Shown: piece by piece, positions 1-64,000 of the stretch
How the letters are laid out: the number at the start of each line of letters is the position of its first letter
Position numbering within the stretch: position 1 is the stretch's first letter
DNA from: Hormiphora californensis
Taxonomy: Eukaryota > Animalia > Ctenophora
Direction of reading: 5' to 3'
DNA: 64,000 nt
Assembly (NCBI GenBank): GCA_020137815.1
Contig: CM035362.1
Location: forward strand, 5,146,001-5,210,000
Translations under genes and position numbers: made by a program
The notes under the pieces: generated by a model
What the model saw: the letters and a program-made list of their open reading frames with translations, nothing else
The model's database searches: none
Told to the model about the DNA's origin: nothing

Positions 1-15
1 AGTAGACACCTGGAT

Positions 16-20
<5 letters not shown>

Positions 21-77
<57 letters not shown>

Positions 78-430
78 TAGAGAGAGAGAAAGAGAGATAG
101 AGGTAGAGAGCGAGAGACTATAGAAAGAGATAGAGAGATATATCGAGAGAGAGAGCAGATAAGTAGAGAGAGACTCTCGCGATCTCTCTAGATCTAGCAC
201 CTCGCTATCCTTGTCTCTCTCTCTCTCTCTCTCTCTCGCTCTCTCTCGACTCTCTCTCTCGAGCTCTCTCTCTCTCTCCTCTGCGGCTACTCTCCTCTAA
301 CTCGCTCTCTGATCTCTTCTCCTCCTTTTCTCTCTTCTCTCTTCTCTCTCTCTTCTTCCTATCCTCTCCTCTCTCGCCCTCCTCCACTCCCCTCTTCTCT
401 TCCTCCCCCCTCTCTCCCCTCTCCCTCCTT
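21..430. repeat. (GA)n/(CT)n microsatellite, partly degenerate
   Basis: Direct inspection; explains the ER/SL-repeat ORFs in the track. Confidence 0.95.
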
Positions 431-566
431 TTCTCCTTCCGGATTATTACAAGAAAAAACAAGAGCCATTTCGGACAATAAATATATTTCTCTCCTCTTC
501 CCTTATCAGTTATCAGGCAAATAAATTCTATTGATAGGGCAGATTGCTCCAGCTTGCCTTGTTCGA

Positions 567-600
<34 letters not shown>

Positions 601-737
601 CACGCCCCCTCTTTTACAAATGCAAAGGAGGGTTAGAAAATACCACGCTCTATCCAGCTATTTTCCAGAATGTCAAAGCTGGTTCAGTTATAACACCCTA
701 GATCATGTAACGGGTTTCAGTTGTAGAGCTATTATAA

Positions 738-837
738 CAGTCGGACCACGATTTACCGACCCCCGATTTACCTAGACACCCCAATTAACAACCACACCCT
801 CCTTCCCAAACTCCCGTATAAGATCGTGGTCCGACTG
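738..837. mobile_element. Short MITE, CAGTCGGACC family
   Basis: Terminal inverted repeats CAGTCGGACCACGAT...ATCGTGGTCCGACTG; same family as 8115-8363. Confidence 0.6.
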
Positions 838-1419
838 TGTAAATATCGCCCGTTGTGTGAAGAAGAAAACCTCACGTAAATTTCTTTGTAAGGGTTCGGA
901 ATGAGAAAAATCTTTTTAAACGCGTACTGTAAAAAACGTATCGAACACGCTCATATTATATAAGCAATGATCCTGCCTCTAAATCATCTATCGCTTCACT
1001 TCTTCAATAAAGGAGAAAAATAATAATATCTTCACCTCCATATTTGTTTGTCAGAACTAGTCGCAGTTTTTTAGTCATAATAACCCTTCATTAACCATCT
1101 CCGAAGTAATTCTGCTACGTGGAAAACGGTTTCAATTCTAATTCAGGTTTCTCAAACAAAAACTGTAACTACATTTTATATCGCTTTTTAAACAGATTTG
1201 AACATGAACTCACTTTTGAGAAAAAAGAATCACTCTTGAACTTTAAATTTGTGTGGTAAGATAAAAAACACTTGTGTACAGGCGTTGTAAAAAGCTAAAA
1301 AGAGAGAATTATATTGTTACATGTTCATGCTGTGTGCTATTTTACATACAAACAGATTTAGAACTTACTTCAATGTTTGTTCAGGTACGCAGGATACAAA
1401 ACACCACCCACACATGTTA

Positions 1420-1575
1420 CAGTCGTATACCCTGGATTACCTTAACCACCCCCCCATTTAGGCGGGAGGATAGTCCCCCCCCCCCCCCGATATATAGGAA
1501 ATTAACGGTATTTGGACCAGATTTACCGGGCAAACCCATTCCCCCTCAGCATCCCGCTAAATCGGGGTCCAACTG
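1420..1575. mobile_element. MITE, CAGTCGGACC family (Tc1/mariner-like, TA flanks)
   Basis: TA|CAGTCG...GGTCCAACTG|TA; internal GATTTACCGGG and AAATCGGGGTCC motifs shared with 8115-8363. Confidence 0.6.
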
Positions 1576-1712
1576 TACAAAAAGGTCTATCAAATACCGT
1601 CCCATTCATTTCATATGTTTCACTTGTGAACCCCGACTTTGAGCTATTATACTGCAGCAGCAGTATGTAAAGCTATACAAAGTAACACACATACACACGT
1701 CACTCACTATCT

Positions 1713-1714
<2 letters not shown>

Positions 1715-1768
<54 letters not shown>

Positions 1769-2385
1769 TCCTCTCTCTCTCTCTCATCTCCTCTCGCTCT
1801 CTCCTCTCCTCTCTCTCTCTCTCTTCCTTCTCCCTTCTCGTCTCCCAGATCCTCCTCTCCTCTCTCCTCTCTCGTTCTCTCCTCTCCGCTCTACCCTCTC
1901 TCTCTTTCTTCTTCTCATCCTCTTCTCTCCTCTCTCCAGTCTCCCTCTCTCTCCTCGCTCATCGTCTCTCTCCGGTCTCCCTCTCACATCACCGTCAATC
2001 TCCTCATCTGCACTCTGCACTCCCCATCTCTCTTCTCTCCTTCGAAGGTCTCCTCTCTACTCTGCTCCTCTCGTCTTGCGTCTCTCCCTCTCTCGGAATC
2101 CTGTTCTTTCTCATCTCTCAATCTCCGACGCTCTCCGTCTCTCAATGATGCTCTATGCCTCGGTCTGCCATACTTCTCTCGTCCTCTCAGACTCCAGCGA
2201 CATCTCAATCTCTCTCTCTCTTCTCTCTTCTACGTCTCTCGTCAAGACTTCCTCCGCCCAATCTCACCTACTTCTTCGGTCTCGTCCACATCCTCATGCG
2301 CTTCTCAGTCCCACTCGTCTTCTCTCTACTCTTGGCTCCGCAAGTTCCGTCTCATGGCCTCAGTTTCTCCTCGAAATCAGTCTCT

Positions 2386-2417
<32 letters not shown>

Positions 2418-3180
2418 CTCTCTCTCCTCTCTCTCTGGTCACACACAAACAGCGTGCCTCCTCCGCACTCTCTGATATACTCTCTGTGTCTAGTTGAAAA
2501 AGAAAAGGCGTGCGAGAGAAATACTAATACAAACTGCCTAACAAGATATATTAACATTCATCCCTTATTTAGCGTTCCTTTATTGGCGTCTTGACGAGTT
2601 TCATATACTGGCTGGAGATCTGACAATGGTAAAACAACAACATCACTTATTATATTATAGGAAACAGTATTGGTCCCTTTAATCGAATTCTCCATACAGA
2701 TTTTCATCAGAATTCTCAGAATTATTGCCAAAATTCAATGTACATATATTATGTTGCAGTTGACTGACTGTTTGTCTCTTTCTAAAGAGAATTACATGTT
2801 GTTATATGTACTAACGGGGTATGAGCTGTTTAAATTAGTAGATAGAAAGAGCAAGAGAGATACCAAAGGGGTATGGGAGAGGCTATGAGAGTAAGAGAAA
2901 GAGAGAGAGGGAGAGGAGACGGGAGAGACACGAGAAGATTATAAGATAGAGGAGAGTAGATCGCATAGATGCAGAGATGAAGAGAGAGTCCTCTATCGCC
3001 TTCTAGCTTCTAGCCTTCCGATCCTCTCCCTGACTCTCTCTACCTCCCTTCATCTCCCGCTCGAACTCGCGTTGTCTGCCATTCTATCTCGTTTATTCTC
3101 TCTCTCTCATCCTCTCACCTCTCCTCTCTCCTCTCTCCCTTTCTCCTCTCTCTCCTCTCTCTCTCTACTTCTCTCCTCTA
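1715..3180. repeat. Degenerate (CT)n/(GA)n low-complexity blocks
   Basis: Direct inspection; irregular purity suggests decay or long-read errors. Confidence 0.85.
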
Positions 3181-3927
3181 GACTGAGCATACATCATCTC
3201 ACCGTTGCACAAATTCCTGTACCCCGCACCTTGTTGGCAGACAAAGGAAAATTGAATCATACATTGGAGGCTATAATAATAACCCAAAAGGGTGTGTGAG
3301 AAATTTTAAACGGGTTGGACGTAATGGTAAAATGTAAAGTAGGTTTTAGCGAAGTGCAAAGATAGATGTTCAAGTATTTTATCATTTTTTTTTGAGAGAT
3401 GGGTTAGAGAGATGTTAGTGCGAGGTATGTTAAAGCTTTTTGGGTTCGGGATGGACAAGGCACTATTATATGGAATATGGAAGAGATATATTAGAGAACT
3501 TGTTTTGAAAGAAAATGACAAAAACGATACCAATCCAACAAAGATATAACATACATACATTCTGGGGGAGGCACCCGTTTACCCCAGGGAGGGATGGCTC
3601 GGGGAAAAGATTTAGCCTCGGTAAATCGGGGTGGCAAACACAAAACACACGTCGCGGTATATCGATGGCCAAAATAAATCGTTTAATTTCCTATTCTCCT
3701 GGTATATCGGGGTTCCGGTAAATCGGGGTCCGACTCTACTACTAATATGATAACAATTATTTTACCTGCTTATTATAACTGTGTTGAGAAATACTCGAGG
3801 ATATTGTCGTGGGCCGTGGGGTGGTGGGGTGCCGTGGTTTTAAGTAAATTTTTTTTTTCCTTCCTCAATCAGTCCCCCTCCCCTCCCCTTCCCTTTATTC
3901 CTACCTCCACCCTCGTAGCACGCTCCG

Positions 3928-4430
3928 AGGACTGGGAACAGGTAAAATGTAAGGGCTGGGACGGGAAACGGTTAAAATGTAAGTGCTGGGAAACAGGGTA
4001 AAATGTAAGGACTTTTGTGGTGACACCTTTAGCGAGAATTCATGTAAGGACTTGGGAAACTCAGGTAAAGATTTAGGACTGGGAAAACAGTAGCAATGTA
4101 AGGACTGGGAAACAGGTAAAATGTAAGGGCTGGGAAACAGGTAAAATGTAAGGGCTGGGAACACGTTAAAATGTTGTCATAAGTAACTGTGAAAGCAGGT
4201 AAAATTGAAATGTAAGGACTGGGAAACAGGTAAAATGTAAGGACTGGGAAACAGGTAAAATGTAAGGACTGGGAAACAGGTAAAATGTAAGGACTGGGAA
4301 ACAGGTAAAATGTAAGGACTGGAAACAGGAGGTAAATTTAAGGGACTGGGAACAGGGTAACACATGTAAGGACTGGGGGAGAACAGGTCAAAAAAATGTA
4401 AGGACTGGGAAACAGGTAAAATGTAAGGAC
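3928..4430 (+). repeat. 25-bp tandem minisatellite (GGACTGGGAAACAGGTAAAATGTAA)
   Basis: Unit repeated many times, with perfect copies around 4216-4320. Confidence 0.9.
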
Positions 4431-5779
4431 TACCTAGTACCGGACTCCCCCCTCCCCTTTATATTACAAACCGTATAAAATCGTTTCCCTCTTGTTAATC
4501 AATCTTCCACTGGAATTAACGTTAGGTATGAAAGAAGAAAGTGGACGTCCTTACATTCTGTGTCGAGTAAATATCTGGAGTGTTGTTTGAAACGCTGTGA
4601 TCCATATGGTCCATCTGGTCCACACACATCATCCGGTCAGACATATCCGTGCAGTTGTCCACCCCCCACCTCCAGCACCCTGTATAGAGATAGAGAAGAG
4701 AGAAGAGAAGAGAGATAGAGAGAGAGAGAGAATATTAGAGAGAGAAGAGAGAGAGAGGGTTCATATTCCTCTCATGAAATTGACACCAAAATTTCAAACT
4801 TGTCTGATTTCGATAAAACTTATAATCATCTGAAACACGTAATGGACTTAGTATTCTGTAATACGCGTGTGGAAACTTCAATAATTAATTGCATAATTAA
4901 AATTACTTATGAGTAATTAAAGCCGCGTACGTTTACGCAACGACCGTTACGTGATGGACGTACCACATGCAATTTCATTGACAAAATTGCAAATGTAAGT
5001 GGTCGTAACTACCCAAACGTCTATGGTCGTTCCAAATTTAAAACGACCGTTACGGTATGGTCGTTATTTCGTAAACGTCCATAACTACGTTACGATCGGA
5101 CGTTACAGGTGTAATGCCTTTTGCAAAATAACTTTGTGCGGAAGTCAAATTCATGACCTTATAGGCTGCTGGTCACGGGTCATTACAACAACAAATCTTA
5201 CATTTTGTACTCCAAAACGTGATGGTCCGTTACTTTCGTGTAGGCCGACCTCATAACACGTTACTGTCGGTTACAAATTTAAAGAACATAACGCGCCGTG
5301 TACGTGATGGCGTTACAATTTTTTACCAGCACCGTTACGTTTACGTTACGGTCCGAATGTCCCGGGGTCGTTATGTACACAATCATTACAAAATTTTTTT
5401 CACACTAATCAAAGATTTAAAAAAAATCCCAAATTAGTTACAAGTATGCTTTCATTCAAATATTTTCCAATCAGACAGATCTCTTTGCTAAGCTAACCGC
5501 TGGAATACCCCATTTTTTAACGTCGTACTTGGAAAATATCACCACCTAAGACCCCTAACGGATATTATGAGCGATTTTACAAAAATGAGCGGTATGAGCG
5601 TCACTGTCGTTCATGGTCATGGTTTTGGGTGTACGTGGGGGGGATGTGACTGACGGGGGGTCCCACGCCGACCACAACGCGAAAATCGTCATTTTTTTAG
5701 CATATTATGCTCAGCCTTATTCATTCCTACTGATACCTAGTTGTACCATCACCCCCTACAATCCCCGCTCCCCTTGAAG

Positions 5780-8700
5780 GTGTCCGAGTACATGAATGTG
5801 AACAAAATGTAAACCCGGGACCACGACACAAAGATCCAGGGAGAGCTGGATCTGCTGAAACAGAAGACCACCGCTGAACTTGATCACCTCCGGCTTACCG
5901 CTCAAAAGGTATTAATATTACTAGCAAAACTGGGGCGATCGTACCGATCGCAAATCGAGGGGTCTGTTTCTATGTTTCTCTCTCTGCCTGTCTGCTATAC
6001 AGGGTGTCCCATATATTCTGTGGGTCGGTTGGCGAGCTGTCACGCAAAAACGGTGATAGTTGTGTGAAAACAAACTACGGGAGTGTGCTGGATTAATTCC
6101 TTCCTAACTGATGGCTTTGTTTTTAAATTAAATTTCAAAAGTTCATTTTTCATGAATGAACATTCCTGTCATTCATTCGTGAATTCTGAAATATTGTTTA
6201 CCTTGAGTAAAAAACTTTTCTTTGGCTCGAAATTATCTTTCCAATGAGCACCATAAAAATCAAATTGAAGCACCGGATCGCATGGCAGGTGAGAAAATGC
6301 AAATGCATGATTTTGGCCATTCCTGCGACTTTCAATCAGCTGTATCACCGCTACTTTCAGTTCAATCCTTTTAAAAGTTTGGGTGAACATTGGTGAAGAT
6401 AAGATATTTGCTCACAAGAAAAATCAAGGTCAAAACTCAAAGTTCATTTTTCATTTTTGGTAGTTCATTCCACTCATTCAGGAACAAACATCCCTAAAGT
6501 GACGAAAAGGTTTGGGTTTTGTTTGGCCCATGTCCTGAAACGACAGAGAGGTGTAAAAACGTGTTTCCGGGCTAGTTAGTGGGTGTCCATGTGATCATTA
6601 TGATATCTGACACCTGTGCTGAGCCATAATTAAGAGATTTTCTCAAATTCAAACATGGGATACGAGTATTCTGCGATTGGTATTGTGCACCAATAACAAG
6701 AGATCCCATAGCACCTCAAAAATTATGATTAGCTAAATGAAATGAGTTGATTCACGCTTGAAAATGTTCGTTTAGTCCGAATTTACATTGGTTTTAATCT
6801 TTTCAATCGTAAATCAACTCATTTTTAGCTAATCATAATTTTTGAGGTGCTATGGGATCTCTTGTTATTGGTGCACGATACCAATCGCAGAATACTCGTA
6901 TCCCATGTTTGAATTTGAGAAAATCTCTTAATTATGGCTCAGCACAGGTGTCAGATATCATAATGATCACATGGACACCCACTAACTAGCCCGGAAACAC
7001 GTTTTTACACCTCTCTGTCGTTTCAGGACATGGGCCAAACAAAACCCAAACCTTTTCGTCACTTTAGGGATGTTTGTTCCTGAATGAGTGGAATGAACTG
7101 CCAAAAATGAAAAATGAACTTTGAGTTTTGACCTTGATTTTTCTTGTGAGCAAATATCTTATCTTCACCAATGTTCACCCAAACTTTTAAAAGGATTGAA
7201 CTGAAAGTAGCGGTGATACAGCTGATTGAAAGTCGCAGGAATGGCCAAAATCATGCATTTGCATTTTCTCACCTGCCATGCGATCCGGTGCTTCAATTTG
7301 ATTTTTATGGTGCTCATTGGAAAGATAATTTCGAGCCAAAGAAAAGTTTTTTACTCAAGGTAAACAATATTTCAGAATTCACGAATGAATGACAGGAATG
7401 TTCATTCATGAAAAATGAACTTTTGAAATTTAATTTAAAAACAAAGCCATCAGTTAGGAAGGAATTAATCCAGCACACTCCCGTAGTTTGTTTTCACACA
7501 ACTATCACCGTTTTTGCGTGACAGCTCGCCAACCGACCCACAGAATATATGGGACACCCTGTATGCTATGTGATGTGATCCCTCTCTTTTTCTCTCTTTC
7601 TCTCCCTTTTATACATGTGATGTGACCCCTCAAGTCGCAAGCAGTTCTCAAAACGTGTGATACGTGATACCTACGAATCACCTCGTCACACTGACGGATC
7701 ATGTCGTCACACTGACGGATCACGTCGTCACATTGACGGATCACGTCGTCACATTGACGATAGGGTGTCACATTTCCGTGCAAATTTGCATTAGATATAG
7801 TTAGATTCGGTTGAGAAAATATCTATCTGTTTGCTACTACCTAACGAAGCCTTACTCACTGTTTTTGATGGCTGGTCCTTCATTTTGAGCTCTTGGAAAC
7901 TCCCCAAAATCTCATACATTTTGTTTTTAAGATATCTCCATCTCACTCCAATCCCACCCAGGTATACGAGCAAGAGAAGGCAGTGCTAGTGAAGAGTAGG
8001 GAAGCAGCAGTGCAAGACAGAGATGATGCACTACGGAGAAATAGAGAGTTGTTAGAACAACATGGGGACCTGACCTCAGCTTACCACACGTAGGTCTTAC
8101 TGGGAACTGTTATACAGTCGGACCCCGATGCTCGGGGGAATATACTGTTAATTTCCTCTCTCGGTATATCAGAGTATGTATTACTGGTAACTGGTAACTG
8201 TTATGCATTGCCAAGTACAGTGTTTTCTACGGGATCACTACAAGCGGGTTTTGCCCGGTATATCGGGGTCAAATACTGTCAATTTCCTATTCCGGGGAAA
8301 GATTATCCTCCCGGTAAATCGGGGTTCCGGTAAATCGGGGCCTGGTGAATCGGGGTCCGACTGTATATAAACTTATTTTAACGAGATATACATTTTCTAT
8401 AGTTCAAGAACATCCCTCCCAAGTCCCACGTCCCTTTATGTTTCCCTCTATTTCAGGTTCCAAAGCAAATCAGAGTCCCAACTCTCTGAGTACAAGAACA
8501 CACTAAAAATCAAGGAATTCGAGCTTGAGAGATTAACATTGTTGTACGATGAAATTAGCACAAAGTTCGGAAATGCAACTAATGATAACGACAAAAATGC
8601 AAAGAAATTAGAGGTATGTATTATTTAGACTTTAGGCTTTCGCTTTCATGTTTCACCATTTTCTCTCGATATTTTCTTTGTTATGTTCTAACCCTCCCTT

Positions 8701-9459
8701 TACATTTGTGCGAAAAACAGTCTAACTTGGCAATATTTTCTGCCGACCAATATATTTCAATATTTCGGGTTTCCCCTTATTCATGCAAAACACATTTCAG
8801 CCAATCAGTTTTCTCTATTTGTATCACGTGATGTCTCTCAGCCAATAACAACCCCCCTCTTTTTACAGGTATTACTAGACGAGTACAACACTCTTAAACA
8901 CACCCACCTAACCGAAGTAAACAGCCTAACTCTGAAAATCCGAACTCTCTCCTCCGAGCTGACTGCTCTGAGAATGGGAGATACCGATATCAGGGAGATT
9001 ATGACAGTCCTGGGATCAGAAAATATTGCATGCAACAAGGAGCAGTTAGCTAAAAGGTTGATTGAGATTTCCAAGAACAATGAGACTTTGAAGGATTCGT
9101 TGAGGACCAAAAATGAGGCTTTGGAGCGGGCTTTGGGTGAGATCCAGGGGCTCAAATCGGAGATTCGACATTCAAACCAGCCATCTGGGTATCTGGTTGA
9201 GAGTATTAAGAAACGAGATGAGCAGATCGGGAAATTGAGAAAGGAAATTGAGGGACTGAGAGAGAGTTGTGAGGAACTAAAGGCTGAACGGAAGAAACTT
9301 CAAATCGAGAAGGAAGATTTAGTTTGCGATTTGGAAAAAGCCCTGAAAAACAGTGATCGTTTGAAGGATCTGAGGCAGAGAGTTGAGAAGAAGATTCATA
9401 TGACAGACAGAATTCAGCCTCGAGCCGTTGTTTTTACTAAAGAAAAGATGGCTAGCTAG
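5780..9459 (+). CDS. PIBF1: Progesterone-induced blocking factor 1 / CEP90, 3' exons: 5780-5908, 7962-8089, 8457-8613, 8869-9459
   Basis: Phase-consistent GT-AG exons. The peptide ...KIQGELDLLKQKTTAELDHLR..VYEQE..LKIKEFELERL..KKLEVL..QPSGYLVESIKKRDEQI..PRAVVFTK matches the PIBF1 C-terminal coiled coil as I recall it. In-frame TAA at 5810-5812. Confidence 0.85.
6000..7561. mobile_element. Non-autonomous foldback element (Tc1/mariner-type ends) in a PIBF1 intron
   Basis: TA|CAGGGTGTCCC...GGGACACCCTG|TA; near-perfect ~750-bp inverted arms around a ~50-70-bp spacer (mirror ORFs 6169-6390 and 7171-7392). Confidence 0.92.
8115..8363. mobile_element. MITE with TA TSD in a PIBF1 intron
   Basis: TA|CAGTCGGACCCCGAT...ATCGGGGTCCGACTG|TA. 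Confidence 0.85.
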
Positions 9460-9617
9460 TAACTTGATATTTTCAAACTTCCTTTCTTTTTTCTGACAGA
9501 CCCATATTTAACTTTACTTTGTACAGATTGTATATGTAGCTTACTTATTTTATTGAAACAACATAATCAAGAACTTTCTAAGTATGCGTCACCTTTATGA
9601 ACGAGGCTTGTTTTTAA

Positions 9618-12600
9618 CAGGGTGTGAACTGCATGTCGTGTTTGCTAGTCGCGAGCGCGCTTGCGAGACAAGCAAACACGTCAAGGTTCATTAACAAGCA
9701 TGCTGCTCAGTCATTTTAGATTTAATACACAATGTAAGGATACCATGTAATAGGTGAGACTCTTGCCGTCACCCTCGTTCAAGTCCCGTGAAAAACGGAG
9801 CAGTACACGCAAACTGATGCCCATTTTCCTCGCGTGACCCCGATTCAGCAGTTTGAGACACCAACTCTTTAGGGGGCCATATCTCAGGAACCAGACAAGA
9901 TAGGAAAAATCGCCGTCTAACGAGGCGTACAGTTTTTAATCTAGTTTACCACTGTACCGGCCGTTTCACTCTCCGACCTAAAACAAAAATCGCAACCCCA
10001 CAAAACTTCAAAATAATGAAATTCGCATCTCGCATGTCGTGTTGCATGTCGTGTTGCATGTCGTGTCATGTTATTGACGCGCTCGCGTTCAACTCTCACA
10101 CAGCAGCTGCAGAACATGGCGGGAAACATCGAGGAGTAGAGAGAGGGTCGGTGCCGAATCAAATATTTCTTGATCTTGATCTACTCCATCTCTCAGCTAT
10201 CCTACCCCTCATCAACTCGATCTCTCAGCTACCCTACCCCTCATCTACTCCATCTTTCAGCTACCCTACCCCTCATCTACTCCATCTTTCAGCTACCCTA
10301 CCCCTTATCTAGTCCATCTCTCAGCTACCCTACTCCTCATCTACTCCATCTCTCAGCTTCCCTACTAGGGAAGCATAGAGATGGAAACGATTAGGGGTAG
10401 GGAATCCCTATCCATAATCGTTTCCATCTCTATGCTTCCCTAGCCCTCATCAACTCCATCTTTCAGCTACCCTACCCCTAATCTAGTCCATCTCTCCGCT
10501 ACCCTACTCCTCATCTACTCCATCTCTCAGCTACCCTACCTCCCATTTACTCCATCTCTCAGCTTCCCTACCTGCCATTTACTCCATCTTTCAGATACCC
10601 TACCTCCCATTTACTCCATCTCTCAGCTTACCTACCTCCCATTTACTCCATCTCTCAGCTTCCCTACCTCCCATTTACTCCATCTCTCAGCTTCCCTACC
10701 TCCCATTTACTCCATCTCTCAGCTACCCTACCACCCATTTACTCCATCTCTCAGCTTCCCTACCTCCCATTTACTCCATCTCTCAGCTTCCCTACCTCCC
10801 ATTTACTCCATCCCTCAGCTTCCCTACCTCCCATTTACTCCATCTCTCAACTTCCCTACCTCCCATTTACTCCATCTCTCAGCTACCCTACCTCCCATTT
10901 ACTCCATCTCTCAGCTTACCTACCTCCCATTTACTCCATATCTCAGCTACCCTACCTCTCATTTACTCCATCTTTCAGATACCCTACCTCCCATTTACTC
11001 CATCTCTCAGCTTACCTACCTCCCATTTACTCCATCTCTCAGCTTCCCTACCTCCCATTTACTCCATCTCTCAGCTTCCCTACCTCCCATTTACTCCATC
11101 TCTCAGCTACCCAACCTCCCATTCACTCCATCTATCAGCTACCCTACCTCCCATTTACTCCATCTCTCAACTTCCCTACCTCCCATTTACTCCATCCCTC
11201 AGCTTCCCTACCTCCCATTTACTCCATCCCTGCCTCCCATTTACTCCATCTCTCAGCTACCCTACCTCCCATTCACTCCATCTCTCAGCTACCCTACCAC
11301 CCATTTACTCCATCTCTCAGCTTCCCTACCTCCCATTTACTCCATCTCTCAGCTTCCCTACCTCCCATTTACTCCATCCCTCAGCTTCCCTACCTCCCAT
11401 TTACTCCATCTCTCAACTTCCCTACCTCCCATTTACTCCATCTCTCAGCTACCCTACCTCCCATTTACTCCTTCTCTCAGCTTCCCTACCTCCCATTTAC
11501 TCCATCTTTCAGCTTCCCTACCTCCCATTTACTCCATCGCTTACCTTCCCTACCTCCCATTTACTCCATCTCTCAGCTTCCCTACCTCCCATTTACTCCA
11601 TCTCTCATTTATCCTAACATTCCTACCCCTGAGAGATGGAGTAAATGGGAGGTAGGGAAGCTGAGAGATGGAGTAAATGGGAGGTAGGGAAGCTGAGAGA
11701 TGGAGTAAATGGGAGGTAGGAAAGCTGAGAAATGGAGTAAATGGGAGGTAGGGTAGCTGAGAGATGGAGTAAATGGGTGGTAGGGTAGCTGAGAGATGGA
11801 GTAAATGGGAGGTAGGGAAGCTGAGGGATGGAGTAAATGGGAGGTAGGGAAGCTGAGAGATGGAGTAAATGGGAGGTAGGTAAGCTGAGAGATGGAGTAA
11901 ATGGGAGGTAGGGAAGCTGAGAGATGGAGTAAATGGGAGGTAGGTAAGCTGAGAGATGGAGTAAATGGGAGGTAGGGTATCTGAAAGATGGAGTAAATGG
12001 CAGGTAGGGAAGCTGAGATATGGAGTAAATGGGAGGTAGGGAAGCTGAGAGATGGAGTAAATGGGAGGTAGGGTAGCTGATAGATGGAGTGAATGGGAGG
12101 TTGGGTAGCTGAGAGATGGAGTAAATGGGAGGTAGGGAAGCTGAGAGATGGAGTAAATGGGAGGTAGGGAAGCTGAGAGATGGAGTAAATGGGAGGTAGG
12201 GAAGCTGAGAGATGGAGTAAATGGGAGGTAGGGTAGCTGATAGATGGAGTGAATGGGAGGTTGGGTAGCTGAGAGATGGAGTAAATGGGAGGTAGGGTAG
12301 CTGAGGGATGGAGTAAATGGGAGGTAGGGTAGCTGATAGATGGAGTAAATGGGAGGTAGGGAAGCTGAGAGATGGAGTAAATGGGAGGTAGGGAAGCTGA
12401 GAGATGGAGTAAATGGGAGGTAGGGAAGCTGAGAGATGGAGTAAATGGGAGGTAGGGTAGCTGATAGATGGAGTAAATGGGAGGTAGGGAAGCTGAGAGA
12501 TGGAGTAAATGGAAGGTAGGTAAGCTGAGAGATGGAGTAAATGGGAGGTAGGGAAGCTGAGAGATGGAGTAAATGGGAGGTAGGGTAGCTGATAGATGGA

Positions 12601-14557
12601 GTAAATGGGAGGTAGGGAAGCTGAGAGATGGAGTAAATGGGAGGTAGGGAAGCTGAGAGATGGAGTAAATGGGAGGTAGGGAAGCTGAGAGATGGAGTAA
12701 ATGGGAGGTAGGGTAGCTGATAGATGGAGTAAATGGGAGGTAGGGAAGCTGAGAGATGGAGTAAATGGAAGGTAGGTAAGCTGAGAGATGGAGTAAATGG
12801 GAGGTAGGGAAGCTGAGAGATGGAGTAAATGGGAGGTAGGGTAGCTGATAGATGGAGTGAATGGGAGGTTGGGTAGCTGAGAGATGGAGTAAATGGGAGG
12901 TAGTGTAGCTGAGGGATGGAGTAAATGGGAGGTAGGAAAGCTGAGAAATGGAGTAAATGGGAGGTAGGGTAGCTGAGAGATGGAGTAAATGGGTGGTAGG
13001 GTAGCTGAGAGATGGAGTAAATGGGAGGTAGGGAAGGTGAGGGATGGAGTAAATGGGAGGTAGGGAAGCTGAGAGATGGAGTAAATGGGAGGTAGGTAAG
13101 CTGAGAGATGGAGTAAATGGGAGGTAGGGAAGCTGAGAGATGGAGTAAATGGGAGGTAGGTAAGCTGAGAGATGGAGTAAATGGGAGGTAGGGTATCTGA
13201 AAGATGGAGTAAATGGCAGGTAGGGAAGCTGAGATATGGAGTAAATGGGAGGTAGGGAAGCTGAGAGATGGAGTAAATGAGAGGTAGGGTAGCTGATAGA
13301 TGGAGTGAATGGGAGGTTGGGTAGCTGAGAGATGGAGTAAATGGGAGGTAGGGAAGCTGAGAGATGGAGTAAATGGGAGGTAGGGAAGCTGAGAGATGGA
13401 GTAAATGGGAGGTAGGGAAGCTGAGAGATGGAGTAAATGGGAGGTAGGGTAGCTGATAGATGGAGTGAATGGGAGGTTGGGTAGCTGAGAGATGGAGTAA
13501 ATGGGAGGTAGGGTAGCTGAGGGATGGAGTAAATGGGAGGTAGGGAAGCTGAGAGATGGAGTAAATGGAAGGTAGGTAAGCTGAGAGATGGAGTAAATGG
13601 GAGGTAGGTAAGCTGAGAGATGGAGTAAATGGGAGGTAGGGAAGCTGAGAGATGGAGTAAATGGGAGGTAGGGTAGCTGAGAGATGGACTAGATTAGGGG
13701 TAGGGTAGCTGAAAGATGGAGTTGATGAGGGCTAGGGAAGCATAGAGATGGAAACGATTATGGATAGGGATTGCCTACCCCTAATCGTTTCCATCTCTAT
13801 GCTTCCCTAATAGGGAAGCTGAGAGATGGAGTAGATGAGGAGTAGGGTAGCTGAGAGATGGACTAGATAAGGGGTAGGGTAGCTGAAAGATGGAGTAGAT
13901 GAGGGGTAGGGTAGCTGAAAGATGGAGTAGATGAGGGGTAGGGTAGCTGAGAGATCGAGTTGATGAGGGGTAGGATAGCTGAGAGATGGAGTAGATCAAG
14001 ATCAAGAAATATTTGATTCGGCACCGACCCTCTCTCTACTCCTCGATGTTTCCCGCCATGTTCTGCAGCTGCTGTGTGAGAGTTGAACGCGAGCGCGTCA
14101 ATAACATGACACGACATGCAACACGACATGCAACACGACATGCGAGATGCGAATTTCATTATTTTGAAGTTTTGTGGGGTTGCGATTTTTGTTTTAGGTC
14201 GGAGAGTGAAACGGCCGGTACAGTGGTAAACTAGATTAAAAACTGTACGCCTCGTTAGACGGCGATTTTTCCTATCTTGTCTGGTTCCTGAGATATGGCC
14301 CCCTAAAGAGTTGGTGTCTCAAACTGCTGAATCGGGGTCACGCGAGGAAATCGGGCATCAGTTTGCGTGTACTGCTCCGTTTTTCACGGGACTTGAACGA
14401 GGGTGACGGCAAGAGTCTCACCTATTACATGGTATCCTTACATTGTGTATTAAATCTAAAATGACTGAGCAGCATGCTTGTTAATGAACCTTGACGTGTT
14501 TGCTTGTCTCGCAAGCGCGCTCGCGACTAGCAAACACGACATGCAGTTCACACCCTG
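9618..14557. mobile_element. Giant foldback element (4.9 kb) with satellite-filled inverted arms
   Basis: CAGGGTGTGAACTGC...GCAGTTCACACCCTG; ~900-bp near-identical mirror arms (mirror ORFs in the track); TTTAA on both flanks (9613-9617, 14558-14562) is a possible TSD. Confidence 0.88.
10180..13995. repeat. 32-bp tandem satellite (CTACCTCCCATTTACTCCATCTCTCAGCTTCC) that switches orientation at ~11608-11630
   Basis: Period 32 (e.g. 10761 vs 10793); C-rich strand left of the switch, G-rich strand right of it. Confidence 0.95.
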
Positions 14558-14862
14558 TTTAAACGACACTGGAAGTTCTAATTCTGTCATGGAGATGTTT
14601 TGGAACAGATCAGTGCAGGAACGCGCGAAGACACGCTTGTGTGGTGTCAGTTGGTTTCTGGCGCGGGCTGCCTCTTGCCAACGCGCGCAGCATCGTCTTG
14701 GAGTTGGGAATGGGAGTGGAAACCGGAACCGGAACAACCACTTCTAAAAAAGTCATTTGGTGAAATTGAGAGTTTATCCCATGTAACCGGTTAACTCAGT
14801 GTCGAAAAATAAACATATGAATGATTTTTACAGCAGTTCCACATTGTAAACCGAAACGGTGA

Positions 14863-15250
14863 ATAAGGAACCATAATAAAGTTCAAGAGCCTCCAAGAGC
14901 ACCCAAGAGCGCACCCTATCGAAGAGAGACCACACCTGAGAGCGCACCATACCCAAAAGAGACCACATCCAAGAGCGCACCACCTCCAGAAGACACCACT
15001 TCAAGAGCGCACCACATCAAAGAGAGCTCCCCATCCAGAAGATACCACGCGCAGGGGACACCACGCGCAGAAGAGACCAGCGCGGCGTTGTATTTGCGCG
15101 TGCGGTATCTTCTGCGCGTGGTGTCCCCTGCGCGCGGTATCTTCTGGATGGGGAGCTCTCTTTGATGTGGTGCGCTCTCGGAGTGGTGTCTTTTTGAGGT
15201 GGTACGCTCTTGGATGGGGTGCGCTCTTGAACTTTATTATGGTTCCTTAT
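14863..15250. mobile_element. Palindromic MITE with internal AAGAGCGCACC-type repeats
   Basis: TIR ATAAGGAACCATAATAAAGTTCAAGAGC / GCTCTTGAACTTTATTATGGTTCCTTAT. Confidence 0.8.
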
Positions 15251-15367
15251 AAAATTTAGAAACTATGATTGCGCGGATTTCTTTTGCGCGTTTTTAATGC
15301 GCGCGCTTATTGAGAATTTTCGACCTAAATTTTAACCCGAATTCGGCGGAAACGAAAAAACGGAACT

Positions 15368-15947
15368 CGGCCAGCGTTAAAATCTGGGTGTTTCGTGAGT
15401 GCTGACAAACGGTTTTTTAGGGTTAGGGCTAAAGTAGGGTTAGGGTTAGGGTTGGGGTTTGGGTTGGGGTTAGGCCTTGACATTCCCTACCAGATAAACT
15501 TTGAATTAGCCAAAACGGTTGAGTGGTTCGGCGGTTAGAGCCGTTTTAGTGAATCAACTTTTTTGGCAGCGCGCACCTGTAAACAGGCCACCAAACACCC
15601 AGATCGTAACGGCGCCCACGGAACTCGGCCAGCGTTTAAATCTGGGTGTTTTGTTAAAATCTGGGCGCCGTTAAAATTTGGGTGCCGTTACGATCTGGGT
15701 GTTTGGTGGCTTGTTTAAAAAACAGCACGGTTCCGGCTTCCATGAAAGTTGATTCACTAAAATGGCTCTAACCGCCAAACCACTCAACCGTTTTGGCTAA
15801 TTCAAAGTTTATCTGGTAGGACATGTCAAGGCCTAACCCCAACCCAAACCCCAACCCTAACCCTACTTTAGCAGTTAGCCCTAACCCTAAAAATAAAAAA
15901 TAATAATTGTCAGCACTCACGAAACACCCAGATTTTAACGCTGGCCG
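15368..15947. mobile_element. Palindromic repeat element with TTAGGG-like tracts
   Basis: IR CGGCCAGCGTTAAAATCTGGGTGTTTCGTGAGTGCTGACAA at both ends; related copy at ~62288-62545. Confidence 0.75.
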
Positions 15948-16166
15948 TTTTTTACCTACCAGATAAACTTTGAACTAAAACGGTTGAGTGGTTTGTTATT
16001 TTTATCACTTCCAAACAGTGATACAATGTGGGTTTGGGAATATAAGTGAGAGTGTCTGTTAAATATCTACTGACTATTAATTATGATTACCCGTGCTCGG
16101 GTGGCATTATTATTCGTGTTTATTTATTAATTATTACGTGGGTGTGTTGGAAAAAAAGTTAATTTG

Positions 16167-16757
16167 TGTAAGCGTGGGGCTACTTTTCCCACGCTTGCAG
16201 CATTCCTGACTTATCCATACCTCGAACCCCTGTCGGGGATGCTGTGGTTGTTCGTGACTTTCATGTTCCTATGAGCCTGTGTTCTATACTCTCCATCTCT
16301 TGGCCGGAAATGATATGACATGTAGTGTGTGTGTGTACTCTGTCGACCAAGAGAGAGAGAGATAGTTCAGAGAGGTTGGTTGCACAACCATGTGAAGGTG
16401 GTTGTGCAACCACAGTGGATGGTTGTGAAACCATAGAGTGATGGTTGCGCAACCCCAGCGGTTGGTTGCACAACCACAGGAGGACGGTTGTGCAACCAAA
16501 GACTATATAAGGGGAGGAGTTTAGGGTCTTAGAGAGCTTTTTGGTTGCCCACAGACTTTGCCTCCGCCCTCCAGTCTAGCCCAGTCAGCTTTCACTCGAG
16601 TGAGCTAGCGAGAGTGTGTTATAGTGTGATGAATGCTTTGTCTCTGTGATATTAGTATTATTTTCTCCCACCCGCAAATTGTGTCTCTTACTGAACCCGA
16701 TACGCGTATTGTCTAGAAATATAACTTATTGAGACAGAGGGTCTCGATATGTTTACA
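16167..16757 (+). repeat. 5' LTR
   Basis: TGTAAGCG...GTTTACA; TATA box CTATATAAG at ~16503; repeated GGTTGTGCAACC palindromes. Confidence 0.92.
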
Positions 16758-17519
16758 ATGGAGCCCGATGCGAAATTATTCGAACCTTTGACCAGTGAGA
16801 AATCAGGGCGGAAGTACTGATCGGATGCGTGGCATAGAGATTAGAGAACAATTTGTTTTTGTAGGGTGGAGGTCTTTCTAATGAAAGACGAAGCTTTCAT
16901 CTAGGAGTTTTTTTTAAAAGTTGATTTTATGATACAAATATGTTGTCTGTGGACTGTGAGTTGTGACACTAAATAGTTACTGTGAATTAGAAAGCAGTTA
17001 TATTTTGCTCCCTACCTCTTCTTGTATTGATTGAGGTTGTACCTCAAGTATTGGGGTCTGTGACTCAAAGTCAGTCGTGAGATGGTGGTAGCCTGACCAG
17101 TGTGGGATGGCTACAGCCCAGTGCGATTTTGATTTCTAGCTTGCCTTTCTAGTCTGAGGTTGTACCTCAAGTATTGGGGTCTGTGACTCAAAGTCAATCG
17201 TGAGATGGTGGTAGCCTGACCAGTGTGGGATGGTTACAGCCCAGTACGATTTTAGGTCTCTAGTTCACGTTTAGTTTGAAGTTGTACCTCAGGAATTGAG
17301 GGGTCTGCACTGTGACTCCAGGCATATTGTGACTTAATAGAGGAGGAGAGATTGGGGGGATACGTATAAGGTGAGAGAAGAAAGTCAAGAGAAGAGAAAA
17401 GCTGACCCGGAAGTGAGAGAGAAGAAGGAGAGCATGAGAATATAATAGAATAATGTTATTGTTCATTTGATTTGTCACGAGTTAGTTCTTCTTTTTTTTA
17501 ATTTGCACTAATATCACAG

Positions 17520-17951
17520 ATGGAGTTTGATAATGAGTTAGATGCCCTTTTGGGTTTGAGTGATTTTCTGGGCTTTGGCAACGAGGCCACGCTCGAGTTG
17601 CCCGATATGGCGAACCCGGGTTTGTCGTTAACGGGAGTTGGGGATTCGCCGATGGAGGATAGTCATGTACAGACGGGCCGAGTATCGGTAGATGCTCCGA
17701 CCAAGAAGGGTAGGGGTGGTAAGGTCAAGACCGGTAGGGATAGAGCACCGTACTACCGGTCTTACCGGCAAAAGAAAAAGGCCCGGTCAAGTAGTCTGGT
17801 GTCAAGCCTCCAGGAGGATATTGTTGCTTTGAAAAGAAGCAACGATGTCCTCCAGGCGGAGAAAGAAATCCTCGAGTTTCAACTCGAGGAGTGGAAAATA
17901 AAAGAGAAGAGGGAAAAGGCCCAGAAGAGGCTTGACACCTTGAGAAGTTAG
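17520..17951 (+). CDS. bZIP-like protein inside the LTR element
   Basis: Acidic N-terminus; basic region RDRAPYYRSYRQKKKAR followed by heptad leucines LQEDIVALKRSNDVLQAEKEIL. Confidence 0.55.
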   Translation: MEFDNELDALLGLSDFLGFGNEATLELPDMANPGLSLTGVGDSPMEDSHVQTGRVSVDAPTKKGRGGKVKTGRDRAPYYRSYRQKKKARSSSLVSSLQEDIVALKRSNDVLQAEKEILEFQLEEWKIKEKREKAQKRLDTLRS

Positions 17952-20900
17952 TTGGTCCGGGCTGGCTGTTCCTAGTCGTGTTTGACAATTGATCGATTGT
18001 AGAATACGTATATTGGGGGCCGGAGAAGAGTTACCTCTTGATTGGTGAAGTAAACGGGGTTCATTCCGGGATCATATCGGGGGCCTTGTTGGGTCTGGAT
18101 GGGAGGCAAGGTTGTGCCTGCTTGCTTTGGGGTTTGCTGGGTTCGACGCTTGAATGGAGGGGAAGGAGGTTGTGCTTGGTGGTGTCATGGTTGAGTGGAG
18201 CTCCCTGAACGTGCTGCGAAGAGAATGGGAGGTGACGTCTTATTTCTTGAATTATGGCTTTCGGGGCACTAGAGTGGCTGGGTTGGAGGGAATACTAAGT
18301 TGTTTATTATCCAACACTGGTGCGAGCCAATGTTTTGTTATAATCTTTCGTTCTTCCGCTGTGCTCTCAGTGCTTACATGCTGATTAGTTTGAATTCGTG
18401 CATTATCTTGCGTTCTCTATGATTTTATTATTAAAGTATTCAACACTACTTTAAGCGGATTAATTTGTTGTTCCTCCTTGTCTTGGATGCTTGATGAGGA
18501 AGTGGAAAAAATGCCAAAAAAAAAAAAAAAAAAAAAAAAGTGCTAGCAATGAGATTGCTTCATAGTCAAACTATTCGGACTGGGCGCACCGAGTACTTTT
18601 AGATTTGATTGTCAAACTTTTTAACACTGCTTTTAATTTTTTCGTTGTAGGTTGTGATTAGTTCGTTGAAGTTAGTTGTCTACCTTTGTATTTTTTTTGT
18701 GTTGTAGTTAATAAATTTATTTTGTCGTAATTTCAAACTTTTCAACACTGCTTCTTATCTGAATGTATAGTACTTTTGGTGTTGTAGATCAGTCATTTAT
18801 TTGGTCGTAATTAATTTTGTAACAAACAAGACAAGACAAGAAACGTCCCAGTAGAGTCTCCGGAAATGGTTGACTGTTGAGAGACGTCAGCAGTAGGATG
18901 GAGACAGTTGGTGGTGGCCCACTGCCGGTGGAGGAGCAGCCCAGAGTGGTGACACGATAGGAGGAGAGAATAACAAGGTCTCATACATGTTAGGAAATGG
19001 GGGGAGGTGGCCAGCCAGGCGTCACTATATCCCGAGAAATGAAGCAGACTACCGATAGAGAGGAAGGAGCTCGGATGTTGAAATTGAAGAAAGGAGTTCC
19101 ATATTTAGCGAGAAGAGGTTGTATACCAGCTGATATCCAGCCGATTGCCGTGCGGCTGGCCGTGCGAATGATAGCGTCAGAACTGATATTATATCCGGAT
19201 TTCATGGATGCGATTGTAAATAAGGGGAAAGCAGAGCGGCCAGCGGGGTCTATCCACCAGGGCCGGGGAGACAGAGTAACTGCCGTATTAAAACAAGAAA
19301 GGTACCAGGTGATGAGCACTGGGAATTAACACCTACTGACATGGACTTGGTACTGAGTTCCAACAATATGGGCGGAATATGGGTAAATGGACCATTCCGT
19401 GCCCACCAAGAGAAGCATGAGGAAAGGGCAAGAAAAGAAACATAACGCTGTATGGTGATGAAAGCCCTGACGTATTGCGAAGGGAAATCAACACTCGGCT
19501 GCAGTACGTTTTAGAAGTGATCAAGTCTCTTAGGGCTAAGTTAGAGTATCGATGTCCGGCCGCCGCTGAAAATTCAGCCAGATACTGCTTTGGATAGTTC
19601 GGTATCAGGAGTACCCATGATTGACCAACTAGACACGGACGCGGACGGGGTATACAACCCTGAGGATTGGGGAACTAGGTTTGGAGGACCTAGATCGGCA
19701 TGAGGAAGAAGAAGAAACGAGAACAGCGGAGCCTCACCTGGCTTGGCGGGTTCTCGGAATCACCTCCATCTCCTGGGAGGTTGTGATGGACGCTTTCTGG
19801 AAATGGTTTACCAGAGAGGTGTGTTTGTGGCCTGTAGTGTGATCCTGTTGGAAGGTCCCAATTAGGATACTGGTCAGCAAGTTTTGAAAGATGGGGTTCC
19901 AGAGGAGAAACAGGACTGACTCACCTGAGAGGATATAAGTGGAACCAAGAGGGGCGCCGAAACCTCTCAATCAACAGAGGAGATCGGGCCTAAAGTGCGG
20001 AGACTGAAGGGAGGAGAGAGAAGTAGAGGAGGAGGTATCCCTGGGTAAGAATTACTACCTGATTGCTTGTGTAAATTGCTATCAGACTTGTGTCAAAGTC
20101 TGTTATGATCCTCGTTCCGCATGGGGAACGGAGGAGTTTGTTCGCATCCTGTTTAGTGGTGTCTGTTCGGGGAATTGGGCCCAAAAATACCTCGACCGAC
20201 ATACTGACAGTGACTCAGCGCTGAGACAAGAGCAAACAATGAAGAGAGAGGAGATACCACATGAAGGGGCCTAACCCCCCTTGGTGGTGAGAGAGAAAAT
20301 GAGCGATATCGTTTGAGGGTCAGGCGGGGTAAAAATATGAAGTACAGGAGAATGAGGAGAGGAGAAGTAACGAGTCACCCCTCCATGAAAATGCCTGACA
20401 GAGAGGAGTAAAGATTGAAACTCTACCCCCACTTAATTCAGTTTCCGCAGAGTATGAAAGTGATAAAAGTGCCGTATTTAGAAACGGTAGCTTGTATCGC
20501 TTGATATAGATACTGTGCCTCCTGGTGGAAGGAACTATGGCATATTATGAGTAGAGGACACAAGCTGTGAAAGAAGTGGCAAACTAAGCTTGAGGAGGAT
20601 CGGGACCAACTCGGAAGGCATTTTTCTGCCTGAGCGATGAGGAAGTGTGTAATCTTGAGTTGGCAGGGATTCAAGTTCGAACTAAATACGAGGTTCGGGC
20701 TGCAAGAAAAGAAATTCCTGCTAAGTTTTCAAAAGTGGGTGACCAACGAGAACCCAGACAGGGGAGGTGGAATTGCGACAGACAGTCACGTTTGAAGTCC
20801 TGAGGAGAGACACCCCTGGTATCCCTCGTGGCAGGCAGGTAGTTATAACAGCTTGTTCATGCTAGCTATTAAACAAAAAGGTACACTGCTGTTGTACATT

Positions 20901-22886
20901 ATAGATCAGTATGTATACGCTTTGTTATGTCAGTCGGGATTTTGATGTGCACAGTTTTTGTTGTTTTGTTGTTAGGTACAAAGCATAAAATAGGTATACC
21001 TTGTCAGCTGTTTATTTTAATTTGATACACGCTAAGCGTGTGCATTCATTTATGTACACCATTGTTTTTCGATTAGCACGCTATACTAATTGCTGAACCC
21101 GGTTAATCAGCTGTTTAAATCAAATTAATTAGAAAATGGGAAACCTATCCTAGTGAAGTCAAAGTATTGCAGTAGAGCAGATGAAATATGCCCATAGCTG
21201 TACGCCTTGATTCTGAGAGAAGTGATAAGAATTAGTAGCAACAAGAATTGTTTGCATTGTGTTTTGTGGTGCTGCGTTTCCCTGCCGTTGCTGGCCGGCA
21301 GCTGCGGCCGGGACCCGGGATGGACCGGGATGCGGTCCCATTTTGTGATATGATCTGATGGCAATTGTGCCATCACATGTTACTGGTAATCTACAGACTG
21401 GTTCAAGAGCCGGTTGGGTCAAATATGCTATAAAATCCTGTAAAGGTTGTGTGCCCCTTGTGTGCTCAGCTCAATGTACAGTCGGGCCTATTTTAGCTAA
21501 AAGCGAATTCGTCAGAGGGACGTGCCAGTTAGTAAGCGAGAATAGCTGTTGTGAATGGGCATTGGGCAGATGATGTTATGTCTGTGGAACGGTAGTCGGC
21601 TCAAACTGCGCCTGCTTAGTTCAGCAGGAGGCTGAAGACTATAAGTGGAGTGAAGTAGTTTGTGCACCATTATGATGGTTGGTAACGGGAGTACTGACTT
21701 GGTTGGCAGTGCAGCTGTGCAGTACCAAGTGTTGGTGACTTCACTGCCGAGAGATGGGGAATGAATGAGAAGGCTTAGTGCTGGCTTGGCACAGTGGGTA
21801 AATATGCCGCTTGATGGTCGTTTAGTAAATAAGGGAAAATGCACTGTGAAATTGACCTGTTTAGAATATCTGGAATAGAAACAATCCTTGTGTTTTAATA
21901 GAAAATTCCAAAAATTGTCTTTTTATTTCAAAAAGGAAACTCGGGAAACTTTAGTATAAATGTTTGATCTTAAATAGACATTTAAACCATAAAACTGTCT
22001 AGTGATCCTTAGAAACTACAAAATCCCCTAAATTAATTGTATTTCTAGCTGTTGTGCATCCAGTTTTTATTAAAACTGAAACATTTGTTTTATTAATAAT
22101 GCAGTGTAGCGGTGAATAGCGGTACATAATTTTTGTTGTAGGATACTCGGAAGGGTCTATATTTACACGTGTAACCATTGAATTTTCCGCCTAATGACGC
22201 CCAAACTACTATTTTTACTCTTATTTTCGTAAAAATAGGGTAATTTTACTATGCACACAGAAATGTTCACCGCCTATGAACGGAAAATCCAATTACCACA
22301 TACTAAAAAGCATTGAAAAGACAAAATTATGATGAGTATGGTAAACATCTAGTTTGTCAGAGATAACAAACATATAATGTAAGAAAAATAATCTGAAAAT
22401 TGATAAATTTGACTGCCAAAATTGATTTGATTGCCAGAATTTAAGTTTGCGCATATTGTTTTATTCATAACATAGGCATATCTTAATATTTTTTGATGCG
22501 GTTTTTTGTACTGGCTAGACCTAATAATTCTCTATTGGGTAGCAAATTTGCAGCGAAATCGATTTTTTCCCCTAAACGACCATCGTTACCCACTGTGCTT
22601 GGTGACTTCACTGCCGAGTGAGCTGATGTTCCCACGCCAGCACTCACAAGCCAAGCCCGGGCAGGCTAATTATTATCATCTCTTCTTCTTATCTCTTCAA
22701 GCTGTCTTTCTCTTGTCTCGTTTCTTCCTTCGCTCCTCTTGTTGTTGTGAACCCGCCCAGTGCTCCCCCTCCCGTTTAGGGCTGTGCCCTCGAGGGGGGC
22801 ACTGTTGTAATAATATTTCTATTGGAAATTTCGGTGGGAGGTAGTATCATGGCTCCTCTCACTTTTTGGACATTGTGGGGAGTGGT

Positions 22887-23280
<394 letters not shown>

Positions 23281-24786
23281 AGATTGATTGGACTAGTGAT
23301 GGCTCTCTCGTACCGTCATACGGTTGGTGACCAAAATCAAGTGGTACTGACTTGATCATGTGTGATGGATGATGTGATACGTCATGTGACGGGATGTTTG
23401 CGGCTCTCGGCGTGTGCTGTGGCCCCCGTTTGATACGATCGATTCGAAGATTATTGATGTTCACAGCTACAGTGGTGCTATTACTCTGTGTGAGATGGCA
23501 GTTGCAGTGGTGTGATTGCTCTGTGTGAGTATACTGCTTAGTTTGTGGGTAACGTGTGGATGTGAATAAAGAAGTGGGAAACATTTTATTTAGGCAAGGG
23601 TGTTAATTTTGTAATATATAACCAATAATGGGTGGGAGAATCTGTGTGTTAAATGTGTGTGAGAGGCAAAGGACAATAAAATATCAGCCAGGATGATGGA
23701 TCTTTGTAGCTGATCTAACGCCCGCCACTTTTACTGGATGTCGCAAAAACAATTATCAGTAGCTTTCGAATGAACTATGTCGATCGCCTTCAGCTGAGGA
23801 ATGGATGGTTCTGGAATCAGATGGTAAGACCCTGCGTATTCAAACTTGATGGATCAGGATTTGAAAATGGAGAGATAGGTCAAAGAAAGGTCGTGAACAG
23901 AGGGGCTGCCTAGTTAAGCTCCAAAGATAGACTATACATTTTGGCTGTCAGCAGGTTCCGTACAAGTCCATACGGTCCCGTCTACGATTCTACTTCATCG
24001 GTTTGGAGGATCAATGATCACGATCCTCCTCCCGCGACCTGGCCTATCCCTCCAATATTGGGTGCCTCTGCATGAATGCTACAGAACAACCCGGATGGAA
24101 GGAACATCACATCATACCTATTCCAAACCTGGACATTGATTGTGGAAGGCGTGGCAATTTTTCGACCGGGGCTGCATCATCTCTTGGACAAGAATACTCC
24201 CATTGCTCCCAGTGTTAGCGCTGAAATAGACTGACCCGAGCATCACTCACATGAGTGTAAATTTGTTTGCTGTGCAGAGTGAGCAGTGACCTTGTTTAAT
24301 TAGGTCAATAGATTACCCCACTAAGACCACATCATCAACTTCAGATAGTAATGAATATAGTGTGAATGTTTTTGCTGTGCGTAATCTTAATTGAATAAGA
24401 ATTCAAGATGAGAAAAGTTGATGATGTGGTCGGGGTGGATAGCTATTAGGACGCAATGCTGTGAGTGGCTGAAGAGATGAGTTTATATTTTGGTTGGAGT
24501 TTAAATTGAAGTTTAAATTAAACGTTTTAGAGGAACTTTAAGTTCAATTTTTAGATAAATCTTTAGAGGTATTTTTAAAATTTGTGAGTTCGTGTGCATG
24601 TGGGTTAGTTAGTCATTAGTGTGTATTATAATTTGAGTAGAACTTTCAATACTCGAGTTGAGGACCTGACTTGTGAGGCTTGGATTTGCTGTAGCTTGAT
24701 ATTTTTTCGGAAGTGGCGGTGGGAACCTGATGGTTCGAGCAATCAGCTGTTTTCGACGGGAGAGGATATTGTTCAGAGTGTGGGAG

Positions 24787-25380
24787 TGTAAGCGTGGGGC
24801 TACTTTTCCCACGCTTGCAGCATTCCTGACTTATCCATACCTCGAACCCCTGTCGGGGATGCTGTGGTTGTTCGTGACTTTCATGTTCCTATGAGCCTGT
24901 GTTCTATACTCTCCATCTCTTGGCCGGAAATGATATGACATGTAGTGTGTGTGTGTACTCTGTCGGCCGGGAGAGAGAGATAGATCAGAGAGGTTGGTTG
25001 CACAACCATGTGGAGGTGGTTGTGCAACCACAGTGGATGGTTGTGAAACCATAGAGTGATGGTTGCGCAACCCCAGCGGTTGGTTGCGCAACCACAGGAG
25101 GACGGTTGTGCAACCAAAGACTATATAAGGGGAGGAGTTTAGGGTCTTAGGGGCTTTTTGGTTGCCCTCAGACTTTGCCTCTGCCCTCCAGTCTAGCCCA
25201 GTCAGCTTCCACTCGAGTGAGCTAGCGAGAGTGTGTTATAGTGTGATGAATGCTTTGTCTCTGTGATATTAGTATTACTTAGTTCTCCCACCCGCAAATT
25301 GTGTCTCTTACTGAACCCGATATAATGCGTATTGTCTAGAAATATAACTTATTGAGACAGAGGGTCTCAATATGTTTACA
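24787..25380 (+). repeat. 3' LTR
   Basis: Near-identical to 16167-16757, with a few substitutions and indels. Confidence 0.92.
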
Positions 25381-25679
25381 TTTGTGTTTTTTGTGTGTTG
25401 AACATAAACGTAGTCAAACGCAATGAGAAAGTGACTGATGATATGGTATATTATATCTAATAGTAGGGGCACTTAGACCAGCACGTGGTTAAAGTCTAGT
25501 ACCAAACTTTTTGCACATTGTCATAACTCCTTTATGTCACCACCAATCACGTGCATGATCTAAGCGCTCCTACTATAACAATCTGGTTAGTTTTTATCTA
25601 TAAATTATCTTCTCAACACTGAACACCGCTGTTTGAACATAAAGATAAGACTTAACGCCTATTTTTATCCCATCAAGGT

Positions 25680-27072
25680 ATGGCAAAGAGAAATCTTAGA
25701 TCTGGTACTGGAGAGTCAGCAGAAATCGTCTCCAAATCGGCTAGAAAGTTTGTAATTCCTACCCTCCTGAAAACAGAACAAATTGATGTGGAAAGCAATA
25801 TCAAGCCTGAAATTCTCACTTCCTGCACCGACTCCAAGAGTTCCAATATTACAATTTCCTCAGATAACATTTTAACATTCACATGCGGTGGCTGTGGTGC
25901 ATCAGGTATTCACCATTTGGGTTTAGAGTACCGACTAGTTAGAACAGCCACGTTGGTGGAGGTTGGTACTCAAACTGGTGATGAGTCAAGTTCCTCTGAG
26001 ATTCCTGTCGAGACGTCCAATGCTCGATCCTTGGATGACCAAAACAATCCTGTCTCAGTTCCTACTTCTTCTGCTGCTTCACCAATTGTTGTGTCTTCTG
26101 ATAATGGTAAGCGTCAGACTACTTTCACTTTCATCTTGTTTAATGTTTTTTATTCTTTAATTGTGTTTATTTCTTGTTTTGTACAAACGCGGGGCACGCG
26201 AATAACAGTCTAACTTGGCAATTTATTTCATGTAAAACAGGATCAGGAGGCGATAAATCCTAATGTGTTATTTGAAGTTCTAACCCTCCTTTTTATTTTC
26301 AGAAGATACTTCAGAAGATGAGGATTGCTCTGACTCAGATGAAGAGGAATCTCCGTTGTTCAATGGGACAGATGAGCAGAGTTTCCAGTGTAAAATCAAA
26401 GTGTGTTCGGTTTTGAAACCAACGGAGGAGGACTTGTTCGAGCACGTTAGAATTGATCACTCAGACAGAAAATACCGGTGCAATGTTTGTCCAATGGCTT
26501 TTAAGCAACCCAGCGCCCTAACTCAACACAGCCTGATCCACAGTGGAGATAAACCTTACCAATGTGACGTGTGTGGAATGAAGTTTTTACTAAAACCTAA
26601 TTTGGTAAAACATCAGTTATTGATCCATAACGTGAAAAAGACAGTTGCTTGTCGATTTAAAAGCTGTGGATTAGGATTCCCCAACAACAACGAGTTATAT
26701 GACCACATCAGAACTGCACATCCGAGAGAGAAATTCCAGTGCGATAAGTGCCCTTACTCTTTTAAGTTTCAATCCCAACTAATCCGTCATAATCGAATCC
26801 ATACTGGAATTAAACCATACGAATGTGAGGTGTGTGGTAAAAGATTTTCTCAGTTAGGTCATTATAAATCACATTTTAATTTACATACTGGAGAGCGTCC
26901 ATTCAAATGTGATGTCTGTGGTAAAGCATTTTCTCGAGCAGAGAATATGAAGACGCATATGAGGACACACACTGGCGAGAAACCTTTTTCTTGTTCTCAC
27001 TGTGGGAAATATTTTACTAGAAAATCACACCGAAAAGTTCATGAGGTTTTCTGTTCTGCGAGCCAGAATTAA
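25680..27072 (+). CDS. C2H2 zinc-finger protein, copy 1 (exons 25680-26106, 26303-27072)
   Basis: Phase-1 GT-AG intron joins the N-terminal domain (CGGCG, VGTQT) to an acidic linker and tandem C2H2 fingers with TGEKPF linkers. Confidence 0.9.
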
Positions 27073-27282
27073 TAATTGAGAGTTTAGAAAGCTGTGTGCT
27101 GTGTGTAGCAAGGGTATTAATACTGATATGTTTCTAAGATAAATTTGCTTGATTCTTGGCGGTCCACTGTTATGCGATTATAATGATATTTTTATTCTTT
27201 AAATTTTGATGTTCGTTTCTTTGGTGACCACTATCTTTACTGATTGATAAAATCCTAAAATCTCCCTTTCTCCCATCAAGGT

Positions 27283-29051
27283 ATGGCTAAAAGAAAACGT
27301 GGGAGTCGTTCTTCAGGAAGTCCAACTAAAAAGGTCACAAAATCAGCTGAAAAGTTTGATATTCCTGCCCTCCTGAAAACGGAACAAATTGAGGTGGAAA
27401 GCAACATCAAACCTGAAATTCTCACACCCTGCACCGACTCCAAGAGTTCCAATATTACAATTTCCGCAGATAACATTTTAACATTCACATGCGGTGGGTG
27501 TGGTGCATCAGGTATTCACCATTTGGGTTTAGAGTACCGGCTAGTTAAAACAGGAATATTAGTGGAAGTTGGTACTCAAACTGGAGATGAGTCAAGTTCC
27601 TCTGAGATTCCTGTCGAGAAGTCCAATGCTCGATCCTTGGATGACCAAAACAATCCTGTCTCTGGTCCTGCTTCTTCTGCTGCTTCTACAATTGTTGTGT
27701 CTTCCGATAATGGTAAGCGTCAGACTACTTTTACTTTCAACTTGTTTAATGTTTTTTATTCTTTAATTGTGTTTATTTCTTGTTTTGTACAAACGCGGGG
27801 CGCACGAATAACAGTCTAACTTGGCAATTTATTTCATGTAAAACAGGATCAGGAACCGATAAATCCTAATGTGTTATTGGAAGTTTTAACCCTCCTTTTT
27901 TATTTTCAGAAGATACTTCAGAAGATGAGGATTGCTCTGACTCAGATGAAGAGGAATCTCCGGGTGAATCTGGTGGTGAGGAAGAGGTTAGCAGCTCTGA
28001 AGATGACATGATGTTGGGTCTTACAGATGAGACACTCAGTGATTCCAGTGAAGAAGAAGAAGAAGAAGAAGAAGGAGTTAGGCAGAGTTCTTCCCAGAAA
28101 CCCAGCCCTACAAAACGCCCTGTTTGCCATTCACAAATGCTAGCTCGTCACTCCCTTGTTAACGAGCCGGCTACTTCCAATCTTTCTTCTCGTCGGAAAT
28201 CTGCGAGGAATATGCAAACTAAAACCAAACTAATCCTGGACCCTTCTTTTGCAACTGATACCCATCCAAATCGGGCCAATTCTAATCGAGCGTCCACTAG
28301 TGGCAAATATAGGAAGCAGTCGTCCAAAATTTCCAACGAAACTGATGAGCAGAGTCCGTGTTTTCATTGTAAAATCAGAGGGTGTTCAGTCGTAAAATCA
28401 TCGGAGAAGGACTTGTTCGAGCACGTTCGAAATGATCACTCAGACAGAAAATACCGGTGCGATGTTTGTCCAATGGCTTTTAAGCAACCCAGCGCCCTAA
28501 CTCAACACAGCCTGATCCACAGTGGAGATAAACCTTACCAATGTGACGTGTGTGGAATGAAGTTTTTACTAAAACCTAATTTGGTAAAACATCAGTTATT
28601 GATCCATAACGTGAAAAAGACAGTTGCTTGTCGATTTAAAAGCTGTGGATTAGGATTCCCCAACAACAACGAGTTATATGACCACATCAGAACTGCACAT
28701 CCGAGAGAGAAATTCCAGTGCGATAAGTGCCCTTACTCTTTTAAGTTTCAATCCCACCTAATCCGTCATAATCGAATCCATACTGGAATTAAACCCTACG
28801 AATGTGAGGTTTGTAAGAAGAAATTTGCTACTAACAGTTCCTATAAAGAACATCTTAATTTACATACTGGAGAGCGTCCATTCAAATGTGATGTCTGTGG
28901 TAAAGCATTTTCTCGAGTAGATAGTTTAAGGGTGCATATGAGAATCCACACTGGTGATCAACCATTTGCATGTTCTCAATGTGGAAAACAATTTACTCAT
29001 AATAATAGAAGACAACTCCATGAGGCTTCCTGTTCTGCGAGCAAGAATTGA
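27283..29051 (+). CDS. C2H2 zinc-finger protein, copy 2 (exons 27283-27712, 27910-29051)
   Basis: Same intron and phase as copy 1; intact frame; C2H2 array. Confidence 0.9.
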
Positions 29052-29261
29052 GAATTGAGAGTTTAGAAAGTTGGTTGCTGTGTGTAGCAAGGGTATTTAT
29101 ACTGATATGTTTCTAAGATAAATTTGCTTGATTCTTGGCGGTCCACTGTTATGCGATTATAATGATATTTTTATTCTTTAAATTTTGATGTTCGTTTCTT
29201 TGGTGACCACTATCTTTACTGATTGATAAAATCCTAAAATCTCCCTTTCTCCCATCAAGGT

Positions 29262-29995
29262 ATGGCTAAAAGAAAACGTGGGAGTCGTTCTTCAGGAAGT
29301 CCAACTAAAAAGGTCACAAAATCAGCTGAAAAGTTTGATATTCCTGCCCTCCTTAAAACGGAACAAATTGAGGTGGAAAGCAACATCAAACCTGAAATTC
29401 TCTCACCCTGCACCGACTCCAAGAGTTCCAATATTAAACTAACCTTACTCAGCACAACCTGGTGCACAGTGGAGATAAACCTCACCAATGTGACGAGTGT
29501 GGTATGAAATTTACTCAAAAAGTTAGTTTAACGAAACATCGGCATTCAATTCATAACGAGAACACTATAGTTTTTTGCCGACACCAAAATTGTGGAGTGA
29601 GATTACCCAAAAGCGAGTTATATGAGCACATCAGGTCTGCACATCCGAAAGAGAAGTTGCAGTGTGATAAGTGTCCTTACTCTTTTAAGTTTCAGTCAGA
29701 ACTGAGCCGTCATAATCGAAGCCATACTGGAATTAAACCATATGAATGTAAGGTTTGTGGTAAAACGTTTTCTCAGTCCAGAAATTATACTCGGCATTTA
29801 AAGGTGCATACTCGAGAGCGTCCATTTAAATGTGATGTCTGTGGTAAGACCTTTTCTGAAGCAGGTGATTTGAGGAGGCATATGAGGACACATACTGGTG
29901 AGAAACCATTTGCTTGTTCTAACTGTGGGAAATATTTTACCCAAAATCATAACAGAAAAGCTCATGAGGTTTCCTGTTTTCCGAAAAACAATTAA
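29262..29995 (+). pseudogene. C2H2 ZF copy 3, internally deleted and out of frame
   Basis: Exon 1 breaks off at ~29436 and runs directly into finger sequence in another frame. Confidence 0.75.
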
Positions 29996-30204
29996 CAGTT
30001 GATAATTTTGAAGGTTGTGTGGCATGCCGCATGTGTACCAACTGCAGTATTTGAAGTCTTTTTTGAGATAATAAATAAAATGTATGTTTCAATTCTTGGC
30101 GGTCCTAATTTTATATTAACAGTTTTATCGATTATATAATGCTATTTTGTATCTCAAAAATTACTGATTAAAAATCTGAAAACCTCTTTTTCTCCCATCA
30201 AGGT

Positions 30205-31921
30205 ATGGCGAAAAGAAAACGTCGTTCTTCAGGAAGTCCAACTGAAAACGTCACAAAATCAGCTGAAGAGTTTGAAATTCCTGCCCTTTTGAAATCAGAA
30301 CAAATTGAGGTGGAAAGCAACATCAAACCTGAAATTCTCTCACCCTGCACCGACTCCAAGAGTTCCAATATTACAATTTCCTCAGATAACATTTTAACAT
30401 TCACATGCGGTGGGTGTGGGGTATCAGGTAATCACCATTTGGGTTTCGAGTACCGGCTAGTTAAAACTGCAATGTTATTGGAAGTTGGTACTCAAACTGG
30501 AGATGAGTCAAGTTCCTCTGAGATTCCTGTCGAGACGTCCAATACTCGATCCTTGGATGACCAAAACAATCCCGTCTCTGGTCCTGCTGCTTCTGCTGCT
30601 TCTACAATTGTTGTGTCTTCTGATAATGGTAAGCGTCAGACTAGTGATAGTCTGAGACTACTTTCACTTTCATCTTGTTTTTATTCTTTAATTGTGTTTA
30701 TTTCATGTAAAACAGGATTAGGAGCTGATAAATCCTAATGTGTTATTGGAAGTTCTAACCCTCCTTTTTATTTTCAGAAGATACTTCAGATGATGAGGAT
30801 TGCTCTGACTCTGATGAAGAGGAATCTCCGTGTGAATCTGGTGAGGAAGAAGTTAGCAGCTCTGAAGATGACATGATGTTGGGTCTTACAGATGCGACAC
30901 TGAGTGATTCCAGTGAAGAAGAAGAAGAAGGAGTTCAGCAGAGTTCTTCCCAGAAACCCACCTCTCCAAAACTCCCTGTACCCCAGTCACAAATGCTAGC
31001 TCGTCACTCCCTTGTTAACGAGCCGGCTACTTCCAATCTTTCTTCTTGTCGGAAATCTGTGAGGAATATGCAAACTAAAACCAAACTAATCCTGGACCCT
31101 TCTCTTGCAACTGAAACCCATCCAAATCGGGCCAATTCTAATCGAGCGTCCATTAGTGGCAAATATAGGAAGCAGCGTCGTCCAAAATTTCCAACGAAAC
31201 TGATGAGCAGAACAATCTAGCAAACGAGCAATGTTTCCGGTGTAAATTCAGAGGGTGCCCGGTTTTCAAACTAACGGAGCAGGACTTGTTCGAGCACGTT
31301 AGAATTGATCATGCAGATAGGAAATATCGGTGTAAAGTTTGTCCTATGGCTTTCATAATTCCTAGTTTATTAACTAAGCACAGGCGCCTGGTGCACAGGG
31401 TAGATAAACCTCACCAATGTGACGATTGCGGAAAGAGGTTTAAAATTAAATCTAACTTAGATAGCCATCAGTTGATTCATAACGAGGAAAGGGAAGTGTC
31501 TTGCTTTTATAAATATTGTGGAGTGATAGTACCTAGGAACGCGATGAACGAGCACATCAGAACTTCTCACGCGAAGGAGAAGTTCCAGTGTGATATTTGT
31601 CCAATGAGTTTCAAGACTTTTCAGAGTTTAACTTTACATGAACAGAAACATACTGGAATTAAACCATACGAATGTGAGCTGTGCGGGAAGACGTTTTCTC
31701 AATGTAGTAATTATAAAAGACATTACATTTCGCATACTGGAAAGCTTCCATTTGAATGTGATGTCTGTGGTAAATCATTTTCCCGATCTGATACTATGAG
31801 GATCCATATGAGGACACACACTGGCAAGAAACCATTTGCATGTTCTCACTGTGGGAAAACTTTTGCCCAGAATTCAAACAGAAAATTTCATGAGATTTCC
31901 TGTTCTGCGAGCCAGAATTAA
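30205..31921 (+). pseudogene. C2H2 ZF copy 4 (exons 30205-30628, 30778-31921) with a frameshift
   Basis: 2-bp insertion near 31175 versus copy 2 (AAGCAGCGTCG vs AAGCAGTCG) gives a stop at 31220; fingers continue in another frame. Could be an assembly error. Confidence 0.7.
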
Positions 31922-32116
31922 CAATTGAGAGTTTTGAAAGTTGTGTGCTGTGTGTAGCAACTGGTATTTATACTGATTATATGTTTCTAAGATAAATTTG
32001 CTTGATTCTTGGCGGTCCACTGTTAAGCGATTATAATGATATTTTTATTCTTCAAATTCTTATGGTTCTTACTTTGGTGACCACTATCTTAACAATTCCC
32101 TTTCTCCCATCAAGGT

Positions 32117-34643
32117 ATGGCGAAAAGAAAACGTGAGAGTCCAACTAAAAATGTCACAAAATCAGCTGAACAGTTTGATATTCCTGCTCTCCTGAAAACG
32201 GAACAAATTGAGGTGGAAAGCAACATAAAACCTGAAATTCTCACACCCTTTACCGACTCCAAGAGTTCCAATATTACAATTTCTGCGGATAACATTTTAA
32301 CATTCACATGCGGTGGTTGTGGGGCATCAGGTATTCACCATTTGGGTTTAGAGTACCGACTAGTTAGAACAGCCACATTGGTGGAGGTTGGTACTCAAAC
32401 TGGTGATGAGTCAAGTTCCTCTGAGATTCCTGTCGAGACGTCCAATGGCATCTCTGCTATCTCGGCCCCGGTCCCGGTTATCCCAGAGAGCTCAGCAACC
32501 AACAACCCGGTAAGTGTGCAAATAATTAGGTTTTTACTTCGTGTTCTCTTTCCTTCACTTTTATAATCTTAGCTCTCCTAGACCGGCCCATCAAGTTGTC
32601 CTCTTTCTTTCTCTAAATCTCTAACCAATACACCCTCTCTATACCTTCTTATTATATTAGTAAATAAATATCTTCCTAGGCTGAAGGAAGATCGCCATCT
32701 GTACAGGCATTTGTTGATGACCTAAACAAAAAATTGGCGGCCTGCAAGGATGTACAGTCAGTAACTTCGTGTACCGATATCAGGATGGCGGTAAGTTTGT
32801 CATCAGGAACCGACCGAATCAGGTAATACTGGTCCCTGATTGGCTGATAACCAGTCACGTGACCTTAATAACGAGCTCTGATTGGTTGTTTACTTGTTTC
32901 GGTCGGTTTCTGTTTGTCATCATGAGTAGTAGGTAAAATAGCCCCGCTGTACCACCTAAAAGTGTGGCACACCATATTTGGGCATATGACGTCATCACAT
33001 ACCCAAATATGGTCATATGACGTCACATCACGTGACTTATCACGTGCTTTTATCATATCATGTGACATGATCACGTGTTTATCATGTGACATGGTCACAC
33101 GGTCACGTGACTTTAGTCATCGACTGACCAAATATGGTCATGTATGATGTCACCACATGATTTTCCTCGGTTGGCTGTCAGCTGTGCACCAGGTGTAGTA
33201 ATTGATCTGTGTATCAAGTTCGAGAGTGTGAGAGTGAGAGAGAGAGAGAGAGAAAAAGAGAGAGGGATAGATATTCAACATACTATGAAATAATCAAACA
33301 TGCTCAATTCAAATCACCTAATCCTTCTCTTCTCCTATCCTCTTAGCAACCGAAACATCCATGATGACCGAAAGAAAGACTCTGAATATCGAACAGCTTC
33401 ACCGGAAAGCCTTGTCAGCGGCGAGCAAAAATATAACCAAAAACTCGCAGAAATCATGGAAAGAAACTAAATCTTCCCAAAAAGAGGATCAAAACAGGTC
33501 ATATGATAAAATACCCGTTGGGGAAAATGATGGTGTATCTCTCTCTCTCTCGTTCAGCGACTGTGAATGTTCATTAATGATTAATGATCATTTTCAGATA
33601 ATTTTGGAGTGGAGACAAACACACAACTCTTCAAAAGAAACAAAAATTAATCGAAACTTTTCATATAACTTTACGAAAATGCAAAACCATCGATGTAGGA
33701 AAATCTCTCGAATCATCTTCTGAAAACTCAAAAAGCTTGTTCATATTATCACAAATTACAAACTGTATTTCACTCAAATTGACAAATCTCACTTTGAAAT
33801 AAGAAGGGTTTACAAATTCATAATGATTGTACCCCAATTTTTGCTCGAATGGGAACATAGCGAAAAATCTCGAGTCATGTTCATTTATTTGTCTATAGTC
33901 CGTGTATGCATGTGGTACAATGTTTGAATAGATATATCCAAGCTTTGCATGCCTCGGAAAGTCTTCTATTTTACCCGAAATTTTTGGTGGTAAAAGGTGG
34001 AATGGACTGTTTTCCATGTAAGTCTTAAAAAACCTCAAAACACTATTTTCACTCGTTGCAAATCCTTTAGTGGAATGACGATACTCCAGAGTACATACAT
34101 GTGTTGTTTCATCTGCAAAGTACTCTGGGATAGGCCAATGATCAGAACCATTCACCAGATTTTCCTTTTCTTCAGAGCTTATCGCCTTTTGCATTGCTAG
34201 TAGTAATTGTGCTCCGTTTCGATAATACCCAGGTGGAATTGAGTAATCTCTGGATTCATAATCCTGTTCCCTTTCGGATACCAAAAAGTGATTATTACCC
34301 TTGGTTACGTTAAATGTTGATGAAGGAGCGTGACTTATACTTTTTACAGCTACTTCATAGTCTCCATTCAAGTCTAATGCATTCTCCGATCGAAAGATAA
34401 ATTTACTGGGATTTTGTTTATAACTAGTAGCGATAAGGTACATGATTATAACTACTACTTGCATACGATTACATCCACGTTTCTTTTGAATTGAGTTTTA
34501 TGTGCTTAAATACTAATTACTCCACCATATTTGAACATATGAGGTCTACACATATCCAAATATGAACATATGACGTCACATGATCACGTGGTCATGTAAC
34601 TATGGTTCATATTTAGACATATGACGTCACCACATGGCATATT

Positions 34644-34732
<89 letters not shown>

Positions 34733-37700
34733 CAGAGACAGAGACAGAGACAGAGACAGAGACAGAGAAATAGAGAGACATCATACGAGATTCCGTGTGG
34801 GAGCGGTTCGTTTAGTGGACTGAGAGGGGGAGAGAGAGATAGAGAGATAGAGAGAGAGAGTTCCTTCTATTATATTATCATATTAATTATTGTATCCCTT
34901 TACATCTGTTCATTATCTTTTACTCACTCGACTTGATGTTGCTCTAGTTCTCTGTCTGCTGACCAAATGGATCCAATAACCCTTTTGATTTTGCTGGTTA
35001 TCTTCTTCATGCATCCTTACTTGACTAGACAGAAATCTGTGAAGTGTACAGTATGCGGAAAGACCATGAGGAAGGATACTCTTGGACGACACATGAAGAC
35101 TCATAATCCAACTGAAGAATGTCGTTTTTGTAAGAAACAAATTCGGGAGGATCGGTTGACTCACCATGAGACACTATGTCAAGATAAAGTCGACGAGAGT
35201 GTGTGTGATAGGGTTACAGGTGTTCATGAGCATATGGATGATTCAGTGGAAACACTCCCACAGTGCAGCTCAGTTTCTGGATTTTTCCGATCCTACGAGT
35301 TAAATGTGGAGAAAAGCATTGACTACGATAAAATAATTGAGGACACTTGTAGTGCTGTAAAGCACATCGTCACAGAGTCTGTCAAGAGACACCCGATAAA
35401 GGCACAGATCTCTATCTCTCTTTCCTTTTACAAAGATGTGGATGGTCAGAGAAATGGGTCAGAAAAAGTATTCCGATCACAGTGTGAACCCATAATAGCT
35501 GGTGACAATGTTGACGAGTTTCTCAAACGGGCAGCTGTGATCATTCGACATGGAATTGACGTATACGAACGATTTGGAAGTGGGTGGATTTTTGACAATC
35601 ACCAGTGTTCCAAACTTGAGCTGGCCAAATACTCACCACTATCGGGGTGTGGTTTTGTCACGCTCCCAAAGAAGCTGAGAGATATGCGATCGGTCTTAAA
35701 CATCCGTTCAACTGATAATCGTTGCTTCCTCTATTGTCTTTTGGCTCACCTATTCCCGGTAAAAAGTCATCCAGATAGGTATACAAAGTATCTGGACCAT
35801 GTACACAAAGTTGAAATGGGAGGTGTTAAGTTTCCTGTGAAACTAAGGGAAATTCGAAAGGTGGAACATCAAAACAATCTTTCTATCTCTGTATTTCAGT
35901 GGTCTAACGATGGTGGAGGTTCTGTTATACCCTTGAAACATGGTAGTGGAAAGGGTACCCAGATCGATCTCCTTGTTATCGAGGGTGGAAATTCATCACA
36001 CTACCTGTTGATAAAGAACTTCAACAACTTCATGAGACATCGAACTAAATACCACCACACCATGTTCTATTGTCGAAAATGCCTCCATGGGTTTGTCAAC
36101 AAGAGGAAACAACGAGATCATTCTACTCTATGCCTCCAGGGAATCAACCAGATTACCGTTATGCCTCAGCCGGGTGTTATCAGTTTTACAGAAAAACACA
36201 AGGGTGAAAAGAAGGCTTTCGTGATCTACGTAGACTTTGAGTGTGTTTTACAGAGAGTTGACTCTTCTGATTCCAACCGCTCGGTCACCAAGACGGAGAA
36301 ACACCTTCCATGTAGTTTCTCCATCGTCTCGTCTTCTGTTTTCGAGAACTACAACGAGGAGGAAATTGTCTTCTCGGATCCCGACCCAGCCAAAGTGACC
36401 CACCAGTTTGTCAGCGAGTTGCTGCGTATCTATACTACAATGATGGAATGTCAATCAACTAATGACTTTCCTATACACATGAGTGATCACGATGAGCAGG
36501 TGTTTAAGAATTCAATAAACTGTCACATTTGTGGTAAGGAACTTATGTGGGGATCGACAAAAAACTATCCTGTCAGGGATCATGACCACCGTCAGGAGCA
36601 TAACAACTTCCGGGGGGCTGCATGTAACATCTGCAACAGAAACTATTACAATCGTAGTCGGAAGGTTCCTGTTTTGGCTCACAATCTCAAAGGCTACGAT
36701 TTAAACCTTTTCCTGAGAGATCTAATACAATTTGTGTATAAGGAAGAGGAAGAGTTTGATGAAGTGGAGGGTCTCGACGAGGAGGATGAGCTCGGTGATG
36801 TGGACTTGGTTAATCCAAAGAAAAAGGACAGCATGTCCATCATCCCTGAAAACCTTGAAAAGATAAAGGCAATATTCACAAAAAAGTTCATTTTTCTTGA
36901 TTCTCTTGCCTTTCTATCCGCTCCTCTGACAACATTGGTTAAGAATCTCAAATCATCTGGACTGGAGAAGTTTCACCGCCTTCGTAAGAAATTCCCAGAC
37001 CATTTAGATATATTGACTGATAAGGGTGTCTATTGCTATGAGCATGTTCAAAAGTTTGAGGATTTGGAATTACCACATCTCCCTGCTAAGGATGCGTTCT
37101 ATAGTCATCTCACTGAGTCAAATATCACAGACGAGGATTACGTGCGAGCACAGACTGTTTTCAGAGAAATGAATTGCACCTCGCTCCTGGATTACATGAG
37201 AATCTATGTGTTGGTTGACACCCTCCAACTAGCTGACATATTTGAGAATTTTAGGGAGTTGTGTCTGACGTGGTATCAATTGGATCCAGTACACTACCTT
37301 AGTCTACCAGCATTCGGATGGTCAGCCATGCTCAAGATGACAGATGTCAACCTCGAAAAGATTACTGATATTACTCAATATACTTTCATTGAAGAAAGTT
37401 TACGAGGTGGGGTAACCACTGTGAATTGTCGTTACCACAAGGCCAACAATCCCTACCTGGATAACTATGACCCTCAAGTAGACACAACCTACATTCATTA
37501 CATCGACTGTAATAACCTGTGAGTGAGATATGATCTGAATTTACCTATACCTTATCCCAAACATTATCACATTTTTTATTACTTCATCGGTATAATTTAC
37601 CAACATCAACACTTGTATTTTCAGGTATGGTGATTCTATGAATCAGCCTCTACCAACTGGTGATTTCAAATGGTTGAAAAAAGAGGAGATTAAGGCGTTT

Positions 37701-40700
37701 GATGTCAACTCCACAAGAACAGATGGTGATAAATGCTATATGCTGGAAGTAGATTTGGATTACCCTGATGACCTACACGACAAACACACTGATTTTCCTC
37801 TTGCTGTGGAGGGGAAATCGATTGAGAAAGAGCAATTGTCAGAATTTAATAAAAATGCATTGGAGAGAAATGGGGATAGATTTATCAGGACAAGGAAACT
37901 CATCCCTGATTTGAAACCAAAACATAGGTAAGTTGGATGTGACATGAATTCTAAAATTGTAATATTGAAGTTTGAACAAGTTTGAACACCACTGGGTGAG
38001 AATATAATGACCTCTCTTTTCCTTGTTTTGTCAGGTACACCTGTTCACTGAAGAACCTACAGCTTTTTTTAAAGCACGGATTGGTCCTCATCATGATTCA
38101 CAGAATACTCTCCTGCACACAACAGGACTTCATGAGTCAATATATCCAATTCAACTCCAAAAAACGTCAACAATCAACCAATAACTTCGAGAAGGACTTT
38201 TTCAAGGTAAAGATCAACAAATACATTGAAGTTTTTTCTAATCTCTTAAAATTAATTCAATATTAACGTAACTTTTTTCTTTTCAGTTGATGAATAACTG
38301 TGTGTACGGAAAATTTATCGAATCTGTTCGGAAGCACACCGATGTTAAAGTTGCAACAAACGAGAGAACTGCCAACAAATTAACGTCAAAACCCCAGTAC
38401 ATGGGATACCATAGACTTGACGATGACATGGTCTTAGTACAGTGCTGTAAACAAAAAATTGTCCTTGATAGACCTATTGCATGCGGTTTTATGGTGTTAG
38501 AGAATGCTAAATTCACCATGTCCAATATGTGGTACAATGTGCTAAAACCACTTTATGGAGACAAAATAACCCTACTACTCAGTGACACTGATAGCTTCAT
38601 ATACTCGGTTAAAACTGAGGATGGCTATCGAGATTTGTTTAACATGCGGGAGATTATGGATTTAGCAGACTATCATCCGGACACACCCTTGGGATGTTTC
38701 AAGGATACAAGAAACAAGAAGGTTCCCGGAAAATTCAGCGATGAACTGCCTACTGAAATTATAGAGGAGGTAATCAGTTTAAAACCGAAGATGTATTCAA
38801 TCGCTACGAAAAAGCTGACATGCAACACCATACACACAGATGCAAATCACCAGTGTACCTCGAGTTGTACAATTGGTCACTCGGCACGAGCAAAGGGGGT
38901 TTCTAAGACTGCTCAGAGGAAAATTACCCACGATGACTACAAAAAGACATTGTTCGAGGGTATCACAACTACAGCTTCTAGCAGAGCGATCAGGTCATTG
39001 AACAATAATCTTTTTACTGTTAATGTTACAAAGCGAGCTCTGTCATCATATGATGATAAAAAGTATGTCTTGTCTAACGGTGTGAACACCCTTAGTTATG
39101 GACATTTTAGATTGAGATGATTTACTTTGTGTGACTTCCTTTTTTTCTTTTTCTTTTTTGGGAGAAAATGAAACAAATCATGTGTTTGTGTTGAAAGTTT
39201 AATGCTCAAGTGTTCTTAATATTCAATATTTTTCCCGAAAATGTAAAACTATGACAGTGGGGAAATCATTTTTAACTTTATTTTGAAAATTCAAAGATTG
39301 TTTCATGTGTATAGAGAGAGAGAGGGAGAGAGAGAGAGAGTGAGAGAGTGAGAGAGAGGGAGAGAGAGAGTTCTGAATTACAATGGAGTACCTTGGATAT
39401 AGACATAGAATATAAGTGTCAAAGTAGCACATTTTGACCAGGGAGGATAGCTGGGCCCCCTAAGGCGTCGAAACTGCAGGATTATCTTGTAGTGCGGATG
39501 TCGTGGGTTCGAATCCCACCGATGCCATCCCCGGCTGTTCTCCCCTTTTACTATAAAAAGCAAATAAAGATGAGATATAGTTTACTTTGAGAAATGTCTC
39601 CAGTAGCTTACATCACATCCGTGCTTCTTGTCAACTCATTCATTGTTCAGTTTCAGAATCCAAACTGTACACACTTTCTTTCGTTGTCCGGCAGTGATGA
39701 AACACGTCTAGAGTTACACCGAGCTGAGGATCTTATACAACTCGTAATTCACAACACTAGCTACAACCCTACTAAAATATAGTTCGACGCGACGCAACGC
39801 GCGATCGATGAACGATCGATAAACGATCGATAAACGATCGATATCGATCGTTTATCGATCGTTCATCGATCGCGCGTCGCGTCGAACTATATTTTAGTAG
39901 GGAATGTACAAATGTACACATTTATCTCAAATGGTACATTCTCGTTTGTATGGCCGTCAAAGTCAATCGATGGTGTTTCAATGAAACTTGTGCACAATAT
40001 TGGAATCTTTCATCAGCTAACATTTGACAGACTGACAATCCACTGTGATGTTATACATTTTCAAGGAGGTGATTACCAGGAGTATAACACAGAAGAGGAT
40101 GTGTATCAATGCAATCATACCTCTTCGAATAATATTATTCTCTATTGTCTGCCAGTGATTGTAATTTTCACTCTCATTATCGGGGGCAATATGCCAGATT
40201 TTGTGAAATTCTTCATTGCAAAATACAATCTAGTACTTAACGGACAACATACCGTGGCGCAACAGGAGACCACTATATAAGACCAAAATAACAATTTCAT
40301 AATTTAACAACTATGAATACATATTCTTTGTTAGATTATTTTGCTGGAGGATCGAATTCTGACTCGCGTTTATTCTGTTCAAAATGTACTATTCTCAAGC
40401 GATGTTGGAGACATAATGTAGTTGAACTACCACATCACAAATATCAACCTTTGAAGTGGGAAAGGATACCTCTGCGAAAACTCAAAAATATTCGCAGAAC
40501 GACCATATAAAAAGACCCTCTATGAATATAATACTCATTTCCAACTATGGTTGCTATTGATAACACAGAGTTTTATGATGACGTTTGGGGAAAAATTGGC
40601 TCCCTCATTAGATCATACGGAAACGTTCTTAGCTATGAGGCTACTTATAGCTTAACACACGATAGTTTTCGCTTTCCTGTCACATTACCAGACCAAATAG

Positions 40701-43700
40701 CCCCTATCATCGCTGGTATTGACAGAGGATACAATGGAAATCCAGTACGAATCGAGATTGGATATTTCTGGGAAAATGAAGGTGATAATCGACGAGGATT
40801 GGGCACGCACCCTCACCTTTTGACTGTCGCAGATATTGTTCAAAAGGACATTGTTCGAATGATTAAACCTAGTCGAACTATAAGTGTTATTTCCCTAGCA
40901 TTTATCCGTGTGTTAGTATTTAAATTAGATGAAGTTGATGAAGATTATGATATTTGTGACTGTGAAATGTGTAGTATTTAAGACATGTTTCTTTCTGTAC
41001 TTTTATTTCTGAACTCTTGTGTTTTTTAAATTTGTCCCATGGGTCTGTGCTGGTCGACGAAACCATCTTTTGATGAGGATGCATGGGAAAGTCTCTCACC
41101 TACAAAAATACCTTTTGCAGATGAATTTATTGAAAAACAGGAGGTTATAACACGAGTTAGAGAAGCGAACCAAAAAATGCTTGCTTGGGAAATACCAGAG
41201 GAAAAATGTCAACATGTGAAGTTTCAACATGATTTTCATCATTTTTACCCTCCTGTATATGATCAATATTCACCAATTAGTGTAAAAAGCTTTGATCCAG
41301 CTGATATTGAGTGTGATTGTGGGCGTGATTGTGGACATAGTTAGTAAGACGACTAAAACACTCTTGAATTATGAAAGACAATATTTGTAAACAAACATAT
41401 CATTCTGTTTTAAATTCCCAGAAAAGGGTTGTAGTGTCTGTTTCAAACTTTCTATCGACAATCTCTCTACAAAATATAACGCATAATATCCACACGCATT
41501 GCTAGTTAACTGTTGGAGGATCTTATTATTATAAATCACACGTCCTTGCACTATACCCTTCATTGTATCCACAAACTCATGCGTGAATGTAGTCTCATTA
41601 CGATTCAATTTGCGACCATAGCTATCCATGAAGTAGGTGATTCCACCTTTGTATACCACAGCAATCCAATGCTCCCCTGGTTTGCTAGAAGGCGAAGTGT
41701 TCACTATGATACTCCAGTCACCATCGGGTAAATCCGACACCTCATCATAAGCAAATGCCCCTTTAAAGTGATTTGTTTTGATATCATCAAAGGTTTTTGT
41801 AGTTAGAGATTTCATTTAGGGATTAGTCACATTATAGAGCTTATATAGCGTAGAGTTGACGATTTTTGTCGACTTCAATGATGCGATCATAGTAGGCGAG
41901 TGTAAAGAGAACTTTGTCAGTTGTGGATTGTTTTAGCAACTCCAGCACAATCCTCACATTCCCACTCTTGTTCAAGTTCATTCCATGTTGGTTTTGTGTT
42001 TTATCCTGTGTCAAATCAAAACCTAAAGCTGGGTAAACACGGAAATGATGCATTATGAAGTTGTCTTTTCGGGCACCGGTTGCCTCACCAAGAGCAACCA
42101 CCATATTTGTCTCATCGTGATCTGTCATCTTCAACATTTGTGGGTAGTACTCTACACCATTTACATATAATTGCACGCTCTTCACCATGTGTAATGAAAA
42201 AGGATTCTTGTTACGGTTTCTTCCAAAAGCTGAACGATCTTGGATACCAACATAGAAAAAATAGGGTAGAGTACCATTGAACAAGTTGTCAATTGTAACG
42301 ACAGATGTTGCAATAGAATGAATTGACATTACTTTTTTGTCGGCATGATAAATGGCGTTTCTTTTTGCCAATTTTTGCTCTAACAAATTGATCACATCAT
42401 CTCTTGGTTGCTGGTAAGTACATCTAAGGAATACCCTATCCAGTTTAACTTTGGAAGTGTCAGTTGTAGCAGACATGAGGATAGTTTCATCATAGTTTTT
42501 TGTGAGTTGCACTTGAAATTCCAAATCGGAGGGAAGAAGAGTTGCCTGGTTGAAAAGCGTGACATTTAGTTTAGAACAGAGGAACATGGTCTCTCCTCTA
42601 GCAATTCTCTGAGCTCGTATCCGACCATTCTTATTCTTTGGTTCTATTTTAGTATCTTCGGGATAATATGTTGTGTCTTCACTTTCTGTTTTATCACCTA
42701 CATCATCAAGTAGCAGCCCCTCTTTTCGGAGTAAATAAGGTCGTTCACCACGGCCATGATGTATACAATCATCCCAAAATTTGAACATAGCATAGGAGTT
42801 ATCATATGATTGAGTTAGGGATACACCTCCAGATGAAACTTCTACATTTCTCCACAAAATAGCACCAAGGTGAGGTGCGGTGGATACATTCACTCTATCA
42901 GCAGGGACAGTACCATCACCCGATAGTACCCTCATTTCTGTGTAAACATCAATCGAGTCCAACATATGTCGTTCTAAACCGGGAACTGTAAACGAAATAG
43001 TGTCTGAGCTATCGATTGAGTTGTTTGGATATACATCAATTTGCTTTGTCGCGATAATGCCAGTTTGTGTTGACATGGGACTCCATAGATGAAGTTGGGT
43101 GGGAAGACCCTCGGAAGACTTGACGTATTTTGTCATGATACGTTTTTTGTCAAAAGAATATGATTGTTACCTTATATACCCTATGAGAGTGCATCACGTT
43201 TTCGTTTTCCAATCTTTTTAGTGAGTTTGTTAGTACCAGTCTCAATTTGTCTCGCAGCATATTGACCAGCAGCATTTACGAGCTCGTTTCCAGCAGTTTG
43301 GAGACCAGGTTTTGCAATTTCGAAACCTTTTTGGAGGAAGGTTTTACCTATTGGAGCTACGCTACGAAATAATTTTTTGAGAAATCCTCCAATTCCGCCC
43401 CCTCTCTGATTGTGATAGACACCGAGATCTGCGTCGAGAGCCCTATCAAAATCAGCTGTTGCTCGAGGAGATGGATAATACAGTTGACGCATGGTTTTGT
43501 GATTGATTGGACTGGTTTTGAATTGTATTTATAGTACACTGGTAACACATTTTTTAACGTTTCTGAATGTTTAAGATAATAACAGTGGGTAGGATGGCAA
43601 ATTTGAATAATTTTCCCTCAATATCTGTAAATCGAAAGTGTAGATCTGTAAAAGCATGCACAGACAAGGGTCGATACATGGGATTAATTACTTCATGGTA

Positions 43701-46700
43701 ATTGTAACCCTCTTTAGACTTTATGGGGAAACATGCCAACAAATGGGATTGTTGTTGATTTATCGACATATTCGCCACTACAGAAGAATACAAAAATGCA
43801 ACTTCACTCTGGTTCTCCAAAACATAATTATCAATATTTAGCTGATTAAGATATACAAGCTTAGATTCATCATCGTAATTACAGAAACCAAATATTCTCA
43901 TTAAAGTGTCATGTTCACCTCCAGTTATCAACTTAGTGGGTTTTGGTAGTTTTAGAACCACCTTACCAGGGTCAGGTACTTTGAAACTCGAGTCTATTTC
44001 ATTTCTTAAGCATACATCATGCATCGCCTTGACAATCTCACATGTGTTAGCATAGAAGCCAGGAACAATATTCAACTCTTCTGTAGCATCCACTTCAAAA
44101 AGTCGAAATGTATTATTTGATTCGGTGATATTGTAGGTTGGACCGTGGAATATCCCTTTTACTGCGATTTCAAAGTTGTCAGATAAGCTGATAGAGTCGA
44201 GAAAGTTGGACGAGAAACTACTTCGTCTTTGATTTTCGCTTGTTACGATTATATCCATTATTGATCAGAGCCTTTGTTGATTTTAAATGTTTGGTACTGC
44301 GGCGCTTTTTACTCTTTCCCAGCTTTGATTTCAACACAACTCCCAAGGTCCTTTTTATAGGGAGAATTTCAGTTGGAATGTCAAGAGATTTTTTCACTGA
44401 CCCGTCTTCAGCTATCAAACGATATCTCATAGTAGTGCAGGTAGGATAGGGAGTATAGTTTGTAGAATTGAACGAATTATGGATCCACCCTTTTGATTTG
44501 CCTTTATAGGAGCACGGGCATGTTTTCTTATGAAACTCCGATGACGCTTTAGTTTTTTAATTTCTCGTTCGCCCATACTTAAACGGCCATCCAAAATACT
44601 CTTGAAAAGGAGTTTCAGAGCTTTACGAAGGGAAGGTGTGTTTTCCAAAACAATCTGAATTTGAGCATTGTTCTTTCTGGAAAGTAATTTCATTACTGAA
44701 TGATGTCTTTTCAGTATCACAGGAATATGTTTGGGCATGATGTAAAGTAGTCTGTAGTTACAAGCAATTCTTCTGGAACTCTTGGATGAAACGAAAGTAA
44801 CACAAACTGGTATGCTCCGATATATTTATAGGCTTCCATGAGACGCCAATTGTCTTTTCCGAGTATTTGTCGTGCTAGAGTATTAATCTGTGAGAGGTTC
44901 CTCTTGTTTTTGAAAAGAATCATATATTGAGTATTCTGACTAATGAGACGATAATTCTCATTATTGAGAAACACACTGTGGGTAACGAAAATTGTTGTTG
45001 TCTGTTTGTGGTGTGACCCTGCTATAAAGTGTTGGGCCATTTCCTTGTTTAGTTCTAACATCAAGTCGTCTAGAATCAGCAGCTTTGGCCCGTCAAACTG
45101 ATCTATCACATCTAGTTTGAGTCCGTGTACAAATTCAATCTTTTGTTTGTTCTCACTGTTCCATGTGTCCATGAACGGTTGGTGCGCTGCATAGAGGTAG
45201 TATATCTTTTTTGGCATTGGTGAAATTAACTCCTCTCTCACAATTTTCATGATTGTGGTGGTTTTACCGCTCCCACTAGCACCAATAACAAGGATATTCG
45301 AGTTTGCAAGTAACCGCATGATAAGTTTGTAAAATAACACAATCAATCTACTCTTTTATATATCAAACATATCAGACTTGTCTACCCATCTATTCTCTGA
45401 TTCGGGATAGTCTTTGAAACTAACAAAATATTGTTCATGACCACGATGTTTTCTTGTCTTTAAAACTTTATCGATTGCATAAATTTGATTATCTACATCA
45501 ACTTTCTGGACCTCTGCCTCGTAGAAACTTCCCTGTAGTATCTCACCTGAAGAATCTTGTAATCGATATGTAACAGGATTTGTATCCCTCACCTCATCAA
45601 CAGTGAAAACTTCATAACTCCAAGTTTGTTCATACCCTTTCTGGAAGATATCTTTCATCCTAGAAACACGTACGGTGTCTCCAACTTGGAGCTTTGGGCG
45701 AGGTCGTGGGGGTTCGTTGGGGTATAAATTTTCACGCACCTCGTTTTCATTACTCTTGTTCACTTGGTTAGGCTTCATTTTGATAGCACGATGATAACTG
45801 TTGTTGTAGTTTCGAATCAGGTTTTCCAAAATGTCAACCCACCGATGGGATCCTTGGCTGGTGAAGGCACGATATAATTTTGATTTTATTGTTCGATTAC
45901 ATCTTTCAATAATAGCACATTTGCGATCTGAATAAACTGTGTAGGTGTCAATATTAAGTCTGTTAAAAAGATCAATAAGTACTTTATTCTTAAACTCTCC
46001 ACCACCATCAGTCTCAAACTTTTGTGGTTTCAATCGAGTGAGTAATGATTCCAACTCGTCATATACACTCTTTGCAGATTTATTCTTTAATTTGAAGGCC
46101 CATAAACGTTTGCTAAATGTGTCAATAACCATCAATATCCATTTGAATCCATTGTTTTGTTTGGAGTATGCACTCATATCAACTAAGTCGGCTTGAAAGT
46201 GGTAGTTTATCCCCCTGGAATAGATGCGTCTGTAGCGTCTTGGTTTGCGAACAGGTTTATGAAGTGTATACGGATCGCTTTTCAATAGAGCCTTTTGAAC
46301 TACAGATCTTTTCAGTCCTTTAATTTTTTCTTTTGTTGATCGATAAAAACTTTCTTTTCCTGCGAACGCCCCATGTGACACAGGATTTATGTATAACTTT
46401 TGGATCTTGTCTTTAGGTTTTTGTTTCCTTCGACTTTTCCTTTTTCTCATCATGTCGATAAACGTATGAATTATACATCGTGGGTTATGTTTTCTTCCTT
46501 TTATAACAGGAGCAACAAAACGTGTTTGGAAGTTTAGGAAATGATACTTATTAATTATTCCATGAATCTGATTGGTTAATAGGTAAGACACTATAAAAAC
46601 ATTAAAAACCTGACTCTACACGTCACTTCCGTAATGTTGTACTTTGAAAATGTTTGGATAGCTGCACTGACTGATAGCATGGTTCGGAGAGTGTGTAATA

Positions 46701-49700
46701 TTTCGGAGAAATTATGTCCTGCACATAAAGCTGGCCTGAAATCTCCAATTTTACACCATTGTCAACAAGACTCACTGCTGGATAAAATCGGAAAGCACTT
46801 CCATACTGCTCAAGGGGAACTCTTGAGAAATCTTGAGAAGGAATACGAGGTGATATCTTCAAAGTTACCCAAGTCAGATAGCCCCGAGGATGATAAAAAG
46901 TGTTACATTAGTTGTGGAAGGAGTTTTCTGTTAACTGTTACACCAGAAGCCTTGTATTACGGGCGATATATGAGTGAAGACTCTGACAAGTTGATTTACA
47001 CCAAAACTTCAAAAAAGAGGAAGTTGAAATGATCAATTATTATAAATATCTTCATTTTTCTAATACCTTGCAATGAATCGTGTTTTTCCCTTCTTCTTTT
47101 TTGAATACAAAAGTTCATTATAAGGTCATTATAAAGATCATTATAAAATCTCTTTTTCTCTCACTTTCTTTCTCACGTCCTCTTAACTAGTACCACATAA
47201 GATAGAGAGAGAGAGAGAGGGAGAGAGAGAAGGAAAAAAAATCTCTCTCTCTTTTTCTCTCTGTCTCGCTCTCATTCCACGTTCAGCACTCTTTTACAAT
47301 CACACAACCATGAGTCACGTGACTCATCATAAATAGTTAGGATCGTTCCTGGAGTTGGTTGTTCATTATAAGTTCTGTGTTATAAAGATCATTATAAAGT
47401 CTCTCTCTCTCTCTCTCTATCCCTCTTTCTCACGTCCTCTCTCTCTCTCTTACTCGTTCTCATTCTACGTTAGACAGACATCATACGAGATTCCGTGTGG
47501 GAGCGGTTCGTTTAGTGGATTGAGAGGGGGAGAGAGAGATAGAGAGATAGAGTAAAAGTGTATTGTCATTAGGGAGAATCGTTCCTGGAGTTGACTGATT
47601 CCATGAGTCACGTGTTCAACACTTTAGGTATTATATAACCAACCATCTAGCTGACCTCAACTAAACTTCTCTTACCCATCCTAACCTCTGTGCCGAACAT
47701 TACTGCCGAACATGCCTGTTGTGTCTCTGATTGTTTACCTCATCGAAGAGCATCAGAGGACGAAAAGCTACCGGTAAGTCATGTCTTGAATGTTCTCATC
47801 AGCTTTTTTCATAGTGAGATTTACAGCTTTCGACTTGCTTTTTTTTTTCTTTTTTTTTTTTCCGCGCTCGGTTGAATACCGTAGGTATTCACCTGGATGT
47901 CTTTTGCAAAAAGGCATAGCTGTTAAGAATTCGAAAATTATACACAGTGTTGCTTGTAGTGGAAATACGATTTCTGTCAGAAACATGTTGTTCCCTATTT
48001 CGGTGTTGATGATCGTCAGACCCTAGTGTTGAATCGATACTGTATTCTCACTACAAGCACCCCTGATACTAGAGAGATGTCACAGCCACAAAACTAACTG
48101 TTTTTTTTTATCCCTTTCAGAAAGATTTTTACGGATCAAGGAATCTACATATGTTTTGACAAGTCTATCAAGATAGAGACTAACAAGAAGGTAGTTTGTG
48201 TGGTAAAGAAAGCGAAGCCCCCCCAGAGATCCAATATCATTTTGGTAAGAATCAACTCACCCTAGAACAGCTTTCTACTTCTTCTAATTGTTGAGTTCAC
48301 CATACACCTCATTTTGACTGTTTTTGAGTCCTACCCCTTATGAGTTTGGATATGGTCATCGTCACACCCCCTATCCGTGACTTGCCAGAACCCGAATTTG
48401 ACAACTATTTTTTTCCCCTCAGTGCGTTATTCTGTCCAAAGATGTTACTGGGGAAAGTAGTGACGACGACGATGAAGGTAGTGACGAAGGTGCGCTTTCA
48501 AACGAGACACTTGATCCAGATGCAGACTGCGATTCAACGAAGCGAGATGACAGTGCCGGCAAACGCCGAAAGATCTTGATTGAGTGAGACTGTGGGTGTT
48601 AATTGTTAACTGTGGGTGTGTTCAGGCATGTAGGGGAAGTTTTGAAAGTGGTGGGGCCAAATTTTTTTTTGGTCACGTGATATGACATACACTGACTTTT
48701 CTATTGAAAATTCGATTAGATCGGGCGAAGCGATAGCGGAGTCCGAGAAAATTTTTCGGTTTTTAGGGCAAAAAGTCATAGTTTTTGTCTAATCATGAAA
48801 AGAACTGGGGCCATTTCCTGAAAAGTGCTGGGGTCATGGCGTACCCTGCCTCCCCTTCCCCTACATGCGTGGGTGTGTTTCACAAACAACAAAAAAAAAA
48901 AATAAATAAAATAAAAAAAATAAAAATAAACTCTTGCATGAGTCTGTTTAGAGATATTTGTGGGATATGTGAGGTCACCTATTATAGGGGACCAGGCGAT
49001 TAGGACCAGGGGATGTGCAGCGTCACTCAATGATACAAATTATATAGCTGTAGTGTTTAGTACCCGTTTACTGATGATAACGATCGTGTTATTACCTGTA
49101 GGATGACAGTGACAACATTGGCTGTCACTAGTAGTGTTCTGTACAGTATTCTCTCTCCCAGTAATTTACACCGTGGTGAACCTTGTTGTTTAACTGTCTA
49201 TGTACATGTGCACTGGTATCCATCACTCATTTCATAGGGTGGGGAGGTGGTTGGAGGCCCGGTGGGGGTCCTGATGGTAGCTGGATGTCTGCCAGCGATA
49301 CAGCTGGGGGTGGAAAGTTGCCTGGGTGGAAGTTATGTGGTTGGTGCTGGAAATGAACATTTTCAGTCCGTCCGGAAAGATATGGATTTTGGTACGATCC
49401 AATGTTTGGTGTGGAACGGACACTATCTGGTGTGGAAACCCGTGAGGAGTCACGGGGAATGTGCTCTTTGCTGAACACATTGATCTCTGATTCCGATGTA
49501 GCTGTCCGTGGTGGTGTTTGATGGGGAGACTGACTTCGGGGTACAAACTGTGCTACATCGACATTTAACAGACTAGAAGTGATTCTTTCCTCTCCGTACC
49601 GACTAGAAGTGATTCTTTCCTCTTCGTACCCCTCATCACTCTTAGATCTCTTGTAGGATGGTGATGAGATGGATAAGGTTTGGGAAACGTTGGCTGGGGA

Positions 49701-50013
49701 GACACCATCATTGCTGGCCGTGGAGAGAGAGAGAGAGAGATACACCATCATTTTCCCCAACGGGTATTTTATCATATGACCTGTTTTGATCCTCTTTTTG
49801 GGAAGATTTAGTTTCTTTCCATGATTTCTGCGAGTTTTTGGTTATATTTTTGCTCGCCGCTGACAAGGCTTTCCGGTGAAGCTGTTCGATATTCAGAGTC
49901 TTTCTTTCGGCCATCATGGATGTTTCGGTTGCTAAGAGGATAGGAGAAGAGAAGGATTAGGTGATTTGAATTGAGCATGTTTGATTATTTCATAGTATGT
50001 TGAATATCTATCC

Positions 50014-50044
<31 letters not shown>

Positions 50045-53000
50045 ACTCTCACACTCTCGAACTTGATACACAGATCAATTACTACACCTGGTGCACAGCT
50101 GACAGCCAACCGAGGAAAATCATGTGGTGACATCATACATGACCATATTTGGTCAGTCGATGACTAAAGTCACGTGACCGTGTGACCATGTCACATGATA
50201 AACACGTGATCATGTCACATGATATGATAAAAGCACGTGATAAGTCACGTGATGTGACGTCATATGACCATATTTGGGTATGTGATGACGTCATATGCCC
50301 AAATATGGTGTGCCACACTTTTAGGTGGTACAGCGGGGCTATTTTACCTACTACTATCATGTTCATTTAGAAATATTCGTTTGCCTCAATATATCGTTTG
50401 TTTTTGTTGTTTTTGTACATGACAATCTATTTCACAGATTACTCCTGCTGATGGCAAGTTGAGGTGCACCCTCAGTTCCTGTAAACACAAAATTGGTATT
50501 AAGGTGCCACCGCCACCATACACGACCAATGGCAATATTACAAAACCATTCGCTAACATGAGAAAGGCGATCAGAAATCACTTTAGCAGTGACGACCACA
50601 TCAGGAACTGTCAGGCTGCGGTTGCCGTGCCTGCAATCATGTCCAGGTCGAAGCTGGAGATCCTTAAAAAACTGCTGCTGATTGTGTACACCAACATTAA
50701 ACACCGGGTTTCATTCGAGTAAGTTCTTATTACCGTCTCTCAAATTGAAAAAAAAATTCTAACACACATAAACATAGTTAGTTATTATTGTTATTATTAG
50801 CTCTTCCTGCTTAAAACTACCCTCCAATCCTATCAGGCTAGGTATTCCACATGTGATGATAATCGATGTACGGAAACTACGTTACCACAATGTGGATGAT
50901 GGGAATCGATGTAGGGGATCAAGACCTTTCTAAGGAATTTCCCAGAAAGGCACTTCCTATATTCCACGACCAAATCTCCACTGCCGCCAAGAAGAAGCTC
51001 ATCACCATTTGCGGAAGTTTTATTGTACCCTTGGCGGTGATAATCGATGGGGTTACCTCCCACCAGATGTGAGTTGATCAAGCACCATCTTTTGGGCCTA
51101 AAAACAAGAATAACGGTTCTCTGATGATTGAAATATTCTTTCTTATTTAGCAGGCAGCGTGTTGTGGTGGCAGTGCGATATCTTGATCTGGAAGGAGATG
51201 GACCCCTAGTCCGCATTTTGTATGCTGGCCATCCTGTCAACACCAGCCACACAGATGATGCAGCGGTAGTGGTACCATGCCTCCAGAGGATGATACCCGA
51301 TACAACATCCCTGTCCAGGTCTTTGAAATTCTTTATCACTGATGGCCACTTGATAAGTACACGGGTAAGTTTCAATCGTTTTAGACTCAAGATTACAAGC
51401 CTATATATGGAATACTGTATCGTAAGCTTCTAAGCTTTGCTCCTTCATCAAACAGTTTTGCGTTCAGTTTAAGGACGAGATGTGTAGGAAATTGGGTGTA
51501 TCGGTGAATGGCAGGTGCTTCGGTTGGGACTACGGCCATGCAAACCAATCCACCACCAAGGAGGCAATGAACTCGGCGGAGGGGTTGACATTTAAAAGGG
51601 TTGTGGAGGAGTCTTTGGAGATCACATCATTCCTGAGGTAAAGTGCAGTTGTACCCAAAATAGATATTCGTAACTGTAGATCTACTTCAAAACTGATAAT
51701 ACTTTATCAAGCAATTACTTTCTCAGGAAAAATGATGTACATGAGGAAGTCAAAAAAGAAATGAAATTTGTTCATACCGACAGAACCATTGTCCACGATT
51801 TTTATAAGAATTGGAGCACGAATGTCAAGCGTAAGTGTGGGTTAACATATATAATAATGGGTGCTAAGGTCGAAATACTTTGCCCTACTATACGTACAGT
51901 TTGTATTTAATTACAATTCATTTTCAGTGTTGCAGAACCGTGTTTCGGCAGGCACAGACGTGGCCAAGGCCAGGGCATACCTCGCTCTTATGGCATCGGA
52001 TGAGTGGAAGTCGAAGCTGCTGTTCATGAAGGTTATTGTTTGTAAATTTTATAACTCTATGAGACGTGATAATTAGCACTAGCTGAGTCGCTGTTCAGAC
52101 TTCAATTACAGTTCTCTGTATAATTTCTCCCGATCAGGATTTCTTGTCCATGCTCAAGAGATACTCGGTAGCATGGCAGGACAACACAGCGCTCATTGGC
52201 CGGGCGGAGGAAACGAGGAACCAGTTACTTTTTGTTCTGGATAACATCCAGCTGGCTACTCCGTCCGAGGGGACCATGGCGCTCTTCCCCACCTTCCTGG
52301 AGAACAGGTAAACAACCAATCAGAACTCGTTATTTAGGTCACGTGACTGGTTATCAGCCAATCAGGGACCATGGTGCTGTTCCCCATGGAACAGGACAGG
52401 TCCTTGTTAACACAGCAGCAATGTGAGTTACATTTGGTAGTAGTTATAGTTCATATATATATTATATGGGGAGAGCACTAGTACTGTACCTTTTTCTTGA
52501 TGCTGATGCTATATTTGATATATTTGATACATATTTATTTGGGATCGATGGGATAGCCAGTACGGAGTGCCGTAATTTATAATGTGAAGCACCCAATAAT
52601 TTATTATTTTCAGCTCTACCTGGTCTCCTCCACAAGTTCCGGCAAGACAGGCCCAAGAGAGGATGGATAATGTTGTGAACCAGGCCCAGCAGTTCATCAC
52701 TAGATTTAAGACTTGCGTGGAACACACCTGGTTCACACATAGTCTGTGGGGGAAGGATAATCATTTTAGTTCTAGGTACTTGATATATATATAATCATAT
52801 GGTGAGATTCCTATCATAATTCCTAGAATCGATCTTTTGTAAATTGCTATCTCTCTGTTTCTCTGTTTTCCCTCTCTCACATGATATCATTCAGATCCAT
52901 TGAAGAATTAGGGAAATTCCACATGGAGCTCGAGAACGACATTGGGACCCCGATTGTGGACGTTGCTGCCGGACCACTTTCCAGATGCAGCACCTGTAAC

Positions 53001-53863
53001 CGGGTAGTAGAAGGCCAGTTAAAGAGGGAGAAACATGCCAAATCTCATCAGCCTTCCTCCACCATGGCGCCGGTACCCAGTGTTGCGGCTACATGGACGA
53101 GGCCTACAACACCGCCCGATTTGAGTCAGCTGAAACTTCTGTCGACCTACCCACTCCAGGTTAGTTAAATGAAACTAAGGCTTTCCTGATCACGCACAAT
53201 TTAAATTTCAAACATTTCAAAATCTAACTTATCAGGTCAACCAACTGAACATGAATGTTCTAAGAACGACGCTGAAGAGGGTTGCATCAGCTAAGGGAAC
53301 AACCGACCTCGGCACTGCCATTAAGGCATTCCTTCAAGACCAAACAGCTGTTGCTACGGTCCATCCTGGCTGCCTGGAAGTCCTGCTGGTGTCCTGTTCC
53401 ATTGGGGGGTCTGAGTCAATAGCTGAGACAATAGGTGGTGACCTGGAATGGTACCATCAGAACCGATACTTCAACTTTGGAGATGGTGTTAAAGACGAGA
53501 TGTACGTATCTTAACTAATAACAGTATATTTTGTGCGGTCAGAGAAATTGGATTTACTTTTTTCAGGAAGTACATATCTTTCTTTGACAGAAAATATTCC
53601 ATACATTGAACATGTTCAATTGTTTCAGGTTACAGAAAGAGATATTCATCAGACGAAACGGGCCACCTATCGTCCATTCCCAAGATCTAATAGACAAGGT
53701 GGCCAGAAAGATGCTGAGCGATGGAACCACTAGAGTCGCCACTACAGCCTACCTGATCCCGAACACAAATGGTACACCACACTCGGTCTATCAAAACACT
53801 TTGAGAAAGGGGAAAGTAGTTGAAAAGAAACTGAAGGAGCCTGCCAGTGCATTTAAATTTTAA
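32117..53863 (+). CDS. Chimeric gene: ZF-family N-terminal exon fused to a multi-exon hAT-type transposase. Exons 32117-32509, 32680-32790, 50438-50718, ~50865-51068, 51151-51364, 51468-51637, 51727-51830, 51928-52031, 52138-52307, 52366-52422, 52614-52775, 52895-53159, 53236-53501, 53629-53863
   Basis: Phase-consistent GT-AG junctions except a missing acceptor at ~50865. hAT motifs: C-x4-C..H-x5-H finger, IIDG, VRY, ITDG, WDYGH (DxxH), D..S..WQ, SESIAET, IRRNGP. Confidence 0.75.
32804..32912. mobile_element. 109-bp hAT-type MITE (CAGGAACCGACC family)
   Basis: TIRs plus 8-bp TSD TTTGTCAT (32796-32803, 32913-32920). Confidence 0.9.
32925..33551 (+). repeat. Maverick left TIR
   Basis: Reverse complement of 49727-50355; dense TGACGTCA and CACGTG motifs. 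Confidence 0.95.
33661..34464 (-). CDS. Minor capsid (penton-like) protein 1
   Basis: L.LNGDYEVAVKSI, IPPGYY, YIYSNIV, F.NP.Y..V and VLHFRK motifs typical of Maverick pentons. Confidence 0.8.
   Translation of the reverse strand: MQVVVIIMYLIATSYKQNPSKFIFRSENALDLNGDYEVAVKSISHAPSSTFNVTKGNNHFLVSEREQDYESRDYSIPPGYYRNGAQLLLAMQKAISSEEKENLVNGSDHWPIPEYFADETTHVCTLEYRHSTKGFATSENSVLRFFKTYMENSPFHLLPPKISGKIEDFPRHAKLGYIYSNIVPHAYTDYRQINEHDSRFFAMFPFEQKLGYNHYEFVNPSYFKVRFVNLSEIQFVICDNMNKLFEFSEDDSRDFPTSMVLHFRKVI
34967..39120 (+). CDS. Protein-primed DNA polymerase B, 4 exons: 34967-37518, 37625-37927, 38035-38206, 38287-39120 (1286 aa spliced)
   Basis: Exo motifs DFEC and HNLKGYD; endonuclease-VII-like CHICG..RDHDH..GAACNICN insert. 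Splicing restores DCNNLYG and FFKLMNNCVYGK; SDTDS catalytic motif. Confidence 0.95.
39223..39305 (-). pseudogene. Relic 3' end of a third penton-like gene
   Basis: NDFPTVIVLHFREKY* resembles the penton-1 end RDFPTSMVLHFRKVI*; truncated upstream by a GA microsatellite. Confidence 0.55.
39441..39549 (+). ncRNA. tRNA-Leu-derived Pol III small RNA with a long terminal stem (VA-RNA-like)
   Basis: TATAAG at -30; TAGC A-box start at +8; B box GGTTCGAATCC 39506-39516; TTTT terminator 39546-39549; 15-bp terminal stem with G-U pairs plus internal stems. Confidence 0.75.
39594..40280 (+). pseudogene. Putative type I membrane glycoprotein (182 aa once the MITE is removed)
   Basis: Deleting 39767-39902 plus one AA fuses ORFs 39594 and 39912 in frame. 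Hydrophobic N-terminus, four N-x-S/T sequons, TM segment IILYCLPVIVIFTLIIGG. Confidence 0.7.
39767..39902. mobile_element. 136-bp palindromic MITE (CCC...GGG ends, 2-bp AA TSD)
   Basis: CCCTACTAAAATATAGTTCGACGCG...CGCGTCGAACTATATTTTAGTAGGG with a CGATCGAT core. Confidence 0.85.
40313..40510 (+). CDS. Small Cys/His protein (Maverick accessory)
   Basis: ATG-initiated ORF with CxxC..C..H; preceded by a TATA box. Confidence 0.5.
   Translation: MNTYSLLDYFAGGSNSDSRLFCSKCTILKRCWRHNVVELPHHKYQPLKWERIPLRKLKNIRRTTI
40547..40981 (+). CDS. Hypothetical Maverick accessory protein
   Basis: 144-aa ORF preceded by a TATA box; C-terminal CDCEMC. Confidence 0.6.
   Translation: MVAIDNTEFYDDVWGKIGSLIRSYGNVLSYEATYSLTHDSFRFPVTLPDQIAPIIAGIDRGYNGNPVRIEIGYFWENEGDNRRGLGTHPHLLTVADIVQKDIVRMIKPSRTISVISLAFIRVLVFKLDEVDEDYDICDCEMCSI
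41039..41344 (+). CDS. Small accessory protein with a putative N-myristoylation/palmitoylation motif
   Basis: Starts MGLCWS (MGxCxS); C-terminal CDCGRDC. Confidence 0.55.
   Translation: MGLCWSTKPSFDEDAWESLSPTKIPFADEFIEKQEVITRVREANQKMLAWEIPEEKCQHVKFQHDFHHFYPPVYDQYSPISVKSFDPADIECDCGRDCGHS
41369..41815 (-). CDS. Adenain-like maturation cysteine protease
   Basis: GEHWIAV, FMDSYG and Q...SNACGYY catalytic motifs. Confidence 0.92.
   Translation of the reverse strand: MKSLTTKTFDDIKTNHFKGAFAYDEVSDLPDGDWSIIVNTSPSSKPGEHWIAVVYKGGITYFMDSYGRKLNRNETTFTHEFVDTMKGIVQGRVIYNNKILQQLTSNACGYYALYFVERLSIESLKQTLQPFSGNLKQNDMFVYKYCLS
41841..43136 (-). CDS. Major capsid protein (double jelly-roll)
   Basis: 431 aa next to the protease; PTQTGI, ISFTVP, NPF and FDLT.D motifs typical of Maverick MCP. 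Confidence 0.88.
   Translation of the reverse strand: MTKYVKSSEGLPTQLHLWSPMSTQTGIIATKQIDVYPNNSIDSSDTISFTVPGLERHMLDSIDVYTEMRVLSGDGTVPADRVNVSTAPHLGAILWRNVEVSSGGVSLTQSYDNSYAMFKFWDDCIHHGRGERPYLLRKEGLLLDDVGDKTESEDTTYYPEDTKIEPKNKNGRIRAQRIARGETMFLCSKLNVTLFNQATLLPSDLEFQVQLTKNYDETILMSATTDTSKVKLDRVFLRCTYQQPRDDVINLLEQKLAKRNAIYHADKKVMSIHSIATSVVTIDNLFNGTLPYFFYVGIQDRSAFGRNRNKNPFSLHMVKSVQLYVNGVEYYPQMLKMTDHDETNMVVALGEATGARKDNFIMHHFRVYPALGFDLTQDKTQNQHGMNLNKSGNVRIVLELLKQSTTDKVLFTLAYYDRIIEVDKNRQLYAI
43181..43492 (-). CDS. Small virion core / membrane-active protein
   Basis: Protease-type site QRGG/G followed by amphipathic helix IGGFLKKLFRSV; basic C-terminus. Confidence 0.7.
   Translation of the reverse strand: MRQLYYPSPRATADFDRALDADLGVYHNQRGGGIGGFLKKLFRSVAPIGKTFLQKGFEIAKPGLQTAGNELVNAAGQYAARQIETGTNKLTKKIGKRKRDALS
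43554..44258 (-). CDS. Minor capsid (penton-like) protein 2
   Basis: ISLSDNFEIAVKGI, IVPGFY, FLYSSVV and NPMYRP motifs; paralog of 33661-34464. Confidence 0.8.
   Translation of the reverse strand: MDIIVTSENQRRSSFSSNFLDSISLSDNFEIAVKGIFHGPTYNITESNNTFRLFEVDATEELNIVPGFYANTCEIVKAMHDVCLRNEIDSSFKVPDPGKVVLKLPKPTKLITGGEHDTLMRIFGFCNYDDESKLVYLNQLNIDNYVLENQSEVAFLYSSVVANMSINQQQSHLLACFPIKSKEGYNYHEVINPMYRPLSVHAFTDLHFRFTDIEGKLFKFAILPTVIILNIQKR
44218..44430 (-). CDS. Small basic protein
   Basis: K/R-rich 70-aa ORF overlapping its neighbours in the morphogenesis block. Confidence 0.5.
   Translation of the reverse strand: MRYRLIAEDGSVKKSLDIPTEILPIKRTLGVVLKSKLGKSKKRRSTKHLKSTKALINNGYNRNKRKSKTK
44427..44738 (-). 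CDS. Small virion protein with a QKGG cleavage-type site and hydrophobic tail
   Basis: NQKGG/SIIRSILQTILPILPALL; conserved position downstream of the ATPase. Confidence 0.7.
   Translation of the reverse strand: MPKHIPVILKRHHSVMKLLSRKNNAQIQIVLENTPSLRKALKLLFKSILDGRLSMGEREIKKLKRHRSFIRKHARAPIKANQKGGSIIRSILQTILPILPALL
44717..45346 (-). CDS. A32/FtsK-like packaging ATPase (likely ATG at 45319)
   Basis: Walker A GASGSGKT; Walker B LLILDD; GSHH motif. Confidence 0.93.
   Translation of the reverse strand: MIVLFYKLIMRLLANSNILVIGASGSGKTTTIMKIVREELISPMPKKIYYLYAAHQPFMDTWNSENKQKIEFVHGLKLDVIDQFDGPKLLILDDLMLELNKEMAQHFIAGSHHKQTTTIFVTHSVFLNNENYRLISQNTQYMILFKNKRNLSQINTLARQILGKDNWRLMEAYKYIGAYQFVLLSFHPRVPEELLVTTDYFTSCPNIFL
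45356..46591 (-). CDS. Retroviral-like (rve) integrase with a C-terminal chromodomain
   Basis: FQADLVD, TDGGGEF and IERCNRT (DDE); chromo motif YFVSFKDYPESENRWV. Confidence 0.95.
   Translation of the reverse strand: MSYLLTNQIHGIINKYHFLNFQTRFVAPVIKGRKHNPRCIIHTFIDMMRKRKSRRKQKPKDKIQKLYINPVSHGAFAGKESFYRSTKEKIKGLKRSVVQKALLKSDPYTLHKPVRKPRRYRRIYSRGINYHFQADLVDMSAYSKQNNGFKWILMVIDTFSKRLWAFKLKNKSAKSVYDELESLLTRLKPQKFETDGGGEFKNKVLIDLFNRLNIDTYTVYSDRKCAIIERCNRTIKSKLYRAFTSQGSHRWVDILENLIRNYNNSYHRAIKMKPNQVNKSNENEVRENLYPNEPPRPRPKLQVGDTVRVSRMKDIFQKGYEQTWSYEVFTVDEVRDTNPVTYRLQDSSGEILQGSFYEAEVQKVDVDNQIYAIDKVLKTRKHRGHEQYFVSFKDYPESENRWVDKSDMFDI
46634..47032 (+). CDS. Hypothetical protein with a Cys/His cluster and C-terminal NLS
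   Basis: 132-aa ORF after CTATAAAA; C..C..H..HHC; KKRKLK. Confidence 0.6.
   Translation: MLYFENVWIAALTDSMVRRVCNISEKLCPAHKAGLKSPILHHCQQDSLLDKIGKHFHTAQGELLRNLEKEYEVISSKLPKSDSPEDDKKCYISCGRSFLLTVTPEALYYGRYMSEDSDKLIYTKTSKKRKLK
47712..48587 (+). CDS. Spliced 3-exon gene (47712-47773, 48121-48244, 48423-48587), 116 aa, SSB/OB-fold-like with acidic tail and NLS
   Basis: GTAAGT/GTAAGA donors, polypyrimidine-CAG acceptors and an open frame across both junctions; TATA at ~47632. Confidence 0.65.
48623..48871. mobile_element. hAT-type MITE inside the Maverick
   Basis: TIR CAGGCATGTAGGGGAAG/CTTCCCCTACATGCGTG; 8-bp TSD GGTGTGTT (48615-48622, 48872-48879). Confidence 0.85.
49227..49917 (-). CDS. TIR-initiated Ser/Pro-rich protein, frameshifted at a (TC)9 tract
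   Basis: ORFs 49708-49917 and 49227-49775 join in frame if the tract is (TC)7, as in the left TIR. Confidence 0.45.
49727..50355 (-). repeat. Maverick right TIR
   Basis: Inverted copy of 32925-33551; I see one substitution plus microsatellite differences. Confidence 0.95.
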
Positions 53864-54016
53864 TTTTTTATGTGTGCGTCTGTGTGTGAGAGAGTGCGTG
53901 TCTGTGTGTGAGAGAGTGCGTGTCTGTGTGTGAGAGAGTGTTCGTCTTCGTGCGAGAGAGTGCGTGTACATGCCTGCGTATTTACCAGGTAGCTCGGTTT
54001 TTATTAAATTTTATCT

Positions 54017-54699
54017 GTTTATGAAACCCGATAGTTGATTTATCAGTCGTTTGAACATTTTACGCGCACACGTTAACTGCGAGATGGGGGATTTAACACC
54101 CTGCTCGCTCTTTATCAGACCAGTGCCCATTTTCACGCGTTTCTCTTCATTTCCATAACATGCGTGTAATTTCCAAGTAATGAAAATGTGTGTAAACACA
54201 CAGTTCTGTCAATAACAGAGGGGGAACACATCTGCAAACACTTTTCAATGTATCTCTCTCATCAAGAGCAACAATAGTCGCATTCCATTCGTTTCTCTCT
54301 CTCATTCTCTCTTTTACTGTTCAATATCTCTCACTGTGTGTTTTGCCCCTAATCTTTTCTCTCTCTTTCTCAAACATGTTAGGAACAGTAGACACTAAGT
54401 CTACACACATTTGAGAGTGTCTGTTGACTATTTGCCAGTAGTCCTTGTGTGTTACCCCTTGTGTTGTGTCTCTTATTTGTGTAATTACTATCGGGTTTCA
54501 TAAACTATGAACGTTTGTTAGCCTATCGCGTTATAGGTTTAAATCACCCCCCCTCACCCTCGGCTGGCGCCTCGGGATCGGCGTCGGGATTTAAACCAGT
54601 TTAATCGCCCTGCCGGGCGATTAAACTCCAGTTGCTGTCCCCAGCTCGCGCTGGGAACAGCCAACTTGATAACGCGCCAGTCTACAAACGTTCATAGTT
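54017..54699. mobile_element. Small non-autonomous element with an internal complementary region and multi-hairpin end (tyrosine-recombinase-type?)
   Basis: 54487-54518 is the exact reverse complement of the end+start junction, sharing GTT. Confidence 0.6.
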
Positions 54700-54983
54700 C
54701 ATGTAATTTATTTTATAACCCTGGGACAATAAAAGAATCAGTGATGATGATAAAAATCCTTCAAAATATATGACCTCCATAGATTGTTTGTTTATCTTAG
54801 TTCTGACTACCTTATTACTCCAATGAAGCGAATCTCAAATCAACTATCGAGCATCAATGGAAACCCCCTATCCTGGCCTCTCTTTCTTCCAAATTCCCCC
54901 TTCCAGATTTGACTAAACATTACTCTTTTAACTTGTTTACCGATTCGTAAAATCTAAACTTTCTCTATTCTATGCAGGATATA

Positions 54984-56072
54984 ATGGCAAAAAGTAAACC
55001 TGACCGACCAAGAGCTGGTAGTTCAGAAAGTCCCGCCACGACAGCCGATGGAAAATTTGAAATTCCTCCCCTTCTGAAAACTGAACCAATATACGTGGAA
55101 ACTCCCTGTCCAGTATTCAAGATTCAAACAATACCAGAGGTAGATGAGAACGATATTTTATTCAAATGTGATGGATGTGGAAAACAAGGGAGTTGCCTTC
55201 TGGAATCAGGGTATAGACTTGTTAAAACCGCCATTTTGGTAGAAGTTGGAACTCAAACTGGGTGCGATGAAATTACAGTGGATCCTGTAAAGATGGAAAT
55301 TACTGATCCTCTTTACCACGACTCAATTCCTAGCACATCAGCTGCTTTACCACTAATTGGTGAGTTTTGGAATGTCTTTTTTTCATTGTGTTTTTTAGGT
55401 AGATATCCTCAATGTTAAATTCTAAATTATCTTATTTTTTCAGATGATTTGAATACAAGTTTGTGCTCAGATGAAGGAGAATCTGGTGGTGAGGAAGAGG
55501 TAAGCAGCTCTGAAGATGACATGATGTTGGGACTAAAAGAGGAGACACTCGGAGATTATAGTGAAATAGAAGAAGGAGTTCTGCAGAGTTCTTCCCGGAT
55601 TCCCACCTCTGATCCAAATATCCCTATTTCCCAGTCACAAATTCTACCTCGACAAACTGACCATGACCAACCGACTACTTCCTATCCTGATTTTTGTCAG
55701 ACATCTGCCAGGAATAACGCTGATCCAATAAATAAGCCTCTACTTTCTTTCCTGTATGGGTCTCCATATAATCAATCAGGTCCGGAAGAGTCGTATTCTC
55801 CTCAAACTGTGAGCAATCGAACCTCGCTGGCAATAGATTCTCCTGAAGAAAGTGGGCCGAACGCTCGTTACCACTGTCAAATTATGCGGTGCTCAGTTGT
55901 TACATCATCGGAGAAGGACCTGTTCGAGCATGTTAGAATTGCTCACTCAGATAGGAAATACCGTTGCGATTCTTGTCCAAAGGCGTTTATGTATCTAAGT
56001 GAGCTTACTAAGCACAGCATGATGGTCCATAGTGGAGATAAACCTTTCCAATGTGACGAGTGTGGATGAATT
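54984..56072 (+). CDS. Divergent C2H2 ZF copy 6 (exons ~54984-55359, 55444 to the gap), truncated by an N gap
   Basis: Same N-terminal domain (FKCDGCG, YRLVKT, VEVGTQT), acidic linker and first fingers. Confidence 0.75.
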
Positions 56073-56172
56073 NNNNNNNNNNNNNNNNNNNNNNNNNNNN
56101 NNNNNNNNNNNNNNNNNNNNNNNNNNNNNNNNNNNNNNNNNNNNNNNNNNNNNNNNNNNNNNNNNNNNNNNN
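56073..56172. other. Assembly gap (100 N)
   Basis: Run of n. Confidence 1.
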
Positions 56173-56395
56173 AGTTACCTGAGTCAGTTATCTAGTCTGT
56201 TTTTTCTTACCGATTATGTGGGCCGTTGTTTTTTTTCTTTACCATTTTTTGTGCAATATTAAGGATTAGTCGGCAGGTATATTCAAGTATGTTAACCGTT
56301 CAGATCATCCTTCAGTGACAGCAACAGTTCTACTGCTCTGTCCCTGTCGGATATGGGCGGAATACAAACATAGTTATTATTATTATTATTATTAT
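56173..56395 (+). mobile_element. 3' end of a related LINE
   Basis: GGATATGGGCGGAATA motif plus (TTA)n tail, as at 58020-58067. Confidence 0.65.
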
Positions 56396-56419
56396 GAGAC
56401 TTGAATATTAAACGTGGCC

Positions 56420-56505
56420 ACACATTATGAACACATTATGAACACATTATGAACACATTATGAACACATTATGAACACATTATGAACACACATTATTATG
56501 AACAT
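56420..56505 (+). repeat. 11-bp tandem repeat (ACACATTATGA)
   Basis: Direct inspection. Confidence 0.85.
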
Positions 56506-56509
56506 TTTC

Positions 56510-58067
56510 AATATACTGGACATGAGTGCTGCATTCGACACCGTTGACCACACCAAGCTGGTCCAAGTGTTGAATAGTCGGTTTGGAATCTGTGGAGCAG
56601 CGCTCAATTGGTTCGAGAGCTACCTTGGAAGCAGAAGCTACAGAGTTAACGTTCGAGGAAAACTCTCTGGAATTGTCAAGCTAGTATGTGGTGTCCCACA
56701 GGGTTCTCTGTTGGGACCTGTCTTGTTCCTGCTGTATGTGGAGGAACTCCAAGACCTTGTTGAACAGTATGGGCTGAGGATAAAACTATATGCTGATGAC
56801 TCACAGTTATATATGAGTCTGGTTCCTCATGATGATGAAGGATGGCTAGCAGTGAAAGGTAATGCTGAGGATTGTTTGAAGGAGGTGAAGGATTGGATGG
56901 TGAAGCACTGGCTGAGGTGTAATGAGGCCAAAACGGAGCTATTGTTACTTGGAAAGAGTGGAGCTCTAGAGAAGCTAGCCTATGAACCCTCAATTGTTTT
57001 TGGAGGCACGGAAATCTTTCCAGTGGATTTTAAAGGAACTACAGGTAAAACCCTTGGCGTCTACCTTGACAGCCAACTCACTATGGAACGACAGGTTAAC
57101 AGTGTCAAGAGACAGTGTGGTATGATCCTGAGGAACCTTTGGCAGATCAATCGATGTTTGGACCAGTCTATGAAGATCCTCCTTGTCAAACAGTTAGTTA
57201 TTTCGAGGTTGGACTACTGTAACATACTGTATTGTGGACTCCCGAAGAAACACATCAACAGCCTACAGAAAACACTCAACTCTTGTGTTCGGTTCGTCTA
57301 TGGTCTACACGGACATCAAGATGATTATGCTCCCTACCTGAAGGAAATGCATGTCCTTCCTATTGAACAGAGGATTGTGTTCAAGGCATGTCTTACAGCT
57401 TATAAGGTCGTTCATCGAACTGCTCCAGATTATCTAACCGACAAAGTGCCAGCGTGTGAGGGTGTGGATAGCTTGCGTTTTACCAGAGCCAATGCTGTTC
57501 CGGATGAGTTCAGGCTCCAGTACCCGAAACTCTCAAGTGTCAACGCTAATTCTAAATTGAGGAGAAGGCGACCTTCTGTATTTCTACCCAGTCTGTGGAA
57601 CGAACTTCCTTTGGACATCAGATCTCTTCTGTCTGTTGATTCCTTCAAGACAAGACTTAAGACCCGACTCTTCATTGAGGCTTATGGCGTAAGTACTTCC
57701 TGAAGGCTTGTATCAGTTTTTTATCTCCAGTGTGTTTGGAACAGTTGTATCGGTTTTTATTTTAAGCATTTTTTGAGGGTTTGAAGCATGAGTGGACAGA
57801 GTGTGAAGCAGTGTGAATTTTGTTTACCAAGGATTCTTTTTGGACAGTTTATCATTATATGTCAGTTATTTTCTTCAGTTTTTTCCCACGATATGTGAGC
57901 CGTTGTAAGTCAGTTATATTCCATTATGGTCTTGATAGAGTAAATTTTTCCCTAGCTTTGTATCCCGCTCTGATTGTCTTTCAGTGGCAGTAGTTATCTC
58001 TTGATCTGTTGCCCCTGGAGGATATGGGCGGAATATAAGCACGTCTATTATTATTATTATTATTATA
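56510..58067 (+). mobile_element. 5'-truncated CR1/L2-type LINE; RT C-terminal ORF to 57703
   Basis: LDMSAAFDTVDH, GVPQGSLLGP, YADD and SRLDYCN motifs; 3' UTR ending in (ATT)n. Confidence 0.92.
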
Positions 58068-58298
58068 TAACTTCATGTTTTAATGGAACATGTGGCACAC
58101 CCACAGAGATAATATTATGTCATGTGTTTCGTGGGACAAATAATGCTTGACACGCCCACCCGGCGTGTCTCACTTCCCCTTTTTCACGTGCTTGTGTAAT
58201 TCCAAAAAGGCTTTAAATTTACAGGAAACAGGAAACTAGGAGACTAACTAACAAACTATATTCCAGATGATTCGGTCGGTTCCTGATTTACCGAACCC

Positions 58299-58407
58299 CA
58301 GGAACCGACCGAATCAGGAAATACTGGTCCCCGATTGACTGATAACCAGTCACGTGACCTAAATAACGAGTTCTGATTGGTTTTTTACTTGTTTCGGTCG
58401 GTTCCTG
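58299..58407. mobile_element. 109-bp hAT-type MITE copy
   Basis: CAGGAACCGACC...GGTCGGTTCCTG; partial duplicate end at 58271-58298. Confidence 0.85.
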
Positions 58408-58554
58408 ATTTACCGAACCCTCACACTCTCACAGAGTGAGCCACGCAAATTCCTCTCATGTCCAGATTTAAAAAGTATCGGCAACACGCATCTCTCACAT
58501 GATATTATGTGGATAACTGCCAGCTTTCAGTGAACAATTCCATCTTATATATAG

Positions 58555-58663
58555 CAGGAACCGACCGAAACAAGTAAACAACCAATCATAACTCGTTATT
58601 TAGGTCACGTGACTGGTTATCAGCCAATCAGGGACCAGTAGTTCCTGGTTTGGTCGGTTCCTG
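58555..58663. mobile_element. 109-bp hAT-type MITE copy (opposite orientation)
   Basis: Same TIRs; TSD not evident. Confidence 0.85.
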
Positions 58664-59124
58664 GTTAGAACAAACCTCTTCATTTCCCTGGCGCTGGTAT
58701 CTCTAAACTTCTTTCCCGACACAACTCCGGCCACATTAAATAGGTAGGACACCCGGCCAACGTCTTGTAACGTCTGTAAAAGAAGTGTTAGGGATGTTTT
58801 GGAAGTTCGGGATCGTCTTCCCTTCACTAAAGGATGAATGTTCATTCGCTCAAACTGCTGTTTACGAAATGATCTTCTTCTAACGAAGATATTATATAAC
58901 CGCTCAAGAGAGCAAGGGATCCCACTTGGTAATGAAATTACCCCTCCGCGAAAGCTCATATATATACATGCAATATATATGCAATATAATGGGGTAACCA
59001 GGGATCCCACGCAGGAATGGCCCTGGCATCTCAGTTATCCCTTAAGGGGTAACTGCTCAATAGAGCAAGGAAGGAGTCAACTGCCAGCTGAGCTGCCAGC
59101 TCAATCTGCAAATAGTTTGAACAT

Positions 59125-59437
59125 TGACGTCACAATGTGATCAGTGACGTCACAATGTGATCAGTGACGTCACAATGTGATCAGTGACGTCACAATGTGA
59201 TCAGTGACGTCACAATGTGATCAGTGACGTCACAATGTGATCAGTGACGTCACAATGTGATCAGTGACGTCACAATGTGATCAGTGACGTCACAATGTGA
59301 TCAGTGACACACAATGTGATCAGTGACGTCACAATGTGATCAGTGAGGTCACAATGTGATCAGTGACGTCACAATGTGATCAGTGAGGTCACAATGTGAT
59401 CAGTGACGTCACAATGTGATCAGTGACGTCACAATGT
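59125..59437. repeat. 20-bp tandem repeat TGACGTCACAATGTGATCAG
   Basis: About 15 copies, most containing a CRE palindrome. Confidence 0.95.
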
Positions 59438-59807
59438 GTGTATCACCACATGATCCTGTGTTACATTACCTTTTCATGTAGTTTAGTGACTTCATCATAA
59501 TCTGAAATATCACATCTGTAACCGTGCGCCCGACCTCCAGCTGTTATGATATCTTTCACTGTGTGGGGGTGGGTGTTAGGCAAGGGAGTGGGTGTTGGTG
59601 GGTGTTAGGCAAGGGAGTGGGGGTGTCAGGACTCAGGGGTGCAGTGTGAGGGTGGTAGAGGAGGGGGGTGTGTCAGTGGGGGATGGAGAGGTTTTCAGGG
59701 ATCGGGAGTGTCATGTGAAACGGTGAACTCTATTAGTGAACTGAGACAATTGGTCAACTGGGAGAATTGGTAAGAGTAAAAGATTGAGAGAATTGTGTGA
59801 CCAACCC

Positions 59808-59960
59808 CCCTAACATATATCTGTCTGGCCTCCCTAACATACCTGTCTGGCCACCCTAGCATACCTGTCTGGCCTCCCTAACATACCTGTCTGGCCTCCC
59901 TAACATACCTGTCTGGCTACCCTAACATATCTGTCTGACCGCCCTAACATACCTGTCTGT
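59808..59960. repeat. ~22-bp tandem repeat CCCTAACATACCTGTCTGGCCT
   Basis: Direct inspection. Confidence 0.85.
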
Positions 59961-60539
59961 TCGTTTGCTTCCCCATTGATATCGACACACACAATGATAT
60001 TACCCATAGCAGCCATCTTAAGCGCCAGATCTCGTCCTATTCCACTGCCTGTGTGAAGGATTTTTTTTTTAAATTTATTTTTTTTAATTGGAGTTATTCT
60101 GCAGCTGTGTGTGATGGATTGTTATGTTCTAACACTCCCTTTACACTTGTGTTTCGGGGGCGGGGCGCAGCATCTCTTTTTGGGGAGAGAGGACAGCGCA
60201 GGAGGGAGAGAAGAAGAGGGGATATCATGCCCAAGATGGATTGTTGGTAATGAAATTACCCCTCGTGCTAGTAAGGCACGTTTTAGCGTGCCCGCAAGTT
60301 AGGGGTAATTTTGTTACCAAGATGGATTGGATTCTGCCTGTGTGATGGATTTGAATTATTCAATTATATCATGCATTATGCAACCCTCGTAATTATCTGC
60401 AAACTTGTTTTTCTGTAACTCAATTTTCACTCCATATATTTTATTCATGTAAGGCGGGAATATTATGTCACTAAAGTACTGCAGTTCATGTATACCAGGC
60501 ATTGACCCCTTAGTCCTTGAATATATGCATGTGTTGAAG

Positions 60540-60648
60540 CAGGAACCGACCGAATCAGGAAATACTGGTCCCTGATTGGCTGATGACCAGTCACGTGACC
60601 TAAATACTGAGTTCTTATTGGTTGTTTACTTGTTTCGGTCGGTTCCTG
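60540..60648. mobile_element. 109-bp hAT-type MITE copy
   Basis: TIRs with 8-bp TSD TGTTGAAG (60532-60539, 60649-60656). Confidence 0.92.
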
Positions 60649-63334
60649 TGTTGAAGGTACAGAAAATGGGAAGGGTGGAGAGATAGGCCCAGATAAGAAA
60701 TAAACTTGTATTATATATTCACCCCTTTGTTATCTTGATTGCATTTTCTCTTCTTAAGAAGAATATATCGCACGATTCGTTAAATCACCTCACAGCACTT
60801 TAAAGTGCAAGCTTACGAGCAATAAGGTCACGCCGCAAGCCTAACATGCACGGAAGGGAAGTCGAACTGCCAGTTCACAAGGTGAAGAAAAAGAGCGGGA
60901 AATAGCATATAATGCTTGTGATGTCCTAACCCTCCGGAGCGCACGGAAGAGGGTCGTAATCAATGCATGAATAATAACCAGCCACACAGTTGACACTTAA
61001 CCAAGAAGGCAATGTATCGATAATTTATCTACTCAGGTTTTGAGTTCGACTAGAGCCAGGGGATGTAAAATGTAGCTCTAATGATACACAAGTTGCTAAA
61101 TCAGCTAGCAATATATTACCTGTTCCAGTGATGAGAATAGTCTCATTACAAATCTCCTTGCTTCTCCTGCTCACGAACAAATACATGAACTCCCAGAAGA
61201 ACTCGTAAAATCCAACCTGGTAACAAATAGAGAATTAAAGCCACTACAGGCATATATAAGTAATCGCAGAATGTGAATCAGTTTCGTGACAGAGACTGTG
61301 AAGAAAGGTGACACATCTCACTATATCGGAGAAAGAGACCAGAACAAGTTTTTACCTTGTAAAGGAACGTAGACATCCTTCAGAAAGGTGAAACACGCTG
61401 CTATGAAACTTTTAATACACATCCTGCAAGGAAGGTTACTATTTCGTTATACAATCTGAGAATGACACAACGTTGTAAAATGCATTGAAAGTTGACTTGT
61501 TCGCAATGTCAGCACTATGGTTGGAAACTTGCCGTTACCGCTGTACCTGGAACCTAAAACTCCTCAATCAACGTAACATTTAATATGTTAAAAAGGGAAA
61601 TAGAGTAACTATTAAACTCAACACTGACTAACTGGGCTCGATCGACTATCGGTAATCGGTTAGCAAAAATATGCAAAGATGTAAAAAAACAAAAATTACT
61701 AGGCCTCTGGCCTGAAAGGGAACTTAGCACCTCAGTTCAAGAACCGTCAGGAGAAACATAACTGACAAAGCTTAGATTCAGTCCCCAGACCTGAGTACGG
61801 GTTGGCGATTTTTGGCCAACATGGAACAATCTGTTTTCATGCGATTACATTTTAAAAGCAGTTCACGCTTCCCCTCAAGTCTCAAAGTTACTCAGGGTTG
61901 GCGCGGAGGCCTGGGCATCCGGCCCAGGTTCTAGCAATTAGGCATTTGGTGTCCGGGGCCAGGGTTGATTATCCCGGTCAGGCCTCAGGGGGTGTGAGCA
62001 GTTGGGGTGAAACCCAGGGACCATCCACAGGGGGTTAGGGGGAGGAAGCAAGGAACGTTAACTGGAAGAACACAGGCGGATAAGTTGGCAAAGTGCAAAC
62101 GTTGCTGGCCCCCAGCGTGGGATAAGGCAGCGCTTTTCAAGCGGATAAGTTTTAATACTTTTTGTTTGGCAAACGTTGCTGGCCCCCGATAGGATAAGGC
62201 AGCGCTTTGGCAAACGTTGCTGGCCCCCGCCCCCCGGGATAAGGCAGCGCTTTTCAAACTTTTTGGGGTTTGGTTTTGTTCGGAAAACGTTAAAATCTGG
62301 GTGCCTTTCATTGCTAACAATTCGTAGTTTTAGCGCGCGCGACGGGTTAGGGCTATCCGTTAGGGTCTGGTTAGGGTTTGGTTTGGGGTTATCGGTTAGG
62401 GCTATCGATTCTCTATCAGTTACCGTTTAGTTTACTCAAATTGGCCATGTGGTTGCGTGGCTATAGCCGTTTGAAAAAAGTCGGTCTAAGTGTACTCTTT
62501 TGGTAGCGCGCACCTGTAAACACGCTGCAAGGCACCCAGATTAAAGTCCATTTTTATTCAACTGTTCACCCCTCAACTCGTGTTGGTAACGAAGTTACCC
62601 CTCCCTTGCCGGCGCGGCGTGCGAAGCACGCCAAACGAAGGCCGCGAAGCGGCCTGAGTAGGGGTAACAAACCCGCTTTGATTCACTTCAAAAATTAATA
62701 GCTCCTCAACCACTCAATGAAAATGCACCAAATTTTGGTATTCCCCACCAAATTGTCTGAAAATTATAATTCTGTACTCATATTTAAAAAATTATCCCCG
62801 GAACCTTGGTTTTGAAATCAGTTTTAGGTGTTAATGATGAAAAAAATTTTTGAAAAAGTAGGTCAGGTATGCTTAACATCATATCAAAGATCGTGGCAAA
62901 GTTTGAAGTTTCTATCTTGAAAGGTCTGGCCATCAAAATTAAAAAGGTCTTGAAGTTGAACCATTTGTACAAAACATGTTGTAACTCAGCTTCTACTTTG
63001 CCAAATTAAACCTGGTTTGAAACACTGAACTGCTAATCTATCCCTCCGAATACGGACGAAGTTTGAAACCGCCAGCTCTATTGGCCGCTCTGCAATACTT
63101 GTTTGTGTCAAAGAAATCAGGAAAGTAACGAGATTTGGTCTCGGTGTGGCCCTGTGCGCGGCTCAAACCCCTTAGCTAGAACTATGTAGTGTAGACTACA
63201 ACTTTTCAGTGCTCAGTATAACGTTTTGGGCGCGTTGTGAAAATAGGGGAAGCCCTTCTGATACCTCTAAACAGAGTGTGAGGTGTCTTCGATACCAACA
63301 ACTCGTGCGCGTACGATATTTTAATTTACGCTGC

Positions 63335-63990
63335 GCGCGCTACACGTTAACATGTGATAAACGCGCAAAACAATTCCGCGCACGACTTTGGGGGGTGAAC
63401 AGTTGAAAAAAAATGGAGTATATGCACTCAGCACTGTGTCAGTCAAGACAAATGTGAAAAATCAAAATTGTTTTACAAATTTTGAAAATTTTGAAATTTA
63501 AAAAAATCGCATGTTCTCCTGATCTTCGTAAAATGCGCTTTTGGGTTATGTAACGCGCCTTTATGTCTTAGTATGCGCTGCAGGCCCGCTTGCGCGCGTT
63601 TTACTTGGCTTTTTGGATTTTTTTCAGCGGAACGCGAACAAAACGGGCGCGATTATATATTTTTTTACTCCATTTTTTTTCAACTGTTCACCCCCCAAAG
63701 TCGTGCGCGGAATTGTTTTGCGCGTCTATTACATGTTAACGTGTAGCGCGCGCCACAAAAATTCTAAATTTCACTGAAATTTCGATTTTGGGTGAACAGT
63801 TGAAAAAAAATGGACTTTACTCTGTAGGTCCATTAAGCAAGGGACCTGTAAAGTCTTTTTTTTGAACTATTCACCCAAAAGCTGAAATTGAGAATTTTTG
63901 TGGCACGCGCTACACGTTAACATGTGATAAACACGCAAAACAATTCCGTGCACGACTTTGGGGGGTGAACAGTTGAAAAAAATGGCGTAT
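63335..63990. repeat. Inverted/direct repeat cluster (foldback-like)
   Basis: ~85-bp unit CGCGCTACACGTTAAC...TGAACAGTTGAAAAAAAATGG at ~63335-63420, inverted at ~63665-63752 and direct at ~63905-63985. Confidence 0.75.
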
Positions 63991-64000
63991 AGAGCTTGTC

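Follow-up and report, generated by a model that had tools for sequence, protein, structure and literature searches.

In a 64-kb stretch of ctenophore DNA (hereafter the window, meaning the whole stretch analysed), the N-terminal part of a C2H2 zinc-finger (ZF) gene is followed in frame by an intron-rich hAT-like transposase gene. The explanation that we favor, with about as much confidence as reserve, is a probable host-transposase fusion that arose by DNA rearrangement and not by splice capture, and of which the present copy, judged from its sequence, is a null allele. Alleles that do not carry a frameshift found in exon 4 of this copy would, with the splicing predicted here, encode one hybrid protein of ~890 residues.

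The predicted gene lies on the forward strand and extends from an ATG at 32117 to a TAA at 53861-53863. It comprises 13 exons and 12 introns; exons 2-13 are phase-consistent and all 12 introns are GT-AG (24 splice sites), a count that replaces the 13 junctions, 12 of them canonical, of the original prediction. Exon 2 (32680-32790, 37 codons) has an internal ATG at 32785, situated 11 codons before the first finger cysteine, and exon 3 (50438-50718) encodes a finger-like motif (C-x4-C-x32-H-x5-H) followed by a helix; by eye the motif appears TTF/BED-like, with no Pfam match. The first catalytic Asp (51046-51048) is in exon 4 (50837-51068), the second (ITDG, 51341-51343) is in exon 5 (51151-51364), and exon 6 (51468-51637) contains a W-D-x-x-H motif with its His at 51537-51539. 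Exons 7-10 (51727-51830, 51928-52031, 52138-52307 and 52614-52775) encode a helical insertion domain. Inside that domain, exon 11 (52895-53159) adds a second, C2H2-like finger motif (C-x2-C-x12-H-x3-H, 52986-53048), of which the CxxC and one His are common to the relatives described below. Exon 12 (53236-53501) holds the presumed catalytic Glu (SESIAET, 53425-53427), and exon 13 (53629-53863) an NGPP motif and the stop codon. The motifs IIDG, ITDG, WDYGH, SESIAET and NGP are thus present in the order in which they had first been read. Contigs from a second sample and from a second species extend over exons and introns 3-13, and in the window copy the reading frame of the predicted spliced gene runs from 32117 to the end of exon 3 without a stop.

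The downstream gene is very probably a hAT-like transposase, as its sequence motifs and the structural model of a relative both suggest. A HMMER scan with exon 12 yielded four relatives, and follow-up searches added a Mnemiopsis leidyi protein (KAL5268770.1, P0017) and eight more; the M. leidyi protein is the only named relative, in agreement with the non-bilaterian origin proposed at the outset. The relatives align to residues 275-891 of the spliced model (E 1e-18 to 1e-30, identity 26-36%; the 41-aa P0001 reaches 76%), which confirms the exon chain from exon 4 on. Common to them are Asp324, Asp395, W-D-x-x-His426, Glu791 and NGP, in model numbering and with the catalytic roles assigned by pattern. 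These proteins (ENA/Logan, P0001-P0054) fall into clusters of up to 10 near-identical members, and P0001-P0003 terminate where intron 12 falls in the predicted gene. None of the 54 matches model residues 1-275 (the ZF part and exons 2 and 3), and being gene fragments they leave their N-termini unseen; likewise, an exon-3 search among longer proteins found no match in 40 candidates. Pfam families for hAT, BED, TTF and hAT dimerisation gave no match in 13 single exons, which are short, or in 14 relatives, members of a distant family.

Structural comparison points in the same direction. For the relative P0025, which matches the window model at E 4e-20, an AlphaFold model built on a 13-row alignment (mean pLDDT 45) has Hermes (8edg_A) as its best match of 48,161 chains (Z 7.0, rmsd 2.5, 93 residues aligned; the next row has Z 5.9), a Z that is middling and lies in the range that the tool calls common. 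Hermes is the best match specifically for the helices that follow DxxH: P0025 residues 172-297 lie on Hermes 272-371, and His168 of the P0025 WDGAH motif would lie on Hermes His268 if the four preceding residues are ungapped. The published catalytic residues of Hermes include D180, D248 and E572 (PMC6027215), and H268 is described as the active-site residue of a C/DxxH motif that precedes a large helical insertion domain (PMC4763223). The order D, D, C/DxxH, helical insertion, E is one that the predicted gene has in common with Hermes (PDB 8edg, 8sjd). The RNase H-like region of the P0025 model has a pLDDT under 50, and Foldseek on this model gave no match at E 0.001, with Hermes at rank 23 (E 0.6). 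A C-terminal model (P0024, pLDDT 53) gave generic helical matches, Hermes being absent among the 50 matches listed; PDB sequence searches with three queries returned nothing under E 0.09, and ESM Atlas searches with P0004 and P0017 returned no usable feature match and structure rows that were all below the bar. Metagenome scans gave 0 of 425 and 1 of 442 stretches, and the one (locus L001) was rejected as a relative, its 45-column gapped match with a stop being judged a chance one.

Unlike Hermes, to which it is ~18% identical, the predicted protein has an N-terminal finger that is not a Pfam BED domain and the extra CxxC..H finger-like motif in its insertion domain. At the level of sequence, an RW pair (Hermes R318/W319) is not seen in exon 7, nor in the relatives P0022, P0023 and P0025. 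Terminal repeats also differ: a 12-nt scan of 31920-32700 against 53864-54980 for terminal repeats or a target-site duplication gave a single A/T-rich match with two mismatches. The gene thus appears hAT-like in sequence and, with no terminal repeats flanking it, is not a mobile hAT element at this place. We take its TTF-like finger, helix and C-terminal S-x-A-x-x-E ... NGP to resemble domesticated hAT proteins of the ZNF862/KIAA1586 type. ZNF862 is a KRAB-hAT fusion. The gene has no sequence or Pfam match to the ZNF862/KIAA1586 group, and the resemblance is a lead.

Upstream, the gene begins as a member of a tandem array of two-exon C2H2 ZF genes with ATGs at 25680, 27283, 29262, 30205, 32117 and 54984. 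Copies 1-4 occupy 25680-31921; copy 5 supplies the start of the fusion gene; and the more divergent copy 6 (54984-56066) lies directly 3′ of the transposase gene, cut by a 100-N gap at 56073. Identity among the tandem repeats is 75-92%, and copy 5, which differs from the other copies at a dS of 0.22-0.32, is a paralogue in its own right; it no longer has a Cys that copies 1, 2, 4 and 6 retain. In copy 3 (29262-29992), an internal deletion has brought exon 1 up against the finger array in the wrong frame. Between the stop of one copy and the ATG of the following one lie 196-211 bp, an AG stands two bases ahead of every ZF-copy ATG, that of copy 5 included, and no AATAAA is found between copies 4 and 5. 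This spacing and the placement of the AGs fit leader trans-splicing, and the copies from 25680 to 32117 are probably an operon-like, trans-spliced cluster. In Hormiphora, leader trans-splicing is reported on 56% of Iso-Seq reads (PMC8527503); the only 16-nt match to the published leader in the window is at 18731.

The part contributed by copy 5, as defined by paralogue alignment, is its N-terminal 110 codons (32117-32447), mostly low-complexity in sequence. It includes KRKR at 32123, LKTE at 32192, IKPE at 32225, a CxxC at 32309-32320 and VGTQTG at 32387. We take KRKR to be a nuclear-import-like basic patch and LKTE and IKPE to be psi-K-x-E SUMO-type sites. VGTQTG may be a TQT anchor of the LC8 type, judging by its letters, and the literature on this motif notes that many TQT peptides do not bind (PMC6607443). 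The best Pfam match in exon 1 has E 0.15, with no KRAB or other recognised regulatory domain; what had been called an N-terminal domain is therefore a stretch with no Pfam match above threshold.

The join itself lies inside exon 1. In blastn, the similarity of copy 5 to the earlier ZF copies is unbroken from 31226 to 32447, and blastn and alignments agree that it stops at 32446-32447, after which 32448-32803 is unique within the 64-kb window, just as the original prediction had described a paralogous sequence turning unrelated at 32447. The non-ZF tail of the exon (32448-32509) ends in a GT donor at phase 0, where the comparable paralogues (copies 1, 2, 4 and 6) have phase 1 in four of four cases. 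None of the three frames of this 62-nt tail contains a stop, and for exon 2 the one frame without a stop is that set by the ZF ATG; shuffles were stop-free in 9.5 of 100 cases. Both junctions on which the predicted link to the transposase depends, 32509/32680 and 32790/50438, are GT-AG and phase 0, as had been proposed, and in the predicted gene the C2H2 array is indeed replaced by the transposase open reading frame. That exons 2-13 agree in phase is a property of the transposase gene itself, so only the frame at 32447 speaks for fusion, and a breakpoint would be in frame by chance in one case out of three. No repeat or shared word spans the switch, and the rest of ZF copy 5 was not found downstream within the window. 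The presumed-RNA run X11 matched the window on a short repeat only.

Most of the distance between exons 2 and 3 is taken up by a 17.4-kb insertion (32925-50355). Mavericks, or Polintons, are defined by long terminal inverted repeats, a 6-bp target duplication, an integrase, an ATPase, a protease and a protein-primed polymerase. The sequence of the insert in intron 2 makes it such an element: it has 629-bp terminal inverted repeats that are 99.4% identical, a 6-bp target duplication, and Pfam matches to an integrase with a chromodomain (rve+chromo; rve E 2e-10), a P-loop ATPase and Peptidase_C5 (E 0.0014). Its presumed polymerase was recognised by eye only, in three open reading frames (34937-39117) separated by introns or breaks, where the Pfam match is Endonuclease_7 (E 3e-4). 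The element is polymorphic, with an empty site in X1, X2 and X5 and an occupied site also in X2 (runs that are described below), and the presence of both versions in one sample indicates a recent insertion. Evidence for the empty site comes from loose contig ends before 50356 in X1, X2 and X5, which read like the left flank in the window; intron 2 without the Maverick would be 210 bp. That left flank ends in a common short interspersed repeat (32804-32915, found also at 52303-52371, 58299, 58555 and 60540), so the link between exons 2 and 3 is supported and not proven.

The most consequential feature of the sequenced copy lies at the start of exon 4. The window has seven AGs between 50738 and 50934, and with any of them as acceptor exon 4 would not be in the transposase frame. 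Contigs of four of 11 sequencing runs were aligned on 50340-50990: X1 and X2, which are one sample and perhaps the one from which the window comes; X5, which is another sample and study; and X7, from a second species (organism B). Those of X1, X2 and X5 match the window to 50837, one base past the AG at 50835-50836, and then have 10 letters in place of the 38 of the window at 50838-50875 (net +28 nt in the window); in X7 an AG connects 50829 with 50876, and the frame is likewise preserved. The acceptor of exon 4, previously reported as missing at ~50865, is therefore a canonical AG at 50835-50836, with the frame kept in the contigs of X1, X2, X5 and X7. A non-AG acceptor near 50862-50865, which we had considered, was dropped once the contigs of other runs showed this AG, and a micro-exon reading of exon 4 was dropped on the same comparison of contigs.

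In the window copy the frameshift leads to a stop at 50931-50933, and the sequenced copy is, by its predicted 293-aa product, a null allele. The replaced segment contains 12-nt and 10-nt copies of nearby exon-4 sequence (51038-51049 and 50904-50913), which suggests a templated DNA-repair scar. The extra 28 nt may also be an assembly error; no contig of X1, X2, X5 or X7 aligned on 50846-50867, and contigs drop variants and had records filtered out, so the window letters are neither confirmed nor rejected. The frameshift is absent from the other copies and therefore looks recent. Other disruptions include an insertion at 50936-50939 in X1 (among the variants listed, 40 of 54) and an extra nucleotide at 52268 in one X5 contig (among the variants listed, 40 of 330). 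X2 has at least three different versions of intron 3; if that sample is one animal, these imply more than one locus, and the intact versions may not be alleles of the copy in the window.

Both halves of the predicted protein appear to be under purifying selection, and either signal may predate the join. Against a neutral expectation of 0.23-0.30 for the synonymous share, the changes private to copy 5 in the host part number seven synonymous and three replacement (binomial p 0.002-0.011), or five synonymous of six when two edge codons are left out; the private synonymous changes in copies 1, 2 and 4 are 7 of 22, 0 of 2 and 3 of 10, respectively. Compared with copy 2, the host part of copy 5 has a dN/dS of 0.16. 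In the transposase, 14 of 29 exonic differences are synonymous (among the variants listed, 40 of 330, leaving out 11 intronic rows), and on the branch of the window copy, where X1, X5 and X7 agree against the window, the figure is 13 of 20, hand-picked among the variants listed. Between exons 3-4 of the window and those of the second species (X7), 12 of 24 differences are synonymous. Mobile transposases are also under selection.

It is worth considering these observations in light of the ways in which such a gene structure could come about. The DNA join could be real and yet mean nothing, being a recent, unselected scar of rearrangement that is in frame by chance and that leaves a decaying hAT behind a truncated ZF gene. 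We consider this unlikely, while recognizing that a great deal is consistent with it: chance would give the frame one time in three, ZF copy 3 of the same cluster has undergone an out-of-frame rearrangement, three independent disruptions (the +28 nt, 50936-50939 and 52268) occur among few samples, a Maverick is tolerated in intron 2, and the X2 versions of intron 3 raise the possibility of extra loci. Against this, synonymous changes outnumber replacements on the window-copy branch, 13 to 7 in the transposase and 7 to 3 in the host part; none of the 24 splice sites and none of the D/D/H/E residues has been lost, and the frameshift looks recent. A neutral join would be nothing more than an ordinary rearrangement of a tandem cluster that is unstable.

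Another way to read the same DNA is as two separate genes, with the transposase translated from the ATG at 32785 after addition of a spliced leader at the acceptor of 32679, and with ZF copy 5 a dead or short upstream cistron. The commonness of leader trans-splicing in ctenophores (56% of Iso-Seq reads; PMC8527503) would make this plausible, as would the 196-211 bp spacing of the ZF copies, the AG before each ATG, the lack of AATAAA between copies 4 and 5, and the position of the exon-2 ATG 11 codons before the first finger cysteine. Yet the 35 codons ahead of that ATG contain no in-frame stop and agree in phase with the consensus donor at 32509, and their translation would require the ZF ATG; we regard separate genes as quite improbable, and it may be that fused and separate forms of the transposase coexist. 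Least probable is an assembly chimera at 32447. Tandem ZF repeats that are 75-92% identical, a heterozygous genome and the 100-N gap at 56073 are circumstances in which such an error could occur, but copy 5 is a distinct paralogue (dS 0.22-0.32), the switch has no repeat or shared word across it and falls in frame ahead of a consensus donor, and the right half of intron 2 joins the repeat at the end of the window's left flank in three runs.

Returning to a fusion by DNA rearrangement, the events may have been as follows. A hAT gene would first have inserted among the ZF copies; through a later deletion or repair, its first coding exon would have become attached to ZF copy 5, with loss in the same step of the ZF fingers and of the left end of the element. 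The transposase would thereby have come under the expression signals of the cluster, probably by way of a trans-spliced leader on the AG before the ATG. Without terminal repeats the gene is predicted to be unable to move. The transposase part would be expected to bind the ends of its own hAT family, with the host part adding the nuclear-import-like basic patch, the two SUMO-type sites and a putative TQT (LC8-type) dimerising motif; the predicted protein would most likely be a DNA-bound regulator or competitor at hAT ends, and with the catalytic triad kept, it may also cut in trans. The reverse event, a transposon that captured a ZF exon, was rejected: the 900 bp that precede the ATG are still homologous to the array, and terminal repeats were not found. 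It is doubtful that this is a fixed, expressed fusion common to at least two comb-jelly species, arisen by rearrangement within a trans-spliced cluster and placing a regulatory ZF-family N-terminus on a catalytically competent, 12-intron transposase of an undescribed hAT subfamily with a second zinc finger in its insertion domain; if it were, the route by which KRAB-transposase genes became new transcription factors would have evolved independently, by another mechanism, in the sister group of all other animals.

It is informative to compare the predicted gene with host-transposase fusions that are already known. In tetrapods, where zinc-finger genes are known to have given rise to new transcription factors by capturing transposases, 94 cases are reported, 23.4% of them involving hAT elements, with KRABINER as an example; the usual capture there is by a transposon-borne splice acceptor (8 of 9 cases), and KRAB-transposase fusions are described as repressing at cognate ends (Cosby et al., bioRxiv 10.1101/2020.05.07.082677). 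The analogy to KRAB-transposase genes drawn by the original prediction holds for architecture: here, too, the N-terminal part of a C2H2-ZF gene stands in frame before a transposase, the finger array is replaced, and the transposase shows signs of purifying selection. It fails for mechanism and for the host domain. In contrast to the KRAB-transposase genes, the two parts meet at a DNA breakpoint within exon 1 (32447, 62 nt before the donor), with no capture of a splice acceptor; the host part, a defined domain in those genes, is here devoid of Pfam domains; the transposase has 12 introns and its triad; and the gene is from a ctenophore, is known from DNA alone and is frameshifted in the sequenced copy. 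A survey of transposon-derived factors that includes two ctenophores reports FLYWCH expansions, the word "fusion" being absent from the article's text (PMC10027918). Among the papers listed by literature searches there was no ctenophore ZF-hAT fusion, and a deposited genome annotation may already hold the gene. Apparently, then, this is a known kind of event in a new lineage. If the fusion is true, it would extend transposase capture to the earliest-branching animal lineage and add to its modes an intra-exon rearrangement onto an intron-rich element, and the segregation of intact and null versions, together with a polymorphic Maverick, would offer a natural test of the importance of the gene.

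The window holds several further elements. Within the gene, a short repeat in intron 9 (52308-52405) is absent from one X1 contig (among the variants listed, 40 of 330) and is a polymorphic insertion. Between the transposase gene and ZF copy 6, a small element with 15-bp inverted ends (54505-54700) is possibly a MITE, and past the 100-N gap a reverse transcriptase open reading frame (RVT_1, E 8e-19) occupies 56486-57700. Far upstream of the ZF cluster are two large palindromes, at 5997-7564 and 9612-14563, the latter with 2-kb arms that are 96% identical and that surround a satellite with a 32-bp period.

Follow-up and report, generated by a model that had tools for sequence, protein, structure and literature searches.

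A Maverick polymerase gene in a ctenophore genome is very likely interrupted by three spliceosomal introns

Does the polymerase gene of an intact Maverick element pass through the splicing machinery of its animal host? The locus that raises this question lies in a 64,000-nucleotide stretch of the Hormiphora californensis genome (contig CM035362.1, positions 5,146,001 to 5,210,000; the window, in whose coordinates all positions are given), where three short segments break up the Maverick polymerase gene, pPolB. The original prediction read these segments as introns that make polymerase expression depend on host splicing.

Results

The polymerase gene belongs to an intact Maverick/Polinton of 17.4 kb (32925..50355), with ends AGTAGT..ACTACT and a perfect 6-bp TSD, ATCATG, on both flanks (32919-32924 and 50356-50361). 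The left TIR (32925..33551, + strand) and right TIR (49727..50355, - strand) match over 629 columns at 99.4% identity. With its near-identical TIRs and perfect TSD, the element is a recently inserted, intact Maverick. It has in common with the Maverick/Polinton elements of animals its size, its TIRs, a 6-bp TSD and genes for pPolB, an rve integrase and a double jelly-roll capsid, along with a probable ATPase and a putative protease.

Several of these genes are carried on the minus strand. A retroviral-type integrase with a chromodomain occupies one ORF (45356..46453; PF00665, E 1.5e-10), and the 431-aa major capsid protein is likewise a single ORF (41841..43136), full-length and collinear with its homologues. 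The capsid gave no match in a PDB sequence search; its predicted double jelly-roll fold, modelled from an alignment with pLDDT 95.5 where single-sequence prediction reached only pLDDT 30, has the capsids of PBCV-1, an iridovirus and Sputnik as top Foldseek matches (E about 1e-15). An adenain-like protease ORF (41369..41815; Peptidase_C5, PF00770) and a P-loop ATPase ORF that is probably the packaging ATPase (44717..45319) both match below curated cut-offs. We take a 234-aa ORF (43554..44258, - strand), from its position, to be a probable minor capsid protein; a 267-aa ORF (33661..34464, - strand) has 27% identity with it and is presumably a minor capsid paralogue.

On the same strand as pPolB, and opposite to the single-ORF capsid, ATPase, protease and integrase genes, lies a candidate three-exon accessory gene of 116 codons (47712..48587; exons 47712-47773, 48121-48244 and 48423-48587), whose candidate GT-AG introns measure 347 and 178 nt. 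For its exons 2 and 3, neither the PHROG families nor 48 metagenome loci yielded a match. An 82-nt motif upstream of pPolB (34771..34852, + strand) is repeated at 97.6% upstream of the accessory gene (47471-47552). The capsid gene is thus an unbroken ORF, as originally noted, and pPolB is not the only spliced gene of the element if the two candidate introns of the accessory gene are real. Separately, candidate introns similar in style to those of pPolB are visible in the flanking host zinc-finger genes of the window.

pPolB itself is read from the plus strand. Exon 1 (34967..37518, 2552 nt) encodes a C2H2 finger, an endonuclease VII-like insert, exonuclease motifs I-III and the first half of polymerase motif A, within which intron 1 falls (37519..37624, 106 nt, GTGAGT..TTTCAG, phase 2). 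Exon 2 (37625..37927, 303 nt) is followed by intron 2, between motifs A and B (37928..38034, 107 nt, GTAAGT..TGTCAG, phase 2), and exon 3 (38035..38206, 172 nt) by intron 3, in motif B (38207..38286, 80 nt, GTAAAG..TTTCAG, phase 0). Exon 4 (38287..39120, 834 nt) completes motif B and supplies catalytic motif C (SDTDS) and the stop. Together the exons amount to 2552+303+172+834 = 3861 nt, or 1286 codons plus stop, and no exon contains an internal stop. The predicted 1286-aa frame is therefore open once the introns are removed, although its start is uncertain: homologues begin near Met15 (35009), which makes a product of 1272 aa equally likely. The homologues carry PF03175, and exonuclease and polymerase motifs were located in the window's pPolB; an exon-by-exon search gave no PF03175 match, and a PDB sequence search with the polymerase profile returned zinc-finger and endonuclease VII matches only.

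The three segments look like introns in their own right. Their GC content (0.30, 0.34 and 0.21) compares with 0.39-0.42 for the pPolB exons, none has a length divisible by 3, and each contains stops in all three frames. All have GTRA-type donors and pyrimidine-rich acceptors, which are U2-type signals; a YTRAY branch-point-like motif occurs in intron 3 only, this being a generic consensus that may not be the host's. Each intron is the sole G[TC]..AG pair within ±30 nt that leaves the residue count unchanged, and the chance of GT..AG ends on all three correctly placed insertions is about 5e-8 from base composition. Self-splicing group I or II introns were rejected, as Rfam gave no match across 32900-50400 and segments of 80-107 nt are too small for such introns. 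An origin by tandem duplication of neighbouring exon was likewise rejected, with no significant similarity between segment and exon (25-291 of 300 shuffles scored as high).

Comparison with homologous proteins places the segment boundaries to the residue. In 51/51 best matches (of 85), the exons adjoin and the gaps in the subject protein are those expected, 1, 1 and 0 residues. Removing the introns restores motifs A and B exactly. Across 366 fetched proteins, redundant cluster members included, the expected gap was found in 225/225, 172/172 and 248/250 of those spanning junctions 1, 2 and 3. The three segments are as originally predicted in position, length and ends.

The relatives known from DNA are uninterrupted at these sites. 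Among 48 metagenome loci, those with a single aligned segment across a site were gap-free in 24/24, 25/25 and 32/32 cases at sites 1, 2 and 3, distant loci included, and at the DNA level the frame runs unbroken through all three sites in L001, L002 and L004, although some short ENA contigs among the relatives could be transcripts. Candidate introns do occur in L021 and L026, at positions other than pPolB sites 1-3.

Phylogenetically, the window's pPolB is nested in a ctenophore-associated clade whose named members come from Mnemiopsis leidyi, Bolinopsis microptera and Pleurobrachia bachei, and it joins P0368, a 1256-aa ORF on a 5.7-kb ENA contig, in a subclade with a FastTree local support of 100 (the exon-4 tree is a quick tree). 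Clade pPolBs (P0013, encoded by L001; P0006, encoded by L002; P0368) are 47-66% identical to it in the last exon and have the same domain order and exact collinearity at the three junctions; unlike it, those of L001, L002 and L004 have no introns at the three sites. Intronless relatives in this clade are abundant and full-length. Since P0001 and P0031, the closest relatives of full length, are gene models, the point of intron gain can be placed only approximately. Scanning IMG/VR with exon 4 and with alignment A1 brought up no relative.

The three segments also recur in four sequencing runs from four studies and two organisms. In run X1, which may be the source of the window sequence, the stretch lies on one contig, identical bar one extra T at 38272; run X5, from a separate study, has the introns too. 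This single contig and the independent occurrence in X5 rule out an assembly artefact. Copies from organism B retain all three introns, which in run X7 share a single contig of 1651 nt. Among DNA runs X1, X5, X7, X11 and X14, whose contigs drop rare variants, none had an intron-free joint listed, and X14 (organism C) had no matching contig, which does not prove absence. Introns common to organism B and absent from relatives with DNA are what the comparison of intron positions across related elements, proposed with the original prediction, brought out.

Between copies, change is distributed as it would be in a spliced gene. All 12 listed indel rows in 37400-38420 are intronic, though introns make up 29% of that stretch, and in organism B intron 3 keeps its first 4 and last 10 bases around a replaced interior. 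Six 1-nt indel rows in exon 1 form three compensating pairs. Listed exon substitutions number 23 synonymous and 8 nonsynonymous in X11, and 26 and 14 in X7, with no stops; the substitutions seen come from 40/76 and 40/438 rows, and splice-site changes are possible among the remainder. The exon DNA beside the introns has diverged by up to 14% while the introns persisted. These patterns support the view that the segments behave, at the level of sequence, as introns under selection.

RNA contigs were found in X12 (2) and X13 (5) and not in X15 (0). All cover 35312-36404, within exon 1, at depth 2-3, so none spans a pPolB junction, and contigs this few are evidence for neither expression nor habitat.

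If intron 1, 2 or 3 were retained, the frame would end 1, 1 or 19 codons on, before SDTDS is reached. Full-length polymerase would need host splicing, because retention truncates the protein before this catalytic motif. Dependence on host splicing, as originally predicted, is thus borne out so far as truncation goes, the spliced product itself being deduced from the gene.

Discussion

Taken together, the three segments are very likely real spliceosomal introns. We consider it probable that they are ordinary ones, that the ancestor of this lineage had none of them, and that the host spliceosome takes them out whenever the gene is expressed. In the nucleus, host RNA polymerase II would transcribe pPolB, and the transcript would then be spliced. 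Each intron may have become fixed as a tolerated insertion over a long residence in host nuclei, its splice signals now being maintained since the polymerase is presumably essential, and the element would have carried the introns along into the present, recent insertion.

How the introns arose is a further matter. They might derive from host introners, as in dinoflagellate maverick-like elements; such an origin, which we regard as possible though rather unlikely, is compatible with splicing today. Introners are present in full-length maverick-like proviruses, according to bioRxiv 10.1101/2025.03.18.643946. The three pPolB introns are clustered within 770 nt, but they are mutually unrelated (133-300 of 300 shuffles reach the same score) and lack terminal inverted repeats. 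Their longest match in the window and the 48 loci is no more than 16 nt, and they form no repeat family there. Intron 2 does have a 5-nt direct repeat, AGGTA, at both boundaries (boundary repeats are 2, 5 and 2 nt for the three introns), although AG/GT is also the usual proto-splice context.

An unlikely proposal is that the introns are retained for the element's benefit, gating polymerase output, boosting expression or marking the transcript as self and so lessening silencing. Each of the three precedes the catalytic motif, and they have outlasted considerable divergence of the adjoining exons. The two spliced genes have the 82-nt upstream motif and the strand in common, and the opposite strand holds the virion and integrase genes, each in a single ORF. 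On this pattern one could suppose, with equal reserve, that this Maverick lineage has divided its genome between an early programme that depends on splicing and a late one free of introns. The host spliceosome would then gate replication, and repeated independent intron gains in polymerase genes across Maverick lineages would be adaptive rather than drift. In human cells, HUSH silencing is counteracted by introns (PMC8770142). That result comes from another host, however; intron interiors are not conserved between organisms, and intron-free relatives are abundant and full-length. Persistence would be expected regardless, exact intron loss being rare. The original suggestion that the introns regulate replication or reduce silencing therefore finds no support, the interiors being neither conserved nor shared. 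It is simpler to suppose that the gains were tolerated and that splicing then became obligatory, and the data do not call for a regulatory switch.

It is improbable that the polymerase clade had these introns from the start and that most relatives have since lost them, perhaps via reverse-transcribed mRNA. P0231, a fragment on a distant branch, looks like acceptor read-through at site 1, which could reflect parallel gain or an older intron there, and the gene models P0001 and P0031 do not give intron status. Ancestral introns would nevertheless require that, across the trees, losses had occurred independently many times. Even distant loci show no gap at any of the three sites, and L021 and L026 have their candidate introns elsewhere. 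Last, the majority of Maverick loci are degraded, and Genewise can take large insertions for introns (PMC8097293). That the present segments inactivate a decaying copy, or stem from misassembly, and have GT-AG ends by coincidence is nonetheless hardly credible given 3861 nt of exon without stop or frameshift, the TIR identity and perfect TSD, recurrence across studies and organisms, exon changes biased to synonymous with the listed indels of 37400-38420 confined to the segments, and three canonical end pairs.

If the introns are, as we favour, spliced and gained in this lineage, an intact element with a spliced polymerase implies that ORF surveys undercount intact Mavericks and may score them as fossils, because their pipelines assume intron-free core genes. 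One large nematode survey set a minimum of 900 aa for the pPolB ORF (Jeong et al., 10.1101/2023.08.22.554363), and another survey used a prokaryotic gene finder on the ground that endogenous viruses 'do not contain introns'. The original prediction that such surveys would misclassify this gene is supported: its longest ORF, 851 aa, falls short of the 900-aa minimum, and the Pleurobrachia bachei gene model P0187 consists of the ORF of the last exon only. Obligate introns would also put replication-gene expression in the nucleus with the host spliceosome, and nuclear splicing would argue, for this lineage, against a virophage-like reliance on a cytoplasmic giant-virus factory. With close intron-free relatives, the locus offers a dated test case of intron gain in a mobile, DNA virus-like genome.

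The arrangement differs from that of Mavericks known from other animals. Core genes are described as intronless in vertebrates (Barreat and Katzourakis 2021, PMC8097293) and nematodes (Jeong et al.), with introns in cargo genes only in the nematode elements of Widen et al. (10.1101/2022.07.12.499685), whereas here the core polymerase has three. In the literature searched, the sole exception that we found to intronless core genes is the introners of dinoflagellate maverick-polinton-like elements (Gozashti and Corbett-Detig, 10.1101/2025.03.18.643946), where, as here, spliceosomal-type introns sit within full-length elements; those are described as multi-copy families acquired mostly after integration. 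In contrast, the introns of the present Maverick are unrelated to one another, were inherited with the element across two organisms and occur in an animal host. A further parallel is the E2B polymerase of adenovirus, a related DNA virus of the nucleus. It too is protein-primed, and its mRNA is produced through host splicing. There, splicing adds a short leader exon to an uninterrupted catalytic region, unlike in the window's pPolB, where the introns fall within and between the polymerase motifs themselves.

Results

The polymerase gene (pPolB) of the Maverick/Polinton element reads on the forward strand as four exons (34967–37518, 37625–37927, 38035–38206 and 38287–39120) separated by intron 1 (37519–37624, 106 nt, phase 2), intron 2 (37928–38034, 107 nt, phase 2) and intron 3 (38207–38286, 80 nt, phase 0). 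All three are GT..AG segments with GTRA donors and pyrimidine-rich acceptors, a GC content below that of the exons, lengths that are not multiples of three, and stops in all frames. Translated one by one, the exons contain no internal stop and total 3861 nt, or 1286 codons plus a stop. Motif A (YIDCNN-x-YG) is cut by intron 1 and motif B by intron 3; exon 4 carries the catalytic SDTDS motif. The original prediction, made from the sequence alone, had proposed these positions, lengths and ends, a single 1286-aa frame after intron removal, and the interruption of motifs A and B, all of which our analysis confirms. No alternative residue-neutral G[TC]..AG pair lies within 30 nt of any boundary, leaving the proposed pair as the sole one, and retention of intron 1, 2 or 3 leads to a stop after 1, 1 or 19 codons. 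Codons 1–14 (34967–35008) form a hydrophobic extension that none of the nine compared homologues has at its N-terminus; translation may in fact begin at Met15, or a hidden leader exon may be present.

Homologous proteins are collinear with the joined exons. An exon-4 query for longer proteins returned 85 matches, and in all of the best 51 the four exons run end to end with junction gaps of 1, 1 and 0 residues; the residue skipped at junctions 1 and 2 is the codon divided by the phase-2 intron. Across 366 proteins (redundant members counted), the expected gap was present at junctions 1, 2 and 3 in 225/225, 172/172 and 248/250 junction-spanning proteins. In DNA from 48 metagenome loci, sites 1, 2 and 3 were gap-free in 24/24, 25/25 and 32/32 loci with one aligned segment there; two of the 48, L001 and L002, encode P0013 and P0006, members of the close clade of ctenophore-associated pPolBs. 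Two scans of IMG/VR returned no relatives. Close homologues with a species name belong to Pleurobrachia bachei, Mnemiopsis leidyi and Bolinopsis microptera, all ctenophores, which makes a ctenophore host probable. The P. bachei gene model P0187 (276 aa), annotated without upstream exons, is 90% identical to the exon-4 ORF and has the same extent, which suggests a break at the same place in that species.

Of 15 sequencing runs listed, eight were compared with the window, and the introns recur in four. For organism A, run X1 (possibly the same source as the window) spans 37400–38420 on one contig, identical save for one T, and X5, from a separate study, has the introns with few variants. Both X1 and X5 carry one additional T in the intron 3 T-run at 38272, probably a homopolymer error of the window assembly. 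For organism B, X7 places all three introns on one 1651-nt contig (37436–39090), and X11, again a separate study, contains introns 1 and 2 in two variants each. No intron-free joint was listed in any DNA run compared. Introns make up 29% of 37400–38420, and all 12 indel rows there are intronic (rough probability 6e-4, taken as ~6 events); in a second comparison that included exon 1, 5/11 indel rows were intronic and the other six were compensating 1-nt pairs in exon 1. In X7 and X11, intron 3 is unchanged over 4 bases at its start and 10 at its end, with 66 interior bases replaced by 68 others. Among the substitutions listed (40 of 76 and 40 of 438 rows), synonymous versus nonsynonymous exon changes numbered 23 versus 8 in X11, 26 versus 14 in X7 and 2 versus 1 in X5, and none created a stop. 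Divergence of organism B from the window is uneven, at ~5% in exons 2–3 and introns 1–2 and ~13–14% in exon 4, suggesting recombination of element lineages near intron 3. RNA contigs (two in X12, five in X13, none in X15) were short and all inside 35312–36404; we therefore infer splicing from sequence and selection.

Two trees, a quick IQ-TREE built on the exon-4 region with 71 rows and a FastTree built on exon 1 with 33 rows, nest the window's protein deep in the close clade, alongside gene models of P. bachei and the 1256-aa ORF P0368 from a 5.7-kb ENA contig. The simplest reading is that the introns were gained in the window's element lineage, in a comparison that P0001 and P0031 enter as gene models and where certain short ENA contigs may represent transcripts. 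Among the 48 loci, two distant pPolBs contain candidate GT-AG introns a few codons apart (L021, 4054–4172, 119 nt, phase 0; L026, 3545–3662, 118 nt, phase 2). Their positions differ from the window's three, a sign of independent intron gains in pPolBs. At the protein level, and as a caveat to the gain reading, one end of the distant fragment P0231 resembles acceptor read-through at site 1; ends of fragments P0197 and P0365 resemble splice-signal read-through in motif B, a few codons off site 3.

The complete element occupies 32925–50355. Its TIRs (ends AGTAGT..ACTACT) are 99.4% identical over 629 columns, and an exact 6-bp target-site duplication flanks it. It encodes an rve integrase with a chromodomain, a putative P-loop ATPase, a putative adenain-like protease (weak match), and a 431-aa ORF collinear with homologues from end to end and predicted with high confidence to be a double jelly-roll capsid protein. 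Because the two TIRs are almost identical and the ORFs unbroken, the insertion is probably recent. Spliced C2H2 zinc-finger genes stand in a tandem cluster to either side of the element (25658–32566 and 55476–56070), and this cluster is apparently the host locus that received it. Between pPolB and small downstream ORFs lies a near-perfect 136-nt palindrome with 11-nt tandem repeats (39767–39902). Elsewhere, the window holds a 1.57-kb palindrome (5997–7564, 97.7%), a 32-nt satellite array with an inverted arm pair of 1.6 kb (9612–14563), a 100-N assembly gap (56073–56172) and a forward-strand reverse transcriptase ORF (PF00078, 56498–57703) of a separate retroelement.

The element also carries a candidate three-exon accessory gene (47712–48587, forward strand), with GT-AG introns at 47774–48120 and 48245–48422 and a 116-codon frame that stays open through the three exons. 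Its product has an acidic tail and a C-terminal basic patch, and exons 2 and 3 gave no family matches. An 82-nt motif lies upstream of both pPolB (34771–34852) and this gene (47471–47552), the copies being 97.6% identical. Clusters of TGACGTCA and CACGTG motifs occur within the TIRs and, 5′ of pPolB, at 34571–34622.

Discussion

Most likely, the host's RNA polymerase II transcribes pPolB and the transcript is then constitutively spliced. The introns would be tolerated gains, their splice signals now under selection via the essential polymerase, and would be carried along as the element moves.

As to origin, descent of the introns from ancient introners (intron-generating transposons), which dinoflagellate maverick-like proviruses contain (10.1101/2025.03.18.643946), is a minor possibility. 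The AGGTA at both boundaries of intron 2 is consistent with a proto-splice site as well as with a target duplication; introns 1 and 3 have no such repeat. The three show no inverted ends, no kinship to one another or to flanking exons, and, across the window and the 48 metagenome loci, no match exceeding 16 nt; Rfam returned no self-splicing introns.

The original prediction further suggested that the introns possibly regulate replication or reduce silencing, for which the best hint is the second apparently spliced gene, on the same strand and sharing the 82-nt motif; in human cells, introns counteract HUSH silencing (PMC8770142), with no tie to the present host. That proposal is without direct support: intron interiors are not conserved, and many relatives are intron-free.

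Within the portions of these sources available, intact vertebrate Mavericks have genes without introns (PMC8097293), nematode elements have intronless core genes and introns in cargo only (10.1101/2022.07.12.499685), and five further sources describe self-splicing introns or homing endonucleases only (PMC11296320, PMC12220804, PMC8502044, 10.64898/2026.10.13.758929 and 10.1101/2022.07.28.501842). In the openly available papers and preprints searched, we found no description of an animal Maverick pPolB with spliceosomal introns, and an earlier mention is possible. The feature itself is real and backed across organisms: judged by sequence and selection, the segments are very likely three spliceosomal introns, and the polymerase of this intact animal Maverick likely gained them. 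Gene calling on endogenous viruses presumes no introns (PMC10120064), and the predicted blind spot of ORF-based surveys holds here: P0187 misses its upstream exons, and the longest pPolB ORF of the window's element, at 851 aa, falls below the 900-aa minimum of one published survey (10.1101/2023.08.22.554363).

Follow-up and report, generated by a model that had tools for sequence, protein, structure and literature searches.

A three-exon gene that is very probably real lies within a Maverick/Polinton element of the comb jelly Hormiphora californensis, in the stretch of 64,000 nucleotides analysed here (the window). Its predicted splicing would give a protein of 116 residues. An earlier note on this DNA had proposed such a hidden gene of 116 codons, and our analysis finds the exons at the same places, separated by GT-AG introns of matching phase, the case being strongest for exon 2. 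This intron-hidden accessory gene is new and, from what its sequence offers, the hypothesis that the product binds single strands appears reasonable.

Results

The Maverick element

The features first needed are the following (positions of the window, + for the forward strand).

32925..50355, unstranded: intact Maverick/Polinton element of 17,431 bp (from terminal repeats, ends and target duplication)
34967..39120, +: polymerase B gene in 4 exons (from splice phases; identity from motifs)
46634..47032, +: orphan ORF of 132 aa, neighbour of the accessory gene (from a relatives search)

The element has terminal inverted repeats of ~630 bp that are 99.2% identical (636-bp alignment including the target duplication), its ends read AGTAGT/ACTACT and it is flanked by a perfect 6-bp target duplication, ATCATG. 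These inverted repeats, AGT ends and 6-bp duplication place it among the Mavericks/Polintons, and so does the set of a retroviral-type integrase, a packaging ATPase and a cysteine protease. The integrase, which carries a chromodomain, matches Pfam rve above the cut-off (E 1.5e-10), while the adenovirus-type cysteine protease (Peptidase_C5, E 0.0014) and the P-loop ATPase (P-loop families) match under it. The Pfam scan of the element returned no polymerase match and no capsid match; we take the polymerase B and jelly-roll capsid genes to be such from motifs, size and position. The element is likely a young, comb-jelly Maverick.

The four exons of the polymerase gene, each without inner stop, join in phase to 1287 codons including the stop. 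They are separated by introns of 106, 107 and 80 nt (37519-37624, 37928-38034 and 38207-38286), all GT-AG. Since this gene has three introns, the element would rely on host splicing anyway, and the gene serves as a control for splicing within it. The polymerase carries N-terminal C2H2-like fingers and an endonuclease VII-like domain; apart from the latter (E 3e-4), its Pfam matches are limited to weak zinc fingers.

Of 15 candidates for the neighbour ORF, 3 proved to be relatives, and the nearest of them is a Pleurobrachia bachei gene model, 87% identical, so that a pleurobrachiid comb jelly is the likely host. When folded, it yields low-confidence helices (pLDDT 49).

Several other structures were observed in and around the element. 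An ORF starts in each terminal repeat (33361-33723, +; 49227-49956, -) and extends into unique sequence that differs between the two sides. The ORFs 33661-34464 (-) and 43554-44258 (-) are alike in look and presumably minor-capsid-like; one of them is distant from the structural module. A palindrome of 136 bp, 90% self-complementary, lies at 39767-39902, with the polymerase on one side and three small orphan ORFs on the other. At 39441-39549 (+) there is a candidate small Pol III RNA with a 15-bp terminal stem, a tRNA-like arm with GGTTCGAATCC and a TTTT end. Its fold has a z of -5.2 (0/200 shuffles) and it scores 28.4 bits on the Rfam tRNA model, against a cut-off of 29; ARAGORN finds no tRNA in it. 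In layout it resembles adenovirus VA RNA or vault RNA, and it could alternatively be a tRNA-derived repeat. The host C2H2 zinc-finger genes on both sides of the Maverick (25680-32566, 54972-56069) form a tandem cluster around it, which carries on past its right end. Further away, 9612-14563 is a large inverted repeat with arms of 1616 nt (97%) surrounding a 32-bp tandem array.

Exons, introns and flanking signals

The accessory gene and its surroundings are composed as follows.

47471..47552, +: block of 82 bp, 160 bp 5' of the accessory-gene ATG, 97.6% identical to 34771-34852
47603..47637, +: promoter-like motifs ATGAGTCACGTG (second copy at 47310) and TATATA at 47632, of presumed function
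47712..47773, +: exon 1, ATG, 20 codons plus 2 nt (62 nt; from splice signals and phase)
47774..48120, +: intron 1, 347 nt, GT-AG, phase 2 (from splice signals)
48121..48244, +: exon 2, 124 nt, 41 full codons, basic beta-rich core (from purifying selection)
48245..48422, +: intron 2, 178 nt, GT-AG, phase 0 (from splice signals)
48423..48587, +: exon 3, 165 nt including TGA, last predicted strand, acidic tail and basic NLS-like end (from signals and phase)
48623..48871, unstranded: miniature inverted-repeat insertion in the predicted 3' UTR (from inverted ends and target duplication)
48901..48930, +: five clustered AATAAA signals, likely the poly(A) site (from sequence)

Exon 1 ends in phase 2 at a GTAAGT donor and exon 2 in phase 0 at GTAAGA. 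Intron 1 closes with a branch-like CTAAC at 48094, a T-rich tract and CAG, and the acceptor of exon 3 is T7C4TCAG; a T-rich tract and a branch-like site are seen in either intron. The three exons join in a single frame (20+1+41+54 = 116 codons), i.e. the canonical splice signals stand in compatible phases, as in a spliced protein-coding gene. By rules fixed after the gene was seen (an ATG, GTRAG donors, pyrimidine-rich acceptors and at least 100 codons), exactly one three-exon chain is found in 47560-48700. The same rules give chance chains in 2 of 1000 Markov resamples of this interval and in 0 of 156 flank windows.

The TATATA lies 80 nt 5' of the ATG. Further upstream, the 82-bp block has its second copy (34771-34852) ending 115 bp 5' of the polymerase ATG. 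Being common to both genes, the block might be regulatory or a short repeat; it sits amid GA repeats and may be plain repeat. Rfam miRNA matches at 47149-47543 were rejected as GA/TC repeats below the cut-off. The insertion downstream of the gene has 17-bp ends, of which 16 positions match, and an 8-bp target duplication, GGTGTGTT; by these features we assume it to be hAT-like.

Stretches of high depth, repeat-like, are found in both introns and 3' of the stop, and are absent from exons 1 and 2. For run X5 the depth in such stretches is 20,000-33,000 versus 280-374, depth not being equivalent to copy number. Those of the introns (47855-48062 and 48270-48378) contain short hairpins. An introner origin of both introns was not adopted, the high-depth stretches spanning only parts of them.

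Selection on exon 2

Eleven DNA runs, from two organisms, carry all or part of the stretch, and five of them were used to compare sister copies. For exon 2 this gave 26 listed single-letter changes (21 + 5). In the predicted frame, which has no stop, the third codon position takes 21 of the 26, and 20 leave the amino acid unchanged; in the other two forward frames only 1 and 4 are synonymous, and 2 and 3 stops appear. By chance 20% synonymous changes are expected, and the listed differences correspond to a pN/pS of ~0.08. The binomial p-values calculated from them (3e-5 for codon positions, 7e-10 for synonymy) overstate independence and certainty because the differences stem from few contigs, and only from parts at least 80% alike. 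Neither of these filters biases the differences towards third positions. The evidence for purifying selection in this frame concerns exon 2 only, exons 1 and 3 resting on splice signals and phase.

Eleven of 13 loose ends were displayed and 7 of them continue exon 2. In 6 of these 7 the frame is open with similar residues, in both organisms (judged by eye). In one loose end of run X5 a TA run is longer by a dinucleotide, which puts the rest out of frame, and a contig of depth 7 looks frameshifted by a 1-nt deletion at 48126; for this reason we consider some sister copies decayed. The acceptor and donor dinucleotides of exon 2 are unchanged among the listed differences, and the one listed change at the branch site (48096 A>G) keeps YTRAY. 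In the contigs of the second organism the alignment starts at the pyrimidine tract and passes the exon-2 donor. The exon-3 bin 48437-48533 has zero cover in 4 of 4 runs, a hole that proves nothing. A run presumed to be RNA contributed one piece of 41 letters, located outside the gene, which says nothing for or against expression.

The predicted protein

The earlier note had described a beta-rich basic core, an acidic tail and an NLS. Composition agrees with this, the strands being predicted and the NLS role presumed. The core, basic and rich in V/I/L, is encoded by the first two exons together with residues 1-8 of exon 3; exon 2 by itself has 9 K/R, 3 D/E and 12 V/I/L among 41 residues. Residues 9-46 of exon 3 include 15 D/E in 38, and 4 of the last 8 residues are K/R.

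Exon 2 folded alone yields an uninformative model (pLDDT 62.7, pTM 0.24), in which no strand is as long as 3 residues, with 0 Foldseek matches. Its comparison with longer proteins gave no homolog (4 candidates), that with the Atlas no match, and that with PHROGs none. Pfam gives DUF3085 (E 0.16) and two PDB matches have E of 0.49 and 1. Three matches among 1.84 billion representatives were discarded, since each adds up weak similarities along a repetitive protein; two of the three proteins are immunoglobulin arrays. For exons 1 and 3 the comparison covered Pfam, PHROGs and the window. Taken singly, the exons have no match to P12, phi29, Bam35, T7 gp2.5, PC4 or gene V in Pfam and PHROGs. The window contains no paralog of the gene, and no related loci were found in viral contigs or metagenome contigs.

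Is the core an OB fold?

The 71-residue core, with an X at each exon junction, was scored on profiles built from fetched sequences by an end-to-end profile aligner written for this analysis. The cold-shock profile (89 sequences), one of 7 tried and chosen after a likeness of the core had been seen by eye, gives the best score of the seven: z 3.82, with 0/300 shuffles and 2/211 beta-rich windows as good. The z on the other profiles is 1.45 for S1, 0.37 for the RNase II OB, -0.01 for AbrB, -0.63 for IF-1 and -1.05 for the anticodon OB. On the bacterial SSB profile (PF00436, ~104 positions) it is -0.84, 239/300 shuffles being as good, so that the core does not match this family.

On the cold-shock profile true OB domains of other families obtain z of 0.6-8.6, among them 0.8-5.3 for S1 (n=13), 1.1-2.6 for IF-1 (n=13) and 0.6-4.3 for the anticodon OB (n=7). 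Non-OB AbrB domains reach at least 3.0 in 3 of 11 cases, one of them 4.0. The reversed core obtains 1.73 on this profile, and 2.6 and 2.1 on two others. By hhalign 60 columns of core and cold-shock domain align colinearly with 20% identity, a probability of 0.5% and P 0.06; 7/300 shuffles and 10/200 beta windows equal the core (p ~0.02-0.05), and the reversed core outscores it (7.07 vs 6.62). Local HMMER gives 0.5 bits (20/1000 shuffles), and exon 2 alone has no match to PF00313 at E up to 1.

In the colinear alignment the RNP-1 and RNP-2 motifs as such are not present. Tyr20, Tyr30 and Phe33 of the core align with the aromatic positions of these motifs in cold-shock domains, and Tyr30 and Phe33 undergo no amino-acid change among the listed differences. 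According to the available text of 10.1101/2021.03.25.437074, aromatics in strands 2 and 3 of OB folds stack bases.

The fit to the cold-shock domain is therefore suggestive, picked post hoc and not significant. The protein is not of the bacterial SSB family, as judged by profile, nor of the cold-shock family, as judged by motifs. Of the earlier proposal of an OB-fold single-strand-binding protein, what stands is this weak cold-shock fit; the core shows no signal on the classical bacterial SSB, tRNA-anticodon OB, IF-1 and RNase II OB profiles. Besides ssDNA, RNA could be a ligand of a cold-shock-like fold. That the core is a single-strand-binding OB fold has, from sequence, just short of an even chance in our estimation. 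The label of replication SSB for the product is more doubtful, plausible but unproven.

Discussion

Other readings of the gene

A real spliced gene with a non-OB beta core (SH3/KOW/Tudor-like, AbrB-like or new), acting in chromatin or transcription or in genome packaging, is a serious possibility, somewhat below even. All the gene-level evidence fits it, and the cold-shock signal is weak and method-dependent. The acidic tail with its basic NLS suits a nuclear regulator; acidic tails with a basic NLS are common among such proteins. It fares less well with the AbrB profile (z 0.0), and with the colinear cold-shock fit, which puts three aromatics at OB base-stacking places. Small accessory genes are many in adintoviruses, according to the available text of PMC8502044, which also speaks for this reading.

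It is improbable, in our view, that the core is a cold-shock-like OB fold but the protein has RNA (or melted promoter DNA) as its target and, instead of serving replication, controls how transcripts of the element are spliced, exported or translated. The best profile is indeed the cold-shock domain and not SSB, the polymerase of the element needs splicing, and cold-shock and Y-box proteins are chiefly RNA chaperones. But the cold-shock fold is itself unproven, the upstream block is common to the gene and the polymerase, and phage SSBs are built in this way, with one OB-type domain followed by an acidic tail.

Still less probable is that exon 2 is coding and the three-exon model wrong, the true gene having another first exon, using the acceptor at 47814 or continuing into a further exon from the donor at 48584. 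The selection evidence is limited to exon 2, and additional donor or acceptor matches occur at 46583, 47814 and 48584, the last a GTGAG donor that overlaps the stop. One contig of run X11 aligns on either side of exon 1 and not across it (joint 47626-47776). However, joints of this type also occur within exon 2, where loose ends show a conserved protein. Besides, a single chain, with matching phases, passes the rules in the interval, framed by the TATATA before the ATG and the five AATAAA after the stop.

That there is no gene, and that we see splice signals which arose by chance in a non-coding stretch, or the shadow of an antisense gene, fits the lack of homologs in protein collections and the 14/26 listed differences synonymous in the antisense mirror frame. 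This is very improbable, however, since the codon-position pattern (20/26 synonymous in the predicted frame) largely refutes it, the mirror frame has 2 stops in the exon-2 span and the sole open minus frame has 1/26 synonymous.

A possible role in replication

Returning to the replication reading, we propose tentatively that the spliced 116-aa product is a cold-shock-type nuclear ssDNA binder that would coat the displaced strand while the Maverick polymerase copies DNA. Host Pol II would transcribe the gene, the host would splice it, and it may be co-expressed with the polymerase. The first two exons and the beginning of exon 3 would encode a five-strand barrel, on which Tyr20, Tyr30 and Phe33 would stack bases, the basic residues also binding single strands. 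The acidic tail might mask the binding face (auto-inhibition) or touch the polymerase; in T7 gp2.5 and T4 gp32 an acidic tail does mask the binding face or contact the polymerase. The C-terminal basic motif would serve nuclear import.

A bolder form, which we hold unlikely, is that a minimal cold-shock-type ssDNA-binding protein, intron-hidden and co-expressed with the polymerase by way of a duplicated upstream block, is the missing third component of Maverick replication. The SSB of comb-jelly Mavericks would then have been overlooked because element gene finders assume no introns. The case bears on how Mavericks protect the displaced strand in protein-primed replication, a question that becomes directly testable, since a product of 116 aa lends itself readily to folding and assay. 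Even if the protein is not an SSB, the case shows that small multi-exon genes under selection escape the Maverick inventories drawn up from ORF scans.

Our literature searches found no SSB named in an animal Maverick; annotation tables might list SSB-like genes. The term is absent from the available portions of PMC11071308, PMC8502044, 10.64898/2026.06.19.733378, 10.1101/2023.08.22.554363, PMC8097293 and 10.64898/2026.10.13.758929. The accessible part of PMC11161782 treats polymerase domains.

Comparison with known systems

The element resembles vertebrate Mavericks as described in the available text of Barreat and Katzourakis 2021 (PMC8097293). Both are ~17 kb long and have terminal inverted repeats, a 6-bp duplication, (AGT)2/(ACT)2 ends, integrase, ATPase, protease and accessory regions flanking the core. 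In contrast, the intact vertebrate elements are described there as intronless, while here the polymerase has 3 introns and the accessory gene 2. Dinoflagellate eupolintoviral elements contain introners, as far as the available text of PMC12166617 goes.

The adintovirus “Oncoid” (Starrett et al. 2021, PMC8502044, in its accessible part) is likewise small with an acidic CK2-site-like stretch, but lies upstream of the polymerase, whereas our gene is beyond the integrase. We do not consider the accessory protein an “Oncoid” because its sequence has no LxCxE motif and no paired CxxC.

The cold-shock domain (PF00313; CspA family), which binds single strands with an OB fold, is alike in its ~65 aa, predicted strand pattern and colinear alignment. 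The accessory protein is only 20% identical to it, scores far under any family cut-off and is without the KGFGF and VFVH motifs as such.

The earlier note held that protein-primed strand-displacement replication needs an OB-fold SSB, a claim that has to be softened. A nuclear integrated element could use host RPA. The SSBs of protein-primed replicons vary: adenovirus DBP has a fold other than OB, and the replicons are noted as possibly departing from the canonical OB-fold SSB (available text of 10.1101/2021.03.25.437074), and PRD1 P12 has only an OB-like core and a disordered tail (available text of PMC11886824). In these partial sources no SSB of a protein-primed replicon is reported with three exons, an acidic tail and an NLS, and P12 differs in being an open pincer, not a barrel, of 160 aa versus the ~65-aa core here. 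If the replication reading holds, the product would act as these SSBs do. With P12 and the SSBs of Bam35 and phi29 the present case shares, on the same sources, a linear replicon, a protein-primed polymerase and a small protein with a beta core and a predicted disordered C-terminal tail.

Follow-up and report, generated by a model that had tools for sequence, protein, structure and literature searches.

Intron gain through the capture of DNA during double-strand-break repair is a known proposal that has found support in Daphnia and Drosophila (PMC3020277, PMC3296678, PMC4202315), and the donors of most break-repair introns are given as unknown (PMC4202315). The locus described in this work resembles those cases: foreign DNA appears to have entered an exon via microhomology and to have brought a GT..AG segment with it, and the mosaic sequence found around new introns is a feature of Daphnia too (PMC3020277, PMC3296678, PMC4202315). 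Differences concern the donor, which in Daphnia and Drosophila is mostly unknown, mitochondrial or rDNA but is here the interior of a nuclear MITE (58 of 58 positions), and the template switches, both of which are readable here, unlike in the published cases. On the other hand, the Daphnia and Drosophila introns were annotated or checked with cDNA, whereas ours is predicted from DNA alone (PMC3020277, PMC3296678, PMC4202315).

Three further systems come close. Scars of SD-MMEJ and polymerase theta (PMC7407515) and class 2 templated sequence insertions (TSI; PMC5110952) share with our site the small deletion, the microhomology and the lack of a TSD, as well as flank copies in direct or inverted orientation and a patch of distant origin; the site differs in that both kinds of patch occur in one scar, where they frame a candidate intron. 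Introners (10.1101/2022.06.06.494994, PMC12130899, PMC11282704) are likewise intron-sized, transposon-derived and equipped with their own splice dinucleotides, and some of them also add codons, as the candidate would. In introners, however, the mobile unit is about the intron itself and families exist (10.1101/2022.06.06.494994), whereas here we have one case and a mobile unit of 109 bp whose ordinary insertion could not be removed by splicing with the frame kept. The gain of introns by tandem duplication (PMC4974935) is similar in that a local duplication takes part, but in our case the duplicate stays exonic and the body of the intron is foreign. Single transposon-derived introns are already known (PMC11282704). 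In the literature covered, mostly open-access main texts, we found no report of this MITE, nor of a repair-made intron that stems from a MITE interior and has readable template switches.

The window, by which we mean the whole stretch of DNA analysed (64,000 nucleotides of Hormiphora californensis), contains a transposase-like gene in which the candidate intron is located. The parts of this gene needed below are as follows.

50438..53863, forward strand: transposase-like host gene with 12 predicted exons and 11 GT..AG introns, including the candidate
52138..52307, forward strand: predicted exon before the insertion
52308..52365, forward strand: MITE core (columns 20-77) and candidate GT..AG intron
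52366..52405, forward strand: 40-nt patchwork of direct and inverted flank pieces, absent from the empty copy; prospective new coding sequence (net +9 codons)
52406..52422, forward strand: ancestral end of the interrupted exon (VNTAA), with a donor at 52423; the empty copy in run X1 rejoins at 52406, and the stretch aligns with distant relatives

With the 58-mer removed, the frame is open from early exon 2 to the stop (646 positions, one stop); skipping the 57-nt exon 52366-52422 preserves the frame as well. The N-terminal half of the predicted protein aligns with P0021, P0024 and P0026 at 26-28% identity and the C-terminal half with P0018, P0019, P0020 and P0025 at 26-30%, while P0022, P0023 and P0027 showed no match to the host gene and were left out. 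The sole named true relative is a hypothetical protein of Mnemiopsis leidyi. Two D, a WDxxH and an E are conserved with the relatives, which we take to indicate a hAT-like transposase; motif likeness only thus suggests that the host gene is a hAT transposase. Searches of the protein yielded no hAT Pfam match, no PDB match and no usable match in the ESM Atlas, the search with the exon gave no match, and the fold model of a relative has low confidence (pLDDT 38). Neither the gene start nor the ends of the element were found for the 50438..53863 model: 10-mer inverted matches between 49500-50440 and 53860-55000, as expected for element TIRs, consist of GA runs only. The gene belongs to a family with multiple variants, as seen in runs X1, X2, X5 and X7. 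Another copy of this family departs from the window after 52267 into unrelated sequence in X2 and X5.

The donor MITE is 109 bp long and has terminal inverted repeats that agree at 17 of 18 bases. Four full copies are present in the window.

32804..32912, reverse strand: full 109-bp MITE with an 8-bp TSD
60540..60648, reverse strand: full 109-bp MITE with an 8-bp TSD
58299..58407, reverse strand: full 109-bp MITE with a 13-bp flanking repeat, adjoining a MITE-end remnant
58555..58663, forward strand: full 109-bp MITE without a flanking repeat

An 8-bp TSD is the rule for hAT elements and is seen at two of the four copies, one other copy having 13 bp and one none. Apart from the end remnant adjoining 58299, a 13-mer scan of the window revealed no further piece of the MITE. 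The family is present at high copy number, with 2128 to 10151 aligning contigs per DNA run, mostly on the MITE core. Between 58268 and 58420 the remnant, a 13-bp spacer, the full MITE and the same 13 bp follow each other, making up a 31-bp duplication that includes a TIR and differs from the 8-bp TSD of other copies. The core at 52308-52365 contains CCAATCAG twice and the palindrome GTCACGTGAC, presumably akin to CCAAT-box and E-box motifs, so that promoter-like sites may be spread by the family. CACGTG and GTCACGTGAC also form a cluster immediately upstream of the transposase-like gene, in a 629-bp segment (49727-50355) that has an inverted duplicate of 99.4% identity at 33551-32925; a full MITE lies 12 bases beyond the end of this second copy.

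A sequence-only reading of the DNA had proposed that 52308..52365 is a 58-nt intron made from the interior of the MITE, with the MITE's own splice sites, with terminal repeats absent or eroded and with removal keeping the frame. The coordinates and the match are exact: the segment, which starts with GT (52308-52309) and ends with AG (52364-52365), is identical at 58 of 58 positions to columns 20-77 of the majority sequence of the four full copies. Individual copies agree at 54 to 57 of the 58 positions, and the BLAST E-value against the copy at 58555 is 4e-29. Outside the core the match continues for 4 nt leftward and 6 nt rightward and then drops to chance level. Only 2 of 14 positions are matched for columns 1-14 and 3 of 26 for columns 84-109, from which it follows that the MITE ends are missing rather than worn down; the terminal repeats are indeed absent but not eroded. 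The site itself lacks both TSD and TIR, and among the five core-bearing places in the window it is the only one without MITE ends. As to the splice sites, GT and AG do occur in three of the four window copies, but the base preceding GT (52307) is a G, whereas all four copies have an A there; this G is therefore a host base and the donor context is not entirely the MITE's own. The frame claim also stands, as excision gives ..FLENRDHGAVPHGTGQVLVNTAAIST.. and retention leads to a stop straight after ENR.

To establish the form of the exon without the segment, public contigs were aligned to 51900-52900. Eleven runs were found, none recorded as RNA and nine of which contain part of the host gene, and six were used (X1, X2, X5, X7, X10 and X11). 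Results of the first alignment concern the best 12 of 17 between-letter rows, the best 20 of 192 loose ends and the best 24 of 20884 pieces; those of the second the best 18 of 51 loose ends. Further variants may thus exist among the remainder. X10 provided no aligning contig, and X11, by our guess an RNA run, provided one that is a MITE copy from elsewhere with the core in place and was not counted as evidence. One contig of X1 matches the window up to 52307, continues with 13 other bases and resumes at 52406; read by hand it gives ENSVAGLVNTAA, in frame. This empty form is represented by a single contig with a short side of 23 nt. It implies that in the window 13 bases have been replaced by 98 (58 of the core and 40 more), rather than that 58 bases were added to an exon. 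Against the spliced form of the window, each of the four distant relatives covering the site has a gap of 8 residues, and each comes within one residue of the empty length; a fifth (P0013) gave no useful alignment at the site. A contig of organism B ends its match at the same position, 52307, and rejoins at 52665. In the second alignment no loose end at 52307 was found among the matches listed.

The earlier claim of a gained segment, to be checked against paralogues, is thus borne out by the empty copy in X1 and by the four of four distant relatives without it. The residues DHGAVP downstream of the segment are not ancestral; they come from the 40-nt insert that most likely arrived with the core. 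The opposite direction, in which an old intron of the gene family was captured as the interior of the MITE, has in its favour that the core shares GTCACGTGAC with position 50169, ahead of the gene. We regard it as barely credible, given that related copies and distant relatives are without the segment and that the core equals the majority of MITE copies exactly. Moreover, organism B has the MITE (10151 aligned contigs, pieces of the gene family included) and yet one of its contigs departs at 52307.

X1 and X5, which are samples of separate studies, both have contigs for the left and the right joint of the window form, with 0 to 2 differences over 108 to 166 bases, which excludes an assembly error. 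The best-matching run is possibly the source of the window itself, in which case X1 and X5 amount to one independent sample. Contig depth in X5 (about 3100) might be taken to mean that the core-bearing form is multi-copy; this was rejected, as depth is not copy number and can be inflated by MITE words.

The nature of the two joints and of the patch provides the clue to the origin of the segment. The features concerned are the following.

52303..52307, forward strand: left joint, AACA (4 nt, shared by host and MITE) and then host G against MITE A, giving CAG/GT; the empty copy in X1 matches to 52307
52365..52371, forward strand: right joint, GGGACCA (7 nt), where MITE columns 77-83 equal host 52270-52276
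52270..52307, forward strand: host stretch and main template of the patch; a contig of X2 has the 3' end of the core before sequence aligned at 52270

Microhomology thus amounts to 4 nt at the left joint and 7 nt at the switch from MITE to host, and none was seen at the join to 52406. Within the host gene GGGACCA occurs at 52270 and 52365 only, the patch begins at this junction, and the 7-mer is found in 72 of 20000 shuffled 50-nt flanks. The patch itself is identical to 52271-52291 at 19 of 21 positions (0 of 5000 shuffles) and nearly self-inverted (1 of 5000 shuffles). When words of at least 5 nt are taken from either strand of the two 50-base flanks, they account for 36 of its 40 bases, a coverage reached by 7 of 957 other gene stretches and 45 of 10000 shuffles; overlapping short words can arise by chance, however, and with 7-mers 17 of 40 bases only are covered. 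An eroded MITE arm was considered as source of the 40-nt tail and discarded, since 2577 of 5000 shuffles score equally well.

The small deletion, the microhomology, the lack of a TSD, the flank copies and the patch from a distant locus are marks of SD-MMEJ and class 2 TSI, and on these grounds we read the site as a repair scar. We consider it probable that the 58-nt core was acquired by templated break repair and not by transposition, and we lean, with less assurance, towards a single error-prone repair in which 13 exon bases were exchanged for the MITE core and the 40-base patch, the core becoming a new intron in the event that its GT and AG serve as splice sites. In the proposed course of events the broken left end (..GAACAG) would prime via AACA on a MITE located elsewhere, with synthesis running through the core as far as GGGACCA. 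Through this 7-mer the template would switch to host position 52270, short direct and inverted pieces of the flank would be copied, and the right end would finally be joined at 52406. The host G together with the MITE GT would form the donor CAG/GT, the acceptor would come from the MITE, and the predicted splicing would keep the frame and add 27 bases (9 codons) to it. The pathway is likely of the polymerase theta type (SD-MMEJ/TMEJ), the enzyme assignment being putative. Templates in SD-MMEJ are reached over approximately 30 bp (PMC7407515), and those of the patch are at most 38 nt away from the left end, near that reach. Insertions by polymerase theta usually measure 1-25 nt (PMC7407515); the stretch copied from the MITE is 65 nt and thus longer, which counts against the proposed course of events.

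Alternatively, the structure may have been built up stepwise: either transposition brought a full MITE into the exon and deletions and a patch later took away both ends, or the patch was there before the core, which was then copied in between matching flanks. In favour of this, the MITE behaves as an ordinary mobile element in the window (two of the four copies have the 8-bp TSD), and in one core-bearing contig two flank positions deviate from the window, indicating that the site has some age. We nevertheless judge such a history unlikely. No remnant of a TIR or TSD is present, the core is unaltered (58/58), and the patch templates would be 60-100 nt away from a right-hand break. Also, none of the four joints in the listed matches of X1, X5, X7 and X11 runs from 52307 to 52366, though this is weak evidence because contigs drop rare variants.

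Whether the core would be spliced is a separate matter. A splice matrix was built from the 10 other predicted introns of the host gene, with leave-one-out ranges for comparison. The donor scores 5.1 (range 2.9-9.3) and the acceptor 7.2 (range 4.2-11.8), values that agree with a U2 spliceosomal intron. Eight AGs lie between 52330 and 52430, and the best-scoring one (52365) is the only one that restores the frame. When random pieces of the MITE are drawn, 138 of 4200 have GT and AG near their ends, or about 1% after a one-in-three factor for frame, a figure that disregards that the site was picked for its intron look. In other respects the candidate is atypical: it is the shortest of the 11 predicted introns (58 nt against 76-191), its pyrimidine share is the lowest (0.55, others 0.60-0.70), and a rival AG at 52357, 8 nt upstream of the acceptor, scores 4.4 and causes a frameshift. 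A TGAC is found at -20. Taking these figures together, we give splicing at 52365 in a transcript an even chance.

The main competitor on this point accepts the same repair scar, and hence the same origin as our preferred explanation, and differs on splicing alone: the insertion would be a disruptive one in a dead transposon copy and never a working intron, with GT, AG and frame fitting by chance. The short length, the weak pyrimidine tract and the rival AG agree with this, and 775 of 4200 random MITE pieces contain some GT..AG pair of at least 50 nt. The same holds for a net +28 frameshift in the window copy upstream of the core.

50838..50875, forward strand: local-duplication scar, net +28 nt, with a frameshift at the start of exon 2; evidence from contigs of X2, X5 and X7

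Among the matches listed, contigs of X2 and X5 depart from the window after 50837 and a contig of X7 bridges 50829 to 50876; these forms imply that 50838-50875 in the window is a net insertion of 28 nt. The segment is a degenerate copy of 50877-50917 (0 of 5000 shuffles). Read narrowly as a patchwork it is less convincing, as 78 of 965 controls reach its coverage at 5-mers, and a degenerate duplication fits better. The frameshift precedes both the MITE core (by 1.4 kb) and the predicted catalytic residues, so that the rescue of the frame at the core need not reflect selection; if the host copy was dead before the core arrived, the frame fit would be due to chance. Cryptic introns that might rescue the exon-2 frameshift were looked for as well (7 GT..AG pairs and one other acceptor), but each costs residues and they are unsupported. 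Against a segment that never functioned as an intron stand the GT and AG at the very ends of a stretch made of MITE only, and the fact that, of the eight acceptors, the one with the best score alone keeps the frame. In addition, that the frameshift is older than the insertion and is present in the samples are assumptions of that reading. We hold it possible but doubtful. Two scars at 1.4 kb from each other may mean that break repair with templated insertions is frequent in the host copy or in the genome.

The sequence-only reading went further and called the gain introner-like, with the MITE family creating new introns. The absence of TSD and TIR, the loss of 13 nt, the 40-nt patch and the frameshift for five of five splice pairs speak against it. 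As an introner, the MITE or its core would make introns as it moves, by DNA transposition or by reverse splicing of the core. Consistent with this, three of the four window copies of the MITE themselves carry the GT and the AG, and introner families without TSD or TIR do exist (10.1101/2022.06.06.494994). Yet the mobile unit (109 bp) and the candidate spliced unit (columns 20-77) are not the same, and after insertion of the full unit with its TSD (109+8), excision at any of the five internal GT..AG pairs (splice sites within the MITE, at least 40 nt apart) leaves a remainder of 52-73 bases that is in no case divisible by three. The match passes both splice sites into the exon, which a lariat cannot supply, and the target lost 13 nt while gaining a 40-nt patch. 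Introners are recognized when a minimum of 4-5 introns from different genes resemble each other and the resemblance stops at the splice sites (10.1101/2022.06.06.494994, PMC12130899); among the five core-bearing places in the window there is one candidate of this type, the only one without MITE ends. We therefore consider an introner very unlikely.

Overall, we read the segment as real, gained and derived from the MITE; it is likely a repair scar and possibly a new intron, but not an introner. A broader version, in which the MITE, present many thousand times, serves as a passive intron cassette and break repair repeatedly copies the GT..AG core into exons via microhomology, never by jumping, appears improbable to us. 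If it were true, a family of identical 58-nt introns would exist, each with its own repair scar, which in screens would look like an introner family, yet one without transposition. Since the donor, the empty site and both switches can be read, the locus would be an unusually legible case of intron gain by break repair, provided that splicing is shown. It would then demonstrate that transposition is not needed for a transposon to give rise to an intron. The weight of the case is bounded by its being one event, possibly in a dead transposon copy, with an intron that is a candidate from DNA alone.

The remainder of the window is rich in repeats and other genes. A 32-bp satellite forms two large arrays of opposite orientation at approximately 9600-14600, and the GC skew flips to match. 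Several C2H2 zinc-finger paralogues with a DNA similarity of 70-80% occupy 25877-32403 and 54979-56070, and a 100-base gap of N follows the last of them. A reverse-transcriptase ORF of 405 aa at 56486-57703 (RVT_1, E 8e-19) is likely a LINE fragment. Two long intronless ORFs, of 278 aa (33661-34497, reverse strand) and 861 aa (34937-37522, forward strand), are possibly part of a large mobile element; the larger one has a weak match to endonuclease VII, below the cut-off. Finally, a palindromic repeat of about 320 bp at 63333-63991, with related pieces at 62537-62576, likely represents another MITE family.
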